Shown: positions 1-64,000 of the stretch, one piece after another
Position numbering within the stretch: the first letter of the stretch is position 1
How the letters are laid out: each line of letters starts with the position of its first letter
IMG/VR virus record: IMGVR_UViG_3300009155_000038
Origin: a virus
DNA length: 64,000 bases
Reading direction: 5' to 3' (one strand)
Notes under the pieces: model-generated
What the model was told of the DNA's origin: nothing
Seen by the model: only the letters and a program-made list of their open reading frames with translations
Database searches by the model: none
Position numbers and translations under genes: made by a program

Positions 1-1
1 T

Positions 2-2491
2 TTTCTCGCCATACCACTGCTGCGTGAGCTGGCTTTCATTTATCTTTGTGCCAATTTCTGGCAGTTCTTTAGAGATAAATTGCGTAAGTTTGTCGATGGC
101 GGCGTTGACATCTTTGGCGCATTTCTCGTCGCAAGGGATTACAAACATGCTGCCCTTCTTACCGATATGGTTTCCCTTTGTCGCCATGAAACCAATCTGC
201 CCGTCGCACAACACGTTGCCCTTGAGAATAATATCTTTATCCAGCCCCAGCGGGCCGCACATCAGTGTGAAGTTTTTACGGAACATGTTTGTCTTCTCCA
301 CAGGCGCGTCAGCGTTGTTCTGGAAGAAGTGCAGGATCTCACCACCCTCGTCGACATAGTGGTAAATATGCTTCGACTTAGTCACGATCTCGGCTGAACC
401 ACGGCCGGCATCTAACGTGATAACGCCGGGTTCAATCGAGCTGTCTTTCGACCCTGTACCGAGATACAGCTGATGCGATAGCCCCACGATGTTCGAGTTC
501 GGCGCGCGCAATACAACGCCGCCAAACTTGACGTCGTCTCCAGCCTGCTCGAAGTCGTACTCCTGTGACTTCGACCGGCTTTCGATAAGTACACCGCCGG
601 GGGTGTCGTCATTGCCGGCCAGCACCAATACGTGATTGCCGCTTTTGATTCTGATATTTTTATCAGTAGTTGTAATATCAGCACTATTTTTAGCCTTGAT
701 AATTACGTCGCTGCCGGCCCACGCATGTACGTCGCGCCCGCCCTTGAGCCATACGTCACCGGGCGCAGACAAGAACATACAACCGCCGGACATGCGAATC
801 TCAGCGCCATAACCGTCGCCAATCACAATGCTGCCGTCTTCCAGCAACGACATGAATGACTCTGTCTCGTAGAAATTCTGTTTGCCGTATCGGTGGTCAA
901 TTGTGAACTGCTTGGGCTCTGGCTGCGACAAATACATCGAACCCTTCAGATCAGAGAATGTCGGCAGCTTTTGATTAAACTGCGCGTATTCCAGCTCTGA
1001 CTGTTCCCATGTTTTATAGTCTTTGGCGTGCCAGTAAAACGGGTGTAGGCCGGCGTAGTTAAACAAGTAGCCGTGTAGATCTAGCACGGCGGCTGCGCGC
1101 TGTAGATTTGGCCACTTTTCGTCTGTCGTGGCAATATCGCCGGTAATCGTGTGCTCTGGGCCATTGCCAAACTTACTCGCCGACTTGTATTCCTGCTCCG
1201 CGTCGTCGCCCTCACCAGATTCAGGGCGCTTAAGGCGCTGCGGCATTGGCAGCAAAATACGTTTAGATATCACTATGCCCTTGGCAGACGTAATAAAATG
1301 CCGGCCGTCGAGTGCCGTATTTTGCTCGCACAGGCCGAAGACCGGCTTTTCTTCATGCGTCTTGAGCTTGTCTGCCCCGCCGCCACCCGTGTCCGGGGCA
1401 GACCCGTCTGAGCTTTTAATATCAGAATCGTAAACCTGCGCGGGCGAGCCTGAGCCTTCCGACGGCTTATACGTCCAGCGATCTAATCCCTGCGGCGGAG
1501 CATGTACGACTGACCGCGCGCCCTGCCCTAAATACCCGAAGAACTTTTGCGTGCGGTGATAGGGCTGCTGATACTCGTGCTTGTTTTCCCAGTGCGAGTA
1601 GTACGGCTTACCCTTGGTTGTCTGGTAGTCTTTCGGCTGGTACTCCTCAATCATGTCTACGCCGGATTTCAACAAACCAAGCGCTTCCCACGGATACGGC
1701 GCATAGCCCGTAGTGTCGTTGCACTCAGCCTGATCCATGTAAGCGTCACGCTCACTGCCGGCGGTCCAAACCTGCATGTTGTAGCCGGCCAAGCGCAGCA
1801 GCGAATCGTGGTAAAACCCGTATACGCCGCAAAACTCGTTTACGGCGGCCTTAAACATGAAATCGTCGACAACTACGCCAATGCCGGTAGTTGTGATCGC
1901 GCCCCACTCGCTGGCTAACGTAGCGTCCCACGGCCTCCAAGCGCTCCAGTCGACCATTTGGCCGTTCATGGGCATCTTAATGTACTTTTTGTGGCAGTCG
2001 TCTACGCGCTTCCGTGAGGCCTGAGAAATGTAGTCGTGATAAGCCCGGGATCCCACATCCAGCACGCTCGGGACAGAACCAAGAATAAAAGCCTGCCCCA
2101 TTTTGTCATGCAGCATCAACATAACAGGCGTACCGGGCGCGTACGTGTTAATCGCGCTGGCGCCAACGCATGATTGGCTTGTGTTAGACAGCGCCGCGGC
2201 AATTACAGGCGCGTGGCCCTTTTCCACGAAAACCTTGTAGCAATTAGCGATAGCTGTGCCGTCTACGACATAGCCCATGCACAAGCGACCGGTATCCTGA
2301 AAACCGGTCTTAAACCCGACAAGCTTGCTGTTCGGATCGGCAACGGCCTGTACCTGCGAACCGTACGCAGCCGTAGCCGCTCGGCTGGCAAATTGCGTAG
2401 CGTTTTGGAGTCGGCGTACGGCCTGTGTATGGTCGTAGCTAGCCGACTGGCCCGAAGCCGAAGTCGGCTTCTGCGGAGGGGTCGCACTCAT
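2..2491 (-). CDS. Baseplate central spike / gp5-VgrG-like protein (partial, >=830 aa, 3' end off the window)
   Basis: Hand translation from ATG 2491 (MSATPPQKP...) stays open to position 2; absent from the track because there is no stop in the window. OB-fold-like N-part (GYVVDGT..CYKVFVE..NTYAPGTPVML..FILGSVP) and beta-helix-like strands (SIVIGDGYGAEIRMSGGCMFLSAPGDVWLKGGRDVHAWAG). Lies next to the tube and sheath genes. Confidence 0.7.
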   Translation of the reverse strand, partial: MSATPPQKPTSASGQSASYDHTQAVRRLQNATQFASRAATAAYGSQVQAVADPNSKLVGFKTGFQDTGRLCMGYVVDGTAIANCYKVFVEKGHAPVIAAALSNTSQSCVGASAINTYAPGTPVMLMLHDKMGQAFILGSVPSVLDVGSRAYHDYISQASRKRVDDCHKKYIKMPMNGQMVDWSAWRPWDATLASEWGAITTTGIGVVVDDFMFKAAVNEFCGVYGFYHDSLLRLAGYNMQVWTAGSERDAYMDQAECNDTTGYAPYPWEALGLLKSGVDMIEEYQPKDYQTTKGKPYYSHWENKHEYQQPYHRTQKFFGYLGQGARSVVHAPPQGLDRWTYKPSEGSGSPAQVYDSDIKSSDGSAPDTGGGGADKLKTHEEKPVFGLCEQNTALDGRHFITSAKGIVISKRILLPMPQRLKRPESGEGDDAEQEYKSASKFGNGPEHTITGDIATTDEKWPNLQRAAAVLDLHGYLFNYAGLHPFYWHAKDYKTWEQSELEYAQFNQKLPTFSDLKGSMYLSQPEPKQFTIDHRYGKQNFYETESFMSLLEDGSIVIGDGYGAEIRMSGGCMFLSAPGDVWLKGGRDVHAWAGSDVIIKAKNSADITTTDKNIRIKSGNHVLVLAGNDDTPGGVLIESRSKSQEYDFEQAGDDVKFGGVVLRAPNSNIVGLSHQLYLGTGSKDSSIEPGVITLDAGRGSAEIVTKSKHIYHYVDEGGEILHFFQNNADAPVEKTNMFRKNFTLMCGPLGLDKDIILKGNVLCDGQIGFMATKGNHIGKKGSMFVIPCDEKCAKDVNAAIDKLTQFISKELPEIGTKINESQLTQQWYGEK

Positions 2492-2555
2492 TGCTTGTCC
2501 ACCAAAAAGGTGTGGTTACGGGCTTCATGCCCCGGGCTCTGCAGCCCAATACCAT

Positions 2556-2588
2556 AAACGGCGGTTGCGTTTAACGCAACCGCCGTTT
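2556..2588 (-). terminator. Intrinsic terminator after tail tube gene
   Basis: Perfect 15-bp inverted repeat AAACGGCGGTTGCGT / ACGCAACCGCCGTTT just downstream of the tube stop codon. Confidence 0.8.
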
Positions 2589-2616
2589 GGTTTCATTTTA
2601 CTTTAATCGCTTACGA

Positions 2617-3066
2617 TCAAGTGACGTCAATATCGCTGCAGATAAAGGCCAGCTGCTCTGTGATCACGATGTCTTGCGCTGTAACCGACCCGCCGATGCT
2701 GGTCAGTGTGGCGTTCGCCAAATCGTACGTCACGCTGCTGCCGGACTGATTACCGCAACCACCGCCGGCTGTAAGTGTCAGCGTATCGGGCTTACACATG
2801 TCACCGAACTTCGACAGCAGCTGCTTGAAAGCACCGCTGCTGCCGACGATTCGGCTCAGGTTTGCGGTCCCTTGACGACGATTACCGACGTAATACACGT
2901 TGTTAGAGCCCAACTCATAGAGCATGTTTACAGCGCGCTGCACTGTAAACTGCGCTTGCTGTACAAGCGCTCCGACACCCGACTGACCGCCAAAGAAAAC
3001 GGTCAGGTCGTCTGCACGGAATGATCCATTGTGTGTCTGCGCCTTACCGAAAATGCTATTAGCCAT
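2617..3066 (-). CDS. Tail tube protein
   Basis: 149 aa, beta-rich, immediately downstream of the sheath; LVQQAQFTVQRAVNMLYELGS..YYV pattern typical of tube proteins. Confidence 0.8.
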   Translation of the reverse strand: MANSIFGKAQTHNGSFRADDLTVFFGGQSGVGALVQQAQFTVQRAVNMLYELGSNNVYYVGNRRQGTANLSRIVGSSGAFKQLLSKFGDMCKPDTLTLTAGGGCGNQSGSSVTYDLANATLTSIGGSVTAQDIVITEQLAFICSDIDVT

Positions 3067-3097
3067 AAGTTCACCTGTTTAATTAATGTGTGACGGA

Positions 3098-5905
3098 TCA
3101 GACCACCAAGTGCAGCTCAATGTTGTTGAGCGGCGCCGGGACAACAAGATCAAGAACAATTTCGATCCGATCTTTCAACAGCGGATGAATCTGCAGCGTA
3201 CGGATCGTACCGGAAATGAGCTGCGAGCCCAGTTCGTCGGTGAAACCGTTCGTAGACAGGAAATTAATCACGGCGTTAACTTCGTACTTCAGCCGGCGCA
3301 CCATGCCGTCTTGCGCGTTGGTGCGGCCGATGAACGGACGCAGGCGACGCAGGAACAGGTAGGACATGCTGTCCACGTTGCGGCGGATCATTTCTTCACG
3401 ACGATTCAGGTCGAGATTGTCCGTCGTCAAGGCGTGCCGTGTGTACGGCGTGCCGTCCTTGTCTTCAGTCACGATCCAGACACCCGACTCGGCCAAGTTG
3501 TTCAACTGTGTTTCGATGAAATACTTGTACGACCGGCTGTAATCATCGAAACCAGCGACTTCCACGTTGGTCAGCGGCTGGTGGGGCACAACACCCGACA
3601 CCAAACCGGCCAGCGCGGCCGACAGGTAGTAACCGGGCTGCAGCGTGCCAGCCTCGCCAACCTGATCGGGCCACACGCCGCACACGCGTCGATTCGACAG
3701 CGATCCGCCCTGATGGGCGATATCGGTAGCCACTTCGTTGCGGTTACGGTTGTGGTAGATCTCAACGCGCTGCGCAACTGTCACAGCCACGTCGCTGCCG
3801 GTATACAGCAGCAATGTCGACTCAGACAGCACCTTGTCGACGACGTACTCTTCGTACTGCGCGTCGCCAAAAGAATCGACCGTGAAGTTGTACCGGACGA
3901 GGTCGCCGGGCTGCACGTTGTTGGTGATAAAGTAGCCGTTACCGCTTGTAACCTGCAGCTTTGTGAACTGCGTGCCGGAAGCGGTCGGATCGTCGCTCAG
4001 CGTGGCAACAACGTCGTCTTCCACCACGTTGCCAAGCACGCCGCCGATTTCAACACCCATACCAACGAGCTTGACAACCGGGTGCGCCTTGAGCGAGAAG
4101 AAACCGGCCTTCCAGTTATTCTGAATCTCGTTCGATTCGGCACCGATGTGCGCAGCCCACAGGTTTTGAACCATGCGGTCAAACGTCAGCGGAACAAGGT
4201 TGTACAAGTCATCGCGACCCTTGATTCGCTCAAGCACCTGCACCCAGCTGTCGAGATTGCCGGGATCGGCGACCGCGGTGTACTTCACAACCGTGCCGTT
4301 GCTGTTGGAAAGCGCCTTGTAAACGCCCCACTTCAACGGGTTATCGGGATCGAGCTGACCAGCGATTTGGTCAAGATCAGCCACGTCGCTGATCGACTCA
4401 ACCGTGTCGGTCAGCGTCGACAGCCACTCACGGTACTCGACGTAAACTTCGCCGGCGTAAACGTCGAGCGGCTGCTCGACTCCACCGTCGGTCCACTCGG
4501 GGTGATACGCGATCACGCCTTCGTTGACGATGATCTGCGTAGCTTCAACTTCGTAATTCTTCATCGGCGCAAAGCCAATGCGGTTCTTGGATACTTCGAT
4601 GTTGTCCTTGATGAACAACTTCATCTCAAGGTTACAATTACGGCCACGCATGGCAACCGGAAGATCGTCACGCAGGTGGATTTCGTGAACCTCGCCAGCC
4701 TTGCTCGAAACGCAAGTGATGTACCACTTGTCGCCCTTACGCAGCCCGCCGTCATTCGTGAACTTAACCTTAACACCGTTGGTGCCGATGGCAACGCTGG
4801 TGTTCTTCGCCGAGATTTCAGTCGGACCTGAGAAATCGAGGCCCTTAGATGTGTACACCGTAATTTCCGGCAGGTCGGCATAAAGGCCGCCCTTCGTGCA
4901 CTCAACGATATAGATATCATTCTTATCGCCGGTGTACGCGCCGAGAAGATCGGGCGAAACCTCGTCTGTGGTGTAATTAGCCGCGTCAGCAACGGCAACA
5001 CCTGCCACGAACGTTTGCTGCACAACGATTCGCCACTTCTGGCCAACCTTCAGCAGGTTAACGTCGCTGAACGTAATGACAAGGTCACGCGTGCCAACGT
5101 CAGCATTGTTGCCGTAAGGCGTAACTTCCGCTACGTCATCGGTGCCGCTGGCGGACACAACACGCAGGCGGGCAGCGTCACAACCCACAACGGAGCTGCG
5201 CACTACTTCAACTGTGTACTCTTCCTTCACGTGGCCCGACACCAAACCGTCATAGGAAGTGCTAAGCGTCGCTGTCGGCGCGTCAGACACGAGCCCCGCA
5301 ATAAGCTCAACGCTCTGCGCCGCTGTGATTGAGGGCTGATTGTGCCCTTCAGCGCTCGCAGGAGCAATGCGCGACTTAACGTTGTCGCTGGAGAAGCCGG
5401 TCACAGTCGACCACAGCTCAGTAGCAGTGCAGTCGCCCGGAGAAACGTAGGTCATGTGAACCACGTCGCCGAGCTGCACGTCACGGTCAGCGAACACGCC
5501 GCTGCGGGGGTAAGCCGCGCCGTTCGACTTGAACGCAAGATTGTGCGAACGCACGATGTTGTTTTCAGGCCGATCGTTCGGGCTGTACACATGAAGGCTG
5601 CCGCAGCTGTACGGAGTTGCGTCAACAGCGGTGTTGTAATAGAGGAGCAGCGCGTCGTCGATATACACCTTGGTGTACTTGTCATCGATGCGGGAGCCCG
5701 GATTCCGCTGCGGCCACGAGTACGTCGTGTCGTGCAGGCGGTCATAGGCGCCGAGACGCGTGTAGGGCTTCTCGTCAACATTGCTGTGACGGTGAAGAAC
5801 AGCGTGAGGGCCGGCGATGTGAGCGCGCAGCGGCTCCGTGATCTCCGTGGGGACGATCTTGAATTCTTGGAAAACGAGAACTTGTGGTTTTACGTAGCTC
5901 GACAT
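3098..5905 (-). CDS. Tail sheath protein (935 aa)
   Basis: N-term YVKPQVLVFQE; C-term sheath signature (TQLNNLAESGVWIV..RHALTTD..EEMIRRNVD..DRIEIVLDLVVPAPLNNIELHLVV). Confidence 0.9.
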   Translation of the reverse strand: MSSYVKPQVLVFQEFKIVPTEITEPLRAHIAGPHAVLHRHSNVDEKPYTRLGAYDRLHDTTYSWPQRNPGSRIDDKYTKVYIDDALLLYYNTAVDATPYSCGSLHVYSPNDRPENNIVRSHNLAFKSNGAAYPRSGVFADRDVQLGDVVHMTYVSPGDCTATELWSTVTGFSSDNVKSRIAPASAEGHNQPSITAAQSVELIAGLVSDAPTATLSTSYDGLVSGHVKEEYTVEVVRSSVVGCDAARLRVVSASGTDDVAEVTPYGNNADVGTRDLVITFSDVNLLKVGQKWRIVVQQTFVAGVAVADAANYTTDEVSPDLLGAYTGDKNDIYIVECTKGGLYADLPEITVYTSKGLDFSGPTEISAKNTSVAIGTNGVKVKFTNDGGLRKGDKWYITCVSSKAGEVHEIHLRDDLPVAMRGRNCNLEMKLFIKDNIEVSKNRIGFAPMKNYEVEATQIIVNEGVIAYHPEWTDGGVEQPLDVYAGEVYVEYREWLSTLTDTVESISDVADLDQIAGQLDPDNPLKWGVYKALSNSNGTVVKYTAVADPGNLDSWVQVLERIKGRDDLYNLVPLTFDRMVQNLWAAHIGAESNEIQNNWKAGFFSLKAHPVVKLVGMGVEIGGVLGNVVEDDVVATLSDDPTASGTQFTKLQVTSGNGYFITNNVQPGDLVRYNFTVDSFGDAQYEEYVVDKVLSESTLLLYTGSDVAVTVAQRVEIYHNRNRNEVATDIAHQGGSLSNRRVCGVWPDQVGEAGTLQPGYYLSAALAGLVSGVVPHQPLTNVEVAGFDDYSRSYKYFIETQLNNLAESGVWIVTEDKDGTPYTRHALTTDNLDLNRREEMIRRNVDSMSYLFLRRLRPFIGRTNAQDGMVRRLKYEVNAVINFLSTNGFTDELGSQLISGTIRTLQIHPLLKDRIEIVLDLVVPAPLNNIELHLVV

Positions 5906-5953
5906 GCGTCAGCCTCCGTGCCTAATTTGGTGTGCGGTCAGTGCGTAACGAGT

Positions 5954-5961
5954 AGTATACA
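5954..5961 (-). promoter_or_regulatory. Candidate late promoter element TGTATACT
   Basis: Same 8-mer in four intergenic positions upstream of minus-strand genes (5954, 9132, 50728, 57869). Confidence 0.4.
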
Positions 5962-6002
5962 CAACCACTCGATTAAGAAAAAAACACCCCCGCAAAAATT
6001 TA

Positions 6003-6716
6003 CTAACAAGACAGTAGATCCGATGCCTTGAAGACAATCCGCTTTAGGCGCGGCGCGTATGGCTGGAGCGACCAAGCTTCCTCGGCTACATACGCCACGG
6101 TAACAGGTACGGCATATCCCTGCACCACTTCTTGAACTTCTCCTATGCCGCCCACCTCGTTAACATAGAACTTGTGTAAGTCCATTTGTTCGCGGATAAG
6201 CGGCGAAAAATTGATCAGAAATTTAACGACTTCTGTCGTTAAAAACTCGGTTTCAGCGCCACTCGGCGCTAAACAGTATAGCGTATGGCTACCTTGCCAC
6301 AGACCAGCATACTGCACATTTCCAGTATAGTCGTTTTGGCCAGCCTTGTCGCCGATACCCTGTTTTAACCATGTCCAACTGTTACGTTTAATTAACACAG
6401 CTGGTCGTTTGTCGGTTGTGTTGGGCAGCCATCGCGTAATACTTTCGATTAAAATTCCGCCGGCGTTAAGCCCGTTATCTACAGGCTGCCACGCGCCTAA
6501 CGTCTGTACGTGTTTGCGGATTCGCGGTTCTTCGATGTTGTCAGGGTCAGAGAAATGCCCGATGAGTAACTGTCGAATCAGCCCGGTCATGACGTGCGGC
6601 CGCATGCCGTACGAACAAAGCGAGCTTACCTTTGGTATCCGGTTCTCTGGCGCACTACCTTCGGGGAACTGCGCTTCAATTTCCGGCGGGTTTATTGGAT
6701 CGGGACAGTCGCTCAC
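6003..6716 (-). CDS. Putative tail completion/terminator protein
   Basis: 237 aa; position between neck genes and sheath; no direct motif. Confidence 0.45.
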   Translation of the reverse strand: MSDCPDPINPPEIEAQFPEGSAPENRIPKVSSLCSYGMRPHVMTGLIRQLLIGHFSDPDNIEEPRIRKHVQTLGAWQPVDNGLNAGGILIESITRWLPNTTDKRPAVLIKRNSWTWLKQGIGDKAGQNDYTGNVQYAGLWQGSHTLYCLAPSGAETEFLTTEVVKFLINFSPLIREQMDLHKFYVNEVGGIGEVQEVVQGYAVPVTVAYVAEEAWSLQPYAPRLKRIVFKASDLLSC

Positions 6717-6825
6717 GTAAATAATCCTTTTTGGGCAGCTCTGATTTTAGGCTTATTTTTGGCAGCGCACAAAGTAGTTTCTGCGCGAGTTTAATCTTTG
6801 GAAGTTTGATTTCTTGCTTCTTCAT
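6676..6825 (-). CDS. Possible small Lys-rich peptide (49 aa)
   Basis: ATG right after the upstream stop (TGA-C-ATG); MKKQEIKLPKIKLAQKLL...; overlaps the next gene by about 40 nt. Confidence 0.25.
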   Translation of the reverse strand: MKKQEIKLPKIKLAQKLLCALPKISLKSELPKKDYLRERLSRSNKPAGN

Positions 6826-6826
6826 G

Positions 6827-8068
6827 TCACACGTTCCAGAAATCTTCTTTCGGCCCCGGCTTCTCGGGTTTAGGAGAATATTTACTGATAACTACAGGCG
6901 GCGCGGTCGGCGTCGCTCTAAGTGCTGGCGGCGGCGTTACCGTGATGAAGTGAATATCCGGGCCGTAATCACCGGGTTTTTCAAATAACAAAGCGTAATC
7001 ACCCGGGTCGAGCCTTAGCGCTTTTGTCCAGCGCCCGTTAGCAGCTGTAGTTGTATTAGCGATAGAAAGCGCGGTATTGGGCGTGGAAGGTTGCGCAGCG
7101 ATGTAATCAGCCAGCCGAAAAACATAGATATAGGCGCCTTCAATAGCGCAGTTTGTGCCGTCACGGTAGGCGAGGTTATCAGGCCCGCCATAGTTGTGAT
7201 CTACAGCAAAAATACCGCAACCATCAACCGGCAAGGGGGGTACACGTCGGTCGGGAGCTTCGCCGCCCACTTCGATTGAATAAGCATTGTTGTTAAACGG
7301 CAGCAAGCCAAGTTGAACTTGATACACCAAAGGAACGTTACGCAAAGCCGCAACGATTTGAATCGACTCTACCAACCAGCGCTCGTCGCTCGTGCCGTTT
7401 ACCCAGATATCGTATTTATTTAACGCCGGAAACCCGATAACGCGCGCACTAACATAGGGGTTGTCGCGCGTGGTGCCTTTTAGGTTCACGTCGACGTCTT
7501 CAGCAATTGTTTGGGGCGACAGATCCCAGCACTGCATTTCCAGTGGCGGATGATAGCCGACTTCAAAGCCAGTGCCGTTACATACCGGGCAATCAGAGTC
7601 AGTTATTTCTTGCGTGAGCGGATCTCGACAGCGCGGGCACGGTTTGCCAAAACGCATGGGCTTAATAAGGTAGCCCGGCACGCTAACTAGCTGATGGCGT
7701 ACCTTTTCTTTCCGTACGACTTCGCGCGCTAGCAGCCAGTCATGCTCATTCAGCTCGCCGAAACAGCTGGCGGCCTGTGAAACATACGTGTTAGTCGGTG
7801 TAGTTAACGTAACGCGGTAATGGCTCAGAAGCTCATACCCGGACTCGTGCCAAGCATCGTCGTAGGCCAAGTAACCATTTGTGATTGGCGCGCCGATGTT
7901 CACCCAGTCGGTAGCATCGCGTAGGCCTGTTTTGCCTAGCTGCAGCTGAAATACATACGGCCCGGGCTCATTAAACGTCGGCTCAAGCTGCCACCATACG
8001 CGCGATGGGCCGCGGACCATATGATCCACGGATACACGGCGGAACGGAAACACACGGGATTGCGGCAT
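6827..8068 (-). CDS. Neck/head-closure protein with Zn-finger and C-terminal Ig/prealbumin-like domain
   Basis: CPRC-x10-CPVCNGTGFEVGY motif; C-term TTTAANGRW..LDPGDYALLFEKPG; located in the neck cluster. Confidence 0.55.
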   Translation of the reverse strand: MPQSRVFPFRRVSVDHMVRGPSRVWWQLEPTFNEPGPYVFQLQLGKTGLRDATDWVNIGAPITNGYLAYDDAWHESGYELLSHYRVTLTTPTNTYVSQAASCFGELNEHDWLLAREVVRKEKVRHQLVSVPGYLIKPMRFGKPCPRCRDPLTQEITDSDCPVCNGTGFEVGYHPPLEMQCWDLSPQTIAEDVDVNLKGTTRDNPYVSARVIGFPALNKYDIWVNGTSDERWLVESIQIVAALRNVPLVYQVQLGLLPFNNNAYSIEVGGEAPDRRVPPLPVDGCGIFAVDHNYGGPDNLAYRDGTNCAIEGAYIYVFRLADYIAAQPSTPNTALSIANTTTAANGRWTKALRLDPGDYALLFEKPGDYGPDIHFITVTPPPALRATPTAPPVVISKYSPKPEKPGPKEDFWNV

Positions 8069-8079
8069 AAATCAGAACC

Positions 8080-9102
8080 TTAGTACCGGATACGCAGGGC
8101 GTCCGTATACGCAGCATACTTGTAGGTAGAAGATACTTCGCCGTAGCAGCTCTCTAGGTTGATGCTGGCCTTGGTGGCGCGAACCCAGTCTCTGTATGCC
8201 TGCCAGCGCATTTGGCCGGCACGCTCGTAGTTAGACTCTTTGTTTTGATCGTTAACCGACATACCGGCGGCAGAATAATCAAGCTGGTTACGCCGAAACT
8301 GCTCCGCCACCATCATGAAAAGGTTCGCGCAGATGCCTTCCAACCAATGATATCTAAACGGGAAATTCTGCGTGTTGTACGTCTGATCCAGCGGCGGCGG
8401 GATTTCGTTCCAGTACATCACAGGCCGCGAGATAGCCAGCGCAATCTCAGCGTCGTCGAACATTAGATTGTCCAGCAAGAAACTCTCGCCGGGCGCCGAG
8501 TCACGAAGATGCAGTCGGATCTCAGCAATGCTGGGCGGACCGCCTATACGGTTACTACCGGTGTCCAGCGGGCCAAATGTACTGCGATTGATAATGATCG
8601 AGAACGTGTTCGAGAAAATAACGCACGGCTGCTGCGCTGCTTCGGCCGGCACGCTAATCAGAGCCATTTCGCCATAGTAGATGCCGGCTAAACCCACCAT
8701 TTGCGCTGTCAGCGCTGCGGTAACTTCGCCCTTAGAGGCGTCGGTGACGACGGCATCGACCTGCAGCGGCTCAAGCCCGTAGCCTAAAGCGATCTGCTCT
8801 TTCAGGCGCAAAACGATCTTATAGTCGGGCGGCGGTGTTTGACCGCCGAACCCCGCGGGTGTCAGATCTACGGGGTTGCCGTCCTTATCGTGCAGCTGCC
8901 ACGAGATAGTGGCGCACTGACCTTGCGTCAGCGTCACAGCCCGCGATCGGGTCAGGACTTTCGTGCCGTTAACAGTCGAAATTGGCGCGCTAATAACGTT
9001 CTGCCCGGCAACCGAGATCGGCGTCAATACGCCTGTATCCGGCGTGTCGTTTGTGCAGCAGCTGACGATAGGGTGCGGCGCGGGCGTAGCAATGACAACC
9101 AT
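8080..9102 (-). CDS. Head-tail adaptor (neck) protein with N-terminal BppU/Ig-like domain
   Basis: GGAGG SD before ATG 9102; C-term IAEIRLHLRD..LLDNLMFDDAEI..PVMYWNEIPP..RRNQLDYSAAGMSVNDQNK resembles large-phage neck proteins. Confidence 0.6.
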   Translation of the reverse strand: MVVIATPAPHPIVSCCTNDTPDTGVLTPISVAGQNVISAPISTVNGTKVLTRSRAVTLTQGQCATISWQLHDKDGNPVDLTPAGFGGQTPPPDYKIVLRLKEQIALGYGLEPLQVDAVVTDASKGEVTAALTAQMVGLAGIYYGEMALISVPAEAAQQPCVIFSNTFSIIINRSTFGPLDTGSNRIGGPPSIAEIRLHLRDSAPGESFLLDNLMFDDAEIALAISRPVMYWNEIPPPLDQTYNTQNFPFRYHWLEGICANLFMMVAEQFRRNQLDYSAAGMSVNDQNKESNYERAGQMRWQAYRDWVRATKASINLESCYGEVSSTYKYAAYTDALRIRY

Positions 9103-9131
9103 GGCAACCCTCCAGAGTGAAGTACACACTT

Positions 9132-9139
9132 AGTATACA
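9132..9139 (-). promoter_or_regulatory. Candidate late promoter element TGTATACT
   Basis: Directly after the terminator U-tract, upstream of the 8080-9102 gene. Confidence 0.4.
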
Positions 9140-9145
9140 AATAGA

Positions 9146-9173
9146 AAGGGCTGGCCAGTAACGGCCAGCCCTT
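9146..9173 (-). terminator. Intrinsic terminator ending the capsid operon
   Basis: AAGGGCTGGCC / GGCCAGCCCTT stem followed on the minus strand by a T-rich tail (TTTCTATTT). Confidence 0.85.
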
Positions 9174-9200
9174 CCGTAAAACTGTTAAACGTTTGCACGT

Positions 9201-9563
9201 TTATTCGTTGGCGTTGAGGTCGCCTTCAATGAAGTCACCACCGCCGTCATACGACGGAACTGTAGTGCCAAGTTCCTTGGTCGACGCCATGCCGAGTTCG
9301 CGGGTGACGCCACCCGTTTCGCTGAGCAGGTACACCGACGGGGACTTCACAATTTCCAAATCACCGGCGAGCAAAGCGCGCTCAAGCGCCTTGAACTGTC
9401 GCTGGCTCCGCTGGGCACCCAGCGCACCAACAAGGTCACCGGGGACCGTGTAAGTCGCGTTGTTGTCCAGCCGGCGGCCGTGCTTGCTAAGAAAACCGAA
9501 CACCATGGCAGCGCCAGATGTGTTCTTCACTGTTGTATAAAGGTCAGCTGTCGTATTGGGCAT
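9201..9563 (-). CDS. Small head-associated protein
   Basis: 120 aa, SD GGAG, downstream of the major capsid gene in the same operon. Confidence 0.5.
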   Translation of the reverse strand: MPNTTADLYTTVKNTSGAAMVFGFLSKHGRRLDNNATYTVPGDLVGALGAQRSQRQFKALERALLAGDLEIVKSPSVYLLSETGGVTRELGMASTKELGTTVPSYDGGGDFIEGDLNANE

Positions 9564-9581
9564 TAGTCACTCCATGTTTCT

Positions 9582-9965
9582 TTAGGCGTTCTGCATTGCT
9601 GCAGCAGTGGCAGCCTGCAGCATTAAAACAGCCTGAGCGATCTCAGGCTTGGCCGCTGCGGCGCTGGCGGTGCCAGCGAAAGCAGACGACTTTTCAACTG
9701 TGCCGCCAAGGCCCGCGGCCGCAAGCATCTCGTCAAGCTGCTGGTTAGCAACGTTGAGCGAGGATACTTGCGCGGCCGCGGCCTTTTCTTGCTCTGCCGT
9801 ATAGAGCACATGGAGCTTGGAAGCAGCTGTCCACATTTCTGCAGCTTCACTCTCAGAGCGCGGAGCAAGTCCGTGCGCTGCGAGCTTCTCAAAAAAATGC
9901 GGGGCGGCAAGTTCCGTCACGATTGTGGCGTATGCTTGCTCCGCCGCTTCCTTAACATTGTCCAT
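9582..9965 (-). CDS. Ala-rich head protein with K-x-A/S motifs
   Basis: 127 aa; VKEAA, EKLAA, EKAAA, EKSSA. Confidence 0.6.
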   Translation of the reverse strand: MDNVKEAAEQAYATIVTELAAPHFFEKLAAHGLAPRSESEAAEMWTAASKLHVLYTAEQEKAAAAQVSSLNVANQQLDEMLAAAGLGGTVEKSSAFAGTASAAAAKPEIAQAVLMLQAATAAAMQNA

Positions 9966-9998
9966 GACTGTGCTCCTTTAGGTTAGTGCTTAAACGGC

Positions 9999-10970
9999 TT
10001 ACTTGAAGTCAACGCGAGCCAGACCGTTCGTGTGACCGAACGAGCCGCCTTGCGTGTTGTAGGCGAAATACTCAAGCATGTAAGCTTCACGACGGATGTA
10101 CATCGTGGTGGGCTCAAGCTCGTAGTTCTTGCCAATGAACTTGGGGCTGGCAAACATAAACAAGCTATCATCGGGGATAAGACCCGTATTAGCTGGCTGC
10201 GTGGTGTCGCTGATACCTTCCGCGGCCCGACGCTTGATCGTGACGATCCAGCGGCAGTTGAGGAAGTTAGTCTCAGCCCAGCCGTTCTTGATGATGTCCT
10301 GCGAGAAGTCACCGCCCATTTCGTCGCGACCGAACTTGAGGATTTCCTTGATCGTGATGTTATTCACGAGGCAAGTTTCAACCTCAAAGTGCGAAGGCGT
10401 ACGGGGCATGACCTTCAGGGCGTCAACAAGCGTCTCACGCGTGATGCCACCGCTGATCTCTTCATACTGCACCGAACCGGAAGCAACGTTCGCCACGCCC
10501 GGGGTCGGGAGGACGGCGTTGAAAGCGGCGATGAACTTCGAGTCTTCCTCGGCGAGCATGTCCTTGATCATGTTGTCGCTGAGAACCTGACGAATGTCGA
10601 TGACATACGTACGCAGTTCGTCGACGTCCTTCACAGCGCGGGGCGACACGATCCGGTCAAACATGACGCGGTAGCGCGGGCCACGGATGTAGAAGTTGAT
10701 CGGGAGTGTCGCAAACGGGAGCGACACAGCCGCCGGGGAATCGGGCTCCTTGTCCACAACCTTGACGGGCTTGTCAGTGTCAACCTGACGGTCCAGCTCG
10801 TCGTTGGTGATGGTCAGCGGGGGCATAATCCGACGATAGAAACCGTCTTCACGCATCTTGGTGCGCGTGAAATCGTTAACCGCGTCGATGGCCTGCTTCT
10901 GCATGCCGGGGGTATCGAGCTGCTCAAACAGTGTCTCGTTGAGCAGTTGTACTTCTTGCTGTGTGGGCAT
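9999..10970 (-). CDS. Major capsid protein (HK97-type)
   Basis: About 323 aa from ATG 10970 (GGAGG SD); highly biased codons; MREDGFYRRIMPP..RVMFDRIVSP..DELRTYVIDIRQVLSDNMIKDMLAEED; follows protease, scaffold and decoration genes. Confidence 0.8.
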   Translation of the reverse strand: MPTQQEVQLLNETLFEQLDTPGMQKQAIDAVNDFTRTKMREDGFYRRIMPPLTITNDELDRQVDTDKPVKVVDKEPDSPAAVSLPFATLPINFYIRGPRYRVMFDRIVSPRAVKDVDELRTYVIDIRQVLSDNMIKDMLAEEDSKFIAAFNAVLPTPGVANVASGSVQYEEISGGITRETLVDALKVMPRTPSHFEVETCLVNNITIKEILKFGRDEMGGDFSQDIIKNGWAETNFLNCRWIVTIKRRAAEGISDTTQPANTGLIPDDSLFMFASPKFIGKNYELEPTTMYIRREAYMLEYFAYNTQGGSFGHTNGLARVDFK

Positions 10971-11012
10971 TGTTGGAACCTCCATGTTCCTAGTAGTTAG
11001 TTAGTGTTTAGG

Positions 11013-11579
11013 TCAGTCGATGGTGGCAGCAGTGCCGGCGGGCAGGTAAACGCTCCAGAACGAAAGCGTCTGCACACCGTTGTGATTCTTCGACGCGCCG
11101 CTGGAAACAACACCGCAGACAGCGTTGACGTACTGAACAGCGCTCTGGTTTGTCAGAACACCGCCAGTGGACAGCGCGCTGGTCGAGGTGCCAGCTGTGA
11201 GCAGGTCGCCCGGAGCATAAGTCTGCGTCGCATCAAATTCAGTCGACGCAATCTCGTAACCACCGGTGGCAACAAGACCCGACAGCTTGCCGGTCGGCGA
11301 AACTGCCTGATGCATGAAGTTGCCGCCAGCTGTCGTGCCGGGGTTGCTGACGTCGGCATCGGACGAGCCGTTCAGCAGGAAGATGCCCATGTGCGAGCCG
11401 CTGACGCCGGGAAGAAATACTTCCTTGCCGCTAGCCAGCTCAAGATGCACAACGCGACCGCGCGGCACAGTGAACGAAACCGAACTCGACAGCTTGGCCG
11501 AGTAGTCGAGAGAAGCCATATCGAACCAGCCCTTTTTGACGTCAAGGCCGTGTTCGAACATAAGATCGGGAGCAGGCAT
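11013..11579 (-). CDS. Capsid decoration / auxiliary head protein
   Basis: 188 aa immediately upstream of the MCP; GGYEIASTEFDATQTYAPGDLLTAG pattern typical of beta-tulip decoration proteins. Confidence 0.6.
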   Translation of the reverse strand: MPAPDLMFEHGLDVKKGWFDMASLDYSAKLSSSVSFTVPRGRVVHLELASGKEVFLPGVSGSHMGIFLLNGSSDADVSNPGTTAGGNFMHQAVSPTGKLSGLVATGGYEIASTEFDATQTYAPGDLLTAGTSTSALSTGGVLTNQSAVQYVNAVCGVVSSGASKNHNGVQTLSFWSVYLPAGTAATID

Positions 11580-11641
11580 TGGTAGACCTCCATGTCTTTC
11601 TTGCTTTTGGAAGCGTCATGCTTCCGGGTAAACGAACGAAT

Positions 11642-12067
11642 TCAGTTAGTGGGGGGATTAAGTCCAAGACCGGTGAACAACTTCACGTCGGAGGCCTTGA
11701 GGCGACCGTCGCGAGCGCCGACATAGCTGTTGGTCAGGCTGTTCGACGGGTCGTAGCCGGCTGTCTTTACAGACGAGACGGGTGTACCCAGTCGGGCCAT
11801 CTCAGCAGCGTTCTTGTGCGACGCCAGCTTGATAACAAGTTCCATAGCGCGCACCGGATCTTGAAGAGCTGCAGCGAGCGCTTCCTTCTGGTGAGCTTCA
11901 ATCCGCTCGTTCTCAACACACGCCTTAACGGCTTCAGGAATCAGTCGGGCGACCTTCTCCTGAGCAGCCTCTTGCGCGGTCAGAACCGAAGCAGCCTTGG
12001 TCATCGCGGCATCGGAGAATCCGATGTAGTCGATAACCTTTTGTACGAGCGCGTTGTTGCTAGACAT
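11642..12067 (-). CDS. Head assembly protein (scaffold-like, helical)
   Basis: GGAGG SD; EKVA, KLAS and KTAG motifs. Confidence 0.55.
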   Translation of the reverse strand: MSSNNALVQKVIDYIGFSDAAMTKAASVLTAQEAAQEKVARLIPEAVKACVENERIEAHQKEALAAALQDPVRAMELVIKLASHKNAAEMARLGTPVSSVKTAGYDPSNSLTNSYVGARDGRLKASDVKLFTGLGLNPPTN

Positions 12068-12084
12068 TAAAACCTCCGAGAATA

Positions 12085-13434
12085 TCAACGGTTAAGGAGT
12101 TCGATGACGTGCTGCTTCATGCTGTCGCGCAGTTCGCGCGACCGCTTGGTGCGAGCTTCTTTAACTTGGAACTTGCCAGCGCGCTTGAAGCTAACGACCT
12201 CGCGGCCAATGGCATCAAGAGCAGCCGACGCTGTCTTGGGCGCTTCTGCCATCGCGGCTTCTTCCATCGGAGCAGCTTCGGGAGCCATGCCACCCTCAGC
12301 ACCGCCACCTTGGGAAAGAGCCTGAATCAGTGCCTCGGGCGGAATGCCGAGTTCTTCAAGCGCCATGGCCAGCTCTTGAACAGCCTCGTCACCACCGCCA
12401 GCTTCTGGGCCAGCAGCTTCCATCGGCATTTCTTCGCCCATGCCGCCGCCTTCGCCGCCCATCATGGCCTCAAGACCAGCCGGAGCTGCGTCGTCAGCCG
12501 GGGCGTCGCTTGCGCCGGAACCAGCGTCAGACGGAGCCGAATGATCTTCGCCTTCAGCAGCGTCGGCTGTCGGGTCAGCAGCAGCCATCTTCGATGTTAC
12601 AAAGCCGATGAACAGGTCAGCCATCTCGTCAGCTTCACGAATTGTGTTTGCACACACCTCGCGAACCGACGCCTCAGCCGCTTCCTTGCTCAGGCCAAGC
12701 GCAGCAGCAAGCTCGTAGCCGGCAGCAAAAGAAGCGGACTTACCCGAACGCAGAGCGCTCAGATCCGAGCCTTCAATCTTGCCGTCGTTATCAACGTCCA
12801 GCTTGGACTGGTTGCCCTTCAGGCCGCTGTGTTCAGCCTTTTCAGTTGCCGGCGACTCAGCGGCTTCCTCTTTTTTTCCTTCCATCTTCTCCTTCAGGAA
12901 AGCCGGCATTTCCGACTGCTTAGTCAGGTTGCTGGTACCGAAGTTGATGATGTTGGCGAGGATATCATTACCGAGAGCGCCAGCGCGATCGCGAGCTTCC
13001 TTGAACGTGACCGAGCTGTACTTCTCGCCGTCGTTGGTCTTGGCGGGATGCGATGTGCCCGGATCGTCCTTCGTGCCCTTGTAATCCTTCTCAGCGGAGG
13101 GATCTTCGCCAGTCGCGGCGGCGTTGGTACCGATGTTCAGCTGCACGTCGTCTTGACGACCTTCTTGCGGCAGTTCCGGGGTGCTATCAACACCGATTGG
13201 GCCCTGCTGCTTCTTGAGGTCAGCTTCGTACTCACTGGAGCGCGCGCCTTCCGTGGCAGCCTGTCCGTCGTTATCGACGTTGGCGCTGGGGTGCGAAGAA
13301 GCGCCAGCGTAACCACCCGGGTCAGACGGTGTGGGGCCAGCAGCCTTCTCGGCGGCGGTCTTAACAGGGCTCTTGCTAATCTCGTCAGCAAGGGCGTTGA
13401 GTTGCGCGAACAGTGAACGTTGCATCCGTGCCAT
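12085..13434 (-). CDS. Prohead scaffold/core protein
   Basis: Acidic, low-complexity, about 450 aa, between protease and capsid genes; KTAAEKAA, KYSS, KSAS, KEAA, KMAA, KTAS. Confidence 0.6.
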   Translation of the reverse strand: MARMQRSLFAQLNALADEISKSPVKTAAEKAAGPTPSDPGGYAGASSHPSANVDNDGQAATEGARSSEYEADLKKQQGPIGVDSTPELPQEGRQDDVQLNIGTNAAATGEDPSAEKDYKGTKDDPGTSHPAKTNDGEKYSSVTFKEARDRAGALGNDILANIINFGTSNLTKQSEMPAFLKEKMEGKKEEAAESPATEKAEHSGLKGNQSKLDVDNDGKIEGSDLSALRSGKSASFAAGYELAAALGLSKEAAEASVREVCANTIREADEMADLFIGFVTSKMAAADPTADAAEGEDHSAPSDAGSGASDAPADDAAPAGLEAMMGGEGGGMGEEMPMEAAGPEAGGGDEAVQELAMALEELGIPPEALIQALSQGGGAEGGMAPEAAPMEEAAMAEAPKTASAALDAIGREVVSFKRAGKFQVKEARTKRSRELRDSMKQHVIELLNR

Positions 13435-13478
13435 GATCATCTCCTTTGGTGTCTAATCGTTAACCGATTAGCTTCCGT

Positions 13479-14939
13479 TCATGTGATATAATTTTGCAGT
13501 ACACAGTGGTTTGCTGTCAACCAATTATTTCCGTGTTTCTCGCAGACTGTCGCCAAGGCGGCAATCTTATACAGGGCGTAATGCTGAGCCAGAGCTTGTT
13601 CTGCTTTACCACTCGCCTGTTTTTCACGCGGAAACTCAATCGACCGGGCATCACGAAGCACGGCTAAGTAAGCCCGTTTTTCGACGCTGACCGGTAATAC
13701 GCTATGTGTATGTGCTACCTTTTCTGCCCATACGCGTGTAGCGTGTGAAGCAGCGTTAGCAGGATAATACACGTTGTTTTCAAGCAGGCTGACGACGTCT
13801 TGATCATTAGCCAACTTAGAAAAAACATTGGGCAGCGCATAAGCCACCGCACCAATAAGTTTCTCGTCAGCTGATTTAACTGTCAAGGCTAAGAAATCCC
13901 GCACAGGCAGAATTACACCAGCCTCAGCCAACCCGCATAACACTTCGGCCATTTTAACAGCCGGGCAGCCATTTACATCAATCGGCGGTTGTACGGCCGA
14001 TGACGAAGATAGCGCAACTTGTGTCCAGTTCGCAGCATTCGCGCCAGCAAGCTTCTCAGCCTGTACAAGTTGCTGCAGCGCTTCAAGCTGTAACTGCGCC
14101 CGAACAGACGCGTTTTTATCGTAATCAAAGCCAATAGGCGCTGTTACACCCAGCTGCTCAGCTAGTTCAGCGCCAGACAGAATGCAAGCGCCGGCGGCTT
14201 TTTCAAGCTTGCCCGACACATAAGCAATTCTGTCAGCGGGCCGGAATACGTGAGAAATATCAAAAAAGCTAGGGTTGGGGTTATCGGCGTGCAGCACATG
14301 CCCGTCTGACATAACCCGACCAATGTTGTGCTTCAGACCGCCTGCTTTACAGTGGCCACCGTTTTCAATTGAGTCGCAATACTCAGCGCGGGTCTTAGCC
14401 GTGTTACCGCAAGACGAACACTTATCAAACGGGATCTTGCAGGCCATTGAGACAGCGATGTCTTTTTCGTTGGCCAGCTTTTCCATTTCCTTGTCGGCAA
14501 TTAAACCGCCGTTGCGCTCTGCGGCTTCTTTCGAGCCGTTCAGTGCACAGACGAGTTCAATACGTCGCATCGGCTCGTGATAAGCGCTAGCTTTAACAAT
14601 ACCGAAGCTCTTGGCTGGATTCTTGTTGGCGTGGTCCCGATAGAAACGAGCAAACTTTTCGAACGTCGGGTGATACTTCTGGCAGCACTCGCGGGTGAAT
14701 CCGTCGCCGTTACGGTTCGGGCCGTAATCTTCCGTGGCGCCGATAGCGATCATGTGTACCGGAATTTCGTCTTTAGCGAACTTGATGTTGTCCAGCTTGT
14801 GAACAAACTCAGCGCCGGCGCGCTTGATAAGATCAGCCTTATCGCTGCCAATAATACCGCGGCTAGATATCTTAATCAGGCTGGCCACGGGCTCGCTGAA
14901 GTCTTGCGAATGCGGCTGGATAACTTTGATCATGCTCAT
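13479..14939 (-). CDS. Prohead (maturation) serine protease
   Basis: GPNRNGDGF..RDHANK..IAVSMACKIPFDKCSSCGN..FFDISHVFRPADRIA; conserved pattern of large-phage prohead proteases; typical position. Confidence 0.8.
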   Translation of the reverse strand: MSMIKVIQPHSQDFSEPVASLIKISSRGIIGSDKADLIKRAGAEFVHKLDNIKFAKDEIPVHMIAIGATEDYGPNRNGDGFTRECCQKYHPTFEKFARFYRDHANKNPAKSFGIVKASAYHEPMRRIELVCALNGSKEAAERNGGLIADKEMEKLANEKDIAVSMACKIPFDKCSSCGNTAKTRAEYCDSIENGGHCKAGGLKHNIGRVMSDGHVLHADNPNPSFFDISHVFRPADRIAYVSGKLEKAAGACILSGAELAEQLGVTAPIGFDYDKNASVRAQLQLEALQQLVQAEKLAGANAANWTQVALSSSSAVQPPIDVNGCPAVKMAEVLCGLAEAGVILPVRDFLALTVKSADEKLIGAVAYALPNVFSKLANDQDVVSLLENNVYYPANAASHATRVWAEKVAHTHSVLPVSVEKRAYLAVLRDARSIEFPREKQASGKAEQALAQHYALYKIAALATVCEKHGNNWLTANHCVLQNYIT

Positions 14940-14942
14940 GGT

Positions 14943-15650
14943 TTACTCGCTTGCGGCGCTGCCGCGTAAAGAACTAAGAAGCGTCGGCAGGGCAAGCGCG
15001 CCAGCGCCGATCATCGCGTATCGGCCCCTGACCGGCGGCAACTTTTTAAGCGTAGCGCGGAAGGCCGCAGCCGGTGCTTTTTTTCCCGCCCCGCGGCGCG
15101 ACAACGCCGCAATAATGTCGGCGTCAGCCTTGCCCGCACTGCGCATCTTTTCGACAGCGGGCGCTAGGTGTTTTGCCAGATCAGGATTCGCATCGACTGC
15201 GCGGTCTAATTTACCCCACTGATCGAGCATGCCGTGCGCTTTATGTCCGCCGTAACCGCCAACTCCAGCACTACCTAATCCAACAGCTGTATTCAAAACG
15301 CTGTTATCGTGGCCCGCTTGCGCTACGGCTGGCGGGGGAGTTGTCGGCGAAGAGAACTCACGCGCGGCTGTTACTCCAAGACCGCCAAGGCCGCCCATCA
15401 ACGCGTAATTCAGCGCAGAGCGTCGTTTGTTCTTAGGCTGCAGCATGCCGACTAACCCGCCGGCGCCTGCGCCAAGCAACGCATTTTGTAGGTACGGGCT
15501 CGACGCAATCTGCGCGAGATCAATGTTAGCCTGCTTCTTCGTCTGCAGTGTTGCAACGACGGTTGCAACCTTTTCAGTCTCAGCGGACGCTTTACGCAAC
15601 GCCAAGCCGGCTAAACCGCGCGCTAACTGCTGTTGTTCTGTGTTGTTCAT
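14943..15650 (-). CDS. Glycine-zipper virion (internal head) protein
   Basis: LLGAGAGGLVG, LMGGLGGLG, GLGSAGVGGYGG segments; EKVA, KKQAN. Confidence 0.55.
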   Translation of the reverse strand: MNNTEQQQLARGLAGLALRKASAETEKVATVVATLQTKKQANIDLAQIASSPYLQNALLGAGAGGLVGMLQPKNKRRSALNYALMGGLGGLGVTAAREFSSPTTPPPAVAQAGHDNSVLNTAVGLGSAGVGGYGGHKAHGMLDQWGKLDRAVDANPDLAKHLAPAVEKMRSAGKADADIIAALSRRGAGKKAPAAAFRATLKKLPPVRGRYAMIGAGALALPTLLSSLRGSAASE

Positions 15651-15659
15651 GATTATGGC

Positions 15660-17039
15660 TCAGATAAGTGTGCGGGCAGCTTGCTGTGCTTGATTAGTCG
15701 CCTTTTCAGTTTCAGCTTTCGCCTTTTCCAGCTCAACGAGTTGCTGTACGTCAAAGTCGGCCATCCCGCCAGACTCAAGACGCTTGCGCAGTAAAGCCTG
15801 CATGGCGGCGCTTGAGCCAGTAAAGTTTGGCGCCATCTCGGCGATTTGGTTATACGCGCTCGCTACTTCATTCGGGTCATAGCCGGAGATAACTGGGTCG
15901 TTAAGAATTAAATCGTTCAGCACGCCGCGGGACTTAATTTGCTGCAGCCGGTTTTCATGATCTGGGCTAGCAAGGCGCGCGAACGCTTTTTGTTTCTGCT
16001 GCATGGGATCTGTGGCGGCGTCGGCACGCGCGGCTTGATCGGCAATAGCGCCGCTACCCATAAGCTTGCCAAGGTTTGCCATAGTGCCACCGAACGATGT
16101 TAACGGCGCGGGAGCACTATCTTTTTTTTTGCCGTCGTCAGACGCTGCCTTGAGCGTCAGCGGTTCTTCAAGCGGGTTATACAGAATCGAGCCTGTAGTA
16201 AAAGTTGGCGCTGCTTTCTTATTGATTACAGACGCCTGCTTTACCGTATCAAGATTGCTTTTAGCCGTGTTGTAAGCGTCAACGGCGTCAAGCACGTTTG
16301 TTACAAGCGAATAAGGACCGGTAAGGCCCAGATGTGTTTCACCGGTGGCGGCCTGCTTTTCAAGGTGCGGATAAACAGCGGCGAGCTTGTTCAGCACGGC
16401 CACGCCTTCGGCACCCAGACGCAGGTCAACTTCTCGCAGCGCGTCGCCAAATGACATATGGCCGGGCTTGCGGAAATAGTCGTGCAGCATATCCATTGCG
16501 TCCGCAGCCTTCTGATAAGCCATGGTCGAAATGCGGCGCGTCTCTTCAGCAGCGCGTTTTTCAGCCGCTTTCTGGCTGTAAGCACGCTCAGCAGCAAACT
16601 TCTCGTCGCGCGGGGGCGGGACGAACGTCTTGGCCGGAAGCTGATATTGCGCGGCGGCTGCTTTTTCAAGCGACGCGTTACGGCGAGCTAAGAACCCGGC
16701 CGGCGAAACAGCGTACTCGGTCGACACGATTGATTCTGATAACAATTCGCTCGATGTCTTGACCTGTTTGGGATACAGCGCCTCAAGAACAGAGTCAGCG
16801 TCGGCAAGCTGGAAGTCAGCGGACTTCTCAGTGGCGTCATCGCCCTGCTCGCGCTGCTTGGTGGTGCGGCCCGTGTTATAGGCGTGCACCATAAGATTAA
16901 TGTGGCCCGCCGGTACATTCGCTTCCGACGCGCTCTTTACGATTGCGTCGTTTGGCGAAGAGCCGGCATTTACGAGAGTAGCCGCGCGCTCAATGGCGCT
17001 GATAAGTTTCTGTTCGGCTTCTTTGCTGAGTGAACGCAT
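15660..17039 (-). CDS. Internal head/core protein with many K-x-A/S motifs
   Basis: 459 aa helical; KSAS, EKSAD, KTSS, EKAAA, EKQAA, KQAS, KKAA, KAAS. Confidence 0.6.
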   Translation of the reverse strand: MRSLSKEAEQKLISAIERAATLVNAGSSPNDAIVKSASEANVPAGHINLMVHAYNTGRTTKQREQGDDATEKSADFQLADADSVLEALYPKQVKTSSELLSESIVSTEYAVSPAGFLARRNASLEKAAAAQYQLPAKTFVPPPRDEKFAAERAYSQKAAEKRAAEETRRISTMAYQKAADAMDMLHDYFRKPGHMSFGDALREVDLRLGAEGVAVLNKLAAVYPHLEKQAATGETHLGLTGPYSLVTNVLDAVDAYNTAKSNLDTVKQASVINKKAAPTFTTGSILYNPLEEPLTLKAASDDGKKKDSAPAPLTSFGGTMANLGKLMGSGAIADQAARADAATDPMQQKQKAFARLASPDHENRLQQIKSRGVLNDLILNDPVISGYDPNEVASAYNQIAEMAPNFTGSSAAMQALLRKRLESGGMADFDVQQLVELEKAKAETEKATNQAQQAARTLI

Positions 17040-17041
17040 CG

Positions 17042-17977
17042 CTACTCTCCGGGGAAGTGCAGATTCTCAATATTTTGCTGATTTCGCAGAGAACCACCAG
17101 TCGCCAAAACCATTAACTCGTCGTTTCTTAATTCGGCTGCGCCATTATCAAAAGGTAACATTTTTACTGTGTCGGAATCCAGTTTTGTCCCAACTTTGAA
17201 CGGAAGCGACGACAGCATAGCCCCGATGTTTTCGACAATAGTAGAGTGGGCTTTGGTCGCGTTTTCAGTTGTACGTTCGATTTCTACGTATTTTACAAAA
17301 CTGTCGATAAGCGCTAACTGCGTATGGGTATTGATCTGCACCGTCAAAGTTGCGATAGCCGCCTTGTATTTCATCGAACTAATAGCAAAATCTTGGAAAA
17401 AGCCTGATACATCTTCTGGCGTTTCAGGGCGAGTAATTTCACTGGATTTGCTAAGTACCGCGTTCAAAACATGTGTGCCGCCCTTATAGCCAAGCATTTT
17501 CCAGAGTAAGTCGTATTGGCGCTCTTGCAGCCCACGCGTGACGGCATCAGCCATTATGACATTAGTAATATAGTCAGTGTTGTATAATTTTTCGCGCACA
17601 TCAAAAAATACTTGCGCGTATGCCGCGATAACAGCCGGCGTTGTACCGACCCGGTCAGCGATTTCCTCATCTGATTCGCCTGCAAGGATCCGAGCTTCAA
17701 TACCCCAGCGAGTCGGGGCTTTATCCTCGGCCCATAGAGAATGGGCCCAAAACATGTCGCTATCGCGCGCTAATAACGAATAAATGGCGTCCGGTCTATT
17801 GCTAGCCTGCTCAAATCTGCGCTTTAACCTAACGGCGCGGCGGATCCACTCAAAGCCGCCGGGACCGTCAAACGTCCGCGCTGGTTTGCGGCCGCCTGCG
17901 TCTATCTGTATAGCGCGCAACCAACGCCAATTAGGCGCTCGCCGTGGACTAGCGTGAAGGTAATTTGGGATTTCCAT
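17042..17977 (-). CDS. Conserved hypothetical protein (head cluster)
   Basis: 311-aa ORF tightly packed with its neighbours. Confidence 0.6.
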   Translation of the reverse strand: MEIPNYLHASPRRAPNWRWLRAIQIDAGGRKPARTFDGPGGFEWIRRAVRLKRRFEQASNRPDAIYSLLARDSDMFWAHSLWAEDKAPTRWGIEARILAGESDEEIADRVGTTPAVIAAYAQVFFDVREKLYNTDYITNVIMADAVTRGLQERQYDLLWKMLGYKGGTHVLNAVLSKSSEITRPETPEDVSGFFQDFAISSMKYKAAIATLTVQINTHTQLALIDSFVKYVEIERTTENATKAHSTIVENIGAMLSSLPFKVGTKLDSDTVKMLPFDNGAAELRNDELMVLATGGSLRNQQNIENLHFPGE

Positions 17978-17992
17978 AAGCTGCTGCTGGCA

Positions 17993-18649
17993 CTAGACGT
18001 TTTGATCAACAAACCCAAAACAAATTGTGCAGTAATACTCAGGAACGGTGTAGTGGAACTGCACACTACTCATTGTTCCGTCAATGCGAATGATGTTAAA
18101 ACCTTCTGCCCCAGTAAATTGCGCGTATTGCGTGGGGCTTACTTGATTTAGATATGTTGTTTGCGACCACGACTCGCTGGTTAACGCCCAAATAGGCGTA
18201 AACGGTTTTGGCGCGCCGTTTTCATCAAACACAAGCACTGGCACAGTAGTACTGGGATTACCAACGCTGGCAAACGCAACCAAGGCGTCTGTGACGGGCG
18301 AACTAAACACCGCAGTAAATACCCCAGCCTGCGTGTTTCCAATTTGTTTGCCGCCGGGTGGTATGCCGTATTCTGGCGGAAAAATCTGCGGTTGGTACAT
18401 GCCGCTGTGCTCAAACATTCCACCGCCGCTCTGGCTAATCGCGACTGTGATATTGTTTTGCCCAATTCCAGATGCTGTGGATCCCGTAACAGAATTCATT
18501 GTCATCCACTGAAACCCGGAGCTGCCAAAAACAGCCGGGCCGAATACCAGATCATTGCCTACAAACACGCGCTCAACAGCATCATCGCCTATTTTGATAG
18601 ACGTAATGTTAGCGCTGTTTATGTATATATCGCTATCTGTTGGGGGCAT
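17993..18649 (-). CDS. Accessory virion/fibre-like protein
   Basis: N-term ITSIKIGDDAVERVFVGNDLVFGP module common in phage fibre-associated proteins; beta-rich C-domain. Confidence 0.5.
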   Translation of the reverse strand: MPPTDSDIYINSANITSIKIGDDAVERVFVGNDLVFGPAVFGSSGFQWMTMNSVTGSTASGIGQNNITVAISQSGGGMFEHSGMYQPQIFPPEYGIPPGGKQIGNTQAGVFTAVFSSPVTDALVAFASVGNPSTTVPVLVFDENGAPKPFTPIWALTSESWSQTTYLNQVSPTQYAQFTGAEGFNIIRIDGTMSSVQFHYTVPEYYCTICFGFVDQNV

Positions 18650-18654
18650 AACAA

Positions 18655-18978
18655 CTACTCGGCGATAATGTAGTACACCGTTGCGGGATCTCTAGGCGAC
18701 AACGCGTCATAACCAGCTTGGGTGATTTTGACGATGTTTGTAAGAACTGTCGCGCCTGTAATGCCGGTAGCGTCACTCTCAACGTAGTTGTTCGCGCCAT
18801 TATCGCCACTGATCTGTACAGCTGTTGTGTCGTCAAGGCCGGCGTACAGTTTGTTTGCTGCCTCGTCGTACAGCATCTCGCCCGGTTGCACGTTGATCGG
18901 CGTCGGGTCTAACGCGCTAACAACCTCTCGGCGTCGGTTCGGAAAATGCAGTGCGCGGAATACACGTGTGTCAGGCAT
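18655..18978 (-). CDS. Small fibre-associated protein
   Basis: GEMLYDEAANKLYAG (hyaluronidase/Mtd N-terminal-like) and C-term TNIVKITQAGYDALSPRDPATVYYI (minor-tail-type module); SD GGAG before ATG 18978. Confidence 0.5.
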   Translation of the reverse strand: MPDTRVFRALHFPNRRREVVSALDPTPINVQPGEMLYDEAANKLYAGLDDTTAVQISGDNGANNYVESDATGITGATVLTNIVKITQAGYDALSPRDPATVYYIIAE

Positions 18979-18997
18979 GATATCGCTCCGTAGATAT

Positions 18998-19417
18998 TTA
19001 GCGCAGCATCGGGGTTTCAACGGTGACGGTCAGCACGAAATTCTTTGAACCGCTACCGTTCGGCGTGATTCGCAAATACAGAAACCGCTGCGGGTTCGAT
19101 GGCGAGCCGTCGCGATTAAGATACGCAACGTTTACGTTGCTGTTCTCGGCAATCGCTACGACGTCTTGATCGGACACAACGTCAGCAAAGTCCGCCAGAC
19201 TGAGAACGTGAAAAGCTTCCGCTGGCAGAGCGCTATTCGGCGTTGTTGCCTGATTGCTGGAATAAAGGTCGGCCTCAAACTTATTGTCGGCACCAGTTAG
19301 CTGAACGAGTGCGTATCCGCGCAGAATTGCCCGGTGCGGCATCTTTACCGGCACAACTGTTTCAGAGCCGCTTGCCGCTGTAAATGTGGTAGTGCCCGAC
19401 CAAATCGTGCTAGCCAT
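18998..19417 (-). CDS. Hypothetical beta-rich virion protein
   Basis: 139-aa ORF in the operon. Confidence 0.55.
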   Translation of the reverse strand: MASTIWSGTTTFTAASGSETVVPVKMPHRAILRGYALVQLTGADNKFEADLYSSNQATTPNSALPAEAFHVLSLADFADVVSDQDVVAIAENSNVNVAYLNRDGSPSNPQRFLYLRITPNGSGSKNFVLTVTVETPMLR

Positions 19418-19427
19418 TTTTCACCTA

Positions 19428-21827
19428 TTAGGAGTTTGCAACAGCGCCAAGATCAACGTCCGCACCAGACTCTTCAGGATACGGCTCAATAGTCTTCTGC
19501 TTGAGGAACAGAATCACGTCGCCGAGCATCTCAAAGGCGTTGCGCAGCGAATCTTCCAGCTCCGGCATATCAGCCTTGCCGTACCGCTCAGCGAACCGGT
19601 CGCCGTGCCAGTAGAACATGAACAGAATGCGGCCCAACTTATCGAGTCCCTTGGTCAGGTCGCCCATGTAGCGGTCAACGAGCCCGTCGTCACGCACAGC
19701 GCGCAGCATGCTGCCGATCATCGCCGTGTCGAACACTTCCTTCTGGCCCGACTGCGCAGCGTCGATAACAGACCGAACGTCTTTGTTATCAAACATCGGG
19801 TTCGGGTTATAGATCTGGCGATCTGTCTGGCTGGCGCTCATGCCAGTTACCGGCACGCCAACGTCGATACCCAGCTGCGTCGGAACGCTGGAACCCATGA
19901 TTGTCTCGCCGCCCATAACCGGACCCGGATCACTCGGGGCGTTAGGAGCGCTATTAATCATCATCGGGCCGCCGTACGGGTCGGCATACTTGATACGCCC
20001 TTCGTACTTGCGCTTGGCCGATGCAGTCTTGAGGATCTCGCGGGCCTCGGCTTCGCGTAGACCGTGATGCTCAACGAGCGTGACCAGCGCCTTAATCGGG
20101 CTGACGGCAGCTTCTTTGTTAATGCTGACTTCCGTGCCGCTGTGATACACAGTCAGGCTGGCTGTCTTCTGCATGATGGCCATCTGTGCGTCGGCGATAT
20201 TGCCGGGCATCAGCGGCGGATCTTCGCTACCGCCGCAGCCGCAGTTTGGCTTATCTTCCGACAGCTCGCTGGCCGGCACGTCGTCTTCGCCAAGCTTGCA
20301 CTTGAGAAGCTTGTAACCCTCTGGCACAAAGATGTCGCCCATGCTCGCGCGGAGCTTGGAGCCCTTGCTGGTGCCAAGATGGACGCGCACGCCGTCACGA
20401 TACTTGCTGTAGTTCAGCGGATCGTTGTAGCAGCAGTCGCCGATATGGCCCTTGGGCGGGTGCTTCGAGTGGTCTTCAAGATCGACTTCGTAAGATTTCA
20501 CGCCGAATTCGCTCTCGCCGTACTCACGAATCATGCGAACCGGCACCGTAGCGTCGCCGTTCTTGTTGATCAGCATGTACCGGGAACTGTTGCTCGGTAG
20601 GCTGCTTGCTTCCGGCAGACCGTCAAACCACTTGGTGAACTCTTCGTCTTCGATCTTGAACAGCGCAAACACTTGGTCAGCGCGGGTGTTGACCCAATCA
20701 GGGCTGCCTTCGGTGCGCACCACGGTGACAAAGTCAGCGCGCTTGGCAGCAGCTTGCGGAAACACGGCCACGTAGCAGCGCTCAATGTTGCCGCCCTTGA
20801 CCAGAATCTCGTACAGGCCGCTTTCGCTGGGCGTAAACAGCTTTTGCTCAAATTGAATGTTGTACGGCACCGAGACGTTATCATCGCCGCGCTCATCCTT
20901 GATCAGCACGCCGTCACGAAGCAACTTCTCTTGGTCTTCTTCGCTGTAACCGGCCGGGAGCTTTGTCTGCACCGTAGTGTCATACGAAATAACTTTCAGG
21001 CCAGACTGCGCTTTCGGCTTCTCGGGCGCCTCGGACAGCACACTGGCAATCTTGGTCTGATTCTCGCGCGTCTTGGCGATGGCAATAGCTTCTTTAATGA
21101 TATCTAAGCCGTGGAACTCCTCGATGGCGCTGGCAATCTGCGGGGCGTGCTGGCATGTCTTAACCAGCATTTCCAGCGTTGTCAGGCGGGCTTCCTTGAG
21201 GAATGTTGCCAAATTCAGCGTCTTGCCCATATCAGCAAAAGCCGACACGGTGTTCATCGTGGCGGCCTTAGCAAACGCCGGCATGGCCTCGTCGACCATT
21301 TCCTTGAGCGTGGGCTTGGCCGACCCGAACTTAGCCGGACTGCGCGACAGCTGTGTAAAGTCAGGCTGGCGCTGGCCGAACTGAGACAGATTCTTGTCAA
21401 TGCCGCTGCCCATGATGTTGGGCTTTCGGTTAACGAGATAGTTAATCCAGTTTTCCTTGAGCGGCACAAAGATATCTTGGTTCTTGATGTACAGCAGCTC
21501 GTGGCCCTTCAAGTCGCCGTTCAGGAAGAACACCGGCGCGTACAGCCACAGCGAACCGACCTTGAACGCGAACACGGCTACTGCCTTGGTGTTTTCGCGA
21601 TTCCGGTCGAGAAGCTGGAAACCGATTTCGTGATCCAGCAGCTTCGGAGCCGAGTCGCGCAGATAGGCGTGAGCCAGATTGCTAAACGACTGCTCAAACG
21701 AGGTGTCGTCGCCCTTACCGCCAAGGTCAGCCTGCTTTGTCTGGCTCCGATCATGTGACCGGACGACAGTCAGCCAATGCTTATACGACGATTCTTTGGT
21801 CTTTTTGTTGTACACGGCCACCTCCAT
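19428..21827 (-). CDS. Large internal virion protein adjacent to RNAP
   Basis: 799 aa (start may be GTG near 21815 after GGAGG); KQAD, KAAT, KIAS, two KTAS, KYAD motifs. Confidence 0.6.
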   Translation of the reverse strand: MEVAVYNKKTKESSYKHWLTVVRSHDRSQTKQADLGGKGDDTSFEQSFSNLAHAYLRDSAPKLLDHEIGFQLLDRNRENTKAVAVFAFKVGSLWLYAPVFFLNGDLKGHELLYIKNQDIFVPLKENWINYLVNRKPNIMGSGIDKNLSQFGQRQPDFTQLSRSPAKFGSAKPTLKEMVDEAMPAFAKAATMNTVSAFADMGKTLNLATFLKEARLTTLEMLVKTCQHAPQIASAIEEFHGLDIIKEAIAIAKTRENQTKIASVLSEAPEKPKAQSGLKVISYDTTVQTKLPAGYSEEDQEKLLRDGVLIKDERGDDNVSVPYNIQFEQKLFTPSESGLYEILVKGGNIERCYVAVFPQAAAKRADFVTVVRTEGSPDWVNTRADQVFALFKIEDEEFTKWFDGLPEASSLPSNSSRYMLINKNGDATVPVRMIREYGESEFGVKSYEVDLEDHSKHPPKGHIGDCCYNDPLNYSKYRDGVRVHLGTSKGSKLRASMGDIFVPEGYKLLKCKLGEDDVPASELSEDKPNCGCGGSEDPPLMPGNIADAQMAIMQKTASLTVYHSGTEVSINKEAAVSPIKALVTLVEHHGLREAEAREILKTASAKRKYEGRIKYADPYGGPMMINSAPNAPSDPGPVMGGETIMGSSVPTQLGIDVGVPVTGMSASQTDRQIYNPNPMFDNKDVRSVIDAAQSGQKEVFDTAMIGSMLRAVRDDGLVDRYMGDLTKGLDKLGRILFMFYWHGDRFAERYGKADMPELEDSLRNAFEMLGDVILFLKQKTIEPYPEESGADVDLGAVANS

Positions 21828-21898
21828 GCGGCGCAGCTGCGAAATATCACTCTGTATAATTTACAGGGTTTCGGCCTCTATATCCTACCCGAATGTAG

Positions 21899-23773
21899 TT
21901 AAGGCTTCCACCCACTCGTCGTGCCCGTTACGCCGAACTGCTCTCCGCGAGCCAATGCCGGCACGTAACTGCTGCTCGCTGTGTCCGAGCTTAAGCCACG
22001 GTGCACGCTATTCATCAGGCCTTTTTCTTGATACGACCCCAGCATACGGGTCATCCAATCAGTGTCGTTAGAGATGTTCGACATACCGCGCACCATCTCC
22101 GGCTCAAACGGCGGCGGCTCTTTGTGCGCTTGAATATTGTGAACGCCGTACTTATTTAGATTAGCTGCGACGTTTTTGCCAATTTTTGTGCCGATAGAAT
22201 AATGCAAGACGGGCTGTTCTAAGTAGTGCCCGACCATAGCCTGCGGCGCGCCAGATACTGCGCCCGCGCGCGGCTGCCAGTTTCGTTCCAGCGCAGAATA
22301 TGGCACGATATCGTCTGGCACGTAATCGCCGTGCTCGTCGGTCAGCCGCACATGGTTAATGAGCCCACGCGCGAGCAGCTCTACATTACGACGGTGCGAC
22401 GAAATACCGCTGTTTTTCATGACCTGCTGCATCGCCTGCACGAAATAGCGCCGGCCTTCGCCGATACCTTTGTGCTTCACGACTTCAGCCGGACTGGGCA
22501 TGCCGCTCGAAATAACATCGCCGGCTTCTAGTTCGTCGCCCTTTTTAACGCTAACTTCTCGGTCAGCCGAGACGTAATGGTCTTGGCCGTTGACCTGTAC
22601 GTAAAACCCGCCTTGCGGCGCCGGCCTTACTTCTTGCACACGGCCGTCGACTTGCGTGTGCGTCGCACCATTTGGGTATTTCTTCGGTACCTGAACCAGA
22701 GCGTTGAGCGCTTTGAACCCCGAAATAGCTCCTGCGCCACCCACACCGCCAGAGTGCTTCGAGCTAATCTGGCTTTGCGTTACCGGCTCAGAAAGCGCCT
22801 GCGCAGCGGCAATACCGACATAGTCACCAATCGGCGGTAATCGATGCTTTTCCCGATATCCCACGTCCTTGGCAAAAACACCGCCATCTGCCGGGCCGCC
22901 CACTAATGGGCTGCGGACTAAGATATCTTTAACCCCCATCTGTTTCATATCTCGCAGGATTTTGGGGGTTAGCAGTGTGTCGCGCTTGTACGGCCCCACA
23001 GGTCGCGACAAAAACGCGCCCTCGTTATCTACGTCGTCTACATCGGTCGGCATCCCGCGGTCGTGAGCTGTGGCATTGCGCTCTGCATCATCCTCATCGT
23101 CTTGAGTCACAAGAAGCCGATGCGTCATTTGCGTTAGCTGCTTGCCGAAAAATCCAGCGTCAGCCGTAGCGGTCTTTAAATCCATAACGCCCTTGCGGGT
23201 GCCGAATGCGCCGGCAAAATACTCTACCGGGCGCAAACCTTGTCCGTAGCCATGCGTTACCGGAATTGGAATCGGCTCGCCGCGGTGATCGAGATACTGC
23301 ATATCAGCGCCGATAAGGCTATTCAGCGAGAATTTATTACCTCTGCCCACGCCATGCACTTGTTGGGCAAGCGGGTTATCCTCCCCGTGCGACTCGGCAA
23401 ATACTTTCTCCACAAGATCGCGCTGCGCGTTTGACGCCAGTTCCAACAGGCGCAGATCTCGCTCTTTGTCGTCGATACCGCGGTCGGCAAATAGTTTCTG
23501 CAGATCGCCGTGCATCTTGAGCTGGGCGTTGCGTACGGCCAGTGTCGGCTTAATGTGCTTTAGCCCGAACGACAGACCATTTGTTGTGTAACTGGCGTCC
23601 TTGCCGATGTCATGCAGCTTTTTCATAACCGGCCGGTACTGATCCGGGTACTTCTCGGCTAGCTGCGTCGCAAGTTCTGCCATCTTTTTCTTGGTCAGAA
23701 CCCGCTCGTGGTCGCGCATGTCGGGCGGCAAGGCCTCGTTAATCAGAACTTGTCCGAGCGTTGTTTTGAGCAT
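21899..23773 (-). CDS. rpoC: RNA polymerase beta' subunit, C-terminal half
   Basis: TTLGQVLINEALP start; bridge helix EYFAGAFGTRKGVMDLKTATADAGFFGKQL; trigger loop VGIAAAQALSEPVTQSQISSKHSGG. Confidence 0.9.
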   Translation of the reverse strand: MLKTTLGQVLINEALPPDMRDHERVLTKKKMAELATQLAEKYPDQYRPVMKKLHDIGKDASYTTNGLSFGLKHIKPTLAVRNAQLKMHGDLQKLFADRGIDDKERDLRLLELASNAQRDLVEKVFAESHGEDNPLAQQVHGVGRGNKFSLNSLIGADMQYLDHRGEPIPIPVTHGYGQGLRPVEYFAGAFGTRKGVMDLKTATADAGFFGKQLTQMTHRLLVTQDDEDDAERNATAHDRGMPTDVDDVDNEGAFLSRPVGPYKRDTLLTPKILRDMKQMGVKDILVRSPLVGGPADGGVFAKDVGYREKHRLPPIGDYVGIAAAQALSEPVTQSQISSKHSGGVGGAGAISGFKALNALVQVPKKYPNGATHTQVDGRVQEVRPAPQGGFYVQVNGQDHYVSADREVSVKKGDELEAGDVISSGMPSPAEVVKHKGIGEGRRYFVQAMQQVMKNSGISSHRRNVELLARGLINHVRLTDEHGDYVPDDIVPYSALERNWQPRAGAVSGAPQAMVGHYLEQPVLHYSIGTKIGKNVAANLNKYGVHNIQAHKEPPPFEPEMVRGMSNISNDTDWMTRMLGSYQEKGLMNSVHRGLSSDTASSSYVPALARGEQFGVTGTTSGWKP

Positions 23774-23774
23774 A

Positions 23775-24014
23775 TTACGGCGCCCAGACAATGTTTTCGA
23801 TCGGCTTTGGTTTAAATTCTGAAACTGCGACTGTCTTATTAATGCCTAACGCCTGCAAAATTGAGTGAAAGTCTTTTTCGCCGGGCGTTGAATACACAAT
23901 CGCCTCATCAAGCTGAAGCGCTACAAAAATAGGGTTGCCCAGATCGTCTTCAACAACGATGCTGTGCGCTTTTTGTTCTGTAGGCTGCAGCTTGTACTGC
24001 GTCTTAATGTGCAT
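23775..24014 (-). CDS. Small hypothetical protein between RNAP genes
   Basis: ATG 24014 overlaps the upstream stop; about 79 aa. Confidence 0.55.
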   Translation of the reverse strand: MHIKTQYKLQPTEQKAHSIVVEDDLGNPIFVALQLDEAIVYSTPGEKDFHSILQALGINKTVAVSEFKPKPIENIVWAP

Positions 24015-24729
24015 TCCCGGACAAGCTCCGCAACATGGCCGCAGCGGCACTCGCCTTGGTTTGCAGATCAACCGCCGGCGACTCCACAGTGCTGGTTACA
24101 CTGCGATCAACCGGGTGCCCGATGTAAGACGCTGACTTGTTGTATTCATTAGCCAGATCCCACCAGCTAGCTACCTTACCCGCATTGGGGTCTTGCGGCG
24201 GGGCGCTGGGATCCATGGGACCGCCCGGAGGCAGCGGACCACCCGGAGCTTGCGGGCCTTGCGGCGCGCTGGGGTCTTGCTGCGGGGGTGGCGGCGCCAT
24301 CGGACCACCGGGAAGTGCCGACTCAGCCGGCGGTGCGCCCGGCGAACCCGGAGGCAGAACCAGCGATTCTGGCGGAACTTGCACGCCCAGCGCGTTCATA
24401 ATCGCCGTTAACTGCTGCTGCATGTTGTACAGCCGGTAATCCAACATGTTCATCATCTGCTCAGGCTTGAGCTTCTGTACGGCAGCGGCGCCGGGAGCAG
24501 CACCGGGCGCCGCGGGAGCAGCTGGAGCCGCGGGTGCAACAGGGGCTGCGGGAGCAACAGCACCCATAGCTGCCGGGTCAACAGGCGGAGCGGCGGCAGC
24601 CGGATCGGCGGGAGGAGCCGCGCCCATTGCTGCGGGGTCCACGGGGGCGGCTGCGGGCGGCGGGAAATCAGCCTCTTTTACGAGGCGCGCTGCCGCTAAG
24701 GCAATAAGTTCTGGGTTAACTGTGTACAT
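24004..24729 (-). CDS. Pro/Ala-rich protein with central helical segment, between RNAP genes
   Basis: SD GGAGGAG; PAA repeats; KEAD, KVAS, KSAS motifs. Confidence 0.65.
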   Translation of the reverse strand: MYTVNPELIALAAARLVKEADFPPPAAAPVDPAAMGAAPPADPAAAAPPVDPAAMGAVAPAAPVAPAAPAAPAAPGAAPGAAAVQKLKPEQMMNMLDYRLYNMQQQLTAIMNALGVQVPPESLVLPPGSPGAPPAESALPGGPMAPPPPQQDPSAPQGPQAPGGPLPPGGPMDPSAPPQDPNAGKVASWWDLANEYNKSASYIGHPVDRSVTSTVESPAVDLQTKASAAAAMLRSLSGNAH

Positions 24730-24752
24730 GACTCCTCCTTGAGTACGGCCGA

Positions 24753-27700
24753 TTACGTATTATCTTCCACAATATGCACTGGGGTGTCTACATCTATTTC
24801 CCCACGCCGGTATGCGCTAATAGCATCTTGCTTGTTGCGAAACACACGGGGCTTAGCTTTATTGTTGATCCGGCTGGACGCCAGATACATGCCGGTCTGG
24901 TAATCCGCCTGCGGCACATAATGAGCTTTAAACGACGCCGCGGCAAATAAATTTTTACTCGGCAGCATCTTGGCCACAGCTTCAGCCGCCGCATCGTCGG
25001 TGCTCGGGACGTGGTACTGCATCGCATCGCCGTCAAAGTCCGCGTTAAAACCCTTGGTAATCACAGGGTTTACTTCCATGACCTTGTTCTTCGTTAATTT
25101 GGGATAGAACGCCATCATGCCGTAGCGATGCAGTACGGGCGCACGATTAATAACAATCGGGCGCTTGCTCATTTGAGTCTGCAGCTCGTCCATCGCGGCT
25201 TTGTTCTTATCTTCGACAAACTGGAGCGCCTGCATTCTGGGCAATCCGCGGCGAACAAGCCCGCGCACGACGAACGGCTTGTAAACATCCCACGCTTTTT
25301 CTTCGGGCAGCGCGACTTCGTCCATGTCTAAGTCTGGGTTCGGCGTAATCACAGCGCGGCCCACAAGATCGACCGTAGAACTCAGCAACTTGCGCTGAAC
25401 CGTGCCGTACTTGGGGGAATTACCAAAGATGTGCGACAAGAAGCCGCGAACATTGCGCTCGACGTTCTTGGGGTGCTGCGGATCACCCAAACCAGTTACG
25501 CCCTTCATAGCGTCGTACACATTCAAGCGCTCGTCGCCGTACTCTGTGACTTGCTGCGCTGCGTCTTTCAATGCGCCGTTCGCGTCGAGTAACTCTTTGT
25601 AGAGATAATTCGCGTCAGCCACGAGCGGGAGCTTCTTCGCGCCCATTGTCGATACGGGGCGGAATAGCGGCGGAATGACTGGTATCTTGGTCAGCATCCA
25701 GTCTTTGGGATGCACGCCAATACGCTCAGCGCTCTTTAAATATCCCAGCTTACGCACAGCGGCATCGCGCTGAACGGCACGGCCCGATTTGATGTCTTCG
25801 CGCGCCTGCTCAATAGCTTTGGGAAGATTGATCTTCGCCAGCGCGTCTGAAATAGCTTGCGGGCCAGTAGCGTCGTACAGCTTTTCTTGGCCAGCAAGAA
25901 CACCGCGAAACTGTTTCTCTGTCAGCCCCAAAACCCGACGAATAGGATCTTCCATGATCGGGTTAGGCATCGGCTCGTGTAATGTTATCTTTGACCAGCG
26001 ATTGCCGCCGTGGCCACCCGTAAGCGTCTCGTCAAAAAGGCCGCCGGCGACTGGCTTCATCCGGCCTTTCCAATCCACCGTTTCGGCATTCTGGATCTCG
26101 CGGTTACCGGCTAGCTGATCGACGTCTTTGTCGTGCAGGGCCATGATATTCGTCTTCGTACCAGTGCGCGTGACGTTAATCCCAGAGCCCTTGAGCTGGT
26201 TGACGAACTTTTCATAAACGTGCGGGATCTTGGGCAGCGGGGCGTCATAACCGGCCATGAACTGCGACCAATACTCTGGGTTCGCTTGACCGCGCACCAT
26301 TTTGGCGTCGCGAATGACTTTGCCGGCGCCGTGAGACAACAGCGCGCCCAGATCAAGCATGCCCACGCGCTTCGCGCCTTCTGAACCGCCCTTGGCCGGC
26401 GTGCCTTCCGCTGTGTAACCGCCGGTAGAGCGCCCCTGCCCTTTGGACTCAGCTGTGTGGTGCAGCTTCATAAAGAATCTATTACCAGTGAGCACGTTGC
26501 CAATCTTGCGGCCAGTCTCAGGGTCAAATAAATCCTCGGTGTCATTCAGCCCGTGCTTGGCGAGTTCTTTCTGCGCAAACTCGACCATATCTGTGTCGTT
26601 ATCGAAATCTTTAACCTTGTACGGCTGGCCAGTTTTGGCGGCTACTTTGCCTAGTGCGGTTTCGATAACTTGAGACGGATTCACGCGCGAGATCAGGCCC
26701 AGCGGACTGACCAGCACTTCCATGGGGTTGCCGTCTTTGTCGTGCGGCATCTGATGATCTGGGACAATATCAGAAATTACACCCTTGTCGCCAAATCGAC
26801 CTGTGAGCTTGTCGCCAACTTCCATCGGTGCTTGATTCTTGACGACAACGCTGACGCCCTTGGATGTGTGCTCAACGTCGGTCACAATACCGGGCGCATG
26901 ATGATCCCATGTCACTGTTTCGTTGGTAAAGCTGCCGGCACGACCACGATGCACTTTGCCGTACACCGTGTCTTTTTTCTTAGCCACGAGCACAAGCGGG
27001 TCACCGAAGTTGACGGTCATGCCCTTCTTGATCGCGCCTTGGTCATCAAAGTTATCTAAAAGCTTCTTCTCGTACTGGCCGGGAAACAAACTCACGAATG
27101 CGCGCTTGCCGACGTGCGTGTTGTCGTCCCACTCGGCTTCATGCTGATACATGTGCTCAGACGTTAAACGCTTGGCCGCAGACTCGGAGATCACCGTAGC
27201 GTCTTCGTAGTTCTTGCCCCTGAATGGCAGATAACCCACGCGCATATTTAAACCTAGCGCGGCCGAGCCATTGCTGTCTGTAAAATTAGAGCGCGCCAGC
27301 AGTTGCCCGGGCTTAATGACATCGCCCGGCTGTACCATTGGCGTCTGATGTAAAAACGTCTTCCGGTTGTACGGCATGTCGTTGTACAGTTCGACGGTTT
27401 TCTTGTTGCCGTCGCGATCACGTACCACAATACCGTCTGGCGACACGGAAACTACTTGGCCGTGAATATCAGACCGCGTAGCGCCAAGCCGCTCACCCAT
27501 TTCGTCTTCATGTGATGTGCCCGGTTTATCGGCCACGGCAGACTGCACAAACGGCGCTTCGGCACCAACGAGCGGTAACGCCTGCGTAAACATGCGCGAA
27601 CCCATGATGACGCGATGGCCCTTCATCATGAACTTGAGCGGCACCATGTTAGACAGCGACGAGAACGCCGAGTCCATATGCGGCAAGCTGTACTGCACTT

Positions 27701-29150
27701 CTTTGCGCGGCACATACTTAATCTTGCCGCCAACAAGCGCGGCGACTACTGGCAGCTTGTTGTTTTCTTCGCCCGGAAAGGCCAACGGTGTATCAGCTAG
27801 TTCTTGCGGTGTCTTATGCGTTGTTTCTCCGGTCTTCATGTCGATAACCGGCGTATAAATTCTGCCGTCAGCGCCCTTCATTGCGCCACGGGCAAACCGC
27901 ATGTCCACGCCGACTTTGCCAGATTCGGGAGTGCGCAGGTAGTCGATGTAACCTAGATGGCTGGGTTGTACGCTGCGCGACTCAGCCGGCACGGCGTCGA
28001 GCGATGAAATACCGCCTTCGCCCATGCGCGTCACGCGGGTCTGATGGTCAAAAATTTCAGCCGGGTTGATTTCTTCCAAGCTTGAACCAAGACCAGAACC
28101 AATGAGCGCGCTCGAAATAGCCTTGTCAAATACGCCGCTCGGGATGTGGTCGATGGATTTCTTTGCAGTGGCGCGCCAGAGAAGCTTGTTCAAACCTTGC
28201 CTATCTTTGCCAAACCGTTCTGCAATAAGATCTTCCGGCCCCGCAATTGACTGGAACACCATGTTGTCTCGGTCGTCCGGGTCAGCTTCGCGACGATTTA
28301 CAGCCAAGAGTTTCTTGGTGATCGCCAGCATCGTTTCAGCATTGATATTTTTATGCCCGGCACCCAGAGTGCGATGCGTGACTTCAGGATCTAACTCAAC
28401 CTTGGCAAACGCTTCTTGAATAGCCTGTTGTTTTGCAATGTTGTCGGCGTTCAGGTCAATCTTGTTAGCTATTCTTTGATACAGCTTATCCAGTGTGCCG
28501 GCGTCGCCCTTCGCCATGTTTACGGCGGTGATGTCGTTGCCCCAATGTTCGCGGAGCTGTTGGTCCGTGACGCCCATGCTCTTGAGCACCGGCATCAGCG
28601 GAATCTGTGCCTGCCCGATATTGATCTTGAACACGCCGGTCTTGGGGTCGAGAAAATACCGGTGCGAGCGGCCCTTGCCGGGAAGCGTATTCACGTGCGC
28701 TTCGATTTCGCCGTTGTCTTTCTCGCGAGTAAACACGCCCGGCCGCAAACGCATTTGGTGGGCGAGCGTGTATTCAACGCCTTTGTTTACAAACGTGCCG
28801 GAGTCGGTGAGATACGGCACATGCGCAATCGTCGCATTCTTCTGCCCGACAACTTGGCCGGTTTTGTTATCTACCAATGACCATGTGCCCTGCAACTTAC
28901 GCGAGAGCGAGCCGCGGGTGAGAACAGCGCGCTTTTGATCCGCTCGGGTATACACCTCTGGACCGGCGTAGTTCGCGTCAGTCAGATTCAGCGTGTACAG
29001 ATCGTTCTGTAGCGGCTTGATAGTTTGCGCGCTAGTCAGAGCCTGATCAAAGATATTTTTACGCATGCCCGAAATGTCTCCGAAGGCCCGCATCGTTGGG
29101 GTCGGAGACTGCGACGTATTAACAAGCGGCGGTAGCTCAGGCGTTGGCAT
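24753..29150 (-). CDS. rpoB: RNA polymerase beta subunit fused to N-terminal half of beta'
   Basis: beta motifs (GTFVNKGVEY, TPESGKVG, GKNYEDATVISE, GDKLTGRFGDKGVIS, SPLGLISRVN, KLHH..GRSTG) followed by beta' motifs (IPVIPPLFRP, VDLVGRAVI, NRAPVLHRYG, catalytic NADFDGDAM). Confidence 0.95.
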   Translation of the reverse strand: MPTPELPPLVNTSQSPTPTMRAFGDISGMRKNIFDQALTSAQTIKPLQNDLYTLNLTDANYAGPEVYTRADQKRAVLTRGSLSRKLQGTWSLVDNKTGQVVGQKNATIAHVPYLTDSGTFVNKGVEYTLAHQMRLRPGVFTREKDNGEIEAHVNTLPGKGRSHRYFLDPKTGVFKINIGQAQIPLMPVLKSMGVTDQQLREHWGNDITAVNMAKGDAGTLDKLYQRIANKIDLNADNIAKQQAIQEAFAKVELDPEVTHRTLGAGHKNINAETMLAITKKLLAVNRREADPDDRDNMVFQSIAGPEDLIAERFGKDRQGLNKLLWRATAKKSIDHIPSGVFDKAISSALIGSGLGSSLEEINPAEIFDHQTRVTRMGEGGISSLDAVPAESRSVQPSHLGYIDYLRTPESGKVGVDMRFARGAMKGADGRIYTPVIDMKTGETTHKTPQELADTPLAFPGEENNKLPVVAALVGGKIKYVPRKEVQYSLPHMDSAFSSLSNMVPLKFMMKGHRVIMGSRMFTQALPLVGAEAPFVQSAVADKPGTSHEDEMGERLGATRSDIHGQVVSVSPDGIVVRDRDGNKKTVELYNDMPYNRKTFLHQTPMVQPGDVIKPGQLLARSNFTDSNGSAALGLNMRVGYLPFRGKNYEDATVISESAAKRLTSEHMYQHEAEWDDNTHVGKRAFVSLFPGQYEKKLLDNFDDQGAIKKGMTVNFGDPLVLVAKKKDTVYGKVHRGRAGSFTNETVTWDHHAPGIVTDVEHTSKGVSVVVKNQAPMEVGDKLTGRFGDKGVISDIVPDHQMPHDKDGNPMEVLVSPLGLISRVNPSQVIETALGKVAAKTGQPYKVKDFDNDTDMVEFAQKELAKHGLNDTEDLFDPETGRKIGNVLTGNRFFMKLHHTAESKGQGRSTGGYTAEGTPAKGGSEGAKRVGMLDLGALLSHGAGKVIRDAKMVRGQANPEYWSQFMAGYDAPLPKIPHVYEKFVNQLKGSGINVTRTGTKTNIMALHDKDVDQLAGNREIQNAETVDWKGRMKPVAGGLFDETLTGGHGGNRWSKITLHEPMPNPIMEDPIRRVLGLTEKQFRGVLAGQEKLYDATGPQAISDALAKINLPKAIEQAREDIKSGRAVQRDAAVRKLGYLKSAERIGVHPKDWMLTKIPVIPPLFRPVSTMGAKKLPLVADANYLYKELLDANGALKDAAQQVTEYGDERLNVYDAMKGVTGLGDPQHPKNVERNVRGFLSHIFGNSPKYGTVQRKLLSSTVDLVGRAVITPNPDLDMDEVALPEEKAWDVYKPFVVRGLVRRGLPRMQALQFVEDKNKAAMDELQTQMSKRPIVINRAPVLHRYGMMAFYPKLTKNKVMEVNPVITKGFNADFDGDAMQYHVPSTDDAAAEAVAKMLPSKNLFAAASFKAHYVPQADYQTGMYLASSRINNKAKPRVFRNKQDAISAYRRGEIDVDTPVHIVEDNT

Positions 29151-29153
29151 GCG

Positions 29154-29996
29154 TCACCCGGCTTGCGCGTTGTTAACCTGTTGCTTGAGCGCGCTGATCT
29201 CGTCGGGATCAACATAAGTCGGCAGAATTCCGGCAAGCCGCTCACGCGACTTTGCCGCGTCTTCAACAGCCTTGGCGCGCGAACGTTCTTTGGCCCTGTC
29301 GTACATGAGCTTCGCCGCCAGAGCACCACCGCCTAAACCAGCAACGACGCCGGCACCGCCCACAGCTGCCGGAACACGCTTGAGCGCATCCCACAGGCCC
29401 GTGATGGTTTCAAAGGCTGCCTGCTTTTCGCCAATGCTGTCGTATACGCTATCGAGCGCGGCGCCAGACTTGCCCATCAGCGCGTCGTGATACTCTTGCT
29501 CGGCATCATCAACTTCCTGCTGCTGATCTTGTTTCTTTTTGCGGTTGTGAAGCGCCTGAATCAGCTTCCAGCCAGCTAGCCCGCCCAACCCGCCTGCGGC
29601 AACTGTGCCGCCAATCCCGAAAGACGACCTAATCGTATTCGGGTCAAACGTGTTGTCAGCGTTCGGCACGCTTGGCGTAAACGGCTTGAGAAAGCTGTTG
29701 AACGAGTTCGGCAGAAGCTTGCCAATATTCTCTGTAATATTGTCGTACGTGTTCGACGACAACTTTTCAGCGCCCGGCATCTCGCCCATCAATTGCGCTG
29801 TCTCTTTTTCTTTTGCTATCTGGGAGCGCTGACGGACTGCGTCGGACAGGCTGCGAGCTAAGTAATACAACGCGCCGGCGCCTAAACCAGCGCCAAGGCC
29901 ACGAACGCCTGTGCGCACCATGCGGTCGCCCCAGAATTTCTCAAAGTCAGCGTTTGTTGGCGCCTGACTCAGTTTTTCTGTCTGTGTTGTATTCAT
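29154..29996 (-). CDS. Glycine-zipper virion protein
   Basis: GLGAGLGAGAL, GGTVAAGGLGGLAG, GGAGVVAGLGGG; EKLS, EKLSS, EKQAA; likely start ATG 29996. Confidence 0.6.
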   Translation of the reverse strand: MNTTQTEKLSQAPTNADFEKFWGDRMVRTGVRGLGAGLGAGALYYLARSLSDAVRQRSQIAKEKETAQLMGEMPGAEKLSSNTYDNITENIGKLLPNSFNSFLKPFTPSVPNADNTFDPNTIRSSFGIGGTVAAGGLGGLAGWKLIQALHNRKKKQDQQQEVDDAEQEYHDALMGKSGAALDSVYDSIGEKQAAFETITGLWDALKRVPAAVGGAGVVAGLGGGALAAKLMYDRAKERSRAKAVEDAAKSRERLAGILPTYVDPDEISALKQQVNNAQAG

Positions 29997-30007
29997 CGCG
30001 CACCCGT

Positions 30008-30358
30008 TTATTTCTTGTCTGGAGCCATACCGTACACTTGGCCCCACTCCATCCAGACACGAAAGTGTTTTTTCTCGTCGTCCCAGTGCTCGCTGCGTTT
30101 GAGCAACCTGTACCAACCGTTAATTATCTTATCACTTATGTCGTCAAATTCCGCTTTTTGCTCAGGATCCCAAAGCTCAAACAGTCGAGACTTGAACGCC
30201 ATCTGCGTATCAAGGTTCTCGACTTCTTCCTGCTTTAAATCAAGCTGTGCCGACGGGTTGCTTAATACCGGAAACCCGTCCATCGTACCCGGCCAATGCA
30301 GCATTGAATCACCATGCTGCAAGCCTCCATGCTCGCCGTGATATTTGCGCAGACTCAC
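30008..30358 (-). CDS. Hypothetical protein
   Basis: 116-aa ORF in the operon. Confidence 0.55.
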   Translation of the reverse strand: MSLRKYHGEHGGLQHGDSMLHWPGTMDGFPVLSNPSAQLDLKQEEVENLDTQMAFKSRLFELWDPEQKAEFDDISDKIINGWYRLLKRSEHWDDEKKHFRVWMEWGQVYGMAPDKK

Positions 30359-30361
30359 AAA

Positions 30362-30718
30362 TTACCTTTCTGGTCGATACAGACGTAACTTCCTGTTCGT
30401 CTTGGCCCGGGCAGCATACGCCTTGTAGGCCGCAGCCAATTCTTTCGCTTTGAGATCTTCTTCGTCTACGTCAGGCTCGGTGAGCTTGGCGGCTAAATGC
30501 CCGCCAAGCCCGCCTGCAACCGTGCCCAGCATAATTGGCGCGGCGGCGATGTTACTCAGCGCACCAGCTGGATTAAATGCGCTCAAATCAAGCGCGCCGG
30601 TCTTGCACAGATCTGCGGCAGCCTTCACCCGGCTTTGCAGATCGGCACCGGTCAACGACTCTTCGGCGCAACGGTAGAGAAAACCAAGCTTAAAAGCTTC
30701 TTTTTCATTGACATCCAT
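30362..30718 (-). CDS. Small glycine-zipper virion protein
   Basis: EKEAFKLGF N-term; LGTVAGGLGGHLAA. Confidence 0.6.
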   Translation of the reverse strand: MDVNEKEAFKLGFLYRCAEESLTGADLQSRVKAAADLCKTGALDLSAFNPAGALSNIAAAPIMLGTVAGGLGGHLAAKLTEPDVDEEDLKAKELAAAYKAYAARAKTNRKLRLYRPER

Positions 30719-30719
30719 G

Positions 30720-31208
30720 TCAAAAATCTCCGGGAAGAATCAGTTTTTTCTTGGCGCCGACCGTAAAGTCGGGCGTGGCGTAACGACCTGTATCAACACC
30801 CAGCGGCAAGGCGCCGGGAGTGGCTGTCGTGAAATTTGCCGCACTAGCCAAAGATATCTTACTCTTTCTCCCGGGACGGTGTCTCCTGAACCACGCATCT
30901 ACTTCTGGGTCGTTGCGGTCGCCCTGCTCCTTGGCCTCGGTGGTGCAGAGCAACATATTCTCAATGGCTCGCTGTAATTCCATGCGGTCAGCAGCCAGCC
31001 ACTTCTTGTCGGGGTTTGTCGCTGACATCCCCCGTAAATACTTCGCCTCGTCGCTGAGGGCTTGGGCGCGGAATAAGAATTCCTTGCGCGTCAGGACGAA
31101 AAACTCGCCTGTTTCTTCATCGTGCAGGCAAATAAAGCCGTTTTTGGCGTAAAACTTCAGGCCGCGGTACGTGTAGCACTTGCCTGAATTGTTCTGTAGG
31201 TCAGCCAC
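30720..31208 (-). CDS. Hypothetical protein
   Basis: 162-aa ORF in the operon. Confidence 0.55.
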   Translation of the reverse strand: MADLQNNSGKCYTYRGLKFYAKNGFICLHDEETGEFFVLTRKEFLFRAQALSDEAKYLRGMSATNPDKKWLAADRMELQRAIENMLLCTTEAKEQGDRNDPEVDAWFRRHRPGRKSKISLASAANFTTATPGALPLGVDTGRYATPDFTVGAKKKLILPGDF

Positions 31209-31217
31209 GCAACACCC

Positions 31218-31559
31218 TTATGTACGGGAGAGAGGACACTTGCCGTCTGGACAAGAGCTTGTTTTTACAGGCGGCAGCGGTTGAACCTGTAGTTTCATGG
31301 ATGGCGCCGAATTTAACTTTTGCATCGGCTGACAAGTGGGGCACTTCGTCCAACCCAATCCGTCACCCGATGGAACTTTCCCCGTGCCTTTACACGTGAG
31401 GCAGTCTTTCGGATTCACAGGTGTAGGTTTTACCGGGGTCGTGCCAGAAAGTAAAGCAGAGTAAGCAGTCTCTGCAGCGACCATGCCGATATAGTTTGTT
31501 TCAGTCGGCGTGGCATTGGGCACCCACGGAGTCAAAAGAAGCATAAGCCATTCAAACAT
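31218..31559 (-). CDS. Secreted/membrane protein with DnaJ-type CxxCxGxG zinc motif
   Basis: Hydrophobic N-term; CLTCKGTG..KCPTC; C-term CPDGKCP. Confidence 0.6.
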   Translation of the reverse strand: MFEWLMLLLTPWVPNATPTETNYIGMVAAETAYSALLSGTTPVKPTPVNPKDCLTCKGTGKVPSGDGLGWTKCPTCQPMQKLNSAPSMKLQVQPLPPVKTSSCPDGKCPLSRT

Positions 31560-31595
31560 GTGTTGTCCTTTTACGCTTTCTACGCCACGACCCGC

Positions 31596-32624
31596 TCAGA
31601 TGTTACCGAGCGCGCCATAATTCTTGAGTTTCTTCGGCGGCCATCCGTTTACGCCGGACATCGCGATCATATATCGGTTTTTGATATCTGACCACTTTAC
31701 CCAGAACGCGCCAATCGGAATATCAACCACAGTGCCGAAAATACGACGCCCGCCGTCGTTCCAATTTCCCCAGCTTTGCTGGAGCATAACAAGCGGCTCG
31801 CCGTAAAGCTTCTTAATCTCTTCTCGGTCGTCCACGGCCAGATAAGCCATAGCGTGAGCCCACCCGGCAGCGGTACGCTTCGACCAGCCGTTCATATCTT
31901 TATCAGAGGAGAAGGATTCCCCGCCGCAGGACGAAATGCAGTAACCATTCGCGAGTAAATCGCGCATGGCTTCGTACTCTTCGACCTCTGTAACAGTCTG
32001 GACGCGGTGGTCTTTGCCAATCTCCAGCCACGAGTCCGGCGGCGTGCGAGAGCCGTAAATACCGGCATTCTTGGAGCTGTATGTAGTGAAGTCGACGTCA
32101 ATTTCGTCGTACTTCTTGCGCAGCCAAAGGCCCGAGTCGTTAAGGGCTACTTGAGCTGCTTCGGCGCAACTCCAGCCGTCCCCACCGTGCCGGCGCCAAT
32201 TGTAAAATGCTTCCGTCGCGAGCACGCCGCTAAGACGGCCGGCGTCGCTCACTTCAGGCGCGCCTTCTAACTTATGACTGTTTGGGTCAGGCACGCCGCT
32301 TGTAATCTCGCAGCACATGGTGCCCAAGCAGGCATTCCGCGTCGACCAACTTACACAATCCCCTCGGCCCTGCGCGCCGCCCGGTAAACAATCCGGGTAG
32401 AGTTTAACGATCTCAAGAAACGGCAGGCTTAACTTGCCTTTCCCGGTTTCTTCAAGGTTATACGCGGAGCATGCCATGGCCCCATCAGGAATACCGCCAG
32501 CAGATTTAATCTGCTCGCGCAACGCAGCCGCGGCTTCGGGGTTGCTATAGGCACCCGTGAAACCCGTTTCATACGCTGCCACAACGTCATAGACGTTCTC
32601 AAAAAAATGTTCGTTGGCGGCCAT
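31596..32624 (-). CDS. Papain-like (C1A) cysteine peptidase
   Basis: QGRGDCVSWS (oxyanion Q and catalytic C), WAHAM (H), QQSWG (NSWG-equivalent). Confidence 0.8.
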   Translation of the reverse strand: MAANEHFFENVYDVVAAYETGFTGAYSNPEAAAALREQIKSAGGIPDGAMACSAYNLEETGKGKLSLPFLEIVKLYPDCLPGGAQGRGDCVSWSTRNACLGTMCCEITSGVPDPNSHKLEGAPEVSDAGRLSGVLATEAFYNWRRHGGDGWSCAEAAQVALNDSGLWLRKKYDEIDVDFTTYSSKNAGIYGSRTPPDSWLEIGKDHRVQTVTEVEEYEAMRDLLANGYCISSCGGESFSSDKDMNGWSKRTAAGWAHAMAYLAVDDREEIKKLYGEPLVMLQQSWGNWNDGGRRIFGTVVDIPIGAFWVKWSDIKNRYMIAMSGVNGWPPKKLKNYGALGNI

Positions 32625-32645
32625 GGCATGTCTCCGGCATGTAGA

Positions 32646-33143
32646 TCAACCGTTCGTGGTATCAGTTTCAGGAGTCGACTCTTCAACAACCTTTTCGCTC
32701 ACCAGCGTCACGTTGAAACCACCGGGCTGCGCCGGGGCCAATGTGTCGAGAGCAGTGAACTCGACCGTAGCCGGTTCCGACTTGTTGCCGGCATCGTCCA
32801 CGTCGACCAAGGAAAGAACAACCAGCGCGTCCTGCGGCACGTCCACGGAACCAAGGTCCGTCGCGTTACCCGCAGCCGTCACCACCGTCGATTCAACGCC
32901 GTTCACGGTCACGGTCAGCTCGCGCGACACAACGTCGCCGTCAACCGGAGCATTTACAGAAACACGATATGTCAGCACATTCGCCATAGTTTCACCTTTT
33001 CGTAAGACAACACTCAAACCCCTCGGCACACTTACAGTTCTTTTAAACGCTAGCTCGTATATCGCCAACGCTACATGCACCAAGTACCACAACGCGAACA
33101 GAAACGGGACTAACTCTGCAATAGTGATAATTACGTCAAACAT
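32646..33143 (-). CDS. Membrane-anchored Fn3/Ig-like protein
   Basis: N-terminal TM segment; VDDAGNKSEPA..DTLAPAQPG Fn3-like signature; alternative start 32987. Confidence 0.55.
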   Translation of the reverse strand: MFDVIITIAELVPFLFALWYLVHVALAIYELAFKRTVSVPRGLSVVLRKGETMANVLTYRVSVNAPVDGDVVSRELTVTVNGVESTVVTAAGNATDLGSVDVPQDALVVLSLVDVDDAGNKSEPATVEFTALDTLAPAQPGGFNVTLVSEKVVEESTPETDTTNG

Positions 33144-33153
33144 AGCGACGACC

Positions 33154-33606
33154 TTATCGGGCGGAGCTGGCAATCGTCTCGCACGCGTCGATTAACTTGG
33201 CTTGTGTTTCTGGTGTGCTGGGCATAACGTCGTCCGTGCCCAACTTTCCAGCAAACACTAACTCGATAGCTGTATCTAATCCCGGATACTTGCCCGGCGT
33301 ATCAATAGCCAGCTGCAGCGTATTGGCCTGCAGATCCGCCCATTGCTCCGTCGTGGTGATTCGCTTGCCGGCGTCTTTCTTCAAGACAGCCGCCAGCGCG
33401 GTATAAATACCATTAATTCGGGCCTTGTCAGCCGCCGTGGCGTTAGCCAACAGCTGCACAATCTCGGAGTCTGTGGCGTGCTCAGCGACCGGCGTGACTG
33501 GCGCGGCAAGCTGGCCGAGCTTCAGACCGTTCGGAAACGCAATCGACACAGCCAGCAAGGCGCCGGCTAACCACAGCAGAGCCTTATTACAGTTTTTGCA
33601 GTTCAT
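33154..33606 (-). CDS. Membrane/secreted protein
   Basis: ALLWLAGALLAVSIAFP signal/TM segment. Confidence 0.55.
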   Translation of the reverse strand: MNCKNCNKALLWLAGALLAVSIAFPNGLKLGQLAAPVTPVAEHATDSEIVQLLANATAADKARINGIYTALAAVLKKDAGKRITTTEQWADLQANTLQLAIDTPGKYPGLDTAIELVFAGKLGTDDVMPSTPETQAKLIDACETIASSAR

Positions 33607-33890
33607 ACAACACCCTTTGACGGTTCCTTGAACTCTACGATCACGCGCAGCAACACGGTGCAGGCGTCGACACCTTCTTGACAACCTTCTGCGGTCAGCC
33701 GATCCCGGAGGTTTGTTACCGACACAATGTCATTTACCAGATTCACAGCAATCGACGGCTGGGCCACCGGAACGTTTGACGGCTTAGATAAGCGCAGTAA
33801 ACCACGCACGCCGTTAGCTAGCACGCTTCGGTACACACACAGAGCCGATAACACGAATACAGCAGCGCAAATCAACTGAAACTGAGTCAT
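33603..33890 (-). CDS. Small membrane protein
   Basis: N-terminal TM (FQLICAAVFVLSALCVY); SD GGAG. Confidence 0.55.
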   Translation of the reverse strand: MTQFQLICAAVFVLSALCVYRSVLANGVRGLLRLSKPSNVPVAQPSIAVNLVNDIVSVTNLRDRLTAEGCQEGVDACTVLLRVIVEFKEPSKGVV

Positions 33891-33926
33891 AAGTCACTCC
33901 AATGTTAAACAGTGGTATCTAATCTA

Positions 33927-34754
33927 TCAGGTTTTTGGGACAAGCACGTACGGCCGACCGTTAATAACAATAGTGCCGCCAACTTGCAGCGACGCGTCTT
34001 GTGTAATGGCATAAGGCTTGGTGCGCTTGCCGTATAGTTTAACGATCTCTTTCACGTCGCCCTTCTGTGGCGCTGTGACGTTCGGGTTGTAGTAGGGCGC
34101 CATCAGGTTGCCATTGCCCAAATGCGGCAGGCCCAGTGCGTGGCCCAGCTCGTGGCAAATCACCGCCACAGCCATGTTGAAGCTCCACGCCTCGGCCTCG
34201 TCAAACATCTGATCCAGCTGCACGTTCTCGGCGACGCCACAGGGCAGTTCGCTCCACGCAAGTGTGCCGCCACGGTCATCGAGGCCGTTAGCCTTGCCTA
34301 CACCGGACTTGGCATAAATGTTCGCGCGGGTTGGGCCGTCGACGCGCACAGGCTCGATGTTACAAACCTTGGCCCACTGCGAAAACGCAATGTCATAGGC
34401 TTCTTTGACCTGCGCGTCTGTCAGTCCCGGCAATTTTACTTGATGGAAATACGAGATCGCCGGCATTGGCCACTTGCACGGATCGCTGTTGGCCGCCGTG
34501 ATATTGAAATCGGGCAAGCCACAGCGGCGCTTATTGATATTATTGGCCGTCTTTGGGCCCACAACACCAGTAGTCGGCAGGCCGTGAAACGACTGAAAAG
34601 CCTTGATGGCTTTGATCAGCTGCGCGCCCTTGAGGTTCTGTACGTCTGCCCACGACTTGGCGCCGAAATAGCCCAAATCAAAGAGCCGCTTCAAAATCTC
34701 TTGTGTGGGCAGCACATTGGCCGCGGCGTCAGCTTTTTTTGCCTTTTTTGCCAT
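33927..34754 (-). CDS. Matrixin (M10-type) zinc metalloprotease with peptidoglycan-binding-like N-domain
   Basis: AIKAFQSFHGLPTTGVVGPKT..RRCGLPD (PG-binding-like domain plus cysteine switch); HELGHALGLPH; Met-turn LMAPYY. Confidence 0.9.
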   Translation of the reverse strand: MAKKAKKADAAANVLPTQEILKRLFDLGYFGAKSWADVQNLKGAQLIKAIKAFQSFHGLPTTGVVGPKTANNINKRRCGLPDFNITAANSDPCKWPMPAISYFHQVKLPGLTDAQVKEAYDIAFSQWAKVCNIEPVRVDGPTRANIYAKSGVGKANGLDDRGGTLAWSELPCGVAENVQLDQMFDEAEAWSFNMAVAVICHELGHALGLPHLGNGNLMAPYYNPNVTAPQKGDVKEIVKLYGKRTKPYAITQDASLQVGGTIVINGRPYVLVPKT

Positions 34755-34791
34755 GCGCTGCGTCCTTGCATGCGAATGTAAAAGAAACGAT

Positions 34792-35196
34792 TCAGTCTGG
34801 TACGTTGGCTAATGTTAACAGTTCGTTGAGCGCTTCATCCTCAGCGTTCTCGCCCAGCTCGTACATCACTTCCAACATCGGGTTTGGGTTGCGCAACGTG
34901 ATCGGCTTATCGGGATACTCTTCGCGCCACAGTTTGTTTACTTGGCGCTTAAGTCGAAGCAATCGGCGTGGCGGCAGGGTACGAATATCGCGCATGTCTT
35001 GCAGCAGTTCAGCCTTGTTCTTGTTCTTGCAGTACGCGGCAATTTGAATCGCCAACGAAATCATGCTCAGAATTAAGATGATGCCAAACTGCGTGGAGTT
35101 GTCTACACGGTGCGACATCTCCGACATGCAACGATCGCGAAGCTGCCGTAACGCCGGAGATGCGTTGACCTGTGCTTCCAGTTCTTCGAGTTTCAT
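34792..35196 (-). CDS. Membrane protein
   Basis: TM segment FGIILILSMISLAIQIAAY; ATG 35196 overlaps the upstream stop. Confidence 0.55.
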   Translation of the reverse strand: MKLEELEAQVNASPALRQLRDRCMSEMSHRVDNSTQFGIILILSMISLAIQIAAYCKNKNKAELLQDMRDIRTLPPRRLLRLKRQVNKLWREEYPDKPITLRNPNPMLEVMYELGENAEDEALNELLTLANVPD

Positions 35197-35197
35197 G

Positions 35198-35569
35198 TTA
35201 GAAGCTCCGCTCAGCGCGAAACTTTTCCGCCACGATCGCCTCCATGTAGCGATAACGCGCTTCAGCAATTTGCGCCTTGGCCTGTGTACGGCCAGCAATA
35301 AACTTCCAGATCAGCGCTGTATTTACAATGATGGCCTGCGACGCGCCAATTAGTGCCGTCACAGCCGTCAGCAAAGCGTCAGCGTTTGAATGGTCGACCC
35401 AGCCGATTAACACGGCCACGGTCACAAGATTGGTCACGGCAGCGGTCGCCATGGTCCAGAATTCAGGCGTCAGCCAGTTGTCTTTGGTTGCCGCGGCTTC
35501 GTCACCAGCGGCGTTCAGCACGCGCAGTTCTTCACGAATTGTATCAATGCTCTTTTTTGCAGCTGCCAT
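35198..35569 (-). CDS. Holin-like two-TM membrane protein
   Basis: KDNWLTPEFW followed by two TM helices; GGAGG SD before ATG 35569. Confidence 0.5.
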   Translation of the reverse strand: MAAAKKSIDTIREELRVLNAAGDEAAATKDNWLTPEFWTMATAAVTNLVTVAVLIGWVDHSNADALLTAVTALIGASQAIIVNTALIWKFIAGRTQAKAQIAEARYRYMEAIVAEKFRAERSF

Positions 35570-35638
35570 CTTTTTTGCCTCCATGCAAGTTAATACTACC
35601 TATTGTGACAGACACGCATAGGCGGCGCAACACTGATG

Positions 35639-36769
35639 TTAACGCCCAAACATGGGCGGGACGATGGCGTGCATCATTCCACCCCATAAACCCATATCCT
35701 GTAACTTGTTCTGGCCGGCGGGTGTTAATCCTGCCAATGCCGAAAGGGTTTTGCCGACAATGTGCGCGGTGGCTAAACCAACGCCAGCAGAGGCAATACC
35801 AGTTACAACGTCAATCGGACGAATAATAGGTGAATTGTTATTAACGCTGATTCCAGACATAAGGCCTGTCATGGCAGCAGCGTATTGCGGCGGTGTGTGG
35901 CTATCAAAGCCGTTGGTCATGCCCTTACGTACGTCGTTCCACATAGCGTTGTTAAACTGCGCCACCGGAACGCTGGGCTGATACATCGGCGATTGCGAAC
36001 CCTGCTGCATAAACTGCTGCTGATTCATGCTTTGCATAGCGTTCATGCCTAGCTGCTGATTCATTTGCTGGCGCAGGAAGTCGTCGCCAAACTGGTCAAA
36101 TGACGCTTTCTCTTGCAGCGCGTCTAATTTCTTCTGCTCGTACGGATAAACGACGGGTGTTTTGTTATGCGTCACTAAGCCGCTGAGCATGCCTGTCCGT
36201 AATGCACGCGCATTCGCGTAGGCATTCACGCCGGCTACACCCACGCCACCTAGTGCGCCCATCGCGGCTAATGTGCGGCGTAACTTCCCGCGCTCAATGT
36301 AACGCTCCGGGAATAAGTTCTCGGCAAGTGTGCCAGCGCCATAACCAAGACCAGCGCCAAGCAGGCTCGTCACAATGCCGTTTGATAATGGCGTCGGACC
36401 GCCCAGAAGTTTATTTCCGGTGTTCCAGACTGTCGGCAGGCCCGGGATTAATGAGCCGCGCTTGATGACAATTTCTTCGTCCCATGTTGGCGTGACGTCC
36501 ATGGGCACGACGGCCAGATTGCGGTCGCCATCAGCCATCTCGCGCTCGTAAGTGTCCAGCGCCATCTTGGACAGCGGCGCGGGCGTGTATACCGTGACGG
36601 CATTGAGTTCTGGCGTCCACGTCGCCGCTGTAGTGCTCGCAATTCCCGCGGCGACAGCGGCTTTTTCGTGGGCAAGCTTGGCGGCCAGCGCATATGGCAT
36701 GAGTTCCACCACTCTTTGGGGAACGCGTCGCCACTCTACATAGGGCGTGTAGTTCTCTTCGTTAGTCAT
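35639..36769 (-). CDS. Glycine-zipper virion protein with Gln/Met-rich linker
   Basis: LLGAGLGYGAG, MGALGGVGVAG; KLAHEKAA, EKAS. Confidence 0.6.
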   Translation of the reverse strand: MTNEENYTPYVEWRRVPQRVVELMPYALAAKLAHEKAAVAAGIASTTAATWTPELNAVTVYTPAPLSKMALDTYEREMADGDRNLAVVPMDVTPTWDEEIVIKRGSLIPGLPTVWNTGNKLLGGPTPLSNGIVTSLLGAGLGYGAGTLAENLFPERYIERGKLRRTLAAMGALGGVGVAGVNAYANARALRTGMLSGLVTHNKTPVVYPYEQKKLDALQEKASFDQFGDDFLRQQMNQQLGMNAMQSMNQQQFMQQGSQSPMYQPSVPVAQFNNAMWNDVRKGMTNGFDSHTPPQYAAAMTGLMSGISVNNNSPIIRPIDVVTGIASAGVGLATAHIVGKTLSALAGLTPAGQNKLQDMGLWGGMMHAIVPPMFGR

Positions 36770-37049
36770 GACGCGGCCACACTACAGCTTTGACAATGCG
36801 GATAAAAAACCCTACGAGCAAACCCAGCCACGCGATAAAGCCGCTAATAGCAAAAAAAAGCACGGCCGGCACGGTGAGGAACACCGGCAGTAACTTCTTG
36901 AAGTCAATCTGGCGCAGAATCATGAGCGCGCGTAAGTAATGCGTTTCCTTTGGCGCTACAACAGGTACATCGGGCACCACTGGCTTTGTGTCGTTGCCCA
37001 GCAGCTTCTTGAGCCGGCTCCACAACGATTCTTTGGGGGTATCAGCCAT
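36762..37049 (-). CDS. Membrane protein
   Basis: Long C-terminal hydrophobic stretch. Confidence 0.55.
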   Translation of the reverse strand: MADTPKESLWSRLKKLLGNDTKPVVPDVPVVAPKETHYLRALMILRQIDFKKLLPVFLTVPAVLFFAISGFIAWLGLLVGFFIRIVKAVVWPRHD

Positions 37050-38211
37050 TCTTGCCCCCAAAATTTCGCAGCGTGTCAAAGATATCATTACCGTACAGCT
37101 GCACGGTCTTATCCAGCGGATTCATCTGAGGCAGCGTGCCGCGAATAGCGTGCAGCGCCATCTGATGCCGGTAAGTCGGGTCGATCATGGTCCGGTACGT
37201 GTGCATGTTCTGCTGCCCGCGCAGAATACGGTCGCCGTTCTGCTTGGCTTTGAACAAATGGTTGACCACGTTCTGGTACACGGGCTTCGACTGGTCGTAC
37301 ACAATCGGCTCGCGAAAGCTGGCCAAGTTCTTGAGCTGCTGCATGTACACGCTGGCGATCTTGGCCGGCAGCTGTTCAATTAGCTTTTCTTTTTTGTAGT
37401 ATTCGGGGTCTTTGGACAGGTGATCCTTGGCAATTTCTTTGGCGACTTGATCATTGTCTGTGTGTTCACGCTCATCTTCTTTTCCTTCGTCGAGAGCCTT
37501 GGGTGAAAACTTAGTATCGGGCATGTTGTCTGCTGTGCCACCGGGCAGTAGATCTTCCGCGGCTGCTTTGAGTTCCCCGCGGCTGATCGGGTGCTCGAAA
37601 CTCTCGCCGTCGTTGACTTCCGTGGGCGTCTCGTAGCCTTTGGCAACGCCGTTATCGAGAAGAATACCGCGCTTACGCACAGCGACGGTGATATGGAACG
37701 GCTCGTCGTCATTGGGCAGCGCAGACAAGCCATAGCTCTTGCGCAGGGCTGAAAGTAATGGCGCCGAGATTTGAATCGCCCAGATCTTGCTGAGACTACT
37801 TCCAGTCCGAGGCTCAATCTCTTTGAGCGCGCCCAGCGTGTAGCCAAACATGTGGCCGCGCTCATTGATCTTGTCAGCGCCGACCTTGGTGACTTCATCG
37901 CCTGTCATCACTGTGATATGCGCGTTGAGCAGCTCGGATTTATCGCCTACGCCCATTGCGCCCGTGGTAGGCAGCTCAGCGCCGGGAGCTGTCATGGCGT
38001 CGTAGACACCCCGAACCATCGCATTGGGCACAGAGAGCAAAAGCCAGCCGTTCTTCGAAAGATACAGGCGGCCAGACAACGGGTAGCTTGTGGCGGCCTG
38101 CTTGTTGCCCTGATAGAGACATCCAAGGGCCTGTCCAGCTGCGTAAGCCGGATGTTCTTGCAGAAACTCAGGATCCCACGCCAGCGGATCAAGCGCTGAT
38201 AAGCTGTCCAT
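37042..38211 (-). CDS. 2H phosphoesterase fused to a DUF5661-like head module
   Basis: Two H-x-T motifs (AHITVMT, FHITVAV); EREHTD..AKEIAKDHL..DPEYY module; KQAA, KAAA, KIAS linkers. Confidence 0.75.
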   Translation of the reverse strand: MDSLSALDPLAWDPEFLQEHPAYAAGQALGCLYQGNKQAATSYPLSGRLYLSKNGWLLLSVPNAMVRGVYDAMTAPGAELPTTGAMGVGDKSELLNAHITVMTGDEVTKVGADKINERGHMFGYTLGALKEIEPRTGSSLSKIWAIQISAPLLSALRKSYGLSALPNDDEPFHITVAVRKRGILLDNGVAKGYETPTEVNDGESFEHPISRGELKAAAEDLLPGGTADNMPDTKFSPKALDEGKEDEREHTDNDQVAKEIAKDHLSKDPEYYKKEKLIEQLPAKIASVYMQQLKNLASFREPIVYDQSKPVYQNVVNHLFKAKQNGDRILRGQQNMHTYRTMIDPTYRHQMALHAIRGTLPQMNPLDKTVQLYGNDIFDTLRNFGGKNG

Positions 38212-38230
38212 AGCTGGTCCTGAATGTGTT

Positions 38231-38440
38231 TTACTTAATCGCGCCGCTCTCGACTAACGCGGAAAAAATATCAAAAACCCGTTGGCAGCGCAGGTTGTGA
38301 AGCTCTTGGATACCGATAAGCGCGTTGGCAAGATTGTCTTTATCATCAGCGCCCTCAAGAATTTGCTTGGTCACGAGCTTAAGATCGTCTGCCGTGTGCC
38401 AGCAAGCCATGATGGCGTCTTCCAACTCAAACCGGTCCAT
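38231..38440 (-). CDS. Small hypothetical protein
   Basis: 69 aa, GGAG SD; short helical phage-type protein. Confidence 0.6.
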   Translation of the reverse strand: MDRFELEDAIMACWHTADDLKLVTKQILEGADDKDNLANALIGIQELHNLRCQRVFDIFSALVESGAIK

Positions 38441-38457
38441 TGCTTTCTCCGTGTGCG

Positions 38458-38529
38458 CTGCCTGACTAGGATTCGAACCTAGAACCTAGCGGTTAACAGC
38501 CGCTCGCTCTACCGTTGAGCTATCAGGCA
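38458..38529 (-). tRNA. trnN: tRNA-Asn(GTT), CCA not encoded
   Basis: Cloverleaf: acceptor TGCCTGA/TCAGGCA, D-arm GCTC/GAGC, anticodon stem AGCGG/CCGCT with loop CTGTTAA, T-arm CTAGG-TTCGAAT-CCTAG, discriminator G. Confidence 0.95.
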
Positions 38530-38535
38530 CTAGTG

Positions 38536-38685
38536 TTAAGGTTGTGCTTGAATCGTCACGTCTTTGGTCGCGGTTACATCTGGGGTTTTATGCGCTGCGG
38601 CGGCGTAGGCTGAGAACAAGAGTAAGCCGCAGAACACCAGCGACGCGCCCCACGATGCCACACTCAAAAATTTACGGGTTGTCAT
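38536..38685 (-). CDS. 49-aa signal-peptide/TM peptide
   Basis: Hand translation MTTRKFLSVASWGASLVFCGLLLFSAYAAAAHKTPDV...; overlaps the end of the holin-like gene. Confidence 0.5.
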   Translation of the reverse strand: MTTRKFLSVASWGASLVFCGLLLFSAYAAAAHKTPDVTATKDVTIQAQP

Positions 38686-39028
38686 GCTCATCTTCGTGAT
38701 CTCCTACGTGATCGCGTTCGTGGACAATGGTGACTTTAATACCAGCCCCGGACAATAACGAAATGGCCAAATCAGTCAGTGTTGACCCGCCCATGCCGGC
38801 CAGCACACAGATCCCAATCAGCCCGTACACGTTCTCTGCTTTGCGGTAGTTTTGATACCAAATCAGGGCAATGGCTAAACCCAGAAACCCGGCGTTGAGC
38901 ATCGCACTGACAACAGCTAGTTTAGACAGTTTCTTGGCAAACCGCAAAAGGGTTGCCAGCCCCGCAAAGGCCGCCGCCCCAAAGGCGCTGCTAAACACCG
39001 AGAACGCATGTAAGTAATCATGATCCAT
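38672..39028 (-). CDS. Holin-like membrane protein (3 TM)
   Basis: Three hydrophobic helices, LAGMGGS motif, charged His/Asp C-tail. Confidence 0.55.
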   Translation of the reverse strand: MDHDYLHAFSVFSSAFGAAAFAGLATLLRFAKKLSKLAVVSAMLNAGFLGLAIALIWYQNYRKAENVYGLIGICVLAGMGGSTLTDLAISLLSGAGIKVTIVHERDHVGDHEDEHDNP

Positions 39029-39086
39029 AGCGCGTAACTGCTTTGCTGCCAACGACTTTCTCTTTTCCAGAAACTAGAAAATGAAA

Positions 39087-39353
39087 TGTATCAGAAGCCC
39101 TTGCGATCCCCTTCCGCAAGCCCAGCACCGGCCGAAGCCAGTGTTCCGCGGCGACTTTCAAGGACAATAAATTATCCCGTGTGGTATTCGCCGCTCCTCC
39201 GCCCGTGAGCCCGACAATATCTGACCACGGAAACCTGTAACCCCGGCCGCATCCCTGCTGCCAGAGAAACACCTAACCAGCCGACCACCACGACTAACTT
39301 CTGATACACCTTAAGTTTAACAGCTTGTATATCCCGCAGCATAAGGGGATACA
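39087..39353 (-). ncRNA. Candidate structured noncoding RNA (about 220-270 nt)
   Basis: Perfect 11-bp closing stem TGTATCAGAAG/CTTCTGATACA (39298-39308 with 39087-39097) enclosing several hairpins, including a UUCG loop; no credible ORF. Confidence 0.55.
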
Positions 39354-39395
39354 CACGCAGCGCTGGATTGCCAAAGAGCAGAAAAAAACGAACGG

Positions 39396-39854
39396 TCAGA
39401 CGTAGCTTGCCGGTTCGTTGCTGCAGATTCCTGCTGGCTCATAGACATCCAGCCACGCTGCTTCCGCCAATTCTGGAAGATACGCAATAGATCGGGGAGA
39501 AAGCTCCCGATTTGCCGGCGTCCAGATAAACTGCGCGCTAGTCAGGCTGGGCATGTGCTCTGTATCCATAAACGCATGCGCGCCGATGTTACACAAGGCA
39601 TCCAGCGTGTCAGCGTTGTAACATCGCGACCAGACACGCTGACTGGAGAAGAAACTGGGCGGCGCTGAGTTAAAACCGCCGTCAAAAGGGAGCAAGAAGC
39701 CGCCCTGATAAAAAATCACGTCAGCGCACACGTGCCAGCCAGCGTCCAGCGCTGCTTTTAGATATTTGAACCGGTTTTCCTTGTCTGGTTTGCGCCCCGA
39801 GATGTTGCCCAGATGCGAAATAATAATGCCCTCGAAGCGCTGGCTGTTACCCAT
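39396..39854 (-). CDS. Divergent GDPD/phosphodiesterase-like protein
   Basis: IISHLGN..G..EN..YL..AL..GWHVCADV aligns with the IAHRGN..EN..G.DVE.DV pattern but lacks the Arg and Glu. Confidence 0.55.
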   Translation of the reverse strand: MGNSQRFEGIIISHLGNISGRKPDKENRFKYLKAALDAGWHVCADVIFYQGGFLLPFDGGFNSAPPSFFSSQRVWSRCYNADTLDALCNIGAHAFMDTEHMPSLTSAQFIWTPANRELSPRSIAYLPELAEAAWLDVYEPAGICSNEPASYV

Positions 39855-39960
39855 ACAACCGTCCTTGGTTTGTTAATTACGCGCCAACAAAGCACGGCGG
39901 CGCGAAGGGCCAATCCTACCGCAGAGCCGAAAAGGCGTCCACGAAAAGCCAGAAGAAATC

Positions 39961-40995
39961 TCAGAGAATCTTCGCGGCAATCAGACAGCCACGCGCTACA
40001 GCGTGCAGTGGGTCATGCGCATGGCGAACTTCTTTGATGGGCAGCGGAAAATTGTTCTCTGCCAGTTTCTTTTCAAACATGGGCAAGAATCCCTTGGCTG
40101 CAGTCGTGCCGCCAGCAAACGCAATCAGCAGCGGCTCTTTGAACTTGGGCAGTGCTTTGTGCCCCAAGAGCGCTGCGGCCAGCTGCTTGGTTGTGTAGTC
40201 AATCAGGCGCTCATAGTAGGCACTGACAGCGGATAACACCGGGTTCTCATTAGCCTCGCCGATTGTGAAGTCACCCTGCTCTTTCTCGGCTTGCACCACC
40301 GAGTCTTCTTCGCCCGTAGCAACAGCTGCCATACGGTCGATCCAGTCGCCGGACTTTGTGGTCGAGAACAGCACCGTGGGCTCGCCATTGAGCATCACGC
40401 ACACGTTCACCATACCAGCGCCCCACGAGAGCCCGATGCCCGTGTAATCGTCGTTGGCCAGCTCCGAGTAGCACAGTGCTTCAGCCTCGTTGATAGCCCG
40501 CGCCTGATAGCCCTGTTCAGCCAAGACTGCTTTGACAACGTCTTCGTGATAGCCGACGTCAAAGTCTTCGTCTTCTTGGTCAACAGGCTGGGCTGGGACG
40601 CAGAATACAAGCTTTTCGTCCTGCTCTGTGGCCTTGCCGGCGACTTCTTTGAGAATAAACGCCAGTACGCGCTTGGCTTCCTTCTCTTTAGGAGAAACAA
40701 CGCCGCGGTACATCGGGCGCTTCGCCGACTCGTTGCGCTCAATGGCTTTGTCGATAGCGTCTTGGCCCAGCAGAATAAAAGCGTTGTCTGTGTCTTTCAC
40801 AAACACCTTGCCCTGCAGGCCCTTCTCAATCATCTTCGTGGCCACGGGGGTCGTGGGCTTAATGACGTAGAACGCGTCCCGGAAATCCTTGTAGCTGATG
40901 AATTCAGCCTTATCGTCGCTGGTGTAGCTGATAGGTTCGAGGCTATCTGAAGCTAAGACAATAAAAGAAGTCCCGACGTCTAAACCCTTGGCCAT
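39961..40995 (-). CDS. Actin-fold ATPase (MreB/FtsA/ParM-like)
   Basis: GLDVGTS (phosphate 1), INEAEA (connect 1), WGAGMVNV (phosphate 2), AGGTT (adenosine), DPLHAVARG (connect 2). Confidence 0.9.
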   Translation of the reverse strand: MAKGLDVGTSFIVLASDSLEPISYTSDDKAEFISYKDFRDAFYVIKPTTPVATKMIEKGLQGKVFVKDTDNAFILLGQDAIDKAIERNESAKRPMYRGVVSPKEKEAKRVLAFILKEVAGKATEQDEKLVFCVPAQPVDQEDEDFDVGYHEDVVKAVLAEQGYQARAINEAEALCYSELANDDYTGIGLSWGAGMVNVCVMLNGEPTVLFSTTKSGDWIDRMAAVATGEEDSVVQAEKEQGDFTIGEANENPVLSAVSAYYERLIDYTTKQLAAALLGHKALPKFKEPLLIAFAGGTTAAKGFLPMFEKKLAENNFPLPIKEVRHAHDPLHAVARGCLIAAKIL

Positions 40996-40997
40996 GA

Positions 40998-41378
40998 TTA
41001 CTTTCCTTTGAGCTGAGCTAACTTGGAGACAGAGGCACCAATATCATCCTGTGTCGCAGTGGTTTTGCCAAGGGCCACATCATTCGTGCGTTCCATGCCG
41101 GCTGTAGAAATAGGCGCTACAAACTTCGTTTCGTTAATATCCACACGCGTAGCCGGCGACTCAACTACAGGCGCTACTGAGAAACGCCGCGAGGCTGCGC
41201 TGGTTTGCATGACTGGCGTCTGGACACTGGGTGTTTCCACAGCGCCTTTTGCAATGCCCACCAGAATGCGCAGCGCTCCGTAAATGATATCTAAGCGGCC
41301 CACGATATAACCCGCCACGTAGCCCATGCAGATGAGAAAGAGCGCTGTAATATACGCCGTTGTAATCTGGTCAAACAT
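40998..41378 (-). CDS. Membrane-anchored protein, possible actin partner
   Basis: N-terminal TM, disordered middle, C-term VSKLAQLKGK; 2 nt upstream of the actin gene. Confidence 0.6.
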   Translation of the reverse strand: MFDQITTAYITALFLICMGYVAGYIVGRLDIIYGALRILVGIAKGAVETPSVQTPVMQTSAASRRFSVAPVVESPATRVDINETKFVAPISTAGMERTNDVALGKTTATQDDIGASVSKLAQLKGK

Positions 41379-41383
41379 GATTG

Positions 41384-42073
41384 TTACTCTGGCCTGCGCC
41401 AGCCCTTGTGCGAGTTAATGCGGCCGCTATTCAGGCTGCGCATGTGGCAGTCGCTGAGATGATGCAGTCGGCAGAACTCGCTGAGATTAGTGATGGTGAC
41501 TTCTTTGCCGTACGGCGTGCAAAAGGTGTACGTCTTGGAGTATTTTTCAGTGATCGTGGCGTGGCCCTTGGTAATAGCCGCTCTGTGCTGTTCGGGCGTC
41601 ATGCCGTGAACGCCTTTCTTGAGCTTCGCTGCTTTCTTGCCCCCCGACGCGCAGGTCTTGAGCCAGTCTGCGTGGGTCATGCCAGAAAACCCGCCACCGT
41701 TGGCCTGCGAGCGCTCAAACGCCCGGGCTTGTTCTTCCGGTGTGAGATAGACCCGCCCGTTGATATTTCTATTTAAACAAGCGTCTAGCCCGTGCTCGTC
41801 TAGCGCTGTTTTAATCAGCGCTGACTCTGCCTTGGATAGCGCCGCGGTGTTTCGTTTCCCGTGCGTCTGATACTTTGCCCAGAGAACGACTTTCAGCGCG
41901 TCAGCTTGATATTCGACGTGCTCGGGGTCGTTGTAGTGCGCAAACGTCATCGACGACCCAAAGTACCCGATATCTTTATCGGGGTGTGCTGTCGAGACGC
42001 GGGAGCCGTAGTAGAGCTTGTGCCCCAGCGATGGGTACACAATGACGTACAGATAGTGCCAGCGCTTCTGCAT
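41384..42073 (-). mobile_element. Free-standing GIY-YIG (Seg-like) homing endonuclease
   Basis: YLYVI..YYGSR..YFGSS..LNRN catalytic module; C-term repeats and TITNLSEFCR..HKGW NUMOD-like HTH. Confidence 0.7.
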
Positions 42074-42175
42074 TACACTGAGTCCATTCAGTGTGAATAA
42101 GCGGTTAGATCCGTCTAACCGGCAGATATTAATGTAGCTGTTTTACAGCGCGCAGTCTAACACTAGCAGGGGGTA

Positions 42176-42703
42176 TCAGTATTCCAGCTCGTACACAGTG
42201 TTAAGCACAATGGCAATTTCGTCGCAGAGATCAACAACGTCGTCATAGTTTACAGGCGGAGCGTCGCCAACTTGTTTGACGCTTTTAGACCGCACAATCA
42301 CGCCGTTAAACGTGGGCTTGATGTCCAGCACATACCGATAGCCGATCTCGTCGCGTTTGGCCGTGTTGTACGCGGCTAAATCATGCTCACTCACGGTGCG
42401 GGTCAGCGCCTTTTCTTCTTCCGATTCGTTCTCAAAGTCATAAATACTTTGATACACAAACAGTTCGATGTTCGTGGCAGAGCACAAATCAGAGTTAATA
42501 GCCGAGTCTATGGAGTAATCAAACTCTTCATCCAGAATACCGCAAAGATTACACAGCTCTTGGTCATACTCCATCTCCCACTGATTGAGCTTGCGTAATT
42601 GATCTTGCGGTGCACCAGCTTCAACCGTTGCCCGAATCTCATGTTGCGCGTCGATGATCGTCCATATTTGCTCAATCAGCGGCGCAATACGCACGTTAGA
42701 CAT
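42176..42703 (-). CDS. Acidic hypothetical protein
   Basis: 175-aa ORF. Confidence 0.6.
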   Translation of the reverse strand: MSNVRIAPLIEQIWTIIDAQHEIRATVEAGAPQDQLRKLNQWEMEYDQELCNLCGILDEEFDYSIDSAINSDLCSATNIELFVYQSIYDFENESEEEKALTRTVSEHDLAAYNTAKRDEIGYRYVLDIKPTFNGVIVRSKSVKQVGDAPPVNYDDVVDLCDEIAIVLNTVYELEY

Positions 42704-42730
42704 AACGAATCCTTTCTGTGAAATAAAGAC

Positions 42731-43204
42731 TCAGTCGCCACGTTTCTGCGGCTCTAAGCTACTCACGCTGTACGCTACCAGCCGGCGCATGTGCTCGCAA
42801 TCCTCGTAGCTGTCTTGGATCTGGTCTTCGTAGAACACCTTGAGATACGCGGCTGTCTCAGGGTGCGCAATACCTAAATCGTCTAACTGTTTCAGCCGAT
42901 ACGTGTAGTTCGTGACCACGTCCTCTTCAAGCTTGATGGCCAGCGTTAAGATATCTTCAACGCGGGCAGCATACGCAAACGGCTTTGGCCCCTGACACGG
43001 CTGTGCGTAATTCAGACCCAGAAGCCGGTCTAAAAACGCCTGCACGTGGGCCATTTCACCCTCTGCTGCCTTGGTGAAGAACTCTTTGTACTCGTGCGCG
43101 TGCAGACCAGAAACAGAGCTGGCGTGATAGAGATAAAAGCTCAAATGCGTCCACTCGTTGGCTAAGTCGCCGTTCATGATCTCTAGAAATTGGCTCAGCG
43201 TCAT
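42731..43204 (-). CDS. Ferritin-like (bacterioferritin-type) di-iron protein
   Basis: LANEW..Y..H, EGEMAHV..F.DR, LEE..Y, EDC.H four-helix pattern. Confidence 0.8.
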   Translation of the reverse strand: MTLSQFLEIMNGDLANEWTHLSFYLYHASSVSGLHAHEYKEFFTKAAEGEMAHVQAFLDRLLGLNYAQPCQGPKPFAYAARVEDILTLAIKLEEDVVTNYTYRLKQLDDLGIAHPETAAYLKVFYEDQIQDSYEDCEHMRRLVAYSVSSLEPQKRGD

Positions 43205-43216
43205 GTGCGTATTCCT

Positions 43217-43753
43217 TTACAGCGGGTTTGTTTTGAGATAGTCAGCCAAGCGCTGGGCCTGCGGCGTCTCTTCCTGAATGATCTGGTCGTAGTACACATC
43301 GCCATAAGCTTTGAACACCATGGCGTTGTTGACGAACCAGCCCATATGATACCCCTGCCGCATGAATCCGACGAGGCTTTCTGTGGCCTTATCGTCTAGC
43401 ACATAGTTGCACAGGCCGAACTTCTCGATCCAGTATTCCTTGGGCTGGCAGTTAATGTGTCCGTGCCCGCCTTGTCCCGGAAGCGCTGCGCTGAATAACA
43501 CAGTGGGCGCGACTTGTGTTAAACGCCGGACAAACTCATTCGCCCACTCTTTGCCCAGATGCTCGCCGACTTCCAGCGAAATACACAGGTCGTACTTCTG
43601 CGGCGTGTATAAGTTCAGAAACTCTTCTGAGAACACGTCGAGCTGGGTAAACGGACTGCGTGGGTCTAAGTCCATGCCGTCTGCTTCAATGCCCAGCTCT
43701 CGCAACGCTGTGACATAGATTCCGGGACCGCAGCCTACGTCTAAGATGCGCAT
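43217..43753 (-). CDS. Class I SAM-dependent methyltransferase
   Basis: ILDVGCGPG; YDLCISLEVGEH; FSAALPGQGG.GHIN. Confidence 0.85.
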   Translation of the reverse strand: MRILDVGCGPGIYVTALRELGIEADGMDLDPRSPFTQLDVFSEEFLNLYTPQKYDLCISLEVGEHLGKEWANEFVRRLTQVAPTVLFSAALPGQGGHGHINCQPKEYWIEKFGLCNYVLDDKATESLVGFMRQGYHMGWFVNNAMVFKAYGDVYYDQIIQEETPQAQRLADYLKTNPL

Positions 43754-44394
43754 GTTGCTGCCTTTGCTTCTTGAATTTGAGCCAGCGCTTCTCTAATCTG
43801 CTGCGCTTCTTCAAGCAATAAATGAAAGTCATCCGCTGTTTTCGGCGGGCAAAACATGCGGCCGTACGGGACATTCCAGCAATTCTCGGTAAAGCAAAAC
43901 AGGTTGTACGGATTGTTTGGCTCTTCGCGTTCCCCTTTGACGCCGTAAAACGCGAATGCGGCAAATAAATCACGCGGTATAAAGCCGCATATGTACAGCT
44001 TTGAGAAATCCTCAAGCACACGGACATGAATAAACCAGTCGCATTTTGGCATGCCGCCAGACTTGCGTGTGTCTGCAACAGAACCCAAGAAGTTTAACTT
44101 TGGTCGGGACGTGCAAAATTTTGCTTTGATATCTATCTCTTGCAGCGCTGGGTGCACGCGATCACAGTTGTATATTTCTCGGCTTACACTGTGGCGCCAT
44201 GTTGAAGCGCCATAATACTCGTCAAGCCCTACTTCGGCGAGCATCCCGTATGGCGTGCGTTTGCCAGCAGTAATGGAATTAGGCAGGTGCGGAGTACCGT
44301 GCGCAGCCTGACACATTTCTGCAAACTCTGCCGCCATTTTTCTGGCGCAATCTTGAACGTCTCGCGAGGGCGTGACCTCAATAATCCGTGACAT
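43741..44394 (-). CDS. Putative PD-(D/E)xK-fold nuclease-like protein
   Basis: GMLAEVG..IDIKAK..DWFIHV..YICGF pattern. Confidence 0.4.
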   Translation of the reverse strand: MSRIIEVTPSRDVQDCARKMAAEFAEMCQAAHGTPHLPNSITAGKRTPYGMLAEVGLDEYYGASTWRHSVSREIYNCDRVHPALQEIDIKAKFCTSRPKLNFLGSVADTRKSGGMPKCDWFIHVRVLEDFSKLYICGFIPRDLFAAFAFYGVKGEREEPNNPYNLFCFTENCWNVPYGRMFCPPKTADDFHLLLEEAQQIREALAQIQEAKAATCAS

Positions 44395-44457
44395 GCGCAT
44401 CCTTTCGCTAGAGGTGCGCGCAGTCTACGACCCCCCTGAAAAGAGGTCAAGACTTGA

Positions 44458-45165
44458 CTACAGCTTTTTCAAGATAGCTGCGACAAGCGGATGCCTGACC
44501 ACGTCGCCGTGGTTAAACTGCATCGCGCCAATGCCGCTTGTGCCCTTGAGCTTCTCCACTACTTCGCCAAGCGGCGCCGGCGAGAATGGCAAGTCGCTCT
44601 GGTGCAAGTCACCCGTAACAATCACTTTGGTATTGCGGCCAAAGCGGGACAAGAAGAGTTTCAGCTGCGTGTATGTGGCGTTCTGAGCTTCATCGAGAAT
44701 ACACACGGCGTCATTGAATGTACGCCCGCGCATGTAGCACAGCGGCGCCAATGACACAGCTTTGTTAATGACTTCACGCTTGGAGCTGAACTTGCCCAAA
44801 AGCGTGTCCATCGTGTCAAACAGGGGCTGCATGTAGGGATTCACTTTGTCCCCGAACGTGCCCGGCAAGAACCCAAGCTTCTCACCAGCGTCCACAATGG
44901 GCCGAGTAAGAATGATATTGGAGTGGGTCTGCGACAGAATAGCGTTGATCGCATACGCCATGGCTAAGAACGTCTTGCCAGAGCCGGCTGAGCCCAATAA
45001 AAAGCTCACATCGTTCTCGCCAAGTAAGTCCCATGCCCGCTTCTGGCCGGACGTGCGCCATTCGATGTCAACCGGCTGATAAACCGCTGCCTTTTCTTGT
45101 TTTTGCTTCTCTTGATGTTTCTTGGCTCGCTGCGCGACCTTCGGGGTCTGCGGTTTTTTGCCCAT
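44458..45165 (-). CDS. phoH: PhoH-family ATPase
   Basis: GSAGSGKT; LGFLPG..EK..PY; YMRGRTF..ILDEAQN; TGDLHQSD; DVVRHPLV. Confidence 0.95.
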   Translation of the reverse strand: MGKKPQTPKVAQRAKKHQEKQKQEKAAVYQPVDIEWRTSGQKRAWDLLGENDVSFLLGSAGSGKTFLAMAYAINAILSQTHSNIILTRPIVDAGEKLGFLPGTFGDKVNPYMQPLFDTMDTLLGKFSSKREVINKAVSLAPLCYMRGRTFNDAVCILDEAQNATYTQLKLFLSRFGRNTKVIVTGDLHQSDLPFSPAPLGEVVEKLKGTSGIGAMQFNHGDVVRHPLVAAILKKL

Positions 45166-45223
45166 ATGGTTAACACGCCTTCCGTGGCTGTGGCTAGGAC
45201 GAGATTATGTTATTTCAATGCTG

Positions 45224-46897
45224 TTACATGGCTCCTGCCGGCTGCGCTGGCTGCCCCGGCTGGCCCGGGTAGTGAAACGGGCTACGCACGCTGGGAATGT
45301 ACGACCGAGCAGTATCTACGCCGGACTGGATAGCGTTGCCAGCTGCAGTTGCGCCAGATTGAATAGCGTTGCCAGCCGCTGTAGCTGCTTGGCCCGGCAG
45401 CGCGGCAATCTGACCCGGAATGCTGGCGATGTTCTTGGCGCCCTGCACTAAACCCTCCCCAAAACCACCTACTGCTGCGCCGGCTTGCCGGAACGGAAGT
45501 GTGACATTGTTATACATGCGTGCGCCGCTGTAATACATGCTCTTGGCAGCTTGGTCGCTGCTATCAGCAAAGTTATTTAAACCCCGCTGCATGGAGTTAC
45601 CAGTCTGCTGCAAGTAGTTGCCGGCGCTACTGGCAAAGTTGCCAATACCCCGCGCAGCATCGCCCATAAAGCCAGCTTCTTTGCCAATAGCGTTTCCAAA
45701 CAAGTACGCCTGCGACATCTTCTGCTGTGTCATACCGACATCTTCGGGCTGCGGGCTGTTCGTGCTCTTCTGCTCATCATTGATCTTCTTGAGCGTACCG
45801 CGGCTCGAAGGCGTCTCTGTCATCGAAGTACAACCGCAATCCTTGGCGGCTGTCTTCTCTTCTGTCTTCTTCTTCGTAGCCTTCTTGCCCTTGGGTCGGC
45901 AGGAGTCGTTGCTATAGGGCGCCTTGCCCGGCACTGGCTCGTAGCCCGTCCAGCACCGACCCGCCGAGAGCTTTTCAAGCGCAGCGCCGAATGCTTGCAA
46001 GTCACTGCTCTTCTTGACGCCACGCACGCTGTTGTTTTCCAGATTGTTATTCAGCTGGCCCTGCAGATACGCGTGATAGTGGGGATCTTGACCGCCGTTG
46101 ATGCCGCCACGACCGTTGAGCATGTCCATGATGCTTTGCGCGCCGCCCTGCATGTTCTTTCCAAGATAGCCGCCGTGCGCTGCTCCCAAGCCCGCCAGAC
46201 CCAGTCCAGCTGCGCCCAGACCCATACCCAGCCCGGAATTGCCGCCACCATGGGCAAACGCACCCATCAACGCCAGCGGAACACCAGCACCAATTGCGTA
46301 GCGGGCTTCAAGCGGCAGGTTGTTCCACATGTCCATGAGGCCGCCACCGCCTTGAGCAGGCGAGTGCTGGACCGGATACGGCATTGGTGCTACGGCGTCT
46401 TGACCATTGCCGTAAAACAATTTGTTCTTAAGCGATGTCAAACCAGCAGCTGTACCGCCGGCTACTGCTGCGCCTGTGCCGATGTTGCCCCATGTGCGCG
46501 GGGCTGGTCGGACAGGCAGCGCAAAATTATCAGCCCGGCGGCTCGGAATCATGCCCGTGCCGGGGTTGGGTCCAGTAAGCCGCGGAGTACCGTCAGGCGC
46601 TGGCGCACCCTTGCCGCGAAACCCGTTCACAAAGTCCTTGCCGGCGTCCACAACCTTGCCAGCACCGTGCCGCGTGGCTGCGCCCAAGTTATTCAGCGCT
46701 GTCAGGCTCTCGTCAGCCGCGATACCCACCCCACGACCAGCAGCATTCAAACCGCGCTGCAACATGCTTGGCGCGGCTTGCTGCGCTGCTTGCTGGGCAG
46801 CTCCGCGGGCAGCTGCGGGAATCAGCGCTCCCATACCGCCGCCAGCTTGCTTGGCCATCTGCTGTTCCATCGCTGCAATAAATTCTTGCGGTGTCAT
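45224..46897 (-). CDS. Multi-module glycine-rich virion cargo protein
   Basis: MTPQEF..KQAG; glycine zippers; CWTGYEPVPGK..SCRP module; FGAALEKLSA, FGNAIGKEAG; late-embryogenesis-like AGNAIQSG repeats. Confidence 0.65.
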   Translation of the reverse strand: MTPQEFIAAMEQQMAKQAGGGMGALIPAAARGAAQQAAQQAAPSMLQRGLNAAGRGVGIAADESLTALNNLGAATRHGAGKVVDAGKDFVNGFRGKGAPAPDGTPRLTGPNPGTGMIPSRRADNFALPVRPAPRTWGNIGTGAAVAGGTAAGLTSLKNKLFYGNGQDAVAPMPYPVQHSPAQGGGGLMDMWNNLPLEARYAIGAGVPLALMGAFAHGGGNSGLGMGLGAAGLGLAGLGAAHGGYLGKNMQGGAQSIMDMLNGRGGINGGQDPHYHAYLQGQLNNNLENNSVRGVKKSSDLQAFGAALEKLSAGRCWTGYEPVPGKAPYSNDSCRPKGKKATKKKTEEKTAAKDCGCTSMTETPSSRGTLKKINDEQKSTNSPQPEDVGMTQQKMSQAYLFGNAIGKEAGFMGDAARGIGNFASSAGNYLQQTGNSMQRGLNNFADSSDQAAKSMYYSGARMYNNVTLPFRQAGAAVGGFGEGLVQGAKNIASIPGQIAALPGQAATAAGNAIQSGATAAGNAIQSGVDTARSYIPSVRSPFHYPGQPGQPAQPAGAM

Positions 46898-46913
46898 GGG
46901 CGTCCTCTGTTAT

Positions 46914-47327
46914 TTAAACGTGGCGGGAGTCTTCGTCTGGTGTGTTTTCTGAGTCTGTGTCGTTCGTCGTCAGCACGTCTTTGTCGCTGTGGTGCGTGCC
47001 CAACTCTAGCATCTGTGTCTCTTCTAAACCTTGAAACTTGTGCCACATCCCCGGAGGAATGTGAAACGCCATATCGGGCGTCATGGTTAAAGTCGCCGCG
47101 GTGCTCTCGTTATCGTCCCACCCATAGCTTAATAAAATCTTGCCCTTTTCCACATAGAGCACCTTGTCGCGCACCCGATGGTAAACCCACTCGCTGGTTT
47201 TGCCCTTGTTTACTTTGATTTTCTTGCCGCAATACCGCCCGTTCCAGATGTAATCTTCGCTGCCCCATATGTGTTCGGCGTAGGGGCGCTGCTCGGCATT
47301 CAAAACAAACCGCTTGGGCTCGGCCAC
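46914..47327 (-). CDS. Cupin-fold protein (sugar isomerase-like, divergent)
   Basis: WGSE..YCGKK..H..LYV..G..HIPPGMWHKF..E.GTHH..D. Confidence 0.75.
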   Translation of the reverse strand: MAEPKRFVLNAEQRPYAEHIWGSEDYIWNGRYCGKKIKVNKGKTSEWVYHRVRDKVLYVEKGKILLSYGWDDNESTAATLTMTPDMAFHIPPGMWHKFQGLEETQMLELGTHHSDKDVLTTNDTDSENTPDEDSRHV

Positions 47328-47350
47328 GAAGTGCTCCTTATTTAATCAAA

Positions 47351-47398
47351 TGTGACAAAACCTAGGTCATTAACGATAACGACCGATGTTTTGTCACA
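47351..47398. repeat. Intergenic inverted repeat
   Basis: TGTGACAAAAC (47351-61) / GTTTTGTCACA (47388-98) with inner GGTC/GACC. Confidence 0.8.
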
Positions 47399-47427
47399 GG
47401 TGTTACGAAACCTCTGCTCAAAATCTT

Positions 47428-47628
47428 TTAGTTTGCGGTTTTGTTACACCACGCGCTGTATTTTTCAGCGCTTGTTTTAGTCAGTTCTTTCCAGCGTTCT
47501 ACTGTTGTGTCGCTATACGTACAGCGCCCGCCTTCGCAGCATGTCTCGATGATCATATGGCAGGCGGGGCAGATGAGTTTCCCGCGCAGTTCCGTAAGCT
47601 CACTCTGACAGCCGTAGCACAGACTCAT
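47428..47628 (-). CDS. Small Zn-ribbon protein
   Basis: CYGC-x12-CPAC..ETCCEG. Confidence 0.6.
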   Translation of the reverse strand: MSLCYGCQSELTELRGKLICPACHMIIETCCEGGRCTYSDTTVERWKELTKTSAEKYSAWCNKTAN

Positions 47629-47630
47629 GG

Positions 47631-48200
47631 TCACCACTTAAACTCAACGGGTTTACGAGTCTTGTACTTCACGCTGAAATCAATCGGCGACTGAAACTTG
47701 ATATCTGGCAGCGGAAGCTTGGGGGCTACATTGGCGCCAGCGGCCAGTAAACCACCGGCAGCCACAGTCGGAATGCCCATCGGGGCGTCGCCCAGCATCT
47801 TGATGCCCTTGCCCAGCTCGCCAATGCCCTGCCCAACTGCAGAAACACCGTGGCCAGTGAGATGCGTCGCTTTGCCGCCCAGTCGCGCTGTATGCCCCAG
47901 TGCGCCAACGATATCGCGCAGAATACCCTGAAATTGCGCTTTGTTCACCGGTCGCACAGCCTGCGTACCAGCCGACATGCCTGCGCGCCCCACAGCGCGA
48001 GTGGCCTGACCAACTGCGTCAATGCCGCTGCCTACGCCGCCGACAATGCCGCCGGCTCCGCGCACAACGCTCTTCGAAGCGTCATTAACAGCGCTCAGCG
48101 CCTTACCGGCCGTGCCTGCAGCGCGACCAAGGCCAGCAAATAAACCGCCAGCTCGCTTTTCGTGCCCGCCGACCAGATATCCAAAATCAAATGGCGTCAT
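47631..48200 (-). CDS. Gly/Ala-rich amphipathic virion cargo protein
   Basis: MTPFDFGYLVGGHEKRAG N-term; G/A-rich helices. Confidence 0.65.
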   Translation of the reverse strand: MTPFDFGYLVGGHEKRAGGLFAGLGRAAGTAGKALSAVNDASKSVVRGAGGIVGGVGSGIDAVGQATRAVGRAGMSAGTQAVRPVNKAQFQGILRDIVGALGHTARLGGKATHLTGHGVSAVGQGIGELGKGIKMLGDAPMGIPTVAAGGLLAAGANVAPKLPLPDIKFQSPIDFSVKYKTRKPVEFKW

Positions 48201-48218
48201 GTCTGCCGCTCCTGATAT

Positions 48219-49034
48219 TTAAAAGTTCAGCATCTTCTTGGGTTTGAATTGCCCCGGTGGCAACTTTGGCGCCATAGGAGCTGGAGCCGGTGCCGGTGCC
48301 GGTGCCGGCGGCGCTGGCATTTGCGGTTGCTGCATCTGTTGCTGATATGCGCGCATATCTGGTGTCATGTAATGTTCGCCGCGAGCAATCGCGCCAACAG
48401 TAAGAGGATCTGCCGGACCAAACCCACCGGCCGCCGCTTGAATTGGCTTCGTGACAATAAAGTTGCGCGCTGTTGTTGGCGCATTGCGAAGCGCAGCGCC
48501 ATAGCCAGCAGCACCCGTTGCGGCTGGTACCGCTGGCGCCACGGTGGGCAAGGCTTTCTGAATACCAGCGCCCATCGATTTCTGCGCGTTTGTTACAATT
48601 TTGGTGCCCTTGTTCAACGCGTTTGCAGTACCTGTCAATGCTTTGCCGGCAGTAGTAGCCCCAGCGCCAGCCAGTCGCGCTCCGCCCCGAGCCAGCCCCT
48701 TAGTCGCAGCGCCGCTCAAAAGGCCGCCTGCCCCCGGTAAAAAGCTGAGTGCGCCTTCGCCCACTGAACCCAGCGCGCTCAAATACCGGCCGTTATACAA
48801 ATGGCGAGCCGTGTCGTTAATGGCTGTGGGTACGCCAGAAATGGGGTTTGAATACTGCGCCACGTGTTGAACTATGCCGCGCTGCATCGGATCGACAGCC
48901 TGCGTTGTCATTGGCGCGGTGCCAAACGCTGCGTTACCGGTTTCGCTCCAACTAGGAATCCAGTCGCCCTCGGCCCAGCCGGCTTGCTTCTTCAAATACA
49001 GCCCAACATGCTGGCCGAATTCGTATGGTTGCAT
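48219..49034 (-). CDS. Gly/Ala-rich virion cargo protein
   Basis: MQPYEFGQHVGLYLKKQAG N-term; ALSFLPGAGG; PA-repeat tail. Confidence 0.65.
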   Translation of the reverse strand: MQPYEFGQHVGLYLKKQAGWAEGDWIPSWSETGNAAFGTAPMTTQAVDPMQRGIVQHVAQYSNPISGVPTAINDTARHLYNGRYLSALGSVGEGALSFLPGAGGLLSGAATKGLARGGARLAGAGATTAGKALTGTANALNKGTKIVTNAQKSMGAGIQKALPTVAPAVPAATGAAGYGAALRNAPTTARNFIVTKPIQAAAGGFGPADPLTVGAIARGEHYMTPDMRAYQQQMQQPQMPAPPAPAPAPAPAPMAPKLPPGQFKPKKMLNF

Positions 49035-49049
49035 GGCGTGTCTCGCGTG

Positions 49050-49412
49050 TTACCGAGTCTCGTGTGGCTTCAGGCACTTACGTTTCAGCATGGCTTTTTT
49101 GTATTCAGCGGCCATTTTCCGCACATCTTTGTTATAGCAATGATAACTCATGCAGTGGCCAAACACAATGTGACACGGACTGCCGCATAGGGTGATTAAG
49201 TTATTCGGGTCCAGCTGTTTTGTCTCGTCGAAGCCCACTGGAATCACGTGATGGACCTCTAAATTGGCTGTTCTACCGCACGCTGCACAGGCTGGCTCTT
49301 TGAGCAAATGCTCGTCCCGAATAGCGCGCCATTGGCTTGCCCGCTGGCGTAACTCCAGAATACGCCGGGGCCGCCACGCAAGCGGAAGCAGGTTGATTAG
49401 GAATTCAAGCAT
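49050..49412 (-). CDS. HNH endonuclease
   Basis: CAACG..EVHHVIP..DPNNLITLC..CH; start ATG 49412 overlaps the AlkB-like stop. Confidence 0.85.
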   Translation of the reverse strand: MLEFLINLLPLAWRPRRILELRQRASQWRAIRDEHLLKEPACAACGRTANLEVHHVIPVGFDETKQLDPNNLITLCGSPCHIVFGHCMSYHCYNKDVRKMAAEYKKAMLKRKCLKPHETR

Positions 49413-49947
49413 GGCCGTCACAGCTGCAACGAAAGACAAGGGAGTATCTACGGCGCACAACTGGCTCGATAGCGTGCTGCCACTCAGTGCGAATCTCGTC
49501 ATGTAATTGGACAAGACTTCGGGGCGGTAACTCAATAGCAAAGCGCGCTTGGTCCCGTACAAATATCATTGTGGCCGGTGACTCGACGCTCAATACAGTG
49601 ACAATGCGCCCACTGGCGGGGTTATCAATATGAAGCGCAATGCTCTGGCCCCGTAAATATTCGTTAATAGAAACAGAATCGGGCAGCACACTGACGAGCT
49701 TGTTTTCTAGTAATCTGTCGCACAGCGCTTGTAAGTAGGCTGGGATAGTGTCGGCTAGCATGTACGAGCCGTATGACTTGTCCGAGCCGTAGCGCCGGAC
49801 GCTCTGCCTGTTTGTGTCCCGGGGTTGGGCGTTATGGGGTGCGCCTGAGCTACACCGCGCAATCAAGTGCTGCTCTTCGGTAGGCGTAATAAACTCGCCG
49901 TACAAGCGCAGGCCAATAGGCTCATGCCCCGTCACGATTTGTTGCAT
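49405..49947 (-). CDS. AlkB-like 2OG-Fe(II) dioxygenase
   Basis: INEY..G..I.LHID (HxD), WQHAI (H), RRYSLVFR. Confidence 0.85.
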   Translation of the reverse strand: MQQIVTGHEPIGLRLYGEFITPTEEQHLIARCSSGAPHNAQPRDTNRQSVRRYGSDKSYGSYMLADTIPAYLQALCDRLLENKLVSVLPDSVSINEYLRGQSIALHIDNPASGRIVTVLSVESPATMIFVRDQARFAIELPPRSLVQLHDEIRTEWQHAIEPVVRRRYSLVFRCSCDGHA

Positions 49948-50070
49948 GTGGCGCCCCGACTTCTTTGCTGCCCGCTTTGTGCTTGGGCACATATGGGCAG
50001 TTCTTACATTTGTTCCCACAGCATTTGCCGTACTGTAGGAGTTTCTCCCGTGACATCGGCCTTGGGGCCG

Positions 50071-50328
50071 TCATTTCTTGAGCTTCACAATGATGTACGT
50101 GCCCAAAAAAGCCCCCGCGGCTAAAAACGCGATGTAAACAATGTTACGCGAGTATGTGAGCACGCCATAGGCCGCAAGGCTATACAACAGCGAGCTGGCC
50201 ACGGCTGCCTGCACTTCCTGCCGCTTGCCCACCGCGATGATGTACCACGCATAGAGCACGTCGATCAGGATGTACGTGATAAATACAAGCCCGGCCGTGG
50301 TCCAGTTAAATGTGTCGGGTGTCTGCAT
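50071..50328 (-). CDS. Small 3-TM membrane protein
   Basis: 85 aa, almost entirely hydrophobic helices. Confidence 0.65.
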   Translation of the reverse strand: MQTPDTFNWTTAGLVFITYILIDVLYAWYIIAVGKRQEVQAAVASSLLYSLAAYGVLTYSRNIVYIAFLAAGAFLGTYIIVKLKK

Positions 50329-50334
50329 GGCATA

Positions 50335-50688
50335 TCACTGCATTGAAGCAGCGTGCGTGAAATGCCGCTCATACTGGACGTAAATCTCAGCATACGCCAC
50401 ACCCCATGCCGGATCGTGCGCTAACTTATTGAACGCGGCGTCATCTTTGGCCTCGTCCAGCATGTGGTTCCACGCCCGAGCATGCGCCCACTCATGGATC
50501 AGCACGTCCATGGCCCGGCCTTCGTCCAGCGCCCGGTCAATCTGGATGTGGAACTTCTTGCCGTGTTTCCAGCAGCGGCCCTCTAGCTTGGAGAGCTTCA
50601 CACGGCGCACACTCACAGGAAATGCCGCGGGGCAGTCCTGTTTGAGCATGCGGAGAAGGGCCTGATAATATCTAAATCGAGCGGCCAT
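50335..50688 (-). CDS. SprT/zincin-like metallopeptidase
   Basis: LIHEWAHA (HExxH) plus downstream H..WG. Confidence 0.7.
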   Translation of the reverse strand: MAARFRYYQALLRMLKQDCPAAFPVSVRRVKLSKLEGRCWKHGKKFHIQIDRALDEGRAMDVLIHEWAHARAWNHMLDEAKDDAAFNKLAHDPAWGVAYAEIYVQYERHFTHAASMQ

Positions 50689-50727
50689 GCTCTAAATCTC
50701 CCGGTGGCTTCCGTGCCAGTAACCCCT

Positions 50728-50735
50728 AGTATACA
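50728..50735 (-). promoter_or_regulatory. Candidate late promoter element TGTATACT
   Basis: Intergenic copy about 40 nt upstream of ATG 50688. Confidence 0.35.
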
Positions 50736-50762
50736 GGGCCGGGAGAAGATAGTCGGCAGAGA

Positions 50763-51338
50763 TTATTTAGTGCTTTCCCAGCTCGGTTTGCCAAGTACAG
50801 CGCTCGTGGCAGCATAACCGCCCACGCCGCCAACAGTAGCGCCGGCAGGCACACCAAGACCCAGCGTGGCTAACGCTCTGCCTAAGTTTTGCCTGTTAAC
50901 CTGATTTTGCGTAAATGGCATCGGTCGGCGCATCGGGTTAGCTGCTCCACTCAGCGGGATTTTGCGGCCTCTGCCCTTGAGCAACAGCGACATCGCTAAT
51001 ACACCTAGCGGCGTGCCAGCCAGCGCGCCTAGCCCAGCTCCCGTGCCTTTGACAGCACCACGAGCTGCGCCTTCCATGCGATGGCCTTCCGGCGATGTGA
51101 TAACTCCCAGCCCGGCGCCAATGGGGCCGAACAAAGCCTGCTTGCCCATTTGCTTGCCAACGTGCATGCCAAACTGCTGTGGAGTCATAGCCATTCTGTC
51201 ACCTGTTGCTTGAACCGCGTTTTGCATTTTTCTGGCCGTTACATGCGCAAAAATTTTTTCCATTAACTTTCGACGAGACAATAGAAGTTCCGGCGAAAGA
51301 TTAGCGCCAAGACTTGTCAGTAGTCTAAACGGCGGCAT
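50763..51338 (-). CDS. Glycine-zipper virion cargo protein
   Basis: MTPQQFGMHVGKQMGKQA (possible start 51188); IGAGLG, GAGLGALAG, GATVGGVGG. Confidence 0.65.
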   Translation of the reverse strand: MPPFRLLTSLGANLSPELLLSRRKLMEKIFAHVTARKMQNAVQATGDRMAMTPQQFGMHVGKQMGKQALFGPIGAGLGVITSPEGHRMEGAARGAVKGTGAGLGALAGTPLGVLAMSLLLKGRGRKIPLSGAANPMRRPMPFTQNQVNRQNLGRALATLGLGVPAGATVGGVGGYAATSAVLGKPSWESTK

Positions 51339-51359
51339 GGCAAAATTCCTGCTGTGTAA

Positions 51360-52343
51360 TTAGCGCGCCAGCTGACCTATGTAAGCGCCGAACATAACGA
51401 ACTGATTCGCCGCCGACAATTTGGCAAACATAGGGCCGGGAGTATCTTGCTGTTTCGGCATTGACGGCATCGGGCCAGCGGGCATCTGTTGCGGCTTGCC
51501 CGGGATCCTCATGTTGCCGGGCATCTTAGGGGCTGGCATGGCGTCAGCTGCGGCGTTGAACTGATTGAGCCGACGCATTACTTGCGGTGCCTGTGCTACT
51601 TCGCCGCCAGCTGCACTGCGTTGCTGATTGAGTTGAATACGCAGCCGGTCAGCTTGGTCACGCGGGTGCATGCTCTTCACGTCTGGCTTATATCCCGGCG
51701 CGTTGCGCATGGTGTTGCTCTGGTTAAGCAGCTTGTTGCCCTGATCCATCATGGACTTTTCTTCAGCGGCAGAAAACGTGCCACGACCAAACGCTGCGTC
51801 ACGGCGACGCTGATTGACTTGGGCGAAGATAGCCTTAGCTTGGTCAGACGGGTGCATCTCTGGCTGCGACTTTTGCATAGCAACGAGTTGCGTATTGGCG
51901 GGGCTCACTGGTTTGGGTGCGACGGGTGCCGCAGGCTTCGGGGCAGCAACTGCGCCGTTACCAGAGGTTACTGACATGTCTGGAATCATCGTCGCCTGCC
52001 GCCAACCGTTTGCCGGTTTCGGCCCAGATTGTGTGGCCACAGGCGGCTTGGCAGCAATTGGTTCAGCAGGAGCGCCAGCGCCAGTGTTATACGACACGGC
52101 TGGCACCGTTCCCGGAGCCTTCCAACCATTGCCGCCACCTTGAGCCAGCACATTCTGCAGCATTGATTGCGGCTGCGGGTTGCGCTGCAGCTGCTGCTGA
52201 CGCATCTGATCAAACTGCGCCTTCGGTACCTGTGAGCGACCCAACGGAAGCGAACCCGGCTCAGCTGCTGTCTTCAGATGCGCCTGCGCTTGTTTCAGCA
52301 GGTCATAGTTGAGCGAACTATTCATGGCACTGGATTGGGACAT
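51360..52343 (-). CDS. Pro/Gln-rich virion cargo protein
   Basis: LKTAA, KLSA; internal duplication HPSDQA/HPRDQA..QVNQRR/QLNQQR; C-term FGAYIG. Confidence 0.6.
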   Translation of the reverse strand: MSQSSAMNSSLNYDLLKQAQAHLKTAAEPGSLPLGRSQVPKAQFDQMRQQQLQRNPQPQSMLQNVLAQGGGNGWKAPGTVPAVSYNTGAGAPAEPIAAKPPVATQSGPKPANGWRQATMIPDMSVTSGNGAVAAPKPAAPVAPKPVSPANTQLVAMQKSQPEMHPSDQAKAIFAQVNQRRRDAAFGRGTFSAAEEKSMMDQGNKLLNQSNTMRNAPGYKPDVKSMHPRDQADRLRIQLNQQRSAAGGEVAQAPQVMRRLNQFNAAADAMPAPKMPGNMRIPGKPQQMPAGPMPSMPKQQDTPGPMFAKLSAANQFVMFGAYIGQLAR

Positions 52344-52362
52344 AGATCAGCTCCGTAAATAA

Positions 52363-54903
52363 TTACGCGTTGGATTTATCGGCTGTTGAGTCGTCAGCCC
52401 CGCCATTTGAAGTAGCTGGTGCTTGTGCCACCAATTTAACATTGCTCGGGCGCAATTTCAATTTCTTCAGGCGGGCTTTCAACCGTTCGCTCTGTAACGG
52501 CATGGAGTTAAATACAGCCGCAAGCTTCTCTGGCTCGTGATTCTTGCTGCCCTCTTCGCGCAGAATACGCCTGAATTCTTCGTTGACTTGCTCTTTTTCA
52601 TTGGCTAAATGAGCCAATACTTCGTCGCCAGTGCGTTCGCGCTTGTAGCCCATGAGCCTGCCCAACACACTGGGGTCTTCCGAGCTACTTAGATATCTTT
52701 GTACCGCGACGTTCTTGAGTTCCTCTGGCAGCCCAACATGAGAGTCAAACCGTAACCCACGACCACGCGCCTGCTGGCTACGGGTTTCGTTCCAATGCGG
52801 GTCTAAAAGTTGGATAAGACTGGTGCCCTTGGTCGACAACCCTTCGGCGCCAGCGGGGCCAATAAGGAGCGCTCTGAGCTTGCCGGCGTTGTACGCATCG
52901 ACAGCGGCTTGGCGGGCCTTGGGTGTCACGCCGCCATGAAAGAACCCGTGCGGGACTTTGGCTTTCTCTAGCGCGCTGGCATACGGGGCTAAGCCAGACT
53001 CTACAAAGTTCGAGTAGATGATGGCTTTCTTGCGTGGGTCTGTCTGCAGTTCTTTCTGCAGGTTATTAAATGCAGCTTGAAGCTTGGCGCTCTGCGTAAA
53101 CGCTTTGCTCGGGTCTTTGTCTACCCTGAATGGCTGCGTGGAGAGACTCACTTGGCGCATGCCCGACATAAAAGAGTTTAGCTTGGCCAGCTCTTCGCGC
53201 GACAGCGGGAACTCATGGTCGATCTTCCATAAGAATCCCGGCGGAATCTTCGTGCGAATAGCTTTCTGGATCTTCTGCTGTTCTGCACTCAGTGGTACGT
53301 GCACTGTCTGCTCGTTGATGTTCACGCCTTCTGGTGTCTTGCTGGGCTGATAGTCTACGTGGCCAGCAAGAAGCTTTCTTAGGCCAGCTTCGTTTTTGAC
53401 AACTGGTTTGACACCCGGCTGCGCGCCCCTGAGCCAGCCCATAATCCCCGGCCACACTGTCTTCTGGCCTACGTACTGCTTGTTAAACTCTTCAGGCGTG
53501 ATCTGCTTGTTATGAATCAGCGACAAGAGATTAGCCATGTCGCTGGGCTCATTGGTAACAGGCGAACCAGTGAGCAGCAAGAGTCTTTTAGCGGCTGCAG
53601 CAGCTTGCGCAGCGGCTTGGGAGCTAGCAGCGTTGGGATTACGTAATCTATGGGCCTCGTCCATGATGAGCGTGCTGGGCTGCTCTTGGAATTTCTTGCC
53701 CAGCCCCAGCCCCGTATAACTCATGACCTCGGGATCAGAGCCAGTTGTGAACTTCTTGATCTCTTTCTCGAAGTTGCCCTTCAAGCTAGCAGGCGCCACG
53801 ATGCCGTAAGTACCGCCGAACTTCTTCTTGGCGGCTTCTGCGGCAGCTAATGCAGAAAGAGACTTGCCACTACCCAAGCCGTGATAGACAAGCATGCGGG
53901 GCTCGTCTTCTGTGACTTCGTCAGCTATTCTTTGCTGGTGGGGTTGTAACTGGACTTCTGGAAGCAAATCAGCTTGCTTTTCAGCCACGTACTTCTGCAT
54001 AGCTTTGCGCTGGTAGTCGTCTAGCATCTCTACTACACCATTTCGCGCGTCGTTAGTAACCAATTTCGCAGGGTCGATTCCCCAGTTGCGTAAAGCCCAG
54101 CCTCTACGTGGTGTTGGATTACTCACAAAGGGCCCGCCGTGTCGCGCTTTGAAGCTAGACCAGCGCTTAATCTGCCGTTCGTCTTCTTCTGGGATGCGCC
54201 GGCCAGCTGAGTAGCGCTTATACCACTGCGCCCAGCCCTTCGGGTCATGCTTTGACACCCACTCGGGCTTCCACTCGCCCAGACTAGCCAATCTGGGGCC
54301 TTGGTTTCTATACAGCGCGTCGTACACGCCCAAGTTCTCAAGCTGCTCAGGCGTGTAGTCTGGCTGAAACTTGTCGGCGATGTCCGCAGTTCGCGAATCG
54401 AGGACAGGAACATCGGCAGCAGCGTGCTTTGCCCACGCTTTGCCAGCTAACTCAGCAAACCGTTTGCGCAGTGCGTCCTTGTCATCAAACTGCTCGATGT
54501 TACGCATGTGGTCAGTGAGTTTTACTTTGTGCGTCTTCGTGGGCGTGACATCGTGTGGCACAGACCAGCCAAGATTCGGATCGCTTTCGGGCGGCGCAGA
54601 ATATTGGTCAGAATCGTACTCGTATACATCGCCCTCGGGCAGCAGCGCGTTGTTTTTGTAGATGAGCAGCTTGGGGTTTGCGCCGCCAATAACAGCCATG
54701 CCCTTGCGATCTTTGGCTAATGCGTACAGCGCAGCCCAGTCCAAATTATCAGTGCCGTAGACACCAGCGCCGCCCATATTTGGCTGCTGGGCTTTCAGCG
54801 TAGTTAAACCGGGCGTTGTTGAGCCGTGATAGAACGTCTTGGCGCCCTTCTCCCACGCACTGCCAGCCGCCTGCGCAATGATATCTTTATCCAGATCAGG
54901 CAT
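52363..54903 (-). CDS. Polyprotein-like fusion: ADP-ribosyltransferase-like domain + conserved viral domain + SF2 (SNF2-like) helicase
   Basis: FYHGS..GVYGT..A..YA..VYE; DPKGWAQWYKRY..GRR..EDERQIKRW; HGLGSGKS, DEAH, LLTGSP, QQARGRGLR; KHAA, KQAD and KLAA at boundaries. Confidence 0.8.
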   Translation of the reverse strand: MPDLDKDIIAQAAGSAWEKGAKTFYHGSTTPGLTTLKAQQPNMGGAGVYGTDNLDWAALYALAKDRKGMAVIGGANPKLLIYKNNALLPEGDVYEYDSDQYSAPPESDPNLGWSVPHDVTPTKTHKVKLTDHMRNIEQFDDKDALRKRFAELAGKAWAKHAAADVPVLDSRTADIADKFQPDYTPEQLENLGVYDALYRNQGPRLASLGEWKPEWVSKHDPKGWAQWYKRYSAGRRIPEEDERQIKRWSSFKARHGGPFVSNPTPRRGWALRNWGIDPAKLVTNDARNGVVEMLDDYQRKAMQKYVAEKQADLLPEVQLQPHQQRIADEVTEDEPRMLVYHGLGSGKSLSALAAAEAAKKKFGGTYGIVAPASLKGNFEKEIKKFTTGSDPEVMSYTGLGLGKKFQEQPSTLIMDEAHRLRNPNAASSQAAAQAAAAAKRLLLLTGSPVTNEPSDMANLLSLIHNKQITPEEFNKQYVGQKTVWPGIMGWLRGAQPGVKPVVKNEAGLRKLLAGHVDYQPSKTPEGVNINEQTVHVPLSAEQQKIQKAIRTKIPPGFLWKIDHEFPLSREELAKLNSFMSGMRQVSLSTQPFRVDKDPSKAFTQSAKLQAAFNNLQKELQTDPRKKAIIYSNFVESGLAPYASALEKAKVPHGFFHGGVTPKARQAAVDAYNAGKLRALLIGPAGAEGLSTKGTSLIQLLDPHWNETRSQQARGRGLRFDSHVGLPEELKNVAVQRYLSSSEDPSVLGRLMGYKRERTGDEVLAHLANEKEQVNEEFRRILREEGSKNHEPEKLAAVFNSMPLQSERLKARLKKLKLRPSNVKLVAQAPATSNGGADDSTADKSNA

Positions 54904-54917
54904 GGGTGCGTTTCCGC

Positions 54918-55772
54918 TCACTGTACAGCGTCGAGAATAGGCGTCTGGCCTTCGGTGGCCCGCGCCTGCTTGGCTAGCTCGTATTGCTCGATCTGTGATT
55001 CTACCCAATCCGCGTACAAACTAACACGGGTATGCGCCGACTCGTCTGTGTACGTTCCGTTGGGCTTGCCGTCTTTGGCCATGAGAAACGAGTGTATTCC
55101 AGCTAGTTTGTTACCTATAAACAAGCCGCCGCCAGAATCACCGGGGGTAATTAAGAACTCCAGCACTGTTTTCTGGTACATGCTGGGGTCACACACTAAG
55201 ACAGAGCGCTCTAGGCTCGTAATCTTGTTACTTCCAGCCCTACGCTTGCCGTCTTGCTCTGCCATGCCCGTATGAAACGTGCCCTGAAAGCCAAAGCCGG
55301 CCATAGTAGCCTCTTTGCCCAGCTCGTCTGTCTCTGTGTACAGCGCTGGATAGAACGTTAACCCCAAGTCTTTCGCTGAATAGCACAGGGCGATGTCGTA
55401 GTACCCGTTCTTGCCGTCGTCAAACAAGGGGTGCGAGATCGTGTGCTGGATGGGGTATTCTGTCGGATCCAGCTCGTCGCCAAGAATAGTGGGCTGCGCG
55501 ACGTCGATTAAGACGTGCGCGGCAGTGAGCACCCAGTGTGGGCGAATCATCACTGCGGAGCCGTAGAAGACATGAATAGCTTTGGGGTCTTTGGGGGCGC
55601 GCTCTTCGGCCCTGATTCTGCGCACAAACGGGAACTTCTTGCCAAACTCGACGTACTTCTCGTCGGGAGTTTCGGGATCGCGAGTGCCGGCTGTAATGGG
55701 CCCGCCTGACACACCCGCTAGGCAGAGAAAGATCAGAAGCACGCGGCGGAGAATAATAATTGCAGCATCCAT
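54918..55772 (-). CDS. Secreted trypsin-like (S1) serine protease
   Basis: Signal peptide; LTAAHV, DIAL, GDSGG triad. Confidence 0.9.
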   Translation of the reverse strand: MDAAIIILRRVLLIFLCLAGVSGGPITAGTRDPETPDEKYVEFGKKFPFVRRIRAEERAPKDPKAIHVFYGSAVMIRPHWVLTAAHVLIDVAQPTILGDELDPTEYPIQHTISHPLFDDGKNGYYDIALCYSAKDLGLTFYPALYTETDELGKEATMAGFGFQGTFHTGMAEQDGKRRAGSNKITSLERSVLVCDPSMYQKTVLEFLITPGDSGGGLFIGNKLAGIHSFLMAKDGKPNGTYTDESAHTRVSLYADWVESQIEQYELAKQARATEGQTPILDAVQ

Positions 55773-55854
55773 GCCAATACCCCCGTTAAAAAGTCACGCA
55801 TAAGTTAACTTCCTACGTATCAGTCTAGGGTATGGGCCGCTGATATTGATAACT

Positions 55855-57837
55855 TTACGCCGGGGCTGCGCCTAGCTCGTTGTCGGGTTTCTTGCGCCTC
55901 GACCTGCCCCACGCATGGGCTGCTGCGAGGGCTGCAGCGCCACCAGCACCAAGTGCAAGTGCTGGTGCGTACTTGCCCATGCCCTTGAAGCTAGGCATAG
56001 CGCTGGGTGTCGGGGTGGGTACAGGCGCAGGAGCTGGCATAGCGCTGCGAGCAGCATTCTGAATAGCACCAGTGGCTTTATAGCCAGCAGCGCCCATCAA
56101 ACCCATGGCGCCAGCACCTAAGAGCGCACGCCTACCGCCGGCCATGCGAAGTTGCTTGAGCAAGAGCTGCTTATTCGTTGCCAGCAGCGGCTCAAACTCG
56201 CCAGAGATAGCTACTCTGTTGGGCAGCGTGATGGCATTCGGGAACTTGCTCTTTGTTTTACCCAGCGCTTCGTATACAGTCGCCGGGAACGACCCACACA
56301 TATGCCCGTCGCATGTGTTCACATTCTTATTGAACCCCGGAATGTATTTTGCGAGATTCGACAGGCCAGTAATCTCACCGATAGCGCCCAAGCCAGCATT
56401 CCCGATCGCGTAACCCTTGAGCCCTTCGGCTTTCAAGAGCGGATCTAACGCGCCGCCAACATCAGGGCCTTTTGGACGCAACCAGAGTGTGCCCTTGGGA
56501 CCATAGTAGTGCCCGCGGGGATGTAATCGTGAGCCCTCAAGAATCGTATGTTTGTATACGTTGTCAGCCTCGGGAACGTACATGCTGCCGGGGCGCATCT
56601 TGGCTCGCGCTACGTCAGCGGCATAGTCCGCCGGCTGATTGCGCAGCTCTTTCATTAACAGCGACCAGCCATACCCAGCCGACGGGTCTTTCTGGTATGC
56701 GCGCCATTGCTTCGGACTGAATGGCCCGTCAACGAAGTCAAGGCCGCGAAACCCAAGCGTTTCGAGCGGTGTCATGTTCGTTCGGCCCGTGTTCATGCCG
56801 CCGTGTAACACAGTCGGCACAAACGTCTCGAATTTCTTGGGCTTAAAGATAGCAGAACGCGCTGGCGCCGGGCCGGGCACACCGACCTGATCCACTTGTT
56901 TCATTAAGTCTGTAGACAGCGCCTTCATGCGCGGGTTGTTCTTGTACTTCTCGCCAAACAAGTCAGCCAGCGACTTGATCTTCTGCCGTTTGGCGTTATT
57001 GGCAGCTTCTATGGCTGCAGGGTGCTTGGCTGTAACATCGCTACGCACGCTAGAGAGGAAGTCATCGGCTTTGCCAGTAGGCGTCTTGGGTTCAGCAAAC
57101 TGCTGCAACTCGGGCCGCGACAGAAACTTCTTGAAGTCTCTCACCGACGTGCTTCTAAGCTTTTGAAGCCTTTGTAATTTAGCTAACTCTTCCGTGCTGA
57201 GCCGCGGGTCTTTGGGTGGTTTGGCATTACTCGTGCTTTTGTCATACGCCTCCCACGCCCGTTGGCGCTTTTGAAGCGGCGCTAGCTCTTTGGCGCGCCC
57301 CCGAAGCCGCTCTTTCGTGTTACCGTATGTATCAGTGCCGGCCGTCCCGTCGTCTGCCCACTCATAGCCGCGGTTTGATGCGTTTAGGAACCGCTTGGGA
57401 TCTTTCGCTTCTATGTCTGAGAACAAGTCGCCGCGGTCGTTGCGCAGAAACGCGAGATCCGGCGGCATTTCGCCCTTGGGTGTGCGGGACACACTATGGT
57501 GGGCTTTGACATTGGGCCCGGCAATCTGGCCATGCGCGCCCGGACCGCCTGAAGCGCCGAACGAGCCATGCACAAGCACATTGGTAAACGGGTCGGTGCT
57601 GCCCTGTAACCCAGAGATGCCGTAGTCGCCCGGCTTGATCGTCCTGAGCACCTTGGCCACGTCGACATGCCCATCGGCTGTTGTGGCATCTTCAGCCGCT
57701 TCGAGCAGCTTTTTATAGGCCGGGTAGTCGTGCCGAACGTAATCCCAGAGACTCTTCGCTGGCAGTGCAGCGCCAGCCACAGCGCCCGCGGGCCTGAAAT
57801 CAATAGGGCGCTTCTGGTCTTGGTTGTCAGCCGGCAT
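55855..57837 (-). CDS. Large protein with possible permuted papain-like C-domain and glycine-zipper tail
   Basis: GGAG SD before ATG 57837; H..(KHTILEG) then MCGSFPATVY..TLPN; C-term LLGAGAMGLMGAAG, ALGAGGAAA followed by a basic tail. Confidence 0.5.
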   Translation of the reverse strand: MPADNQDQKRPIDFRPAGAVAGAALPAKSLWDYVRHDYPAYKKLLEAAEDATTADGHVDVAKVLRTIKPGDYGISGLQGSTDPFTNVLVHGSFGASGGPGAHGQIAGPNVKAHHSVSRTPKGEMPPDLAFLRNDRGDLFSDIEAKDPKRFLNASNRGYEWADDGTAGTDTYGNTKERLRGRAKELAPLQKRQRAWEAYDKSTSNAKPPKDPRLSTEELAKLQRLQKLRSTSVRDFKKFLSRPELQQFAEPKTPTGKADDFLSSVRSDVTAKHPAAIEAANNAKRQKIKSLADLFGEKYKNNPRMKALSTDLMKQVDQVGVPGPAPARSAIFKPKKFETFVPTVLHGGMNTGRTNMTPLETLGFRGLDFVDGPFSPKQWRAYQKDPSAGYGWSLLMKELRNQPADYAADVARAKMRPGSMYVPEADNVYKHTILEGSRLHPRGHYYGPKGTLWLRPKGPDVGGALDPLLKAEGLKGYAIGNAGLGAIGEITGLSNLAKYIPGFNKNVNTCDGHMCGSFPATVYEALGKTKSKFPNAITLPNRVAISGEFEPLLATNKQLLLKQLRMAGGRRALLGAGAMGLMGAAGYKATGAIQNAARSAMPAPAPVPTPTPSAMPSFKGMGKYAPALALGAGGAAALAAAHAWGRSRRKKPDNELGAAPA

Positions 57838-57868
57838 AACACATGCTCCTGAAGATGTATACCCCGTG

Positions 57869-57876
57869 AGTATACA
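57869..57876 (-). promoter_or_regulatory. Candidate late promoter element TGTATACT
   Basis: Downstream of a terminator, about 30 nt upstream of ATG 57837. Confidence 0.4.
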
Positions 57877-57900
57877 GTCGGTCATTTTAACCTAAAAGCG

Positions 57901-57946
57901 CTGATAGCTAAAAGAAACGCGCAGAGGCCCCCGAAGGGGCATGCGC
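57901..57946 (-). terminator. Intrinsic terminator with conserved AGCTATCAG tail
   Basis: CGCGC..GCCCC-TTCG-GGGC..GCGCG followed by TTTCTTTT. Confidence 0.85.
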
Positions 57947-57972
57947 GAGTCTTTATGCCAGCCGTAGGAGGA

Positions 57973-58674
57973 CTAGCAAGTAGCGGGCATGACCGCCACG
58001 GCGTTTACCGTGACAGCAGCCTTCTTCTCAGCCTCGGTCAGCGCCTCGGCGATTTCCTCGCGCGAGATGCCGGCTTGGAAGAGCGTGTACGCCACCGGGG
58101 CAACACAGTTGGCGGTGATGGCCGCAAACAGGATGCCCGTGACCTTCGCCACGGTTCCAGCGCCAACAAGCCCAGTGGCCAGCGACGCCATGCCGGCGCC
58201 GACGACAACACCGGTGGTCACGGCCACACCGAAGGCCGCCGCAGCAGCCAACAGGTTGACGACGTGGCCATTGACGGCGATCCAGTCGACCGTCATGCTG
58301 CCGACGAACTCGTACACGTACTCCAGCGCCTTACGAGTGGCGCCGTACGCATACACGATCTGCTCGCCGATCCAGTGCAGGACCGCCGTGGTGTACTCGA
58401 TCACCGTGCTGTACACCTGACCCAGAAACACCCAGACCTGACCAGCCACGTGGGCCAGCGAGTCGTAGATGTTCTGAAACGTGGTGGTGGTAGCCGAGTA
58501 AACACCGCTGACGACAGCCGCGCTGCCGTTGTAGATCTGCACGAGCGGATTGCTCATGTAGACCGCCTCGTCGACGATCTGCTGAACGTCGGCCTTGGTG
58601 AGGGGCTTGGCACGACGGCGAGCCGAACCAGAAACCTTGCTGACCTTGACGCGCTGGGCAGTTGCAGTAGCCAT
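57973..58674 (-). CDS. Amphipathic/TM early protein in a stand-alone cassette
   Basis: 233 aa, strong C/G third-position bias, long amphipathic helices plus G/A zipper TM region. Confidence 0.75.
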   Translation of the reverse strand: MATATAQRVKVSKVSGSARRRAKPLTKADVQQIVDEAVYMSNPLVQIYNGSAAVVSGVYSATTTTFQNIYDSLAHVAGQVWVFLGQVYSTVIEYTTAVLHWIGEQIVYAYGATRKALEYVYEFVGSMTVDWIAVNGHVVNLLAAAAAFGVAVTTGVVVGAGMASLATGLVGAGTVAKVTGILFAAITANCVAPVAYTLFQAGISREEIAEALTEAEKKAAVTVNAVAVMPATC

Positions 58675-58781
58675 AAAGAAACTCTCTTTCTTTCTGTCAC
58701 AGAAAACGCTGTAGCGGAACCCGTACAGCCGTGCGGGGGCATGAATAACACATTCACGCCAACACCTAGGATCATCACTGT

Positions 58782-58809
58782 ATATACCCGGTTTTTGGCT
58801 TTTATTTAG
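58782..58809 (-). promoter_or_regulatory. 28-bp promoter motif CTAAATA-N11-CCGGGTATAT
   Basis: One of four copies with identical spacing. Confidence 0.7.
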
Positions 58810-58812
58810 ATA

Positions 58813-59889
58813 TCAGCCGTCCCGGGTCTTCAGAACCATCGTTTCACGGGCTGGCCATAGCAGCATTTGCTGCATGGTGTCTTCCGTGGTGATATCTGCG
58901 CCCTTAAGTAAGTTCAGGGCTGCCACCACGTTCTGGGGCGTTTCCGTCCTGACGCGCTTATGCAGAGCGTCGTGGCGGGTGTACGTATCCCAGACATAAT
59001 CCTCGCCGTTCTCGGGATTATGCTTCTTGAGCCTGTTGGTTATGTAATGGTTCGTCTGCACAAGCTTGGCGTTCTTCTTGTGCCCGCTCCGCAGAAATGT
59101 GTCTTCGCCTGTATGCACGACGACACAGTGCTGCATCGCTTCTTTGCCAACGACATGCGCAAAGAACGGAACCATTACGGGCTGGGAACGCAACCCCAGC
59201 ACCGTGTTGTTATAGTCCGTCATTCTGTCGCACACGGCCCGTACTCGTTGAAGCACAGGCCAGCGAAACAGATCAACGGGGTTTAAACAACCCAGCCAAC
59301 TGACCGTCTTAACAGTGGGCGCTTGGTTTACAGTGACTGCCCACTGGGAGCAGATCGCTGAAACCACGCCCACCATGCCAGTAACGCCCACAGAGGTATA
59401 TGAGTTGTTTCCTCTGTGAAACCGGATAAGCCGGGTGTGCTTCCCGGTGGACCGGGGCGTTACCCAGTCCATGTTACGAACCAGTACGGGTGACCCGCTG
59501 ATATCCAAGCTGGCGCTCGAACACCCGCACCCGTACATCTCACTAAGACTCGTTAAGTCGTAGATGAGATTGCCAAGCATGAGGTCGCCTAGGGGCACCT
59601 CTGCATACTTAGCTATACCCTGAATCTCCGCCGTGTACTCTTCGCCGTACATCATGTCTGAGACAGTATGGGCGAACCAGCCGGCGCCAGAGCCAAGTGT
59701 TCTCACAAGGCTCCTGATAGGCGGATACAAGTGCCCTAGCAAATCTTCGTCGACATATTTGTTTATGTCGGCGAGGATGCTGTGGATGTTATCCCCTTCA
59801 GCTTTACAGAACTTTCGCCAGCGTAGTTCTGGCGAGTCGTTCAGGTCGATGTCATACGTAGGCGCGCTGTGCACTTTCAGGCTGTTCAT
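58813..59889 (-). CDS. Acid ceramidase/NAAA-like Ntn-hydrolase
   Basis: YDIDLNDSPELRW (alpha-chain start), GEI.GIA..G..ML.NL.Y, nucleophile CSS..VRNMDW, VQTNH. Confidence 0.8.
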   Translation of the reverse strand: MNSLKVHSAPTYDIDLNDSPELRWRKFCKAEGDNIHSILADINKYVDEDLLGHLYPPIRSLVRTLGSGAGWFAHTVSDMMYGEEYTAEIQGIAKYAEVPLGDLMLGNLIYDLTSLSEMYGCGCSSASLDISGSPVLVRNMDWVTPRSTGKHTRLIRFHRGNNSYTSVGVTGMVGVVSAICSQWAVTVNQAPTVKTVSWLGCLNPVDLFRWPVLQRVRAVCDRMTDYNNTVLGLRSQPVMVPFFAHVVGKEAMQHCVVVHTGEDTFLRSGHKKNAKLVQTNHYITNRLKKHNPENGEDYVWDTYTRHDALHKRVRTETPQNVVAALNLLKGADITTEDTMQQMLLWPARETMVLKTRDG

Positions 59890-60155
59890 TCCTGTACTCC
59901 TTCCAGCCTGTTGAGCCGTTCGTGGATCAAGCTGTTGTTTTGCATTTGCGTTTCAAGAACGCCCAGCAGCCGACTAAGCATCTCGGCTTGCTTGACTGCA
60001 ATAGTTTCAGCGGCTTCAACGCGCTCAAACGCGGCTTTTAACGTATTCGCCAGAAACGCCGTCAACCGCTGCAGCTCGGCAATTTTGCCGTCGATTGTCG
60101 TTGGGCTATCTTCTGGAAACATAGCCGAAACGTCTGGACCGATTTCGTAACTCAT
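59886..60155 (-). CDS. Small coiled-coil early protein
   Basis: GAGG SD before ATG 60155; heptad pattern; stop overlaps the ceramidase start. Confidence 0.65.
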   Translation of the reverse strand: MSYEIGPDVSAMFPEDSPTTIDGKIAELQRLTAFLANTLKAAFERVEAAETIAVKQAEMLSRLLGVLETQMQNNSLIHERLNRLEGVQE

Positions 60156-60220
60156 CTCGAACCTCCGCAAAGAAAAGAGTCCCGGGCATTCCCAATACAC
60201 CACATATTGGGTATCAGGTA

Positions 60221-60248
60221 ATATGCCCGGAACTGGCGGAGTATTTAG
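60221..60248 (-). promoter_or_regulatory. 28-bp promoter motif CTAAATA-N11-CCGGGCATAT
   Basis: Copy with identical spacing. Confidence 0.7.
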
Positions 60249-60262
60249 ATAGCTAAACCAGC

Positions 60263-61444
60263 CTACTGGCCAATGCGACCCAAGTAGACGCCGAACTGCA
60301 TCGCGCTAGAGCACTTGCAGTTCCACTTGCGCAGGGACTTATTTATGCGCGAGTCTGGGTCGTGAGCTGTCGCGCTACCAGTCTCGTGCTTCTTCATGCC
60401 GCACATACGCGAACAGAAAGAATGTCTACGGGCCTTGGCTTTGCCTGTGGGGTGCTTTTCAGTCACGGGCGCTTTGAGATGGCCGCCTGTCGCTTTGTTA
60501 TAGCTAGCCCTGCCCTTGGCATTCAGGCCGCCTTCTTCGTTCTTCCCAGCACTGCGCTGCCATGCGGGAGAACCAGCTGACTTCTCAGGCGAGTTTGTTA
60601 CACCCAAGCCAGCGTTGCCATTGATCACGCCACTAGTGCTCAGCCCGCCAAACGATTGAATGGGATTAAACATCGGGCTGTTACCCTTGGGCGCCATAGG
60701 TTTAATAGGCTTGATGCCGCCCTTGTTCCCAACTGGCGGCGCGCTTGGTGACGTAGCCTGTGGGCCTGCCGGCATGGGCGATACATTGGCTACTTTCTGC
60801 GGCTGGGCGGGAGCTGCCGGAGCCTGTGCTTGGGCCGGCGCTTGTGGCATAACAGCCTGCATTTGCTGGGCCTGAGCCTGTTGCGCACCCATTGGAAGAG
60901 GGGTTGCTGAAGCTGGTTGGGCGTATTGTTGTAAGTTAACATTCTGGGGCACTGGGGCTGCTTGTTGGCCCTGCGCCGCTGCTTCTTCGTCTGCAATCCC
61001 CTGCTGTATCACCTGCGATAACACTACTGCTAACTTACGTAATGTCTCATTTACAGGGGGTTTTTGCTGTTCTTTAGATAACTGACCCAATAACTGCCCC
61101 TCTTGATCTGGACCCTTGAGACTGACGTGTTCATCCCCTGCAGACGTGGGCTTATCGCAGTGGGGAACCTCTACAGGGACGGCAGCAGAGTTCGCATATT
61201 TGGCTGTAAGAGCCGCTACGTAGTTAACAACGGTATTTTTGACGCTTGTATAATTTTTTGTAACACTCGCAGCCACACCAGCCTCCTTAGACTTCTCTGA
61301 GTCTTTAGTTTCAGACGGTTCTTTGGTTTTGTGCGCGTATTCCGGCAGATTCTTCTGATTCGGATACTCGCGCGCCCAGCGTTTGGCGATATCTGGGTGC
61401 TCGGCCCAGAGAAACCTACGCTGCTTTTCTGACCTGAATGGCAT
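60263..61444 (-). CDS. Multi-module virion cargo protein with DUF6321-like domain
   Basis: MPFRSEKQRRFLWA N-module; KEAG, KYAN, KVAN, EKSAG; SPAWQR..GGLNAKGRASYN..RRHSFCSRM..SRINKSLRKWNC; C-term FGVYLG. Confidence 0.7.
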   Translation of the reverse strand: MPFRSEKQRRFLWAEHPDIAKRWAREYPNQKNLPEYAHKTKEPSETKDSEKSKEAGVAASVTKNYTSVKNTVVNYVAALTAKYANSAAVPVEVPHCDKPTSAGDEHVSLKGPDQEGQLLGQLSKEQQKPPVNETLRKLAVVLSQVIQQGIADEEAAAQGQQAAPVPQNVNLQQYAQPASATPLPMGAQQAQAQQMQAVMPQAPAQAQAPAAPAQPQKVANVSPMPAGPQATSPSAPPVGNKGGIKPIKPMAPKGNSPMFNPIQSFGGLSTSGVINGNAGLGVTNSPEKSAGSPAWQRSAGKNEEGGLNAKGRASYNKATGGHLKAPVTEKHPTGKAKARRHSFCSRMCGMKKHETGSATAHDPDSRINKSLRKWNCKCSSAMQFGVYLGRIGQ

Positions 61445-62000
61445 AGCTCTGCATTAGCTCCCAAGCTGATTTAGATATCTTCGCACAAGCTCTGAGAAAA
61501 GCCAAATACAGCTGCGCGCTTGGTTTTTTTTTAGATATCAGAGCCCAAACTGAGAATACCCGGCGCGCACTCTGAAAAGCGGATGAAAAACGGGTTGAAA
61601 AACGGGTTGAGAAACTGAGAAACCATGACTGCCGTCTGGTGGCAGTCACTGTGATTTAAACCACAGTGTTTTTGCGCCGCTGAAGAGCGACTGAAGAGCG
61701 AAATTGAGAATGCCTGATTTTCAGGGCAAGTTGGAACGCTCTCTAGGTAAAAACACCGAGAGGTTGGAACGTTTTTGTTCCAACTCTGACCCAAACTAGT
61801 CAGAGTTCATGAGCCGCGTGACGTAAAGTGTTGTGATTATTGGATTTAGAGCGCGCAACTATTGGTCAGACGCTCTAAGTCCATTATTGACAGGCATTTA
61901 CGGTGATGCGCTGAAGATTGACTGCCGTGGAGTGGCAGTCAGAGGTGCATTTTTAGCGTTTTGTCAGTCACTCTCAACTGGATTAAGATATCTATGTCCC
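61445..62000. other. Noncoding region rich in direct and inverted repeats (origin-like)
   Basis: TGA(A/G)AAAC(GGGT) tandem repeats at 61573-61623; twin TGACTGCC-N7-GGCAGTCA; four further 7-9 bp inverted repeats. Confidence 0.6.
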
Positions 62001-62018
62001 AATCTCACGAGGTGCGCC

Positions 62019-62096
62019 ATGGCCGAGATGGAAAACGACTTCATGTCTGGCGTCTTCGATCACATGTTCGGCGAGATAGATCCCGACGACGAATAG
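62019..62096 (+). CDS. 25-aa acidic peptide, only plus-strand gene candidate
   Basis: GAGGTG SD; MAEMENDFMSGVFDHMFGEIDPDDE; stop abuts the terminator of the convergent gene. Confidence 0.45.
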   Translation: MAEMENDFMSGVFDHMFGEIDPDDE

Positions 62097-62098
62097 CG

Positions 62099-62146
62099 CT
62101 GATAGCTAAAAAAAGCCGAAGCTTTGCTGAGGCCGTCGCCCTCAGC
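62099..62146 (-). terminator. Intrinsic terminator with AGCTATCAG tail
   Basis: GCTGAGG/CCTCAGC and AAAGC-TTCG-GCTTT hairpins followed by a T-run. Confidence 0.75.
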
Positions 62147-62169
62147 TGCCGACGAGTTTTACCGTCGTG

Positions 62170-62481
62170 CTAAACCCCGACGTGCTGCTCCTTGCGGTAC
62201 AGCTCGTCGAGATCTATCACGCTCTGCATAGCGCGCTCATCGCTCACGCCGTCAAGCGTGGCGAAAACGTCATGGCAGGACGCAGTGACGTTGCCGCCCC
62301 GCATCATGTCCGTGACGTCGTCGCGATTGACGACGGCGTCCTTGAAGGTGCGGACGACAGCCACCGCATCAGCGAGAGAAAGCCCGCTGATGACGGAAAT
62401 CGCCGGAACCCAGCTGTAAACATTGATGGTTCCTGACTTCGTCTTGTGGCAGGGGCTGGTATGAATCCAAACGGTGTACAT
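62170..62481 (-). CDS. Small early hypothetical protein
   Basis: GGAG SD before ATG 62481. Confidence 0.7.
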   Translation of the reverse strand: MYTVWIHTSPCHKTKSGTINVYSWVPAISVISGLSLADAVAVVRTFKDAVVNRDDVTDMMRGGNVTASCHDVFATLDGVSDERAMQSVIDLDELYRKEQHVGV

Positions 62482-62511
62482 AAACACTCCTATGTGAAGA
62501 TAAATCGAGAA

Positions 62512-62691
62512 CTACTTTGTGAAACGCTTTGTAGATTGCGCTACCCACTCTAACAACGCCGAGTTGTCGCCGGGCAGCTCTGTAATCACTTTGGCCATGA
62601 CAGCAAGCACTACGATCAGTGCTTGCTTGTTGTCTGCCGTTTTCACCGCGTGCGACAACATTGACGCGATGATGTCTATGGGTTTATCCAT
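62512..62691 (-). CDS. 59-aa hypothetical protein (not in track)
   Basis: ATG overlaps the upstream stop (ATGGATAA); MDKPIDIIASMLSHAVKTADNKQAL... Confidence 0.55.
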   Translation of the reverse strand: MDKPIDIIASMLSHAVKTADNKQALIVVLAVMAKVITELPGDNSALLEWVAQSTKRFTK

Positions 62692-62995
62692 AGACGATCA
62701 GTCCCTTGGGCGTTGTGATAACGCCCGTCAGCCAACCGAACGAATCCCGCTCTCCACAGCTGACCGTGTAGCCAGCCGCAGCCAACTCACGGTGCGCGTC
62801 GAAGTTCGGGTGGCCGTTGGGCTTGATCAACGCCTCGGGCGCGAAGAAGTTCGACACCTCGTTCACGACGTCGTGAAGATCTTCCGCCGGGCCGTCCGTC
62901 AGGTACTCGCCGGGAATGGAGAGCACCGTAGGATCGGCCAGCATCTTCTCGATGGCTTCGACAAGAGCGGCGACGGGAGTAGTAACGTTTTCCAT
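62684..62995 (-). CDS. Small early hypothetical protein
   Basis: AGGA SD; first gene after the promoter at 63050-63077. Confidence 0.75.
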   Translation of the reverse strand: MENVTTPVAALVEAIEKMLADPTVLSIPGEYLTDGPAEDLHDVVNEVSNFFAPEALIKPNGHPNFDAHRELAAAGYTVSCGERDSFGWLTGVITTPKGLIVYG

Positions 62996-63049
62996 AGCGA
63001 GTTCCTTTTGTAAAGAGTGAAGAAAACAGATAGCTACTGCTATTACTGT

Positions 63050-63077
63050 ATATGCCCGCTTTTTGCCTGATATTTAG
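63050..63077 (-). promoter_or_regulatory. 28-bp promoter motif CTAAATA-N11-GCGGGCATAT
   Basis: Copy with identical spacing, directly after a terminator. Confidence 0.7.
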
Positions 63078-63085
63078 ATCGGGCT

Positions 63086-63135
63086 CTGATAGCTAAAAGA
63101 AACGCGCTACCACGGAGTTACCTCCGTGATTGCGT
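63086..63135 (-). terminator. Intrinsic terminator with AGCTATCAG tail
   Basis: ACGC..CACGGAG-GTAA-CTCCGTG..GCGT followed by TTCTTTT; 22 bp identical to 57901-57922. Confidence 0.85.
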
Positions 63136-63898
63136 TCCTTTTGCCTTCACGGCATGCCTGCTTGTGCGCTTGCGGCGCGCGGTAGGTACCCGCCCAACTC
63201 TCCCCGGCCAATGGCCGGTAACCGACACTTCTTCTCTTCCGGCCATTGGCCGGGGGATCATCCGTTTTCATGTTACACGGCTTTCTCCTCGATTGGTGCT
63301 ACACGCCAATCACGCGAACCACAGCGAAGTTGCTGCAGTTAAAAATCAAATTGCCGGGTTATTCGCAATTCCCCGGCGGTTCAATACTCTCCTGCGATAG
63401 AGAGGGCCGGGTTTGAGCCGGACACGAAAGAACCCAAACTGTCAGCACAGGCAACGTCCGCAGGGAAGCGCAGCATTACGGGGGCAAACCCGCAATACGT
63501 CTTCCAACTCCCGGCACGTCTAGTCCTTTAAGCTACATGCCCACTCTGTATTCGGTATGCCTACCAAACACAGGAGCGATTCTGCTGTTGATGTCGCGTT
63601 GCATGCACGACACTTCACAGAAGAATTAATGCTCGGAACATGGCCGGATTGATTACCGGCACCGAACCCTCCTCTAGCATCATGTTTTGAGCTAGCGGTC
63701 CGGGGCGCTTGGAAATGTATTTTGCGCGGCTTCACACGCCACCACGGAGAGCTTGCGGCCCTCAACATTTCCTCCTTCCGCTTTCGACCTCACGTGACAG
63801 GTATTTCACTTGCGTGGTGTCTCACGCAATACCTTCGGGCCAAGGATCGCCCGTCTTTCAGTCACTGAGGACGCTGCCTGTGCGAACAGCTATAGTTC
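63092..63898 (-). ncRNA. Candidate large, highly structured noncoding RNA (about 800 nt)
   Basis: Own promoter and terminator; 15-bp long-range helix 63869-63883 with 63445-63459; 17-bp helix 63202-63255; many nested stems and GNRA/UUCG loops; no convincing ORF. Confidence 0.75.
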
Positions 63899-63906
63899 TA
63901 CACTTA

Positions 63907-63934
63907 ATATACCCGGGTTTTGGCTGTTATTTAG
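63907..63934 (-). promoter_or_regulatory. 28-bp promoter motif CTAAATA-N11-CCGGGTATAT
   Basis: Copy with identical spacing, overlapping the upstream stop codon. Confidence 0.7.
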
Positions 63935-64000
63935 TTAGCCAGCCCGGGCCGAATTCAGCCAGCTCTTCAGGCGTCATAGCCTCCGGGAGAATGATCTTCC
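63927..64000 (-). CDS. 3' end of an upstream gene (partial)
   Basis: ..KIILPEAMTPEELAEFGPGWLTK-stop. Confidence 0.6.
   Translation of the reverse strand, partial: KIILPEAMTPEELAEFGPGWLTK

Follow-up and report, generated by a model that had tools for sequence, protein, structure and literature searches.

The prohead-protease rules that we found reported for tailed phages, those of T4, SPN3US and P1, have Glu at P1. The code of phage P1 is E|S and that of phiKZ gp175 is [S/A/G]-x-E; in T4, the major capsid protein (MCP) gp23 is itself cleaved. Herpesvirus assemblins cut at maturation and release sites of the form (V/L/I)-x-A|S. T4 gp21 cuts at I/L-x-E and autodegrades (PMC12991175). In SPN3US, gp245 cuts after A-x-E, removing propeptides that hold multiple copies of the motif, and its own C-terminal propeptide is self-cleaved (PMC10052503). 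Such activity is also of interest to bacterial defense, as CBASS sensors have been reported to detect prohead-protease activity via decoy loops bearing the protease motif (PMC12991175).

Here we consider a head-assembly module of an uncultured phage of about 200 kb, contained in a 64,000-nucleotide stretch of its genome (hereafter the window). A K-x-A motif in about seven of its head-assembly proteins is too frequent and too conserved for chance. This short linear motif is under selection and clusters in the protease, the scaffold-like protein and neighboring head-module proteins (Table 1). Neither 21 kb of this sequence (megablast) nor the scaffold-like protein (tblastn) has a match among deposited phages, and Pfam and PHROG searches with ten head-module proteins were almost blank.

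Table 1. Features of the window discussed in the text. Counts are motif sites found versus expected from sequence shuffles.
Feature	Position	Strand	Basis
Small Ala-rich protein, 127 aa, directly downstream of the MCP gene	9582..9965	-	4 vs 0.9
Major capsid protein (MCP)	9999..10985	-	Profile match to phage G gp27 MCP (6wkk), E 1.2e-5
Small motif-rich head-module protein, 148 aa	11642..12088	-	5 vs 0.9
Scaffold-like protein, 451 aa	12085..13440	-	Position and composition
Predicted prohead (capsid maturation) serine protease, 486 aa	13479..14939	-	Fold, His103/Ser164, motif excess
K247-A-A-G250, candidate autoprocessing site in inter-domain linker	14190..14201	-	Linker pLDDT <50
Motif-richest head-module protein, 459 aa, candidate core/internal head protein	15660..17039	-	Motif density
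Structural protein, 799 aa	19428..21827	-	Weak homologue of Arash gp218 (BLAST E 2e-6)
Pro/Ala-rich protein, 241 aa, between two RNA polymerase genes	24004..24729	-	4 vs 0.75
Cys-rich ORF, 69 aa, borderline candidate	47428..47637	-	Three sites in last 16 residues

A Lys-x-Ala motif in head-module proteins

Expected counts were obtained by shuffling each protein sequence (68 tests in the window), and the contiguous block 9582-21827 was fixed as the test region before counting. K-x-A-[AGSDN] occurs 43 times in this block against 12.0 expected (p 3.5e-12), so Lys/Ala composition alone, the null against which the initial annotation had proposed to test its motif, is insufficient. The seven enriched proteins pooled hold 55 sites against 14.5 (z 11.6), an excess that is unchanged when shuffling is confined to 15 residues (z 11.5). 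K.A ranks first among 1600 gapped residue pairs in the head set (p 2e-9) and is unremarkable across the remainder of the window. The motif was originally described as K-x-[A/S]; the Ala part holds (60 vs 24 expected in the head set), while the Ser part is at chance level (13 vs 12.6). No excess was found in the head set for the control motifs (reversed, [AS].K, K[AS], and versions with R, E, Q, D, L or T first), and x.E pairs are not among its top gapped pairs. Glu is enriched only at the position preceding Lys (16 of 57 sites), and the flanking consensus reads [L/M/I]-[E/V]-K-x-A-[S/A]. For the MCP, tail and RNA polymerase (RNAP) proteins, expected counts are too low to reveal any depletion.

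The product encoded between the protease and MCP genes is acidic, Ala/Gly/Glu-rich and of low complexity, with a basic C-terminal helix, and a scaffold role is suggested by this position and composition. It holds eight sites (3.3 expected), and all seven motif instances previously quoted for it (KTAA, EKAA, KYSS, KSAS, KEAA, KMAA, KTAS) are present. The 459-residue protein, credited earlier with eight or more motifs, has 13 (3.0 expected, z 6.1); its orthologues average 8.2 against 2.0, and it has no Pfam or PHROG match. Orthologues of the 148-residue protein show a 6.1-fold excess, with sites kept in 0.71-1.00 of 34 sequences, and those of the 127-residue protein a 5.3-fold excess. The 241-residue protein is a weaker member of the set (2.1-fold in orthologues, mixed site conservation). 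The 799-residue protein has eight sites (3.2 expected; 3.7-fold excess in orthologues) and occupies the position where a portal gene would sit. Sequence and profile searches of Pfam, PHROGs and the PDB gave no match to it, and the ESM Atlas nothing usable. A portal label was dropped, given an AF2 model of pLDDT 52 that retrieved only generic helical-hairpin matches in a fold search. In Arash, a different gene, gp204, is annotated as portal. The MCP, 29% identical to Arash MCP gp226, has no site, and its 33 orthologues average 0.1 against 0.3 expected; capsid maturation here would thus not involve MCP cleavage. Away from the module, the Cys-rich ORF at 47428-47637 has three sites against 0.14 expected (p 0.0015 before correction for 68 tests).

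The predicted prohead protease

The initial annotation's call of a prohead protease at 13479-14939 agrees with the predicted fold, which is that of T4 gp21 and the herpesvirus assemblins. The AF2 model (mean pLDDT 89) matches T4 gp21 (5jbl_B) with Z 9.9 and rmsd 3.2 A over 141 of 164 residues (Foldseek probability against 5jbl 0.92-0.93), and the pseudorabies, HCMV and KSHV assemblins with Z 6.0-7.3. BFVD returned 64 matches at E<=1e-3, many of them named prohead protease. His103 and Ser164, the putative catalytic residues, are invariant in 80 family sequences with 36% mean column identity. No Pfam family, including Peptidase_S77/S78, matched at E<=0.01, the only PHROG match was phrog_2774, to which no function is attached, and phmmer and profile searches of PDB sequences found nothing. 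As judged from the model, then, the relationship to assemblin-fold enzymes, a group that also takes in HK97 gp4 (S78), is at fold level only. The gene lies in the head module beside those for the scaffold-like protein and the MCP, an order kept in 38 loci and in Arash. The family comprises 2568 clusters at 50% identity, mostly from uncultured phages of about 200 kb.

In the model, residues ~17-241 form the catalytic N-domain and 254-486 a helical C-domain, joined by a disordered linker (242-253). There are 15 K-x-A sites, and the shuffle test gives 13 motif sites against 2.7 expected; the instances quoted earlier (EKAAG, EKLAG, KSAD, EKQAS, KIAA) all lie in the C-terminal half. Of 80 diverse family members, 79 have a K-x-A between residues 236 and 262, usually in the form L-x-K-A-A-[S/G/A]. 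Across the same 80 proteases the C-domain is only 28% identical, yet K.A is above expectation in every one (611 vs 144 in total). Individual positions turn over while density is kept, as would be expected if many cut sites were required. The folded catalytic domain is also enriched (3.4-fold), and three or four sites are mid-helix in the model, many others being at helix ends. Not every copy, therefore, can be an accessible cut site.

Conservation in related phages

The same six orthologue groups are enriched across 36-38 related phages, down to 29% protease identity. The excess in these groups is 2.7-6.1 fold in 32-37 relatives, including L037 at 32-41% identity, whereas the interleaved genes (MCP, 17042, 18998, 9201) stand at 0-0.9. 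Conservation is 0.85 for motif Lys vs 0.72 for other Lys (p 0.004) and 0.84 for motif Ala vs 0.68 for other Ala (p 0.001); the x position, at 0.59, is under the average of 0.70. In 37 orthologues of the scaffold-like protein the corresponding values are 0.97 vs 0.79 and 0.94 vs 0.59, with x varying. Conserved sites use both AAA and AAG and all four GCN codons, and this synonymous variation led us to reject a nucleotide word at the DNA level. With Lys and Ala kept, x free and codons varying synonymously, selection acts at the peptide level.

Cultured phages carry the same signal. Salmonella phage Arash (OQ632216) and Vibrio phages D69, D148 and D181 have true homologues of the protease (35-37% identity; gp222 in Arash) and MCP (28-29%), and their head modules are syntenic with the window, RNAP genes included, with the same K-x-A excess. 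K.A is the top-ranking pair in Arash (44 vs 19.7, p 1.8e-6), where the top four of 252 ORFs by motif all flank the protease, and it is also the top pair in D181 (50 vs 21, p 5e-8). The flanking consensus is common to the window, Arash and D181. Arash differs in having a SNF2-type helicase inside the head module and a portal annotated upstream of RNAP. Phages that carry the protease fold but are more distant show the motif weakly or not at all: the excess in mycobacteriophage LinStu is not significant, and in phage G K.A is only rank 3.

Proteomic data for Arash particles bear on several of these proteins. The homologue of our 799-residue protein, gp218, was detected, and coverage was 100% for gp223, in the scaffold position, and 85% for the protease gp222 (PMC10585845), which does not suggest complete removal. 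The sample listed 116 proteins, including ribonucleotide reductases (PMC10585845), and may contain proheads or contaminants. RNAP beta was the most abundant protein (PMC10585845); by analogy, the virion here could plausibly carry a multisubunit RNA polymerase, as in the phiKZ and SPN3US systems. The Arash report does not describe the K-x-A motif (PMC10585845), and our literature search found neither a reported K-x-A rule nor processing data for phage G.

Motif counts away from the head module

A large dispersed set of head-packaged proteins, encoded up to 45 kb from the capsid operon, had been proposed from the apparent spread of the motif. Seven of the genes listed as carriers, in the head block and at 24004, do have it in excess, but most of the distal ones are near shuffle expectation: 29154 (2 vs 1.5), 37042 (3 vs 1.35), 47631 (1 vs 1.0), 48219 (1 vs 1.1) and 60263 (5 vs 2.6), with no sites at all in 35639-36769 or 50763. 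The listed span 50763-54903 corresponds to three separate genes, among them a SNF2 helicase (52363-55008) with 3 sites vs 4.4. At 45224-46897 the excess is borderline (6 vs 2.7, uncorrected p 0.04). Conservation of the sites in the listed distal genes does not exceed background, and genome-wide counts in four complete genomes (three relatives and Arash) are near expectation. Neither density nor conservation thus departs from chance, and the dispersed set is not upheld. One conserved, motif-rich distal protein of ~400 aa does exist, encoded outside the window. The substrate set appears small, at about seven proteins and this one.

Possible functions of the motif

The motif probably tells the capsid-maturation protease encoded by the phage itself where to cut. 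The enzyme would recognize [L/M/I]-[E/V]-K-x-A-[S/A], repeated in proteins that are to be dismantled or trimmed at capsid maturation, namely its own C-domain and linker, the scaffold-like protein, and four or five neighboring head-module proteins. The cut would most likely fall after Ala, which would make Lys P3, Ala P1 and the following Ser/Ala P1', since to our knowledge every characterized enzyme of this fold reads P3-x-P1. The analysis establishes the statistical excess and its restriction to few genes, selection on the peptide, the fold of the protease and the site in its linker; we infer that cleavage takes place, that this enzyme reads the motif, and at which bond it cuts.

The motif could instead be a docking or assembly signal, a peptide that is not scissile and binds a common partner for co-assembly into the prohead; candidate partners are the inner surface of the MCP, the 799-residue protein, and the protease substrate groove acting as an exosite. 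Its confinement to co-assembling head-module proteins would suit this, as would the enrichment in the catalytic domain, which is folded, and the sites within helices, places where cutting is improbable, and the high coverage of gp222 and gp223 in Arash particles. Binding motifs, however, are usually few and fixed in position, while here density persists although the C-domain is only 28% identical and its individual sites come and go. The best-conserved copy is the one in the disordered linker between the two domains, a classic place for autoprocessing, and two specific residues around a free one, with a small residue next, follow protease sub-site logic. We therefore regard docking as unlikely. 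An explanation from composition or secondary structure, in which the motif is a by-product of Ala/Lys helices, E-K salt bridges and helix capping by K-x-A-G/S/N/D, is very improbable. The proteins are indeed Ala-rich (14-29%) and largely helical, and both the Glu before Lys and the sites at helix ends would follow from it. This reading is nevertheless largely refuted by the local shuffles, which leave z at ~11.5 as global ones do, and by the flat control motifs. Equally Lys/Ala-rich helical proteins in the window (55855-57885, 0 vs 3.8; 48219-49034, as above) and in the four complete genomes are not enriched, and motif residues are preferentially conserved where x is not.

The motif might also be read by an enzyme other than the one encoded at 13479-14939. 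This could be another peptidase of the phage, a protease of the host, or an enzyme that modifies or cross-links Lys. Nothing physically ties the motif to 13479-14939, and an invariant Lys would suit a Lys-modifying enzyme. Against this, the motif follows the prohead-protease subfamily through Arash, Vibrio D181, L037 and L038, and BLAST at E 1e-3 found no Arash counterpart for the proteins encoded at 31.2-35.6 kb of the window. The protease is also among the most enriched proteins, with a linker site nearly universal in its family. A different reader is accordingly improbable.

If cutting by the phage protease is correct, a Lys-x-Ala rule in a widespread and abundant family would broaden the Glu-P1 picture of phage codes and connect the specificities of phage and herpesvirus proteases. 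Where ~80% of the genes in a genome are unannotated, proteins of the scaffold, core and head interior could then be recognized from sequence alone. The prediction is directly testable, as the motif is shared by cultured phages, namely Arash and three Vibrio phages.

Comparison with known prohead proteases

T4 gp21 (MEROPS S77; 5jbl) is the best structural match, and both systems repeat a P3-x-P1-type motif in scaffold or core proteins and in the protease. Two specific residues around a free one, so distributed, are what phage prohead codes have in common. Unlike in T4, the fixed residues here are Lys and Ala with no Glu at a specific position, the MCP has no site, and the protease has an extra helical C-domain of 240 residues and a four-Cys cluster after the catalytic Ser. 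The Glu at P1 of the T4, phiKZ, SPN3US and P1 codes is thus absent. phiKZ and SPN3US resemble the present case in being large phages with multiple motif copies in many head proteins, and the SPN3US protease removes its own C-terminal propeptide and prefers Ser at P1' (PMC10052503). They differ in the residues read and in their large cleaved cargo set, which is not supported here.

Herpesvirus assemblin (MEROPS S21) has the same fold and the same architecture of protease, linker and helical domain, with a site in the linker. It differs in having an aliphatic residue rather than Lys at P3 and a nested scaffold rather than one encoded by a separate gene, and the resemblance does not extend to sequence. 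Cleavage after Ala, if it occurs, would place Ala at P1 and Ser/Ala at P1', in agreement with the specificity of assemblins. It is an evenly balanced proposition that K-x-A|S/A constitutes a distinct prohead-protease specificity class, common to a very large family that includes Arash and the Vibrio phages, with motif density marking the proteins dismantled at maturation, the distal ~400-aa protein among them; such a class would stand nearer to the Ala|Ser rule of assemblins than to that of any phage enzyme characterized so far.

Genomic setting

From 3 to 30 kb the window encodes the structural module of a large, as yet uncultured phage, and this region holds several unannotated proteins alongside the genes that could be named (see table); nearly all long ORFs of the window lie on the minus strand. 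IMG/VR relatives of this phage have genomes of approximately 200 kb, several of which are complete with terminal repeats. The RNA polymerase genes lie inside the head module: one encodes beta joined to the N-terminal portion of beta', the other the C-terminal portion of beta'. In particle preparations of the cultured Salmonella phage Arash (OQ632216), the homologue of beta was the most abundant protein, with 3516 spectra (PMC10585845), which suggests a packaged RNA polymerase. The SNF2-family helicase of the window is 33% identical to Arash gp217, encoded between RNA polymerase beta' and gp218 in the Arash head module and detected in particles. Unlike gp217, the helicase gene at 52363-55008 is approximately 30 kb from the head module.

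Features of the window and its relatives, with counts of K-x-[AS]-[AGSDN] from per-protein shuffles
Feature	Coordinates	Strand	Basis	Observed	Expected
Tail sheath	3098-5905		PHROG
Motif-rich protein	9582-9965			4	0.9
Major capsid protein	9999-10985		Profile match to Bacillus phage G gp27 (6wkk), E 1.2e-5; 29% identity to annotated Arash MCP
Motif-rich protein	11642-12088			5	0.9
Scaffold-like acidic protein	12085-13440			8	3.3
Protease	13479-14939			13	2.7
Motif-rich protein	15660-17039			13	3.0
Motif-rich protein (799 aa)	19428-21827			8	3.2
Multisubunit RNA polymerase	21899-23791 + 24753-29150		Pfam
Motif-rich protein	24004-24729			4	0.75
Distal gene	29154			2	1.5
Distal gene	35639-36769			0
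2H phosphoesterase + DUF5661	37042-38211		Domain match
Distal gene	47631			1	1.0
Distal gene	48219			1	1.1
Distal gene	50763-51338			0
SNF2-family helicase	52363-55008		Domain match	3	4.4
DUF6321	60263-61444		Domain match
~400-aa motif-rich protein	G002, L052:10005-11246	+	K-x-A enrichment
Orthologues of ~400-aa protein	G003 114269-115453; G004 154051-155256

Lys-x-Ala is over-represented in head-module proteins

The initial annotation had proposed K-x-[AS]-[AGSDN] as the cleavage code of the protease, and all the tetrapeptides it quoted are present in the window. When this motif was counted against 2000 composition-preserving shuffles per protein, seven proteins were strongly over-represented (pooled, 55 observed vs. 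14.5 expected; z 11.6), an excess that composition does not explain. Regional composition is not the cause either, since shuffling restricted to 15-residue windows left the pooled z at 11.5. Counts were flat for the motif read backwards, for [AS].K and K[AS], and for variants in which R, E, Q, D, L, or T replaced the leading Lys. The motif proved narrower than proposed at its third position, where K-x-A was in excess (60 vs. 24) and K-x-S was not (13 vs. 12.6). An unbiased scan covering every residue pair with a gap of 0-3, 1600 in total, put K-x-A first (p 2e-9) and E-K second, and K-x-A was unremarkable across the remainder of the window. To avoid picking proteins after counting, all 13 genes of the contiguous block 9582-21827 were also tested together, giving 43 vs. 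12.0 expected (p 3.5e-12); all window genes outside it summed to 44 vs. 34.3. A 69-aa Cys-rich ORF at 47428-47637 carries three K-x-[AS] sites (KTSA, KYSA, KTAN) in its last 16 residues; its count (3 vs. 0.14) was nominally significant, a status lost after multiple-test correction.

Orthologues of window genes were assigned in 38 related loci. The same six orthologue groups were enriched 2.7-6.1 fold in 32-37 relatives, and the interleaved genes (MCP, 17042-17977, 18998-19417, 9201-9563, and RNA polymerase beta' C-terminal part) stood at 0-0.9 of expectation in the relatives. The pattern is kept in one related locus (L037) despite 32-41% protein identity, and around the protease in another (L038) with a protease identity of 29%. 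Within the head set, motif Lys residues were more conserved than other Lys (0.85 vs. 0.72, p 0.004), as were motif Ala residues (0.84 vs. 0.68, p 0.001), while the middle residue was conserved at 0.59, below the 0.70 average. Conserved sites use both AAA and AAG for Lys and all four GCN codons for Ala; selection is therefore on the peptide and not on a DNA word.

Independent lineages gave similar results. The Arash module is syntenic with that of the window (protease 37%, MCP 29% identity), and K-x-A was again the top pair of 1600 in its head module (44 vs. 19.7, p 1.8e-6); L.K came next. Among its 252 ORFs the four most enriched, gp225, gp220, the protease gp222, and gp223, are mutually adjacent, and the genome-wide motif total was 97 vs. 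88.8 expected. In Vibrio phage D181, K-x-A was the top pair (50 vs. 21, p 5e-8) and the scaffold-position protein had 10 sites vs. 1.2 expected. The signal was weaker in phage G (rank 3), and the same pair test found none in mycobacteriophage LinStu. A flanking consensus, [L/M/I]-[E/V]-K-x-A-[S/A], is common to the window, Arash, and the Vibrio phage.

Most dispersed genes lack the excess

It had also been proposed that the motif marks a large set of packaged proteins encoded up to 45 kb from the capsid operon. This was not supported: most of the distal genes listed were not enriched, several encode ordinary enzymes or domains (see table), and in window proteins outside the head set motif residues were conserved no more than others (Lys 0.60 vs. 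0.58, Ala 0.56 vs. 0.54; p 0.39). Genome-wide K-x-A was at expectation in three complete relatives (294/309, 336/313, and 327/314), whose top-ranked ORFs were head-module orthologues plus one conserved protein of ~400 aa. The latter was the most enriched ORF in all three genomes (13 vs. 3.0, 15 vs. 3.8, and 16 vs. 3.5) and has a sub-threshold DUF6582 match and nothing else; its gene is separated from the head module by tens of kb and lies beyond this window. In G002, one of these genomes, that gene has the reverse orientation to its neighbours.

Density tests are blind to a single propeptide site, and some proteins of low overall conservation do have a few completely conserved sites, e.g., KQAA (residue 37) in 37042-38211; some packaged proteins might thus be cleaved once, although this is not supported. 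In 37042-38211, that site and a second one, K-A-A-A (residue 215), are kept in both orthologues compared (protein identity only 59%), and this protein may be an enzyme that is packaged and carries a short propeptide.

The protease and its own sites

In a confident AlphaFold model of the protease (pLDDT 89), a disordered linker (242-253) joins an N-domain of alpha/beta type to a C-domain made of helices. The best structural match of the N-domain is T4 gp21 (Z 9.9, rmsd 3.2 A over 141 residues), followed by the herpesvirus assemblins (Z 6-7.3). Many of the BFVD matches carry the name prohead protease, among them proteins from phages G, PaBG, and phiRSL1. Sequence-level searches of Pfam and PDB gave no match, so membership among prohead proteases is at fold level only. 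His103 and Ser164 are invariant in an alignment of 80 sequences, taken from a sensitive search that yielded 2568 clusters at 50% identity. Directly after Ser164, an invariant or near-invariant Cys cluster (C167, C174, C177, C188, C197; residues 167-197, window 14349-14439) looks like a zinc-binding insertion, of which we know no description in prohead proteases. Many homologues, P0121, P0126, and P0173 among them, reach 830-1300 aa owing to one or two inteins (Hint + LAGLIDADG) within the catalytic domain; these sit at about residues 70-105 and, in some homologues, also at about 170, near the conserved segments of N-R-N-G-D, His103, and Ser164.

The linker includes L-E-K-A-A-G, in which the motif residues are K247 and A249. 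Of the 80 family members, 79 have K-x-A in this linker region, mostly in the form L-x-K-A-A-[S/G/A]. The C-domains of the family share on average just 28% identity with the window protein; all 80 nevertheless exceed expectation for K-x-A (611 vs. 144 in total), at positions that turn over, many being <25% conserved. A need for many cut sites would produce such steady density with drifting positions. In the model, 11 of 15 protease sites are in loops or at helix ends.

Proposed mechanism and comparison with known codes

We propose that the protease would be built into the prohead alongside the scaffold-like and other motif-rich proteins, and would there cut itself at the linker and cut its own C-domain and partner proteins at many K-x-A sites. 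The cut partners and C-domain would be cleared or trimmed, and the MCP, which has no site, would be left intact. Against this proposal, Arash gp222 and gp223 were found at high coverage in particle preparations, in a sample of 116 proteins (PMC10585845). The 3.4-fold K-x-A enrichment of the protease catalytic domain likewise counts against it.

Assemblins follow the rule (V/L/I)-x-A with a cut before S. The T4 code, I/L-x-E, has a free residue between its two specific positions and is cut after the second (PMC12991175), as is the A-x-E code of SPN3US, where Ser is preferred at P1' (PMC10052503). By analogy with these three systems, the cut would fall after Ala with Lys at P3. No paper with a Lys-x-Ala rule turned up in our literature search, and the reported phage codes that it found, those of T4 (PMC12991175), SPN3US (PMC10052503), and phage P1, all have Glu at P1; Lys-x-Ala would therefore be a new code within a known kind of phage prohead-protease system.

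Follow-up and report, generated by a model that had tools for sequence, protein, structure and literature searches.

Polyvalent proteins with ADP-ribosyltransferase (ART) and SNF2 domains have been predicted to be packaged, delivered and processed into their units (Iyer, Burroughs, Anand, de Souza, Aravind 2017, PMC5512222). The phage protein described here, P0001, is similar to them in that it has several unrelated effector domains in one chain, ART and SWI2/SNF2 hub domains, and extensive mosaicism. It differs from them in having no embedded zincin (MPTase), MuF, ArdC-N or methylase domain, and its processing is apparently set by a short junction motif, K-x-[AS], which is read in trans. For the ART-PolyVal family the stated catalytic triad is H-Y-D (PMC5512222), whereas the ART of P0001 is of the H-Y-E type and under the Pfam cutoff, and the constant core of P0001 consists of its second module (M2) and the helicase.

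The internal proteins of phage T4 and its Alt protein resemble what we propose here, with a short N-terminal leader and a three-residue protease site, an ART as cargo, and delivery together with the DNA. T4 gp21 makes a single cut at L/I-x-E, by which the leader is removed, while here the motif is also found between the domains, so that several proteins would be obtained from each precursor. The residues are also different, as here a Lys is in the first and an Ala or Ser in the third position.

In phiKZ and SPN3US, head and ejection proteins are processed by gp175/gp245 at (S/A/G)-x-E (AXE). Like the phage studied here, they are large, have their own multisubunit RNA polymerase (RNAP) and many head-internal proteins, and they use a three-residue cleavage code, as is proposed here; the propeptides have multiple sites. 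However, all the cleavages identified in SPN3US take off N-terminal propeptides, in contrast to the separation of enzymes proposed here, and the motif differs. No sequence relationship was found between P0001 and the processed proteins of phiKZ and SPN3US.

The DarB protein of phage P1 is a packaged methylase-helicase antirestriction protein, linked to head genes, that protects or establishes the incoming DNA. To our knowledge DarB is not cut into modules. Like P0001, it is a large helicase-containing protein, but P0001 has no methylase, and the likeness is one of description.

We read P0001 as a polyvalent protein and processed head cargo of a new sort, with an explicit junction code. Polyvalent and virion-packaged effectors are predicted to be weapons of phages in general use. 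Module separation in multi-domain precursors has so far mostly been guessed, usually via embedded peptidases, whereas here there is an explicit and testable code of three residues. Our literature search turned up neither a phage cleavage motif of the K-x-A/S kind nor this phage lineage. The 'moraphage' lineage has no RNAP and is unrelated.

Results

Gene and modules

The window, i.e. the whole stretch of 64,000 nucleotides that was analysed, comes from an uncultured lake phage of about 200 kb. One of its genes encodes P0001, a protein of 846 residues and three modules, Table 1. The ATG at 54903 is the start codon, in agreement with the N-termini of the homologues, which open with MPD..DIIA. 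A longer reading frame from a TTG at 55008 was rejected; it overlaps the upstream gene and has no support.

An earlier note on this DNA had divided the gene into three distinct modules, and the comparison of the modules across homologues confirms that they are real and separable. A K-x-A motif had been noted at three junctions, K159-H-A (54429), K309-Q-A (53979) and K793-L-A (52527), and it is found at all three. There is also a fourth site that the note did not contain, K19-G-A, immediately ahead of strand 1 of module 1.

Table 1. The polyprotein gene, its modules and junction sites, and two neighbouring protease-type genes, in window positions.
Feature	Residues	Position	Strand	Remarks
Whole polyprotein gene		52363..54903	-	846 aa + stop; from ORF listing and translation
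N-terminal leader (MPD..DIIA..AG.AW.K-G-A)	1-21	54841..54903	-	Ends in site 1, K19-G-A21
Module 1 (M1), ADP-ribosyltransferase fold (from the model)	22-150	54454..54840	-	H26-G-S, Y49, Y60, Y94-E95
Junction site 2, M1-M2 linker	K159-H-A161	54421..54429	-	pLDDT <50 at residues 157-160
Module 2 (M2), all-alpha (from the model)	176-305	53989..54378	-	DPKGW..WY.RY..GRRIPEED.RQIKRW..RH
Junction site 3	K309-Q-A311	53971..53979	-	Followed by D-L-L-P-E-V
Module 3 (helicase, HEL), SNF2-type SF2 ATPase/helicase	312-787	52543..53970	-	
Junction site 4	K793-L-A795	52519..52527	-	
C-terminal basic tail	796-846	52366..52518	-	Module 'CT', kept in close homologues
Trypsin-family serine protease, secreted, upstream neighbour		54918..55772	-	Pfam Trypsin E 2.3e-14
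Small SprT-like HExxH zincin, downstream neighbour		50335..50688	-	Pfam SprT-like E 6e-4, below cutoff; HEWAH motif

Module 1

M1 was modelled by AF2 with a pLDDT of 85.8. An unbiased VIA search of 48,161 chains gave ARTs for nearly all of the 50 best matches. The best match is TreX (Z 7.8, rmsd 3.6, 94 aa), and others are Tpt1-type (6.4), Arr (5.5-6.2), diphtheria toxin (DT, 5.2-5.8, with Chelona/DT at 5.8), Scabin (5.5) and PARPs (about 5); these Z values are modest, and the argument for the ART fold is the uniformity of the match list. Foldseek gave E-values of 0.16 or worse, and a PDB profile search with the M1 sequence found no ART. The likeness of M1 to ARTs is thus confined to structure.

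Among the homologues, H26 and S28 are both conserved in 33/34 and G27 in 34/34. Position 49 is a Y in 31 and an F in 3, Y60 and Y94 are both kept in 35/35, and E95 is kept in 30/35 and replaced in 5/35. The resulting signature, HGS..Y-x10-Y..E, is that of an H-Y-E ART, the residues being placed by their position in the secondary structure and not by residue-level superposition. We take the Y49-x10-Y60 spacing to be the same as in DT (Y54/Y65) and PARP1 (Y896/Y907). The ART fold that the note had proposed for this module is thus supported both by the AF2 model with its VIA matches and by the conserved H-G-S, Y, Y and E. According to the model, the fold of M1 is that of an ADP-ribosyltransferase of the H-Y-E (diphtheria toxin / PARP / Arr-like) division.

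Against the Pfam family ART-PolyVal (PF18760), M1 obtains 14.9-17.5 bits (E 0.007-0.046) over strands 1-2 only and does not reach the gathering cutoff of 31.2 bits; the remote homologue P0166 likewise obtains only 15.2 bits. No close relatives of M1 were found in a scan of IMG/VR. Among 1.8 billion representative proteins there are 30 hits, nearly all of them within such polyproteins. M1 appears to be a new ART clade.

Module 2

The AF2 model of M2 has a pLDDT of 92.6 and shows a confident all-helical fold. Pfam gave nothing at E <= 10 for M2 and nothing for its remote stand-alone homologues, the PDB profile search gave nothing, Foldseek gave no PDB hit at E <= 0.001, and BFVD gave nothing useful. 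The module had been likened to a domain of giant viruses and T4-like phages. The giant-virus link is only a weak lead: the matches in the Atlas are only unnamed viral clusters (score 0.84), and the best match in a wide VIA search, the C-terminal domain of mimivirus R596, has a Z of 5.0, within the noise range. Stand-alone homologues of M2 exist, and clear homologues are found in Vibrio jumbo phages. Judged from the model, M2 is a confident all-helical fold without known relative.

M2 had also been described as an effector. It is not an independent and optional one but a near-obligate partner of the helicase: the two co-occur in 117/120 homologues, in either order or as adjacent genes.

Module 3

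HEL scores above the Pfam cutoffs for SNF2-rel_dom (41.5 bits, cutoff 24.9), for Helicase_C (47.3 bits, cutoff 23.5) and for ResIII. Motifs I, II (DExH), III and VI are there, as GLGSGKS342, DEAH415, TGSP445 and QARGRGLR711, the best PDB sequence matches are Rad26/CSB, Rad54 and ISWI, and the module matches PHROG 62. With Pfam scores above cutoff and the full set of SNF2 motifs, module 3 is a complete SNF2-like helicase, just as the note had it.

The closest homologues from cultured phages are gp217 of Salmonella phage Arash and the helicase of Pseudanabaena phage PA-SR01, with about 31% identity. Arash gp217 is encoded beside an RNAP subunit and structural genes. Mass spectrometry of virions found it together with RNAP subunits, in a very inclusive virion preparation (116 proteins are listed, ribonucleotide reductase among them). 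Unlike P0001, it is a stand-alone helicase of 472 aa without leader, M1, M2 or junction sites. It thus seems that in phages with an RNA polymerase of their own a SNF2 ATPase accompanies the virion machinery.

Module shuffling

It had been proposed to look for the modules as separate genes or in different combinations, and they are found in varied orders, in varied combinations and as separate genes. The 120 homologues show 33 distinct architectures, and among their more than 25 unrelated inserts are NUDIX, P-loop kinase, DUF4269, DUF6321 and PAP2 modules as well as uncharacterised ones. Both the M2-HEL and the HEL-M2 order exist, and M1 is located either before or after M2. Split genes occur, and where M2 has a gene to itself, it brings a leader of its own, which ends in K-x-A. 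Judging from these architectures, M1 is one of many optional cassettes.

With ART, M2 and SNF2 in one chain and with mosaic relatives, P0001 has the at least two unrelated effector-type domains that characterise a polyvalent protein. Neither an embedded processing peptidase (zincin MPTase, assemblin-like) nor a head-association domain (MuF, portal) was found in P0001 or in 15 fully scanned homologues.

Statistics of the junction motif

In P0001 alone the motif is not over-represented: K.A is seen 6 times against 7.8+-2.5 expected, and K.[AS] is seen 6 times against 12.3 expected (z = -2.0). Four of the six K.[AS] are at the junctions, and two are inside the about 720 core residues.

We also analysed the motif across the 120 homologues. 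Immediately flanking the module cores there are 391 unique windows of 20 aa, and 87% of them contain K.[AS], compared with 5% of the in-core windows and 36% (maximum 42%) in composition-matched shuffles. At the junctions 384 are observed against 163 expected, a 2.4-fold enrichment, and in the cores 161 against 848, a ratio of 0.19, i.e. an about 5-fold depletion. Four other motifs that served as controls, R.[AS], [AS].K, K[AS] and K.[LV], are neither enriched at the junctions nor depleted in the cores; the z-scores of this test are inflated by the relatedness of the homologues, while the contrast with the control motifs is not.

All the homologous helicase modules (120/120) have K-x-[AS]-[DEA]-L in front of them, and the K-x-[AS]-D-L-L-P block ahead of the helicase is invariant. 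Sites of the form E-K-x-[AS]-A-V-F, equivalent to site 4, stand before the C-terminal tails of homologues, and other homologues have similar basic tails after a K-x-[AS] site. At the junction sites, K, x and A/S are encoded by freely varying codons, therefore the selection is on the protein level; a DNA-level recombination site, which was considered as the origin of the motif, is ruled out by the same variation.

In the remote polyproteins P0166, P0159, P0175 and L043, an E-K-T-S/A code divides up to about 10 modules. Across the window, three ORFs of the head region have an excess of K.[AS] (z 3.6-4.4), while large folded proteins are depleted of it. K-x-[AS] has the properties of a prohead-protease substrate motif, a short motif at boundaries that is avoided elsewhere. 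These statistics support the K-x-A/S junction motif as a selected feature, and its presence at every module boundary together with its purge from the interiors is, at the level of sequence, the signature of a polyprotein that would be cut by a protease.

Leader peptides

Residues 1-16 of the leader are disordered in the AF2 model (pLDDT <50), and many homologues that lack M1 have nevertheless kept the leader. It is similar to the leaders of neighbouring genes and to the T4 capsid targeting sequence. In the minimal homologues (M2-HEL, about 625 aa), both the N-terminal leader and the C-terminal tail are missing, so packaging cannot require the leader in every case.

Three neighbouring genes begin with M[TQ]P.[ED]F[GI].. 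and have a K-x-A at residues 15-18. One of these leaders, MTPQEFIA.., resembles the T4 capsid targeting sequence MKTYQEFIAE, with QEFIA common to both. The T4 sequence is cut off by the T4 prohead protease. As an analogy, T4 Alt and its capsid targeting fit the N-terminal leaders of P0001 and of the neighbouring genes.

Neighbouring proteases

A trypsin-family gene is located directly upstream in 34/37 related loci. Its best PDB matches are proteinase 3 / myeloblastin, which prefer a small residue at P1. In all the distinct trypsin-like homologues (25/25) a Sec-type signal peptide comes first, and the mature N-terminus behind it, GTRDP.TPD, is conserved. As a secreted protein it is probably not the processing enzyme, and it was set aside because the signal peptide is found in every homologue.

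The SprT-like gene is present downstream in most related loci, and by its sequence this zincin is a candidate for a cytoplasmic protease. A gene for an AlkB-like 2OG-Fe(II) oxygenase is also conserved downstream. Around the remote polyproteins with the same code, no trypsin-like and no SprT-like gene was found at a distance of up to 9 kb. A prohead protease was sought in the head-region ORFs of the window by Pfam, PHROGs and PDB, with no match.

Discussion

On balance, we lean towards P0001 being a modular polyprotein of the polyvalent type that is packaged in the prohead and cut at K-x-[AS] into separately delivered modules, where the cleavage, the protease, the packaging, the injection and the targets are all putative. 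The polyprotein would be synthesised late in infection and taken up into the prohead, possibly via the short N-terminal leader and/or the C-terminal tail. A phage maturation protease reading Lys-x-Ala/Ser would then cut the four sites, K19, K159, K309 and K793, and the products would be an ADP-ribosyltransferase of the H-Y-E type, the helical protein M2 and the SNF2 ATPase. The released modules would be delivered with the DNA and be active at the start of infection. M2 and the helicase would be a constant functional pair. Plausibly, this pair works on DNA or together with the multisubunit RNA polymerase that the phage itself encodes. The ART would be one of many exchangeable accessory cassettes.

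A more general proposal, which we make tentatively, is that K-x-[Ala/Ser] could be the code of a maturation protease in a large clade of uncultured freshwater phages of about 200 kb. Any cassette (ART, NUDIX, kinase, PAP2 or one of dozens of other folds) that is placed between two sites in the M2-helicase gene would be co-packaged and freed as an injected effector. If this is true, it would be a phage equivalent of the polyproteins of RNA viruses, and the boundaries of the effectors would be predictable from the sequence. The code allows hundreds of uncharacterised polyproteins to be parsed into modules, most of them, including M2, without known fold or family. If the cleavage is confirmed, the protease would be a new specificity class of phage maturation proteases, and this dsDNA phage would be one of the few with a genuine polyprotein strategy.

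P0001 may instead be an uncleaved multidomain enzyme that works as one chain, packaged or not, in which K-x-[AS] is a linker or boundary element such as a helix cap, a scaffold/portal docking motif or a recombination-tolerant seam. We consider this unlikely, although the N4 virion RNAP and the ArdC and TraC1 polyvalent proteins are delivered unprocessed (PMC5512222), the minimal homologues lack the terminal peptides, and the K-x-A ahead of the helicase, sitting in an invariant block, could be a plain part of the helicase. It is difficult to account for the five-fold purge from the interiors, with the controls unaffected, unless the motif is read specifically, for example by a protease. The free permutation of M2 and helicase and the split genes argue that covalent linkage and geometry are irrelevant, and the same motif closes the short leaders of unrelated neighbouring proteins.

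Rather improbable, too, is that P0001 is cleaved in the cytoplasm, e.g. by the downstream SprT-like zincin, and that its products are not virion cargo but serve replication, repair or transcription. SNF2 ATPases are common as replication and repair factors, zincin peptidases are the proposed processors of polyvalent proteins (PMC5512222), and here an HExxH gene is conserved downstream together with the oxygenase. However, the SprT-like match is below the Pfam cutoff, and the remote polyproteins with the same code have no trypsin-like or SprT-like gene nearby. The head-region ORFs rich in K.[AS] and the leaders resembling the T4 capsid targeting sequence point to head maturation, and the homologue in Arash was found in virions.

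That the adjacent trypsin-family protease cuts the K-x-[AS] sites is highly improbable. Its position directly upstream in most loci and its matches to proteinase 3 / myeloblastin speak for it, but with a Sec-type signal peptide it should be periplasmic while its substrate has no signal peptide, and in the remote lineage it is not adjacent. Finally, that the K-x-A positions at the junctions are chance in an ordinary fused helicase, as a single-protein count at or below expectation might suggest, is effectively refuted, not by that count but by the family-wide statistics with their controls and by the recurrence of the code in remote lineages.

The junction motif of the polyprotein

The polyprotein (P0001, 846 residues) is encoded by a single ORF, see Table. 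A longer TTG-started form was rejected: it runs into the upstream gene, and homologues open MPD..DIIA.. just as the ATG form does, which places the start at 54903. The window is one long co-directional phage gene array with a multisubunit RNA-polymerase (RNAP) gene, and it has no nucleotide-level relatives among 50,697 phage records. An identical polyprotein is on record on a 195-kb contig, and its relatives come from metagenomic contigs of about 200 kb.

An earlier note had placed the tripeptide K-x-A at three junctions between an ADP-ribosyltransferase (ART)-like module (M1), a second module (M2) and an SNF2 helicase module (HEL). All three sites (K159, K309, K793) are where it put them, and the case is stronger than its author could know. 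A fourth site, K19-G-A, closes a disordered leader of 21 residues. In P0001 alone K.[AS] is not frequent, 6 against 12.3 expected. We mapped the three modules onto the best 120 of 429 homologues. Here, K-x-[AS] is located just outside the conserved cores, whatever module flanks them, and is found in 87% of 391 unique flanking windows, compared with 5% within cores and 36% in composition-matched shuffles. K.[AS] is enriched 2.4-fold at junctions and falls to 0.19 of expectation in the cores (70,423 residues), with z-scores that are inflated by the relatedness of the homologues. None of the controls R.[AS], [AS].K, K[AS] and K.[LV] has this pattern. The junction signal is borne out. The junction logo reads E/A - K - x (Q>T>A) - A/S - A/E/D - L, and in remote polyproteins of 1700-2344 aa E-K-T-S/A precedes each module. 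Protein-level selection on K-x-[AS] is shown by the contrast with the controls, by how diverse the flanking modules are and by the differing codons that encode the sites. A tripeptide rich at boundaries and purged from interiors behaves as the site of a sequence-specific endopeptidase, and a protease site is its best reading. We infer that the polyprotein is cleaved, packaged and injected, and that it has a link to the RNAP.

Features of the polyprotein and of its surroundings in the window
Feature	Position	Strand	Details
Polyprotein gene	52363..54903	-	846 aa
M1	residues 22-150
M2	residues 176-305
HEL	residues 317-720		residues covered by SNF2-rel_dom, Helicase_C and ResIII (Pfam)
Linker peptides on both sides of M1	54838-54870, 54418-54450	-	AAGSAWEKGA, LAGKAWAKHA
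Trypsin-family serine protease	54918-55772	-	Pfam E 2.3e-14
Small SprT-like HExxH protein	50335-50688	-	HEWAH; match sub-threshold
AlkB-like 2OG-Fe(II) oxygenase	49405-50019	-
Leader gene 1	45224-46897	-	N-terminus MTPQEFIA..
Leader gene 2	47631-48200	-
Leader gene 3	48219-49034	-
Presumed head-region ORF 1	11642-12067	-	K.[AS] 7 vs 2.3 expected
Presumed head-region ORF 2	13479-14939	-	K.[AS] 18 vs 7.3 expected
Presumed head-region ORF 3	15660-17039	-	K.[AS] 16 vs 7.7 expected
Large folded protein	55855-57885	-	676 aa; K.[AS] 1 vs 9.8 expected, z = -3.4

Architectures of the homologues

The same 120 best homologues fall into 33 architectures. M2 precedes HEL in about 80 and follows it in 36, which bears out the modularity of the polyprotein, and M1 stands ahead of M2 or behind it in about 13. 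At least 28 unrelated groups make up the inserts, which are 80-850 aa long; a few of them are recognisable (P-loop kinase, NUDIX, DUF4269, DUF6321). At one locus (L033) M2 and HEL are neighbouring genes. Since the two modules swap order or sit in adjacent genes, their covalent linkage is not functionally needed. Separate M2 genes open with a short leader of their own that has K-x-A at its end.

The remote polyproteins P0166 (2011 aa), P0159, P0175 and L043:8251-15285 (+) (2344 aa) have up to about 10 modules, including PAP2, ART, three or four NUDIX stretches, DUF4269, P-loop kinases and M2. The order in P0166 is PAP2, an unassigned stretch, ART, several NUDIX, DUF4269, kinase and M2. The presence of ART, NUDIX and kinase together suggests an NAD+/ADP-ribose toolkit.

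Processing and packaging

Three unrelated neighbour genes (leader genes 1-3) share an N-terminal leader of about 15 residues, M[TQ]P.[ED]F[GI].., closed by K-x-A at residues 15-18. The leader of the first resembles the capsid targeting sequence of T4, MKTYQEFIAE, which the prohead protease cuts off. Head proteases are known to read comparable codes of three residues: AXE in SPN3US, L/I-x-E for T4 and V/L-x-A|S for herpesvirus assemblin. In a window-wide count, three head-region ORFs have an excess of K.[AS] (z 3.6-4.4) and could be scaffold or core proteins broken down during maturation. The motif is strongly rare in large folded proteins of the window, such as the product of 55855..57885. The sole site of this protein lies 38 residues from the C-terminus, ahead of an Ala/Gly-rich basic tail, a layout like that of the polyprotein: a site-free folded body, then a tail after the site.

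Pfam, PHROG and PDB searches of the head-region ORFs gave no matches, and no processing protease was assigned. In 34 of 37 related loci the trypsin-family gene is the immediate upstream neighbour of the polyprotein, and its product resembles proteinase 3. Each of the 25 distinct homologues carries a Sec-type signal peptide, with the mature N-terminus GTRDP.TPD.KY.EFG kept, so the protease is probably periplasmic. This secreted phage protease possibly acts in lysis or envelope attack. The SprT-like and AlkB-like genes are kept downstream in most related loci and may form a pair for DNA repair or for processing. Around the remote polyproteins, a stretch of 9 kb contained no trypsin-like gene and no SprT-like one.

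Packaging is proposed from analogy, gene context and a distant homologue, gp217 of Salmonella phage Arash, found in a very inclusive virion proteome. The gp217 gene adjoins an RNAP subunit gene; the protein has neither leader nor junction site, and minimal M2-HEL homologues are without terminal peptides.

Comparison with polyvalent proteins

The nearest concept is the polyvalent protein, with ART and SNF2 as hub domains; on the model of RNA-virus polyproteins, embedded peptidases were proposed to process it (Iyer et al. 2017, PMC5512222). The case is made in a 2022 survey that myoviruses often package ARTs and Nudix domains in their virions. In contrast to polyvalent proteins, the present family has no embedded peptidase and no MuF domain in P0001 and 15 fully scanned homologues, M2 and the helicase make up its core, and its ART is of the H-Y-E type, outside the ART-PolyVal model. 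The chief difference is that the junctions carry an explicit code, which seems to be read in trans. Cleavage of the T4 and phiKZ type takes off propeptides, whereas the polyprotein sites would part enzymes. The code offers a cleavage grammar that can be tested directly, and a means of taking apart a large set of uncharacterised phage effector modules.

The individual modules

The helicase assignment is well founded, with all Pfam domains above cutoff and motifs I, II (DEAH), III and VI intact. By sequence, the best solved relatives are Rad26/CSB, Rad54 and ISWI. RapA and poxvirus NPH-I are RNAP accessories; by analogy, HEL may have such a role, or one in DNA protection like P1 DarB.

M1 matches the Pfam ART-PolyVal model below threshold. 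An AlphaFold model (35 homologues in the alignment, pLDDT 85.8) was aligned to 48,161 PDB representatives with no pre-filter, and nearly all matches returned are ADP-ribosyltransferases: TreX (Z 7.8), a Tpt1-type enzyme (6.4), diphtheria-toxin homologues (5.2-5.8), Scabin and Arr (both 5.5), pertussis toxin (5.2) and PARPs (about 5). With modest Z values and weak Foldseek E-values, it is the uniform list that makes the ART fold, as predicted by the model, secure, in agreement with the earlier note. H26-G-S, Y49, Y60 and Y94-E95 are kept, and the arrangement HGS..Y-x10-Y..E-Y is that of diphtheria toxin and PARP1. The module is rare, with 30 matches in 1.84 billion representative proteins, mostly within multidomain proteins of 1000-2300 aa.

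The similar linkers on both sides of M1 have two 7-nt DNA words in common. Homologues without M1 retain a single hybrid copy (..AAGSAWAKHA..), as expected if an M1 cassette were gained or lost by recombination between the flanks.

M2 is an all-helical domain with a confident model (pLDDT 92.6) and no convincing structural or family matches. Homologues of about 170 aa stand alone, for instance in Vibrio jumbo phage pVa-21 and in a Saccharibacteria MAG. The likeness to a giant-virus domain that the earlier note put forward may be a lead.

Two further side finds lie outside the window. At rank 29 of the M1 search is an ART-like region of the cyanophage A4 pre-ejectosome protein (PDB 9k3a chain B, Z 4.4), a solved case of an ART-fold domain in a phage ejection complex. 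The other is the pVa-21 member of the M2 family (KY499642.1, about 3960-4440 (+), MTTTNNKSNQWHPDF..), an unannotated ORF between pVa21_055 and pVa21_057, its end overlapped by the record's small CDS pVa21_056.

Follow-up and report, generated by a model that had tools for sequence, protein, structure and literature searches.

An uncatalogued family of intricately folded non-coding RNAs of large freshwater phages, carried as an accessory cassette

A stretch of some 450 nt on the minus strand of a phage contig specifies an RNA that belongs to an uncatalogued family of intricately folded non-coding RNAs of large (~200-kb) freshwater phages. The DNA analysed, called the window below, is the whole 64,000-nt stretch from IMG/VR record IMGVR_UViG_3300009155_000038. 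That its RNA is a member of a real structured RNA family is almost certain, because fold z-scores, homologues, covariation in both a long and a short form, the strand indicated by G-U pairs and the lack of conservation of the longest ORF all point the same way. The earlier note on this DNA had proposed a structured non-coding RNA expressed by the phage, and fold z-score, covariation and metatranscriptome depth bear this out. New here are the anatomy of the long form, the composite nature of the 800-nt unit in which it lies, the depth contrast within a single sequencing run, the comparison with tmRNA and a palindrome-switching loop.

Nearly all genes of the phage contig are on the minus strand. 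The contig encodes a tail sheath protein and a fused beta/beta' RNA polymerase; in the polymerase, the closest isolates are only ~33% identical to it. The interval of interest runs on the minus strand from a promoter-like motif to a hairpin followed by a U-run (Table 1), and the promoter and terminator that the earlier note had assigned to it are both present. Folding of the whole unit gave -364.7 kcal/mol on the minus strand (z = -10.2 against shuffles) and -320.8 kcal/mol on the plus strand (z = -6.6). The core alone has a fold z-score of -7.5.

Table 1. Features of the RNA unit in the window, and tmRNA genes of related loci
Feature	Position	Strand	Basis or remark
Phage promoter-like motif CTAAAT-N17-YATATW, driving the unit	63906-63934	minus	4 copies in the window
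Conserved structured RNA core, long form, closed by helix P1	63440-63889	minus	Homologues and covariation
P1, 5' strand (24 bp, one bulge)	63865-63889	minus	Pairs with 63440-63463
P1, 3' strand	63440-63463	minus	Pairs with 63865-63889
Near-invariant central domain	63640-63785	minus	Covariance model R1
7-nt apical loop with central 4-nt palindrome UGCA, stem varies	63599-63605	minus	Loop comparison
82-aa ORF, spurious	63520-63768	minus	Frame-shifting indels in relatives
Linker with small two-hairpin motif, outside the core family	63351-63405	minus	89% identical to L031:6340-6393
Separate 3' non-coding module (hairpins, 17-bp helix with palindromic arms, terminator)	63086-63340	minus	Match in L087
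Terminator hairpin and U-run	63086-63135	minus	3' end of the 3' module
Next cassette promoter, right after the terminator	63049-63077	minus	Motif copy; terminator-promoter junction recurs in related loci
One-piece tmRNA of relatives	L065:6026-6384, L064:6390-6736, L015:1370-1727, L019:1-297		

Homologues of the long form were obtained in three ways. An exact-word scan of IMG/VR returned locus L011, 96% identical to 63445-63892 and unrelated outside; nhmmer, applied upstream of DUF6321 homologues, returned L019; and a scan of metagenomes with one 18-mer from a 32-nt block, unchanged among the three sequences known at that point, returned L064 and L065. Identity to the window core is 96% for L065, 95% for L011 (96.4% by blastn over 450 nt), 86% for L064 and 60% for L019 over the core alignment, with unrelated flanks. 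Two exact-word scans produced only chance matches or loci already known, and blastn against 50,697 phage records found no match to the RNA. The long form thus counts five distinct sequences, window included. Over its 148 predicted pairs, 94.8% of the cells pair, versus 37-41% when partners are slid. Changes on both sides of a pair, of the compensatory kind, were found in 42 of the 148 pairs, compared to 13.5 +/- 2.8 in shuffles (reached in 0 of 500) and 3-8 with slid partners. Read on the opposite strand, only 87.1% of the cells pair; the G-U pairs therefore fix the orientation of the RNA as minus, as had been surmised from the single sequence.

The core folds into 21 helices over its 450 nt. 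P1, the terminal helix that closes it, shows both-side changes in 10 of its 24 pairs across the five sequences; it is the 15-bp long-range helix, with its extension, that the earlier note had recognised. Within P1, both forms of the RNA follow a common plan: two 5' hairpins come first, then a purine-rich joint that is conserved, then a long-range helix around the near-invariant central domain, and finally a 3' hairpin. In the central domain, two hairpins cap an 8-bp helix; after a junction come a 7-bp helix with a hairpin inside it and one more hairpin. The 8-bp helix (63765-63779 with 63704-63718) is kept by compensatory changes in relatives and exists in four different covarying versions across the subtypes. 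The helices first named for the 5' part (63440-63889) appear in the single-sequence fold and show compensatory changes in relatives, with the exception of the GTGAC/GTCAC pairing: comparative data favour instead the long-range helix 63780-63801 / 63510-63533, which uses some of the same bases. The GCCGGG, GATTGG and 17-bp helices of the 3' part are likewise present in the fold, and the variation available there is uninformative about them.

A shorter relative was first revealed in L015 by R1, a covariance model built from alignment A6 that covers the 148-position central domain only. The window scores 178 bits with R1, members of the short form 25-31 bits (E 1e-4 to 5e-6). A degenerate pattern and nhmmer added L017, L031, L080, L081, L082, L084, L090 and L092, and the distinct short-form versions number eight (L015, L017, L031, L080, L081, L082, L090 and L092). 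The short form measures ~350 nt, the long form ~450 nt. Among the 120 pairs of the former, 99.0% of the cells pair, compared to 32-45% when slid, and 28 pairs have double changes; shuffles yield 17.0 +/- 2.2 (28 reached in 0 of 500) and slid partners 1-8. Its P1 is 25 bp long and differs in sequence from that of the long form. In all three subtypes P1 keeps a length of 24-25 bp despite the differing sequence.

All homologues are on phage contigs, up to ~205 kb long, from lake and other metagenomes. Searches of five whole phage records gave one match each in four of them (76.6-205 kb; the two that are 100% complete are ~205 kb). The fifth, G005, gave no match in the whole-record search, though R1 matches its locus L082 at 30.5 bits. 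Two phage contigs of the same group, L084 (RGVZ01000266.1) and L089 (GCA_040398725.1), are filed inside bacterial genome bins. One phage contig of ~203 kb is in a bin labelled Sphingorhabdus sp., possibly a hint to the host, or simply mis-binning.

The interval had been described as one ornate RNA of about 800 nt. It does form one transcription unit of that size; the conserved part is ~450 nt, not ~800, and the 3' 255 nt travel separately. This 3' module differs from L087:5351-5610 at 3 positions in ~255 nt (~99% identity), in phages that are otherwise 75-85% identical, and L087 carries it without the core. Conversely, positions 63102-63445 of the window have no counterpart in the other long-form loci (L011, L019, L064 and L065). 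What follows the core varies from locus to locus: L011 and L064 continue with an 83-aa ORF and L019 with a membrane ORF; L065 has ~830 nt of unrelated DNA poor in ORFs, and the window has non-coding DNA and the terminator. The linker between core and 3' module contains a two-hairpin motif with a counterpart in the distant relative L031, whose short-form RNA lies elsewhere; the motif is absent from the other core-bearing loci. We conclude that the 800 nt are one transcription unit made of two separately inherited modules, not one conserved RNA. The 3' module (fold z = -6.4) may be an RNA gene or a regulatory element of its own.

Searching public runs for words from the stretch turned up several lake metatranscriptomes that contain it, and four of these were compared over 58000-64000. 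Only the parts of these 6 kb that have cover in the RNA runs serve as evidence here. Contigs of all four cover the core at 100% identity. In X2, one contig (63216-63799) has a depth of 208.9, against 2.0-4.6 for six further pieces of this phage in that run; in X3, X4 and X5 the only true matches are 63523-63869, 63529-63869 and 63581-63867, at depths of 23, 36 and 13. These comparisons are biased, as the runs were selected for containing the RNA, and the four studies possibly belong to one sampling campaign. Uniform carry-over of DNA cannot produce such a depth pattern, and hence the RNA is transcribed and accumulates. Transcription of the interval, the check proposed beforehand, is thereby established. 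The X2 contig bridges the core and the 3' part, and therefore the primary transcript spans both. It also reads through the 3' strand of P1, so part of the molecules, at least, is uncut. In three runs the contigs end at 63869, 63869 and 63867, near the top of P1, a weak hint of possible processed ends. Two runs have contig stops at 63523 and 63529, positions that belong to the 3' strand of the long-range helix, and one of these contigs is joined to adapter sequence; these stops may reflect processed ends or a cleavage site, bearing in mind that contigs cannot show transcript ends.

The promoter motif CTAAAT-N17-YATATW occurs four times in the window, always on the minus strand, where none is expected by chance, and this agrees with the earlier proposal that the RNA is expressed from a phage cassette promoter. 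The copies (58781-58809, 60220-60248, 63049-63077 and 63906-63934) have a rigid spacing, and each one follows a terminator or a stop codon. The motif is present in at least 15 related loci; it immediately precedes the core in L011, L064 and L065, and in L019 it stands ~270 nt before the core. A composite of terminator and promoter is thus repeated around variable units, and the content of the cassettes differs between collinear relatives, as in the PeSL arrangement discussed below. The short form is driven differently: its gene has its own sigma-70-like promoter (near consensus in L015, 5398-5425) and its own terminator, and is placed just upstream of a cassette promoter and an empty hairpin. 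Given these different promoters, the short and long forms may be expressed at different times.

Close relatives of the window phage lack the core. L087 is collinear with the window at 75-85% identity and matches 63878-63934, then 62512-63344, but is without 63344-63878 and hence without the core; in L086, L087, L089 and L093 only a short closed hairpin follows the promoter in place of it. We conclude from this that the RNA forms an accessory cassette. Around it are swappable promoter-terminator cassettes, and the phages' tRNA and tmRNA genes lie a few kb away. A DUF6321 gene, 2 kb downstream of the RNA, serves as syntenic anchor, and the window has what characterises the family: a terminal helix of 24-25 bp, a central domain detected by R1 and a place upstream of the DUF6321 gene. 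An ORF further on, 58813-59889, matches the Pfam NAAA-beta and AAT families (acid-ceramidase-like amidase) and is conserved downstream of the DUF6321 gene in most relatives. The neighbouring 103-aa gene is not such an anchor, because its relatives (L001-L010) have no RNA homologue. Pfam searches of the neighbouring proteins showed no RNA-binding or RNA-processing domain.

The window ends before the tmRNA/tRNA region, which is visible in relatives: tRNA and tmRNA genes lie 2-4 kb upstream of the RNA in L015, L064 and L065, and the tmRNA gene ~6 kb upstream in L019. Three to five tRNA genes are found in relatives a few kb upstream of the RNA, the L065 tmRNA tag ends in ALAA, and L064:10255-10328, which adjoins a tRNA gene, is a borderline match to the Pistol ribozyme (35.2 bits for a gathering score of 34.5). 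Between L065 and L064 identity is 85% in the core and 64% in the tmRNA, which suggests that the core is either under unusually strong constraint or was exchanged recently, since high identity between phages could come from recent transfer as well.

A rival reading is a selfish mobile RNA element, resembling an intron or intervening sequence, that sits in the loop of a leader hairpin, is excised at P1 and has no trans function for the phage. Close relatives do have the promoter, with a short closed hairpin in the place of the window's P1 and core, the core shows 95-96% identity between phages with non-aligning flanks, and the tmRNA of these phages is far less conserved. The tips of the empty hairpins, however, are different and well paired, and are not deletion scars, and the short form is a stand-alone gene, with promoter and terminator, upstream of the empty hairpin rather than inside it. 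Neither group I nor group II intron models matched at E <= 10, no reverse transcriptase, homing nuclease or transposase adjoins the RNA, and its very high steady-state level is unexpected for an excised spacer. We consider a selfish element quite unlikely.

Alternatively, the RNA could act in cis as a 5' leader, stabilising or processing the mRNA or regulating the downstream cassette genes like a riboswitch. In L011 and L064 a ribosome-binding site and the 83-aa ORF directly follow the core with no terminator between, and the membrane ORF that follows it in L019 is small. Yet what lies downstream is not kept: the window and L065 have nothing but non-coding DNA and a terminator after the core, a terminator comes within ~75 nt after the short form, and a fold of 450 nt and 21 helices far exceeds the needs of known stabilisers. 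A cis role is therefore very unlikely in our view, and the RNA is probably a stable trans-acting one, because downstream content differs between loci and the short form has a promoter and a terminator to itself. It is highly improbable that the RNA is a structured pre-primer for a nearby replication origin, in the manner of ColE1 RNA II: a putative origin-like repeat region had been noted at 61445-62000, but a terminator, a promoter and three small genes separate it from the RNA, and the location of the RNA relative to it is not kept in L011, L064 and L065.

The RNA shares its size class, phage origin, lake habitat and nearness to tRNA/tmRNA genes with known large RNAs, and one may ask whether it is a divergent GOLLD or ROOL, or another catalogued large RNA such as RNase P RNA, tmRNA or a group I intron. 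This is scarcely credible. Rfam, searched at gathering score over the window and at E <= 10 over 62900-64000 (4227 models), has no match on the region; GOLLD, ROOL, OLE, HEARO, RNase P, tmRNA and intron models remain silent even at E <= 10. On five related loci Rfam found only tRNA, tmRNA and the one Pistol match. The suggestion that the RNA matches no catalogued family thus holds, and membership in the GOLLD class, also suggested, does not: besides the missing match to its model (RF02032), GOLLD is a single conserved unit of at least ~800 nt with a universally conserved 3' region, whereas the unit conserved here has 450 nt and the 3' 255 nt are separate and absent from the other core-bearing loci. 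The ROOL model (RF03087) does not match either, although the RNA is, like GOLLD and ROOL, phage-encoded (on contigs up to ~205 kb) with tRNA and tmRNA genes nearby. For a group I intron (RF00028) there is no match at E <= 10, and the flanks are non-coding and differ between loci. No model of RNase P RNA, tmRNA, 6S or SRP RNA matches, and relatives have a genuine tmRNA as a gene apart; one purine run looks like the P4 strand of RNase P RNA, but pairs locally in a covarying helix. An anti-Shine-Dalgarno sponge was rejected as the two Shine-Dalgarno-like runs are not kept in the short form, and a retron, omega-RNA or bridge RNA as no partner gene is nearby. In the literature we found no paper describing the RNA family; the Fremin catalogue holds motifs of 29-151 nt only.

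The longest of the ORFs in the interval, all of them short, has 82 aa and next to no chance of being a genuine small protein gene: its start codon is preceded by a Shine-Dalgarno-like run and it is still open in L065 (83 aa), but there indels of +2 then +1 put 24 codons out of frame, in L011 indels of +2 then -1 shift it, in L064 a stop comes after ~51 codons and in L019, where the frame is different, after ~27, the short form has no counterpart of it, and substitutions over it track base-pairing rather than codons. The claim that the interval holds no protein gene is therefore upheld. Conservation of this ORF together with helices devoid of covariation had been named in advance as speaking against an RNA; the reverse was found, an ORF that is not conserved and helices that covary.

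The 7-nt loop of Table 1 tops the hairpin 63574-63634. Its central palindrome is UGCA in long forms (extended to CUGCAG, a 6-nt palindrome, in L064), GGCC in L019 and GUAC in the short form. The counterpart hairpin of the short form is the most variable stem of the molecule, with double changes in 7 of 10 pairs, and the loop centred on GUAC is invariant. A loop palindrome of this kind cannot pair inside the same molecule. The switching has an estimated p of ~0.01 after correction for ~27 loop positions, a value that draws on three independent lineages, takes the short-form hairpin to correspond to the long-form one, and loses significance when the short form is excluded. Such switching is the signature used to support symmetric kissing loops in OLE and GOLLD (PMC12286853). 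By analogy, we tentatively suggest that the core RNA may self-associate through this loop. Processing by RNase III at P1 is something we regard as possible rather than probable, from the length of the helix and the weak hint of the contig stops.

Put together, these elements would give the following scheme. The ~450-nt body is transcribed from a phage-specific promoter as the first part of the ~800-nt non-coding unit. P1, about two helical turns long, would be a double-strand processing stem of the RNase III type or a stability stem, releasing or protecting the body, because its length is constant in all subtypes despite differing sequence. The RNA, stable and abundant, would act in trans; two copies might kiss through the switching 4-nt palindrome into a symmetric dimer or a larger assembly, and this assembly might bind or sequester a host or defence factor early in infection. 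As to this overall reading, a stable trans-acting accessory RNA in a swappable cassette with a P1 stem, a kissing loop and a host or defence target, our judgement is evenly balanced. It is unlikely, in our estimation, that the core goes as far as being an RNA-only symmetric assembly (dimer or larger) or a new ribozyme, used as an early accessory weapon of large freshwater phages, for example by trapping a host RNA-binding or defence protein. If it were, it would add to GOLLD and ROOL a third type of phage RNA that self-assembles, one built from a far smaller protomer.

To our knowledge, few classes of large, intricately folded bacterial or phage RNAs are known. Each one studied gave unexpected biochemistry, such as ribozymes, RNA cages and membrane RNPs. 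The present family is compact (350-450 nt), covaries strongly and is abundant in natural RNA samples; its two size classes define a minimal core, and relatives without the core are natural controls. The family also indicates that accessory cassettes of large phages can carry RNA genes and not small proteins alone, which bears on searches for anti-host and anti-defence functions.

Among known systems, several resemble parts of this one. Phage T4 produces rnaC and rnaD, abundant stable RNAs of ~120-140 nt and unknown function that are encoded with its tRNA genes. The RNA described here is likewise abundant, probably stable, phage-encoded and near tRNA genes; rnaC and rnaD are much smaller and have no similarity to it. 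RNase III stalks, such as the stems of 16S and 23S rRNA and the T7 early sites, resemble P1 as a perfect or near-perfect helix of 24-25 bp flanking a stable body in a longer transcript, but for the window RNA cleavage is hinted at only by the contig stops. The cassette organisation recalls the PeSL (promoter-early stem-loop) cassettes of T4-type phages, in which a composite of terminator and promoter separates small accessory units (PMC2839356, PMC4122927). In both cases the composite is repeated and the units differ between close relatives as if swapped at the repeats; the promoter consensus and the phage group differ, and the cargo is a structured RNA here, small ORFs there. GOLLD and ROOL, finally, are large multi-helix non-coding RNAs with no known function. 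Phages and prophages encode them, in many cases close to tRNA islands, and they occur in metagenomes from lakes and elsewhere; their self-assembly is supported by loops switching between palindromes (PMC12286853). Compared to them, the present family shows no match in sequence or structure, has a long terminal closing helix and a conserved unit of 350-450 nt instead of ~600 to more than 800 nt, and its oligomerisation, for GOLLD and ROOL into RNA-only homo-oligomeric cages, is a suggestion from the loop; it shares with them tRNA/tmRNA genes 2-4 kb away in relatives and one palindrome-switching loop.
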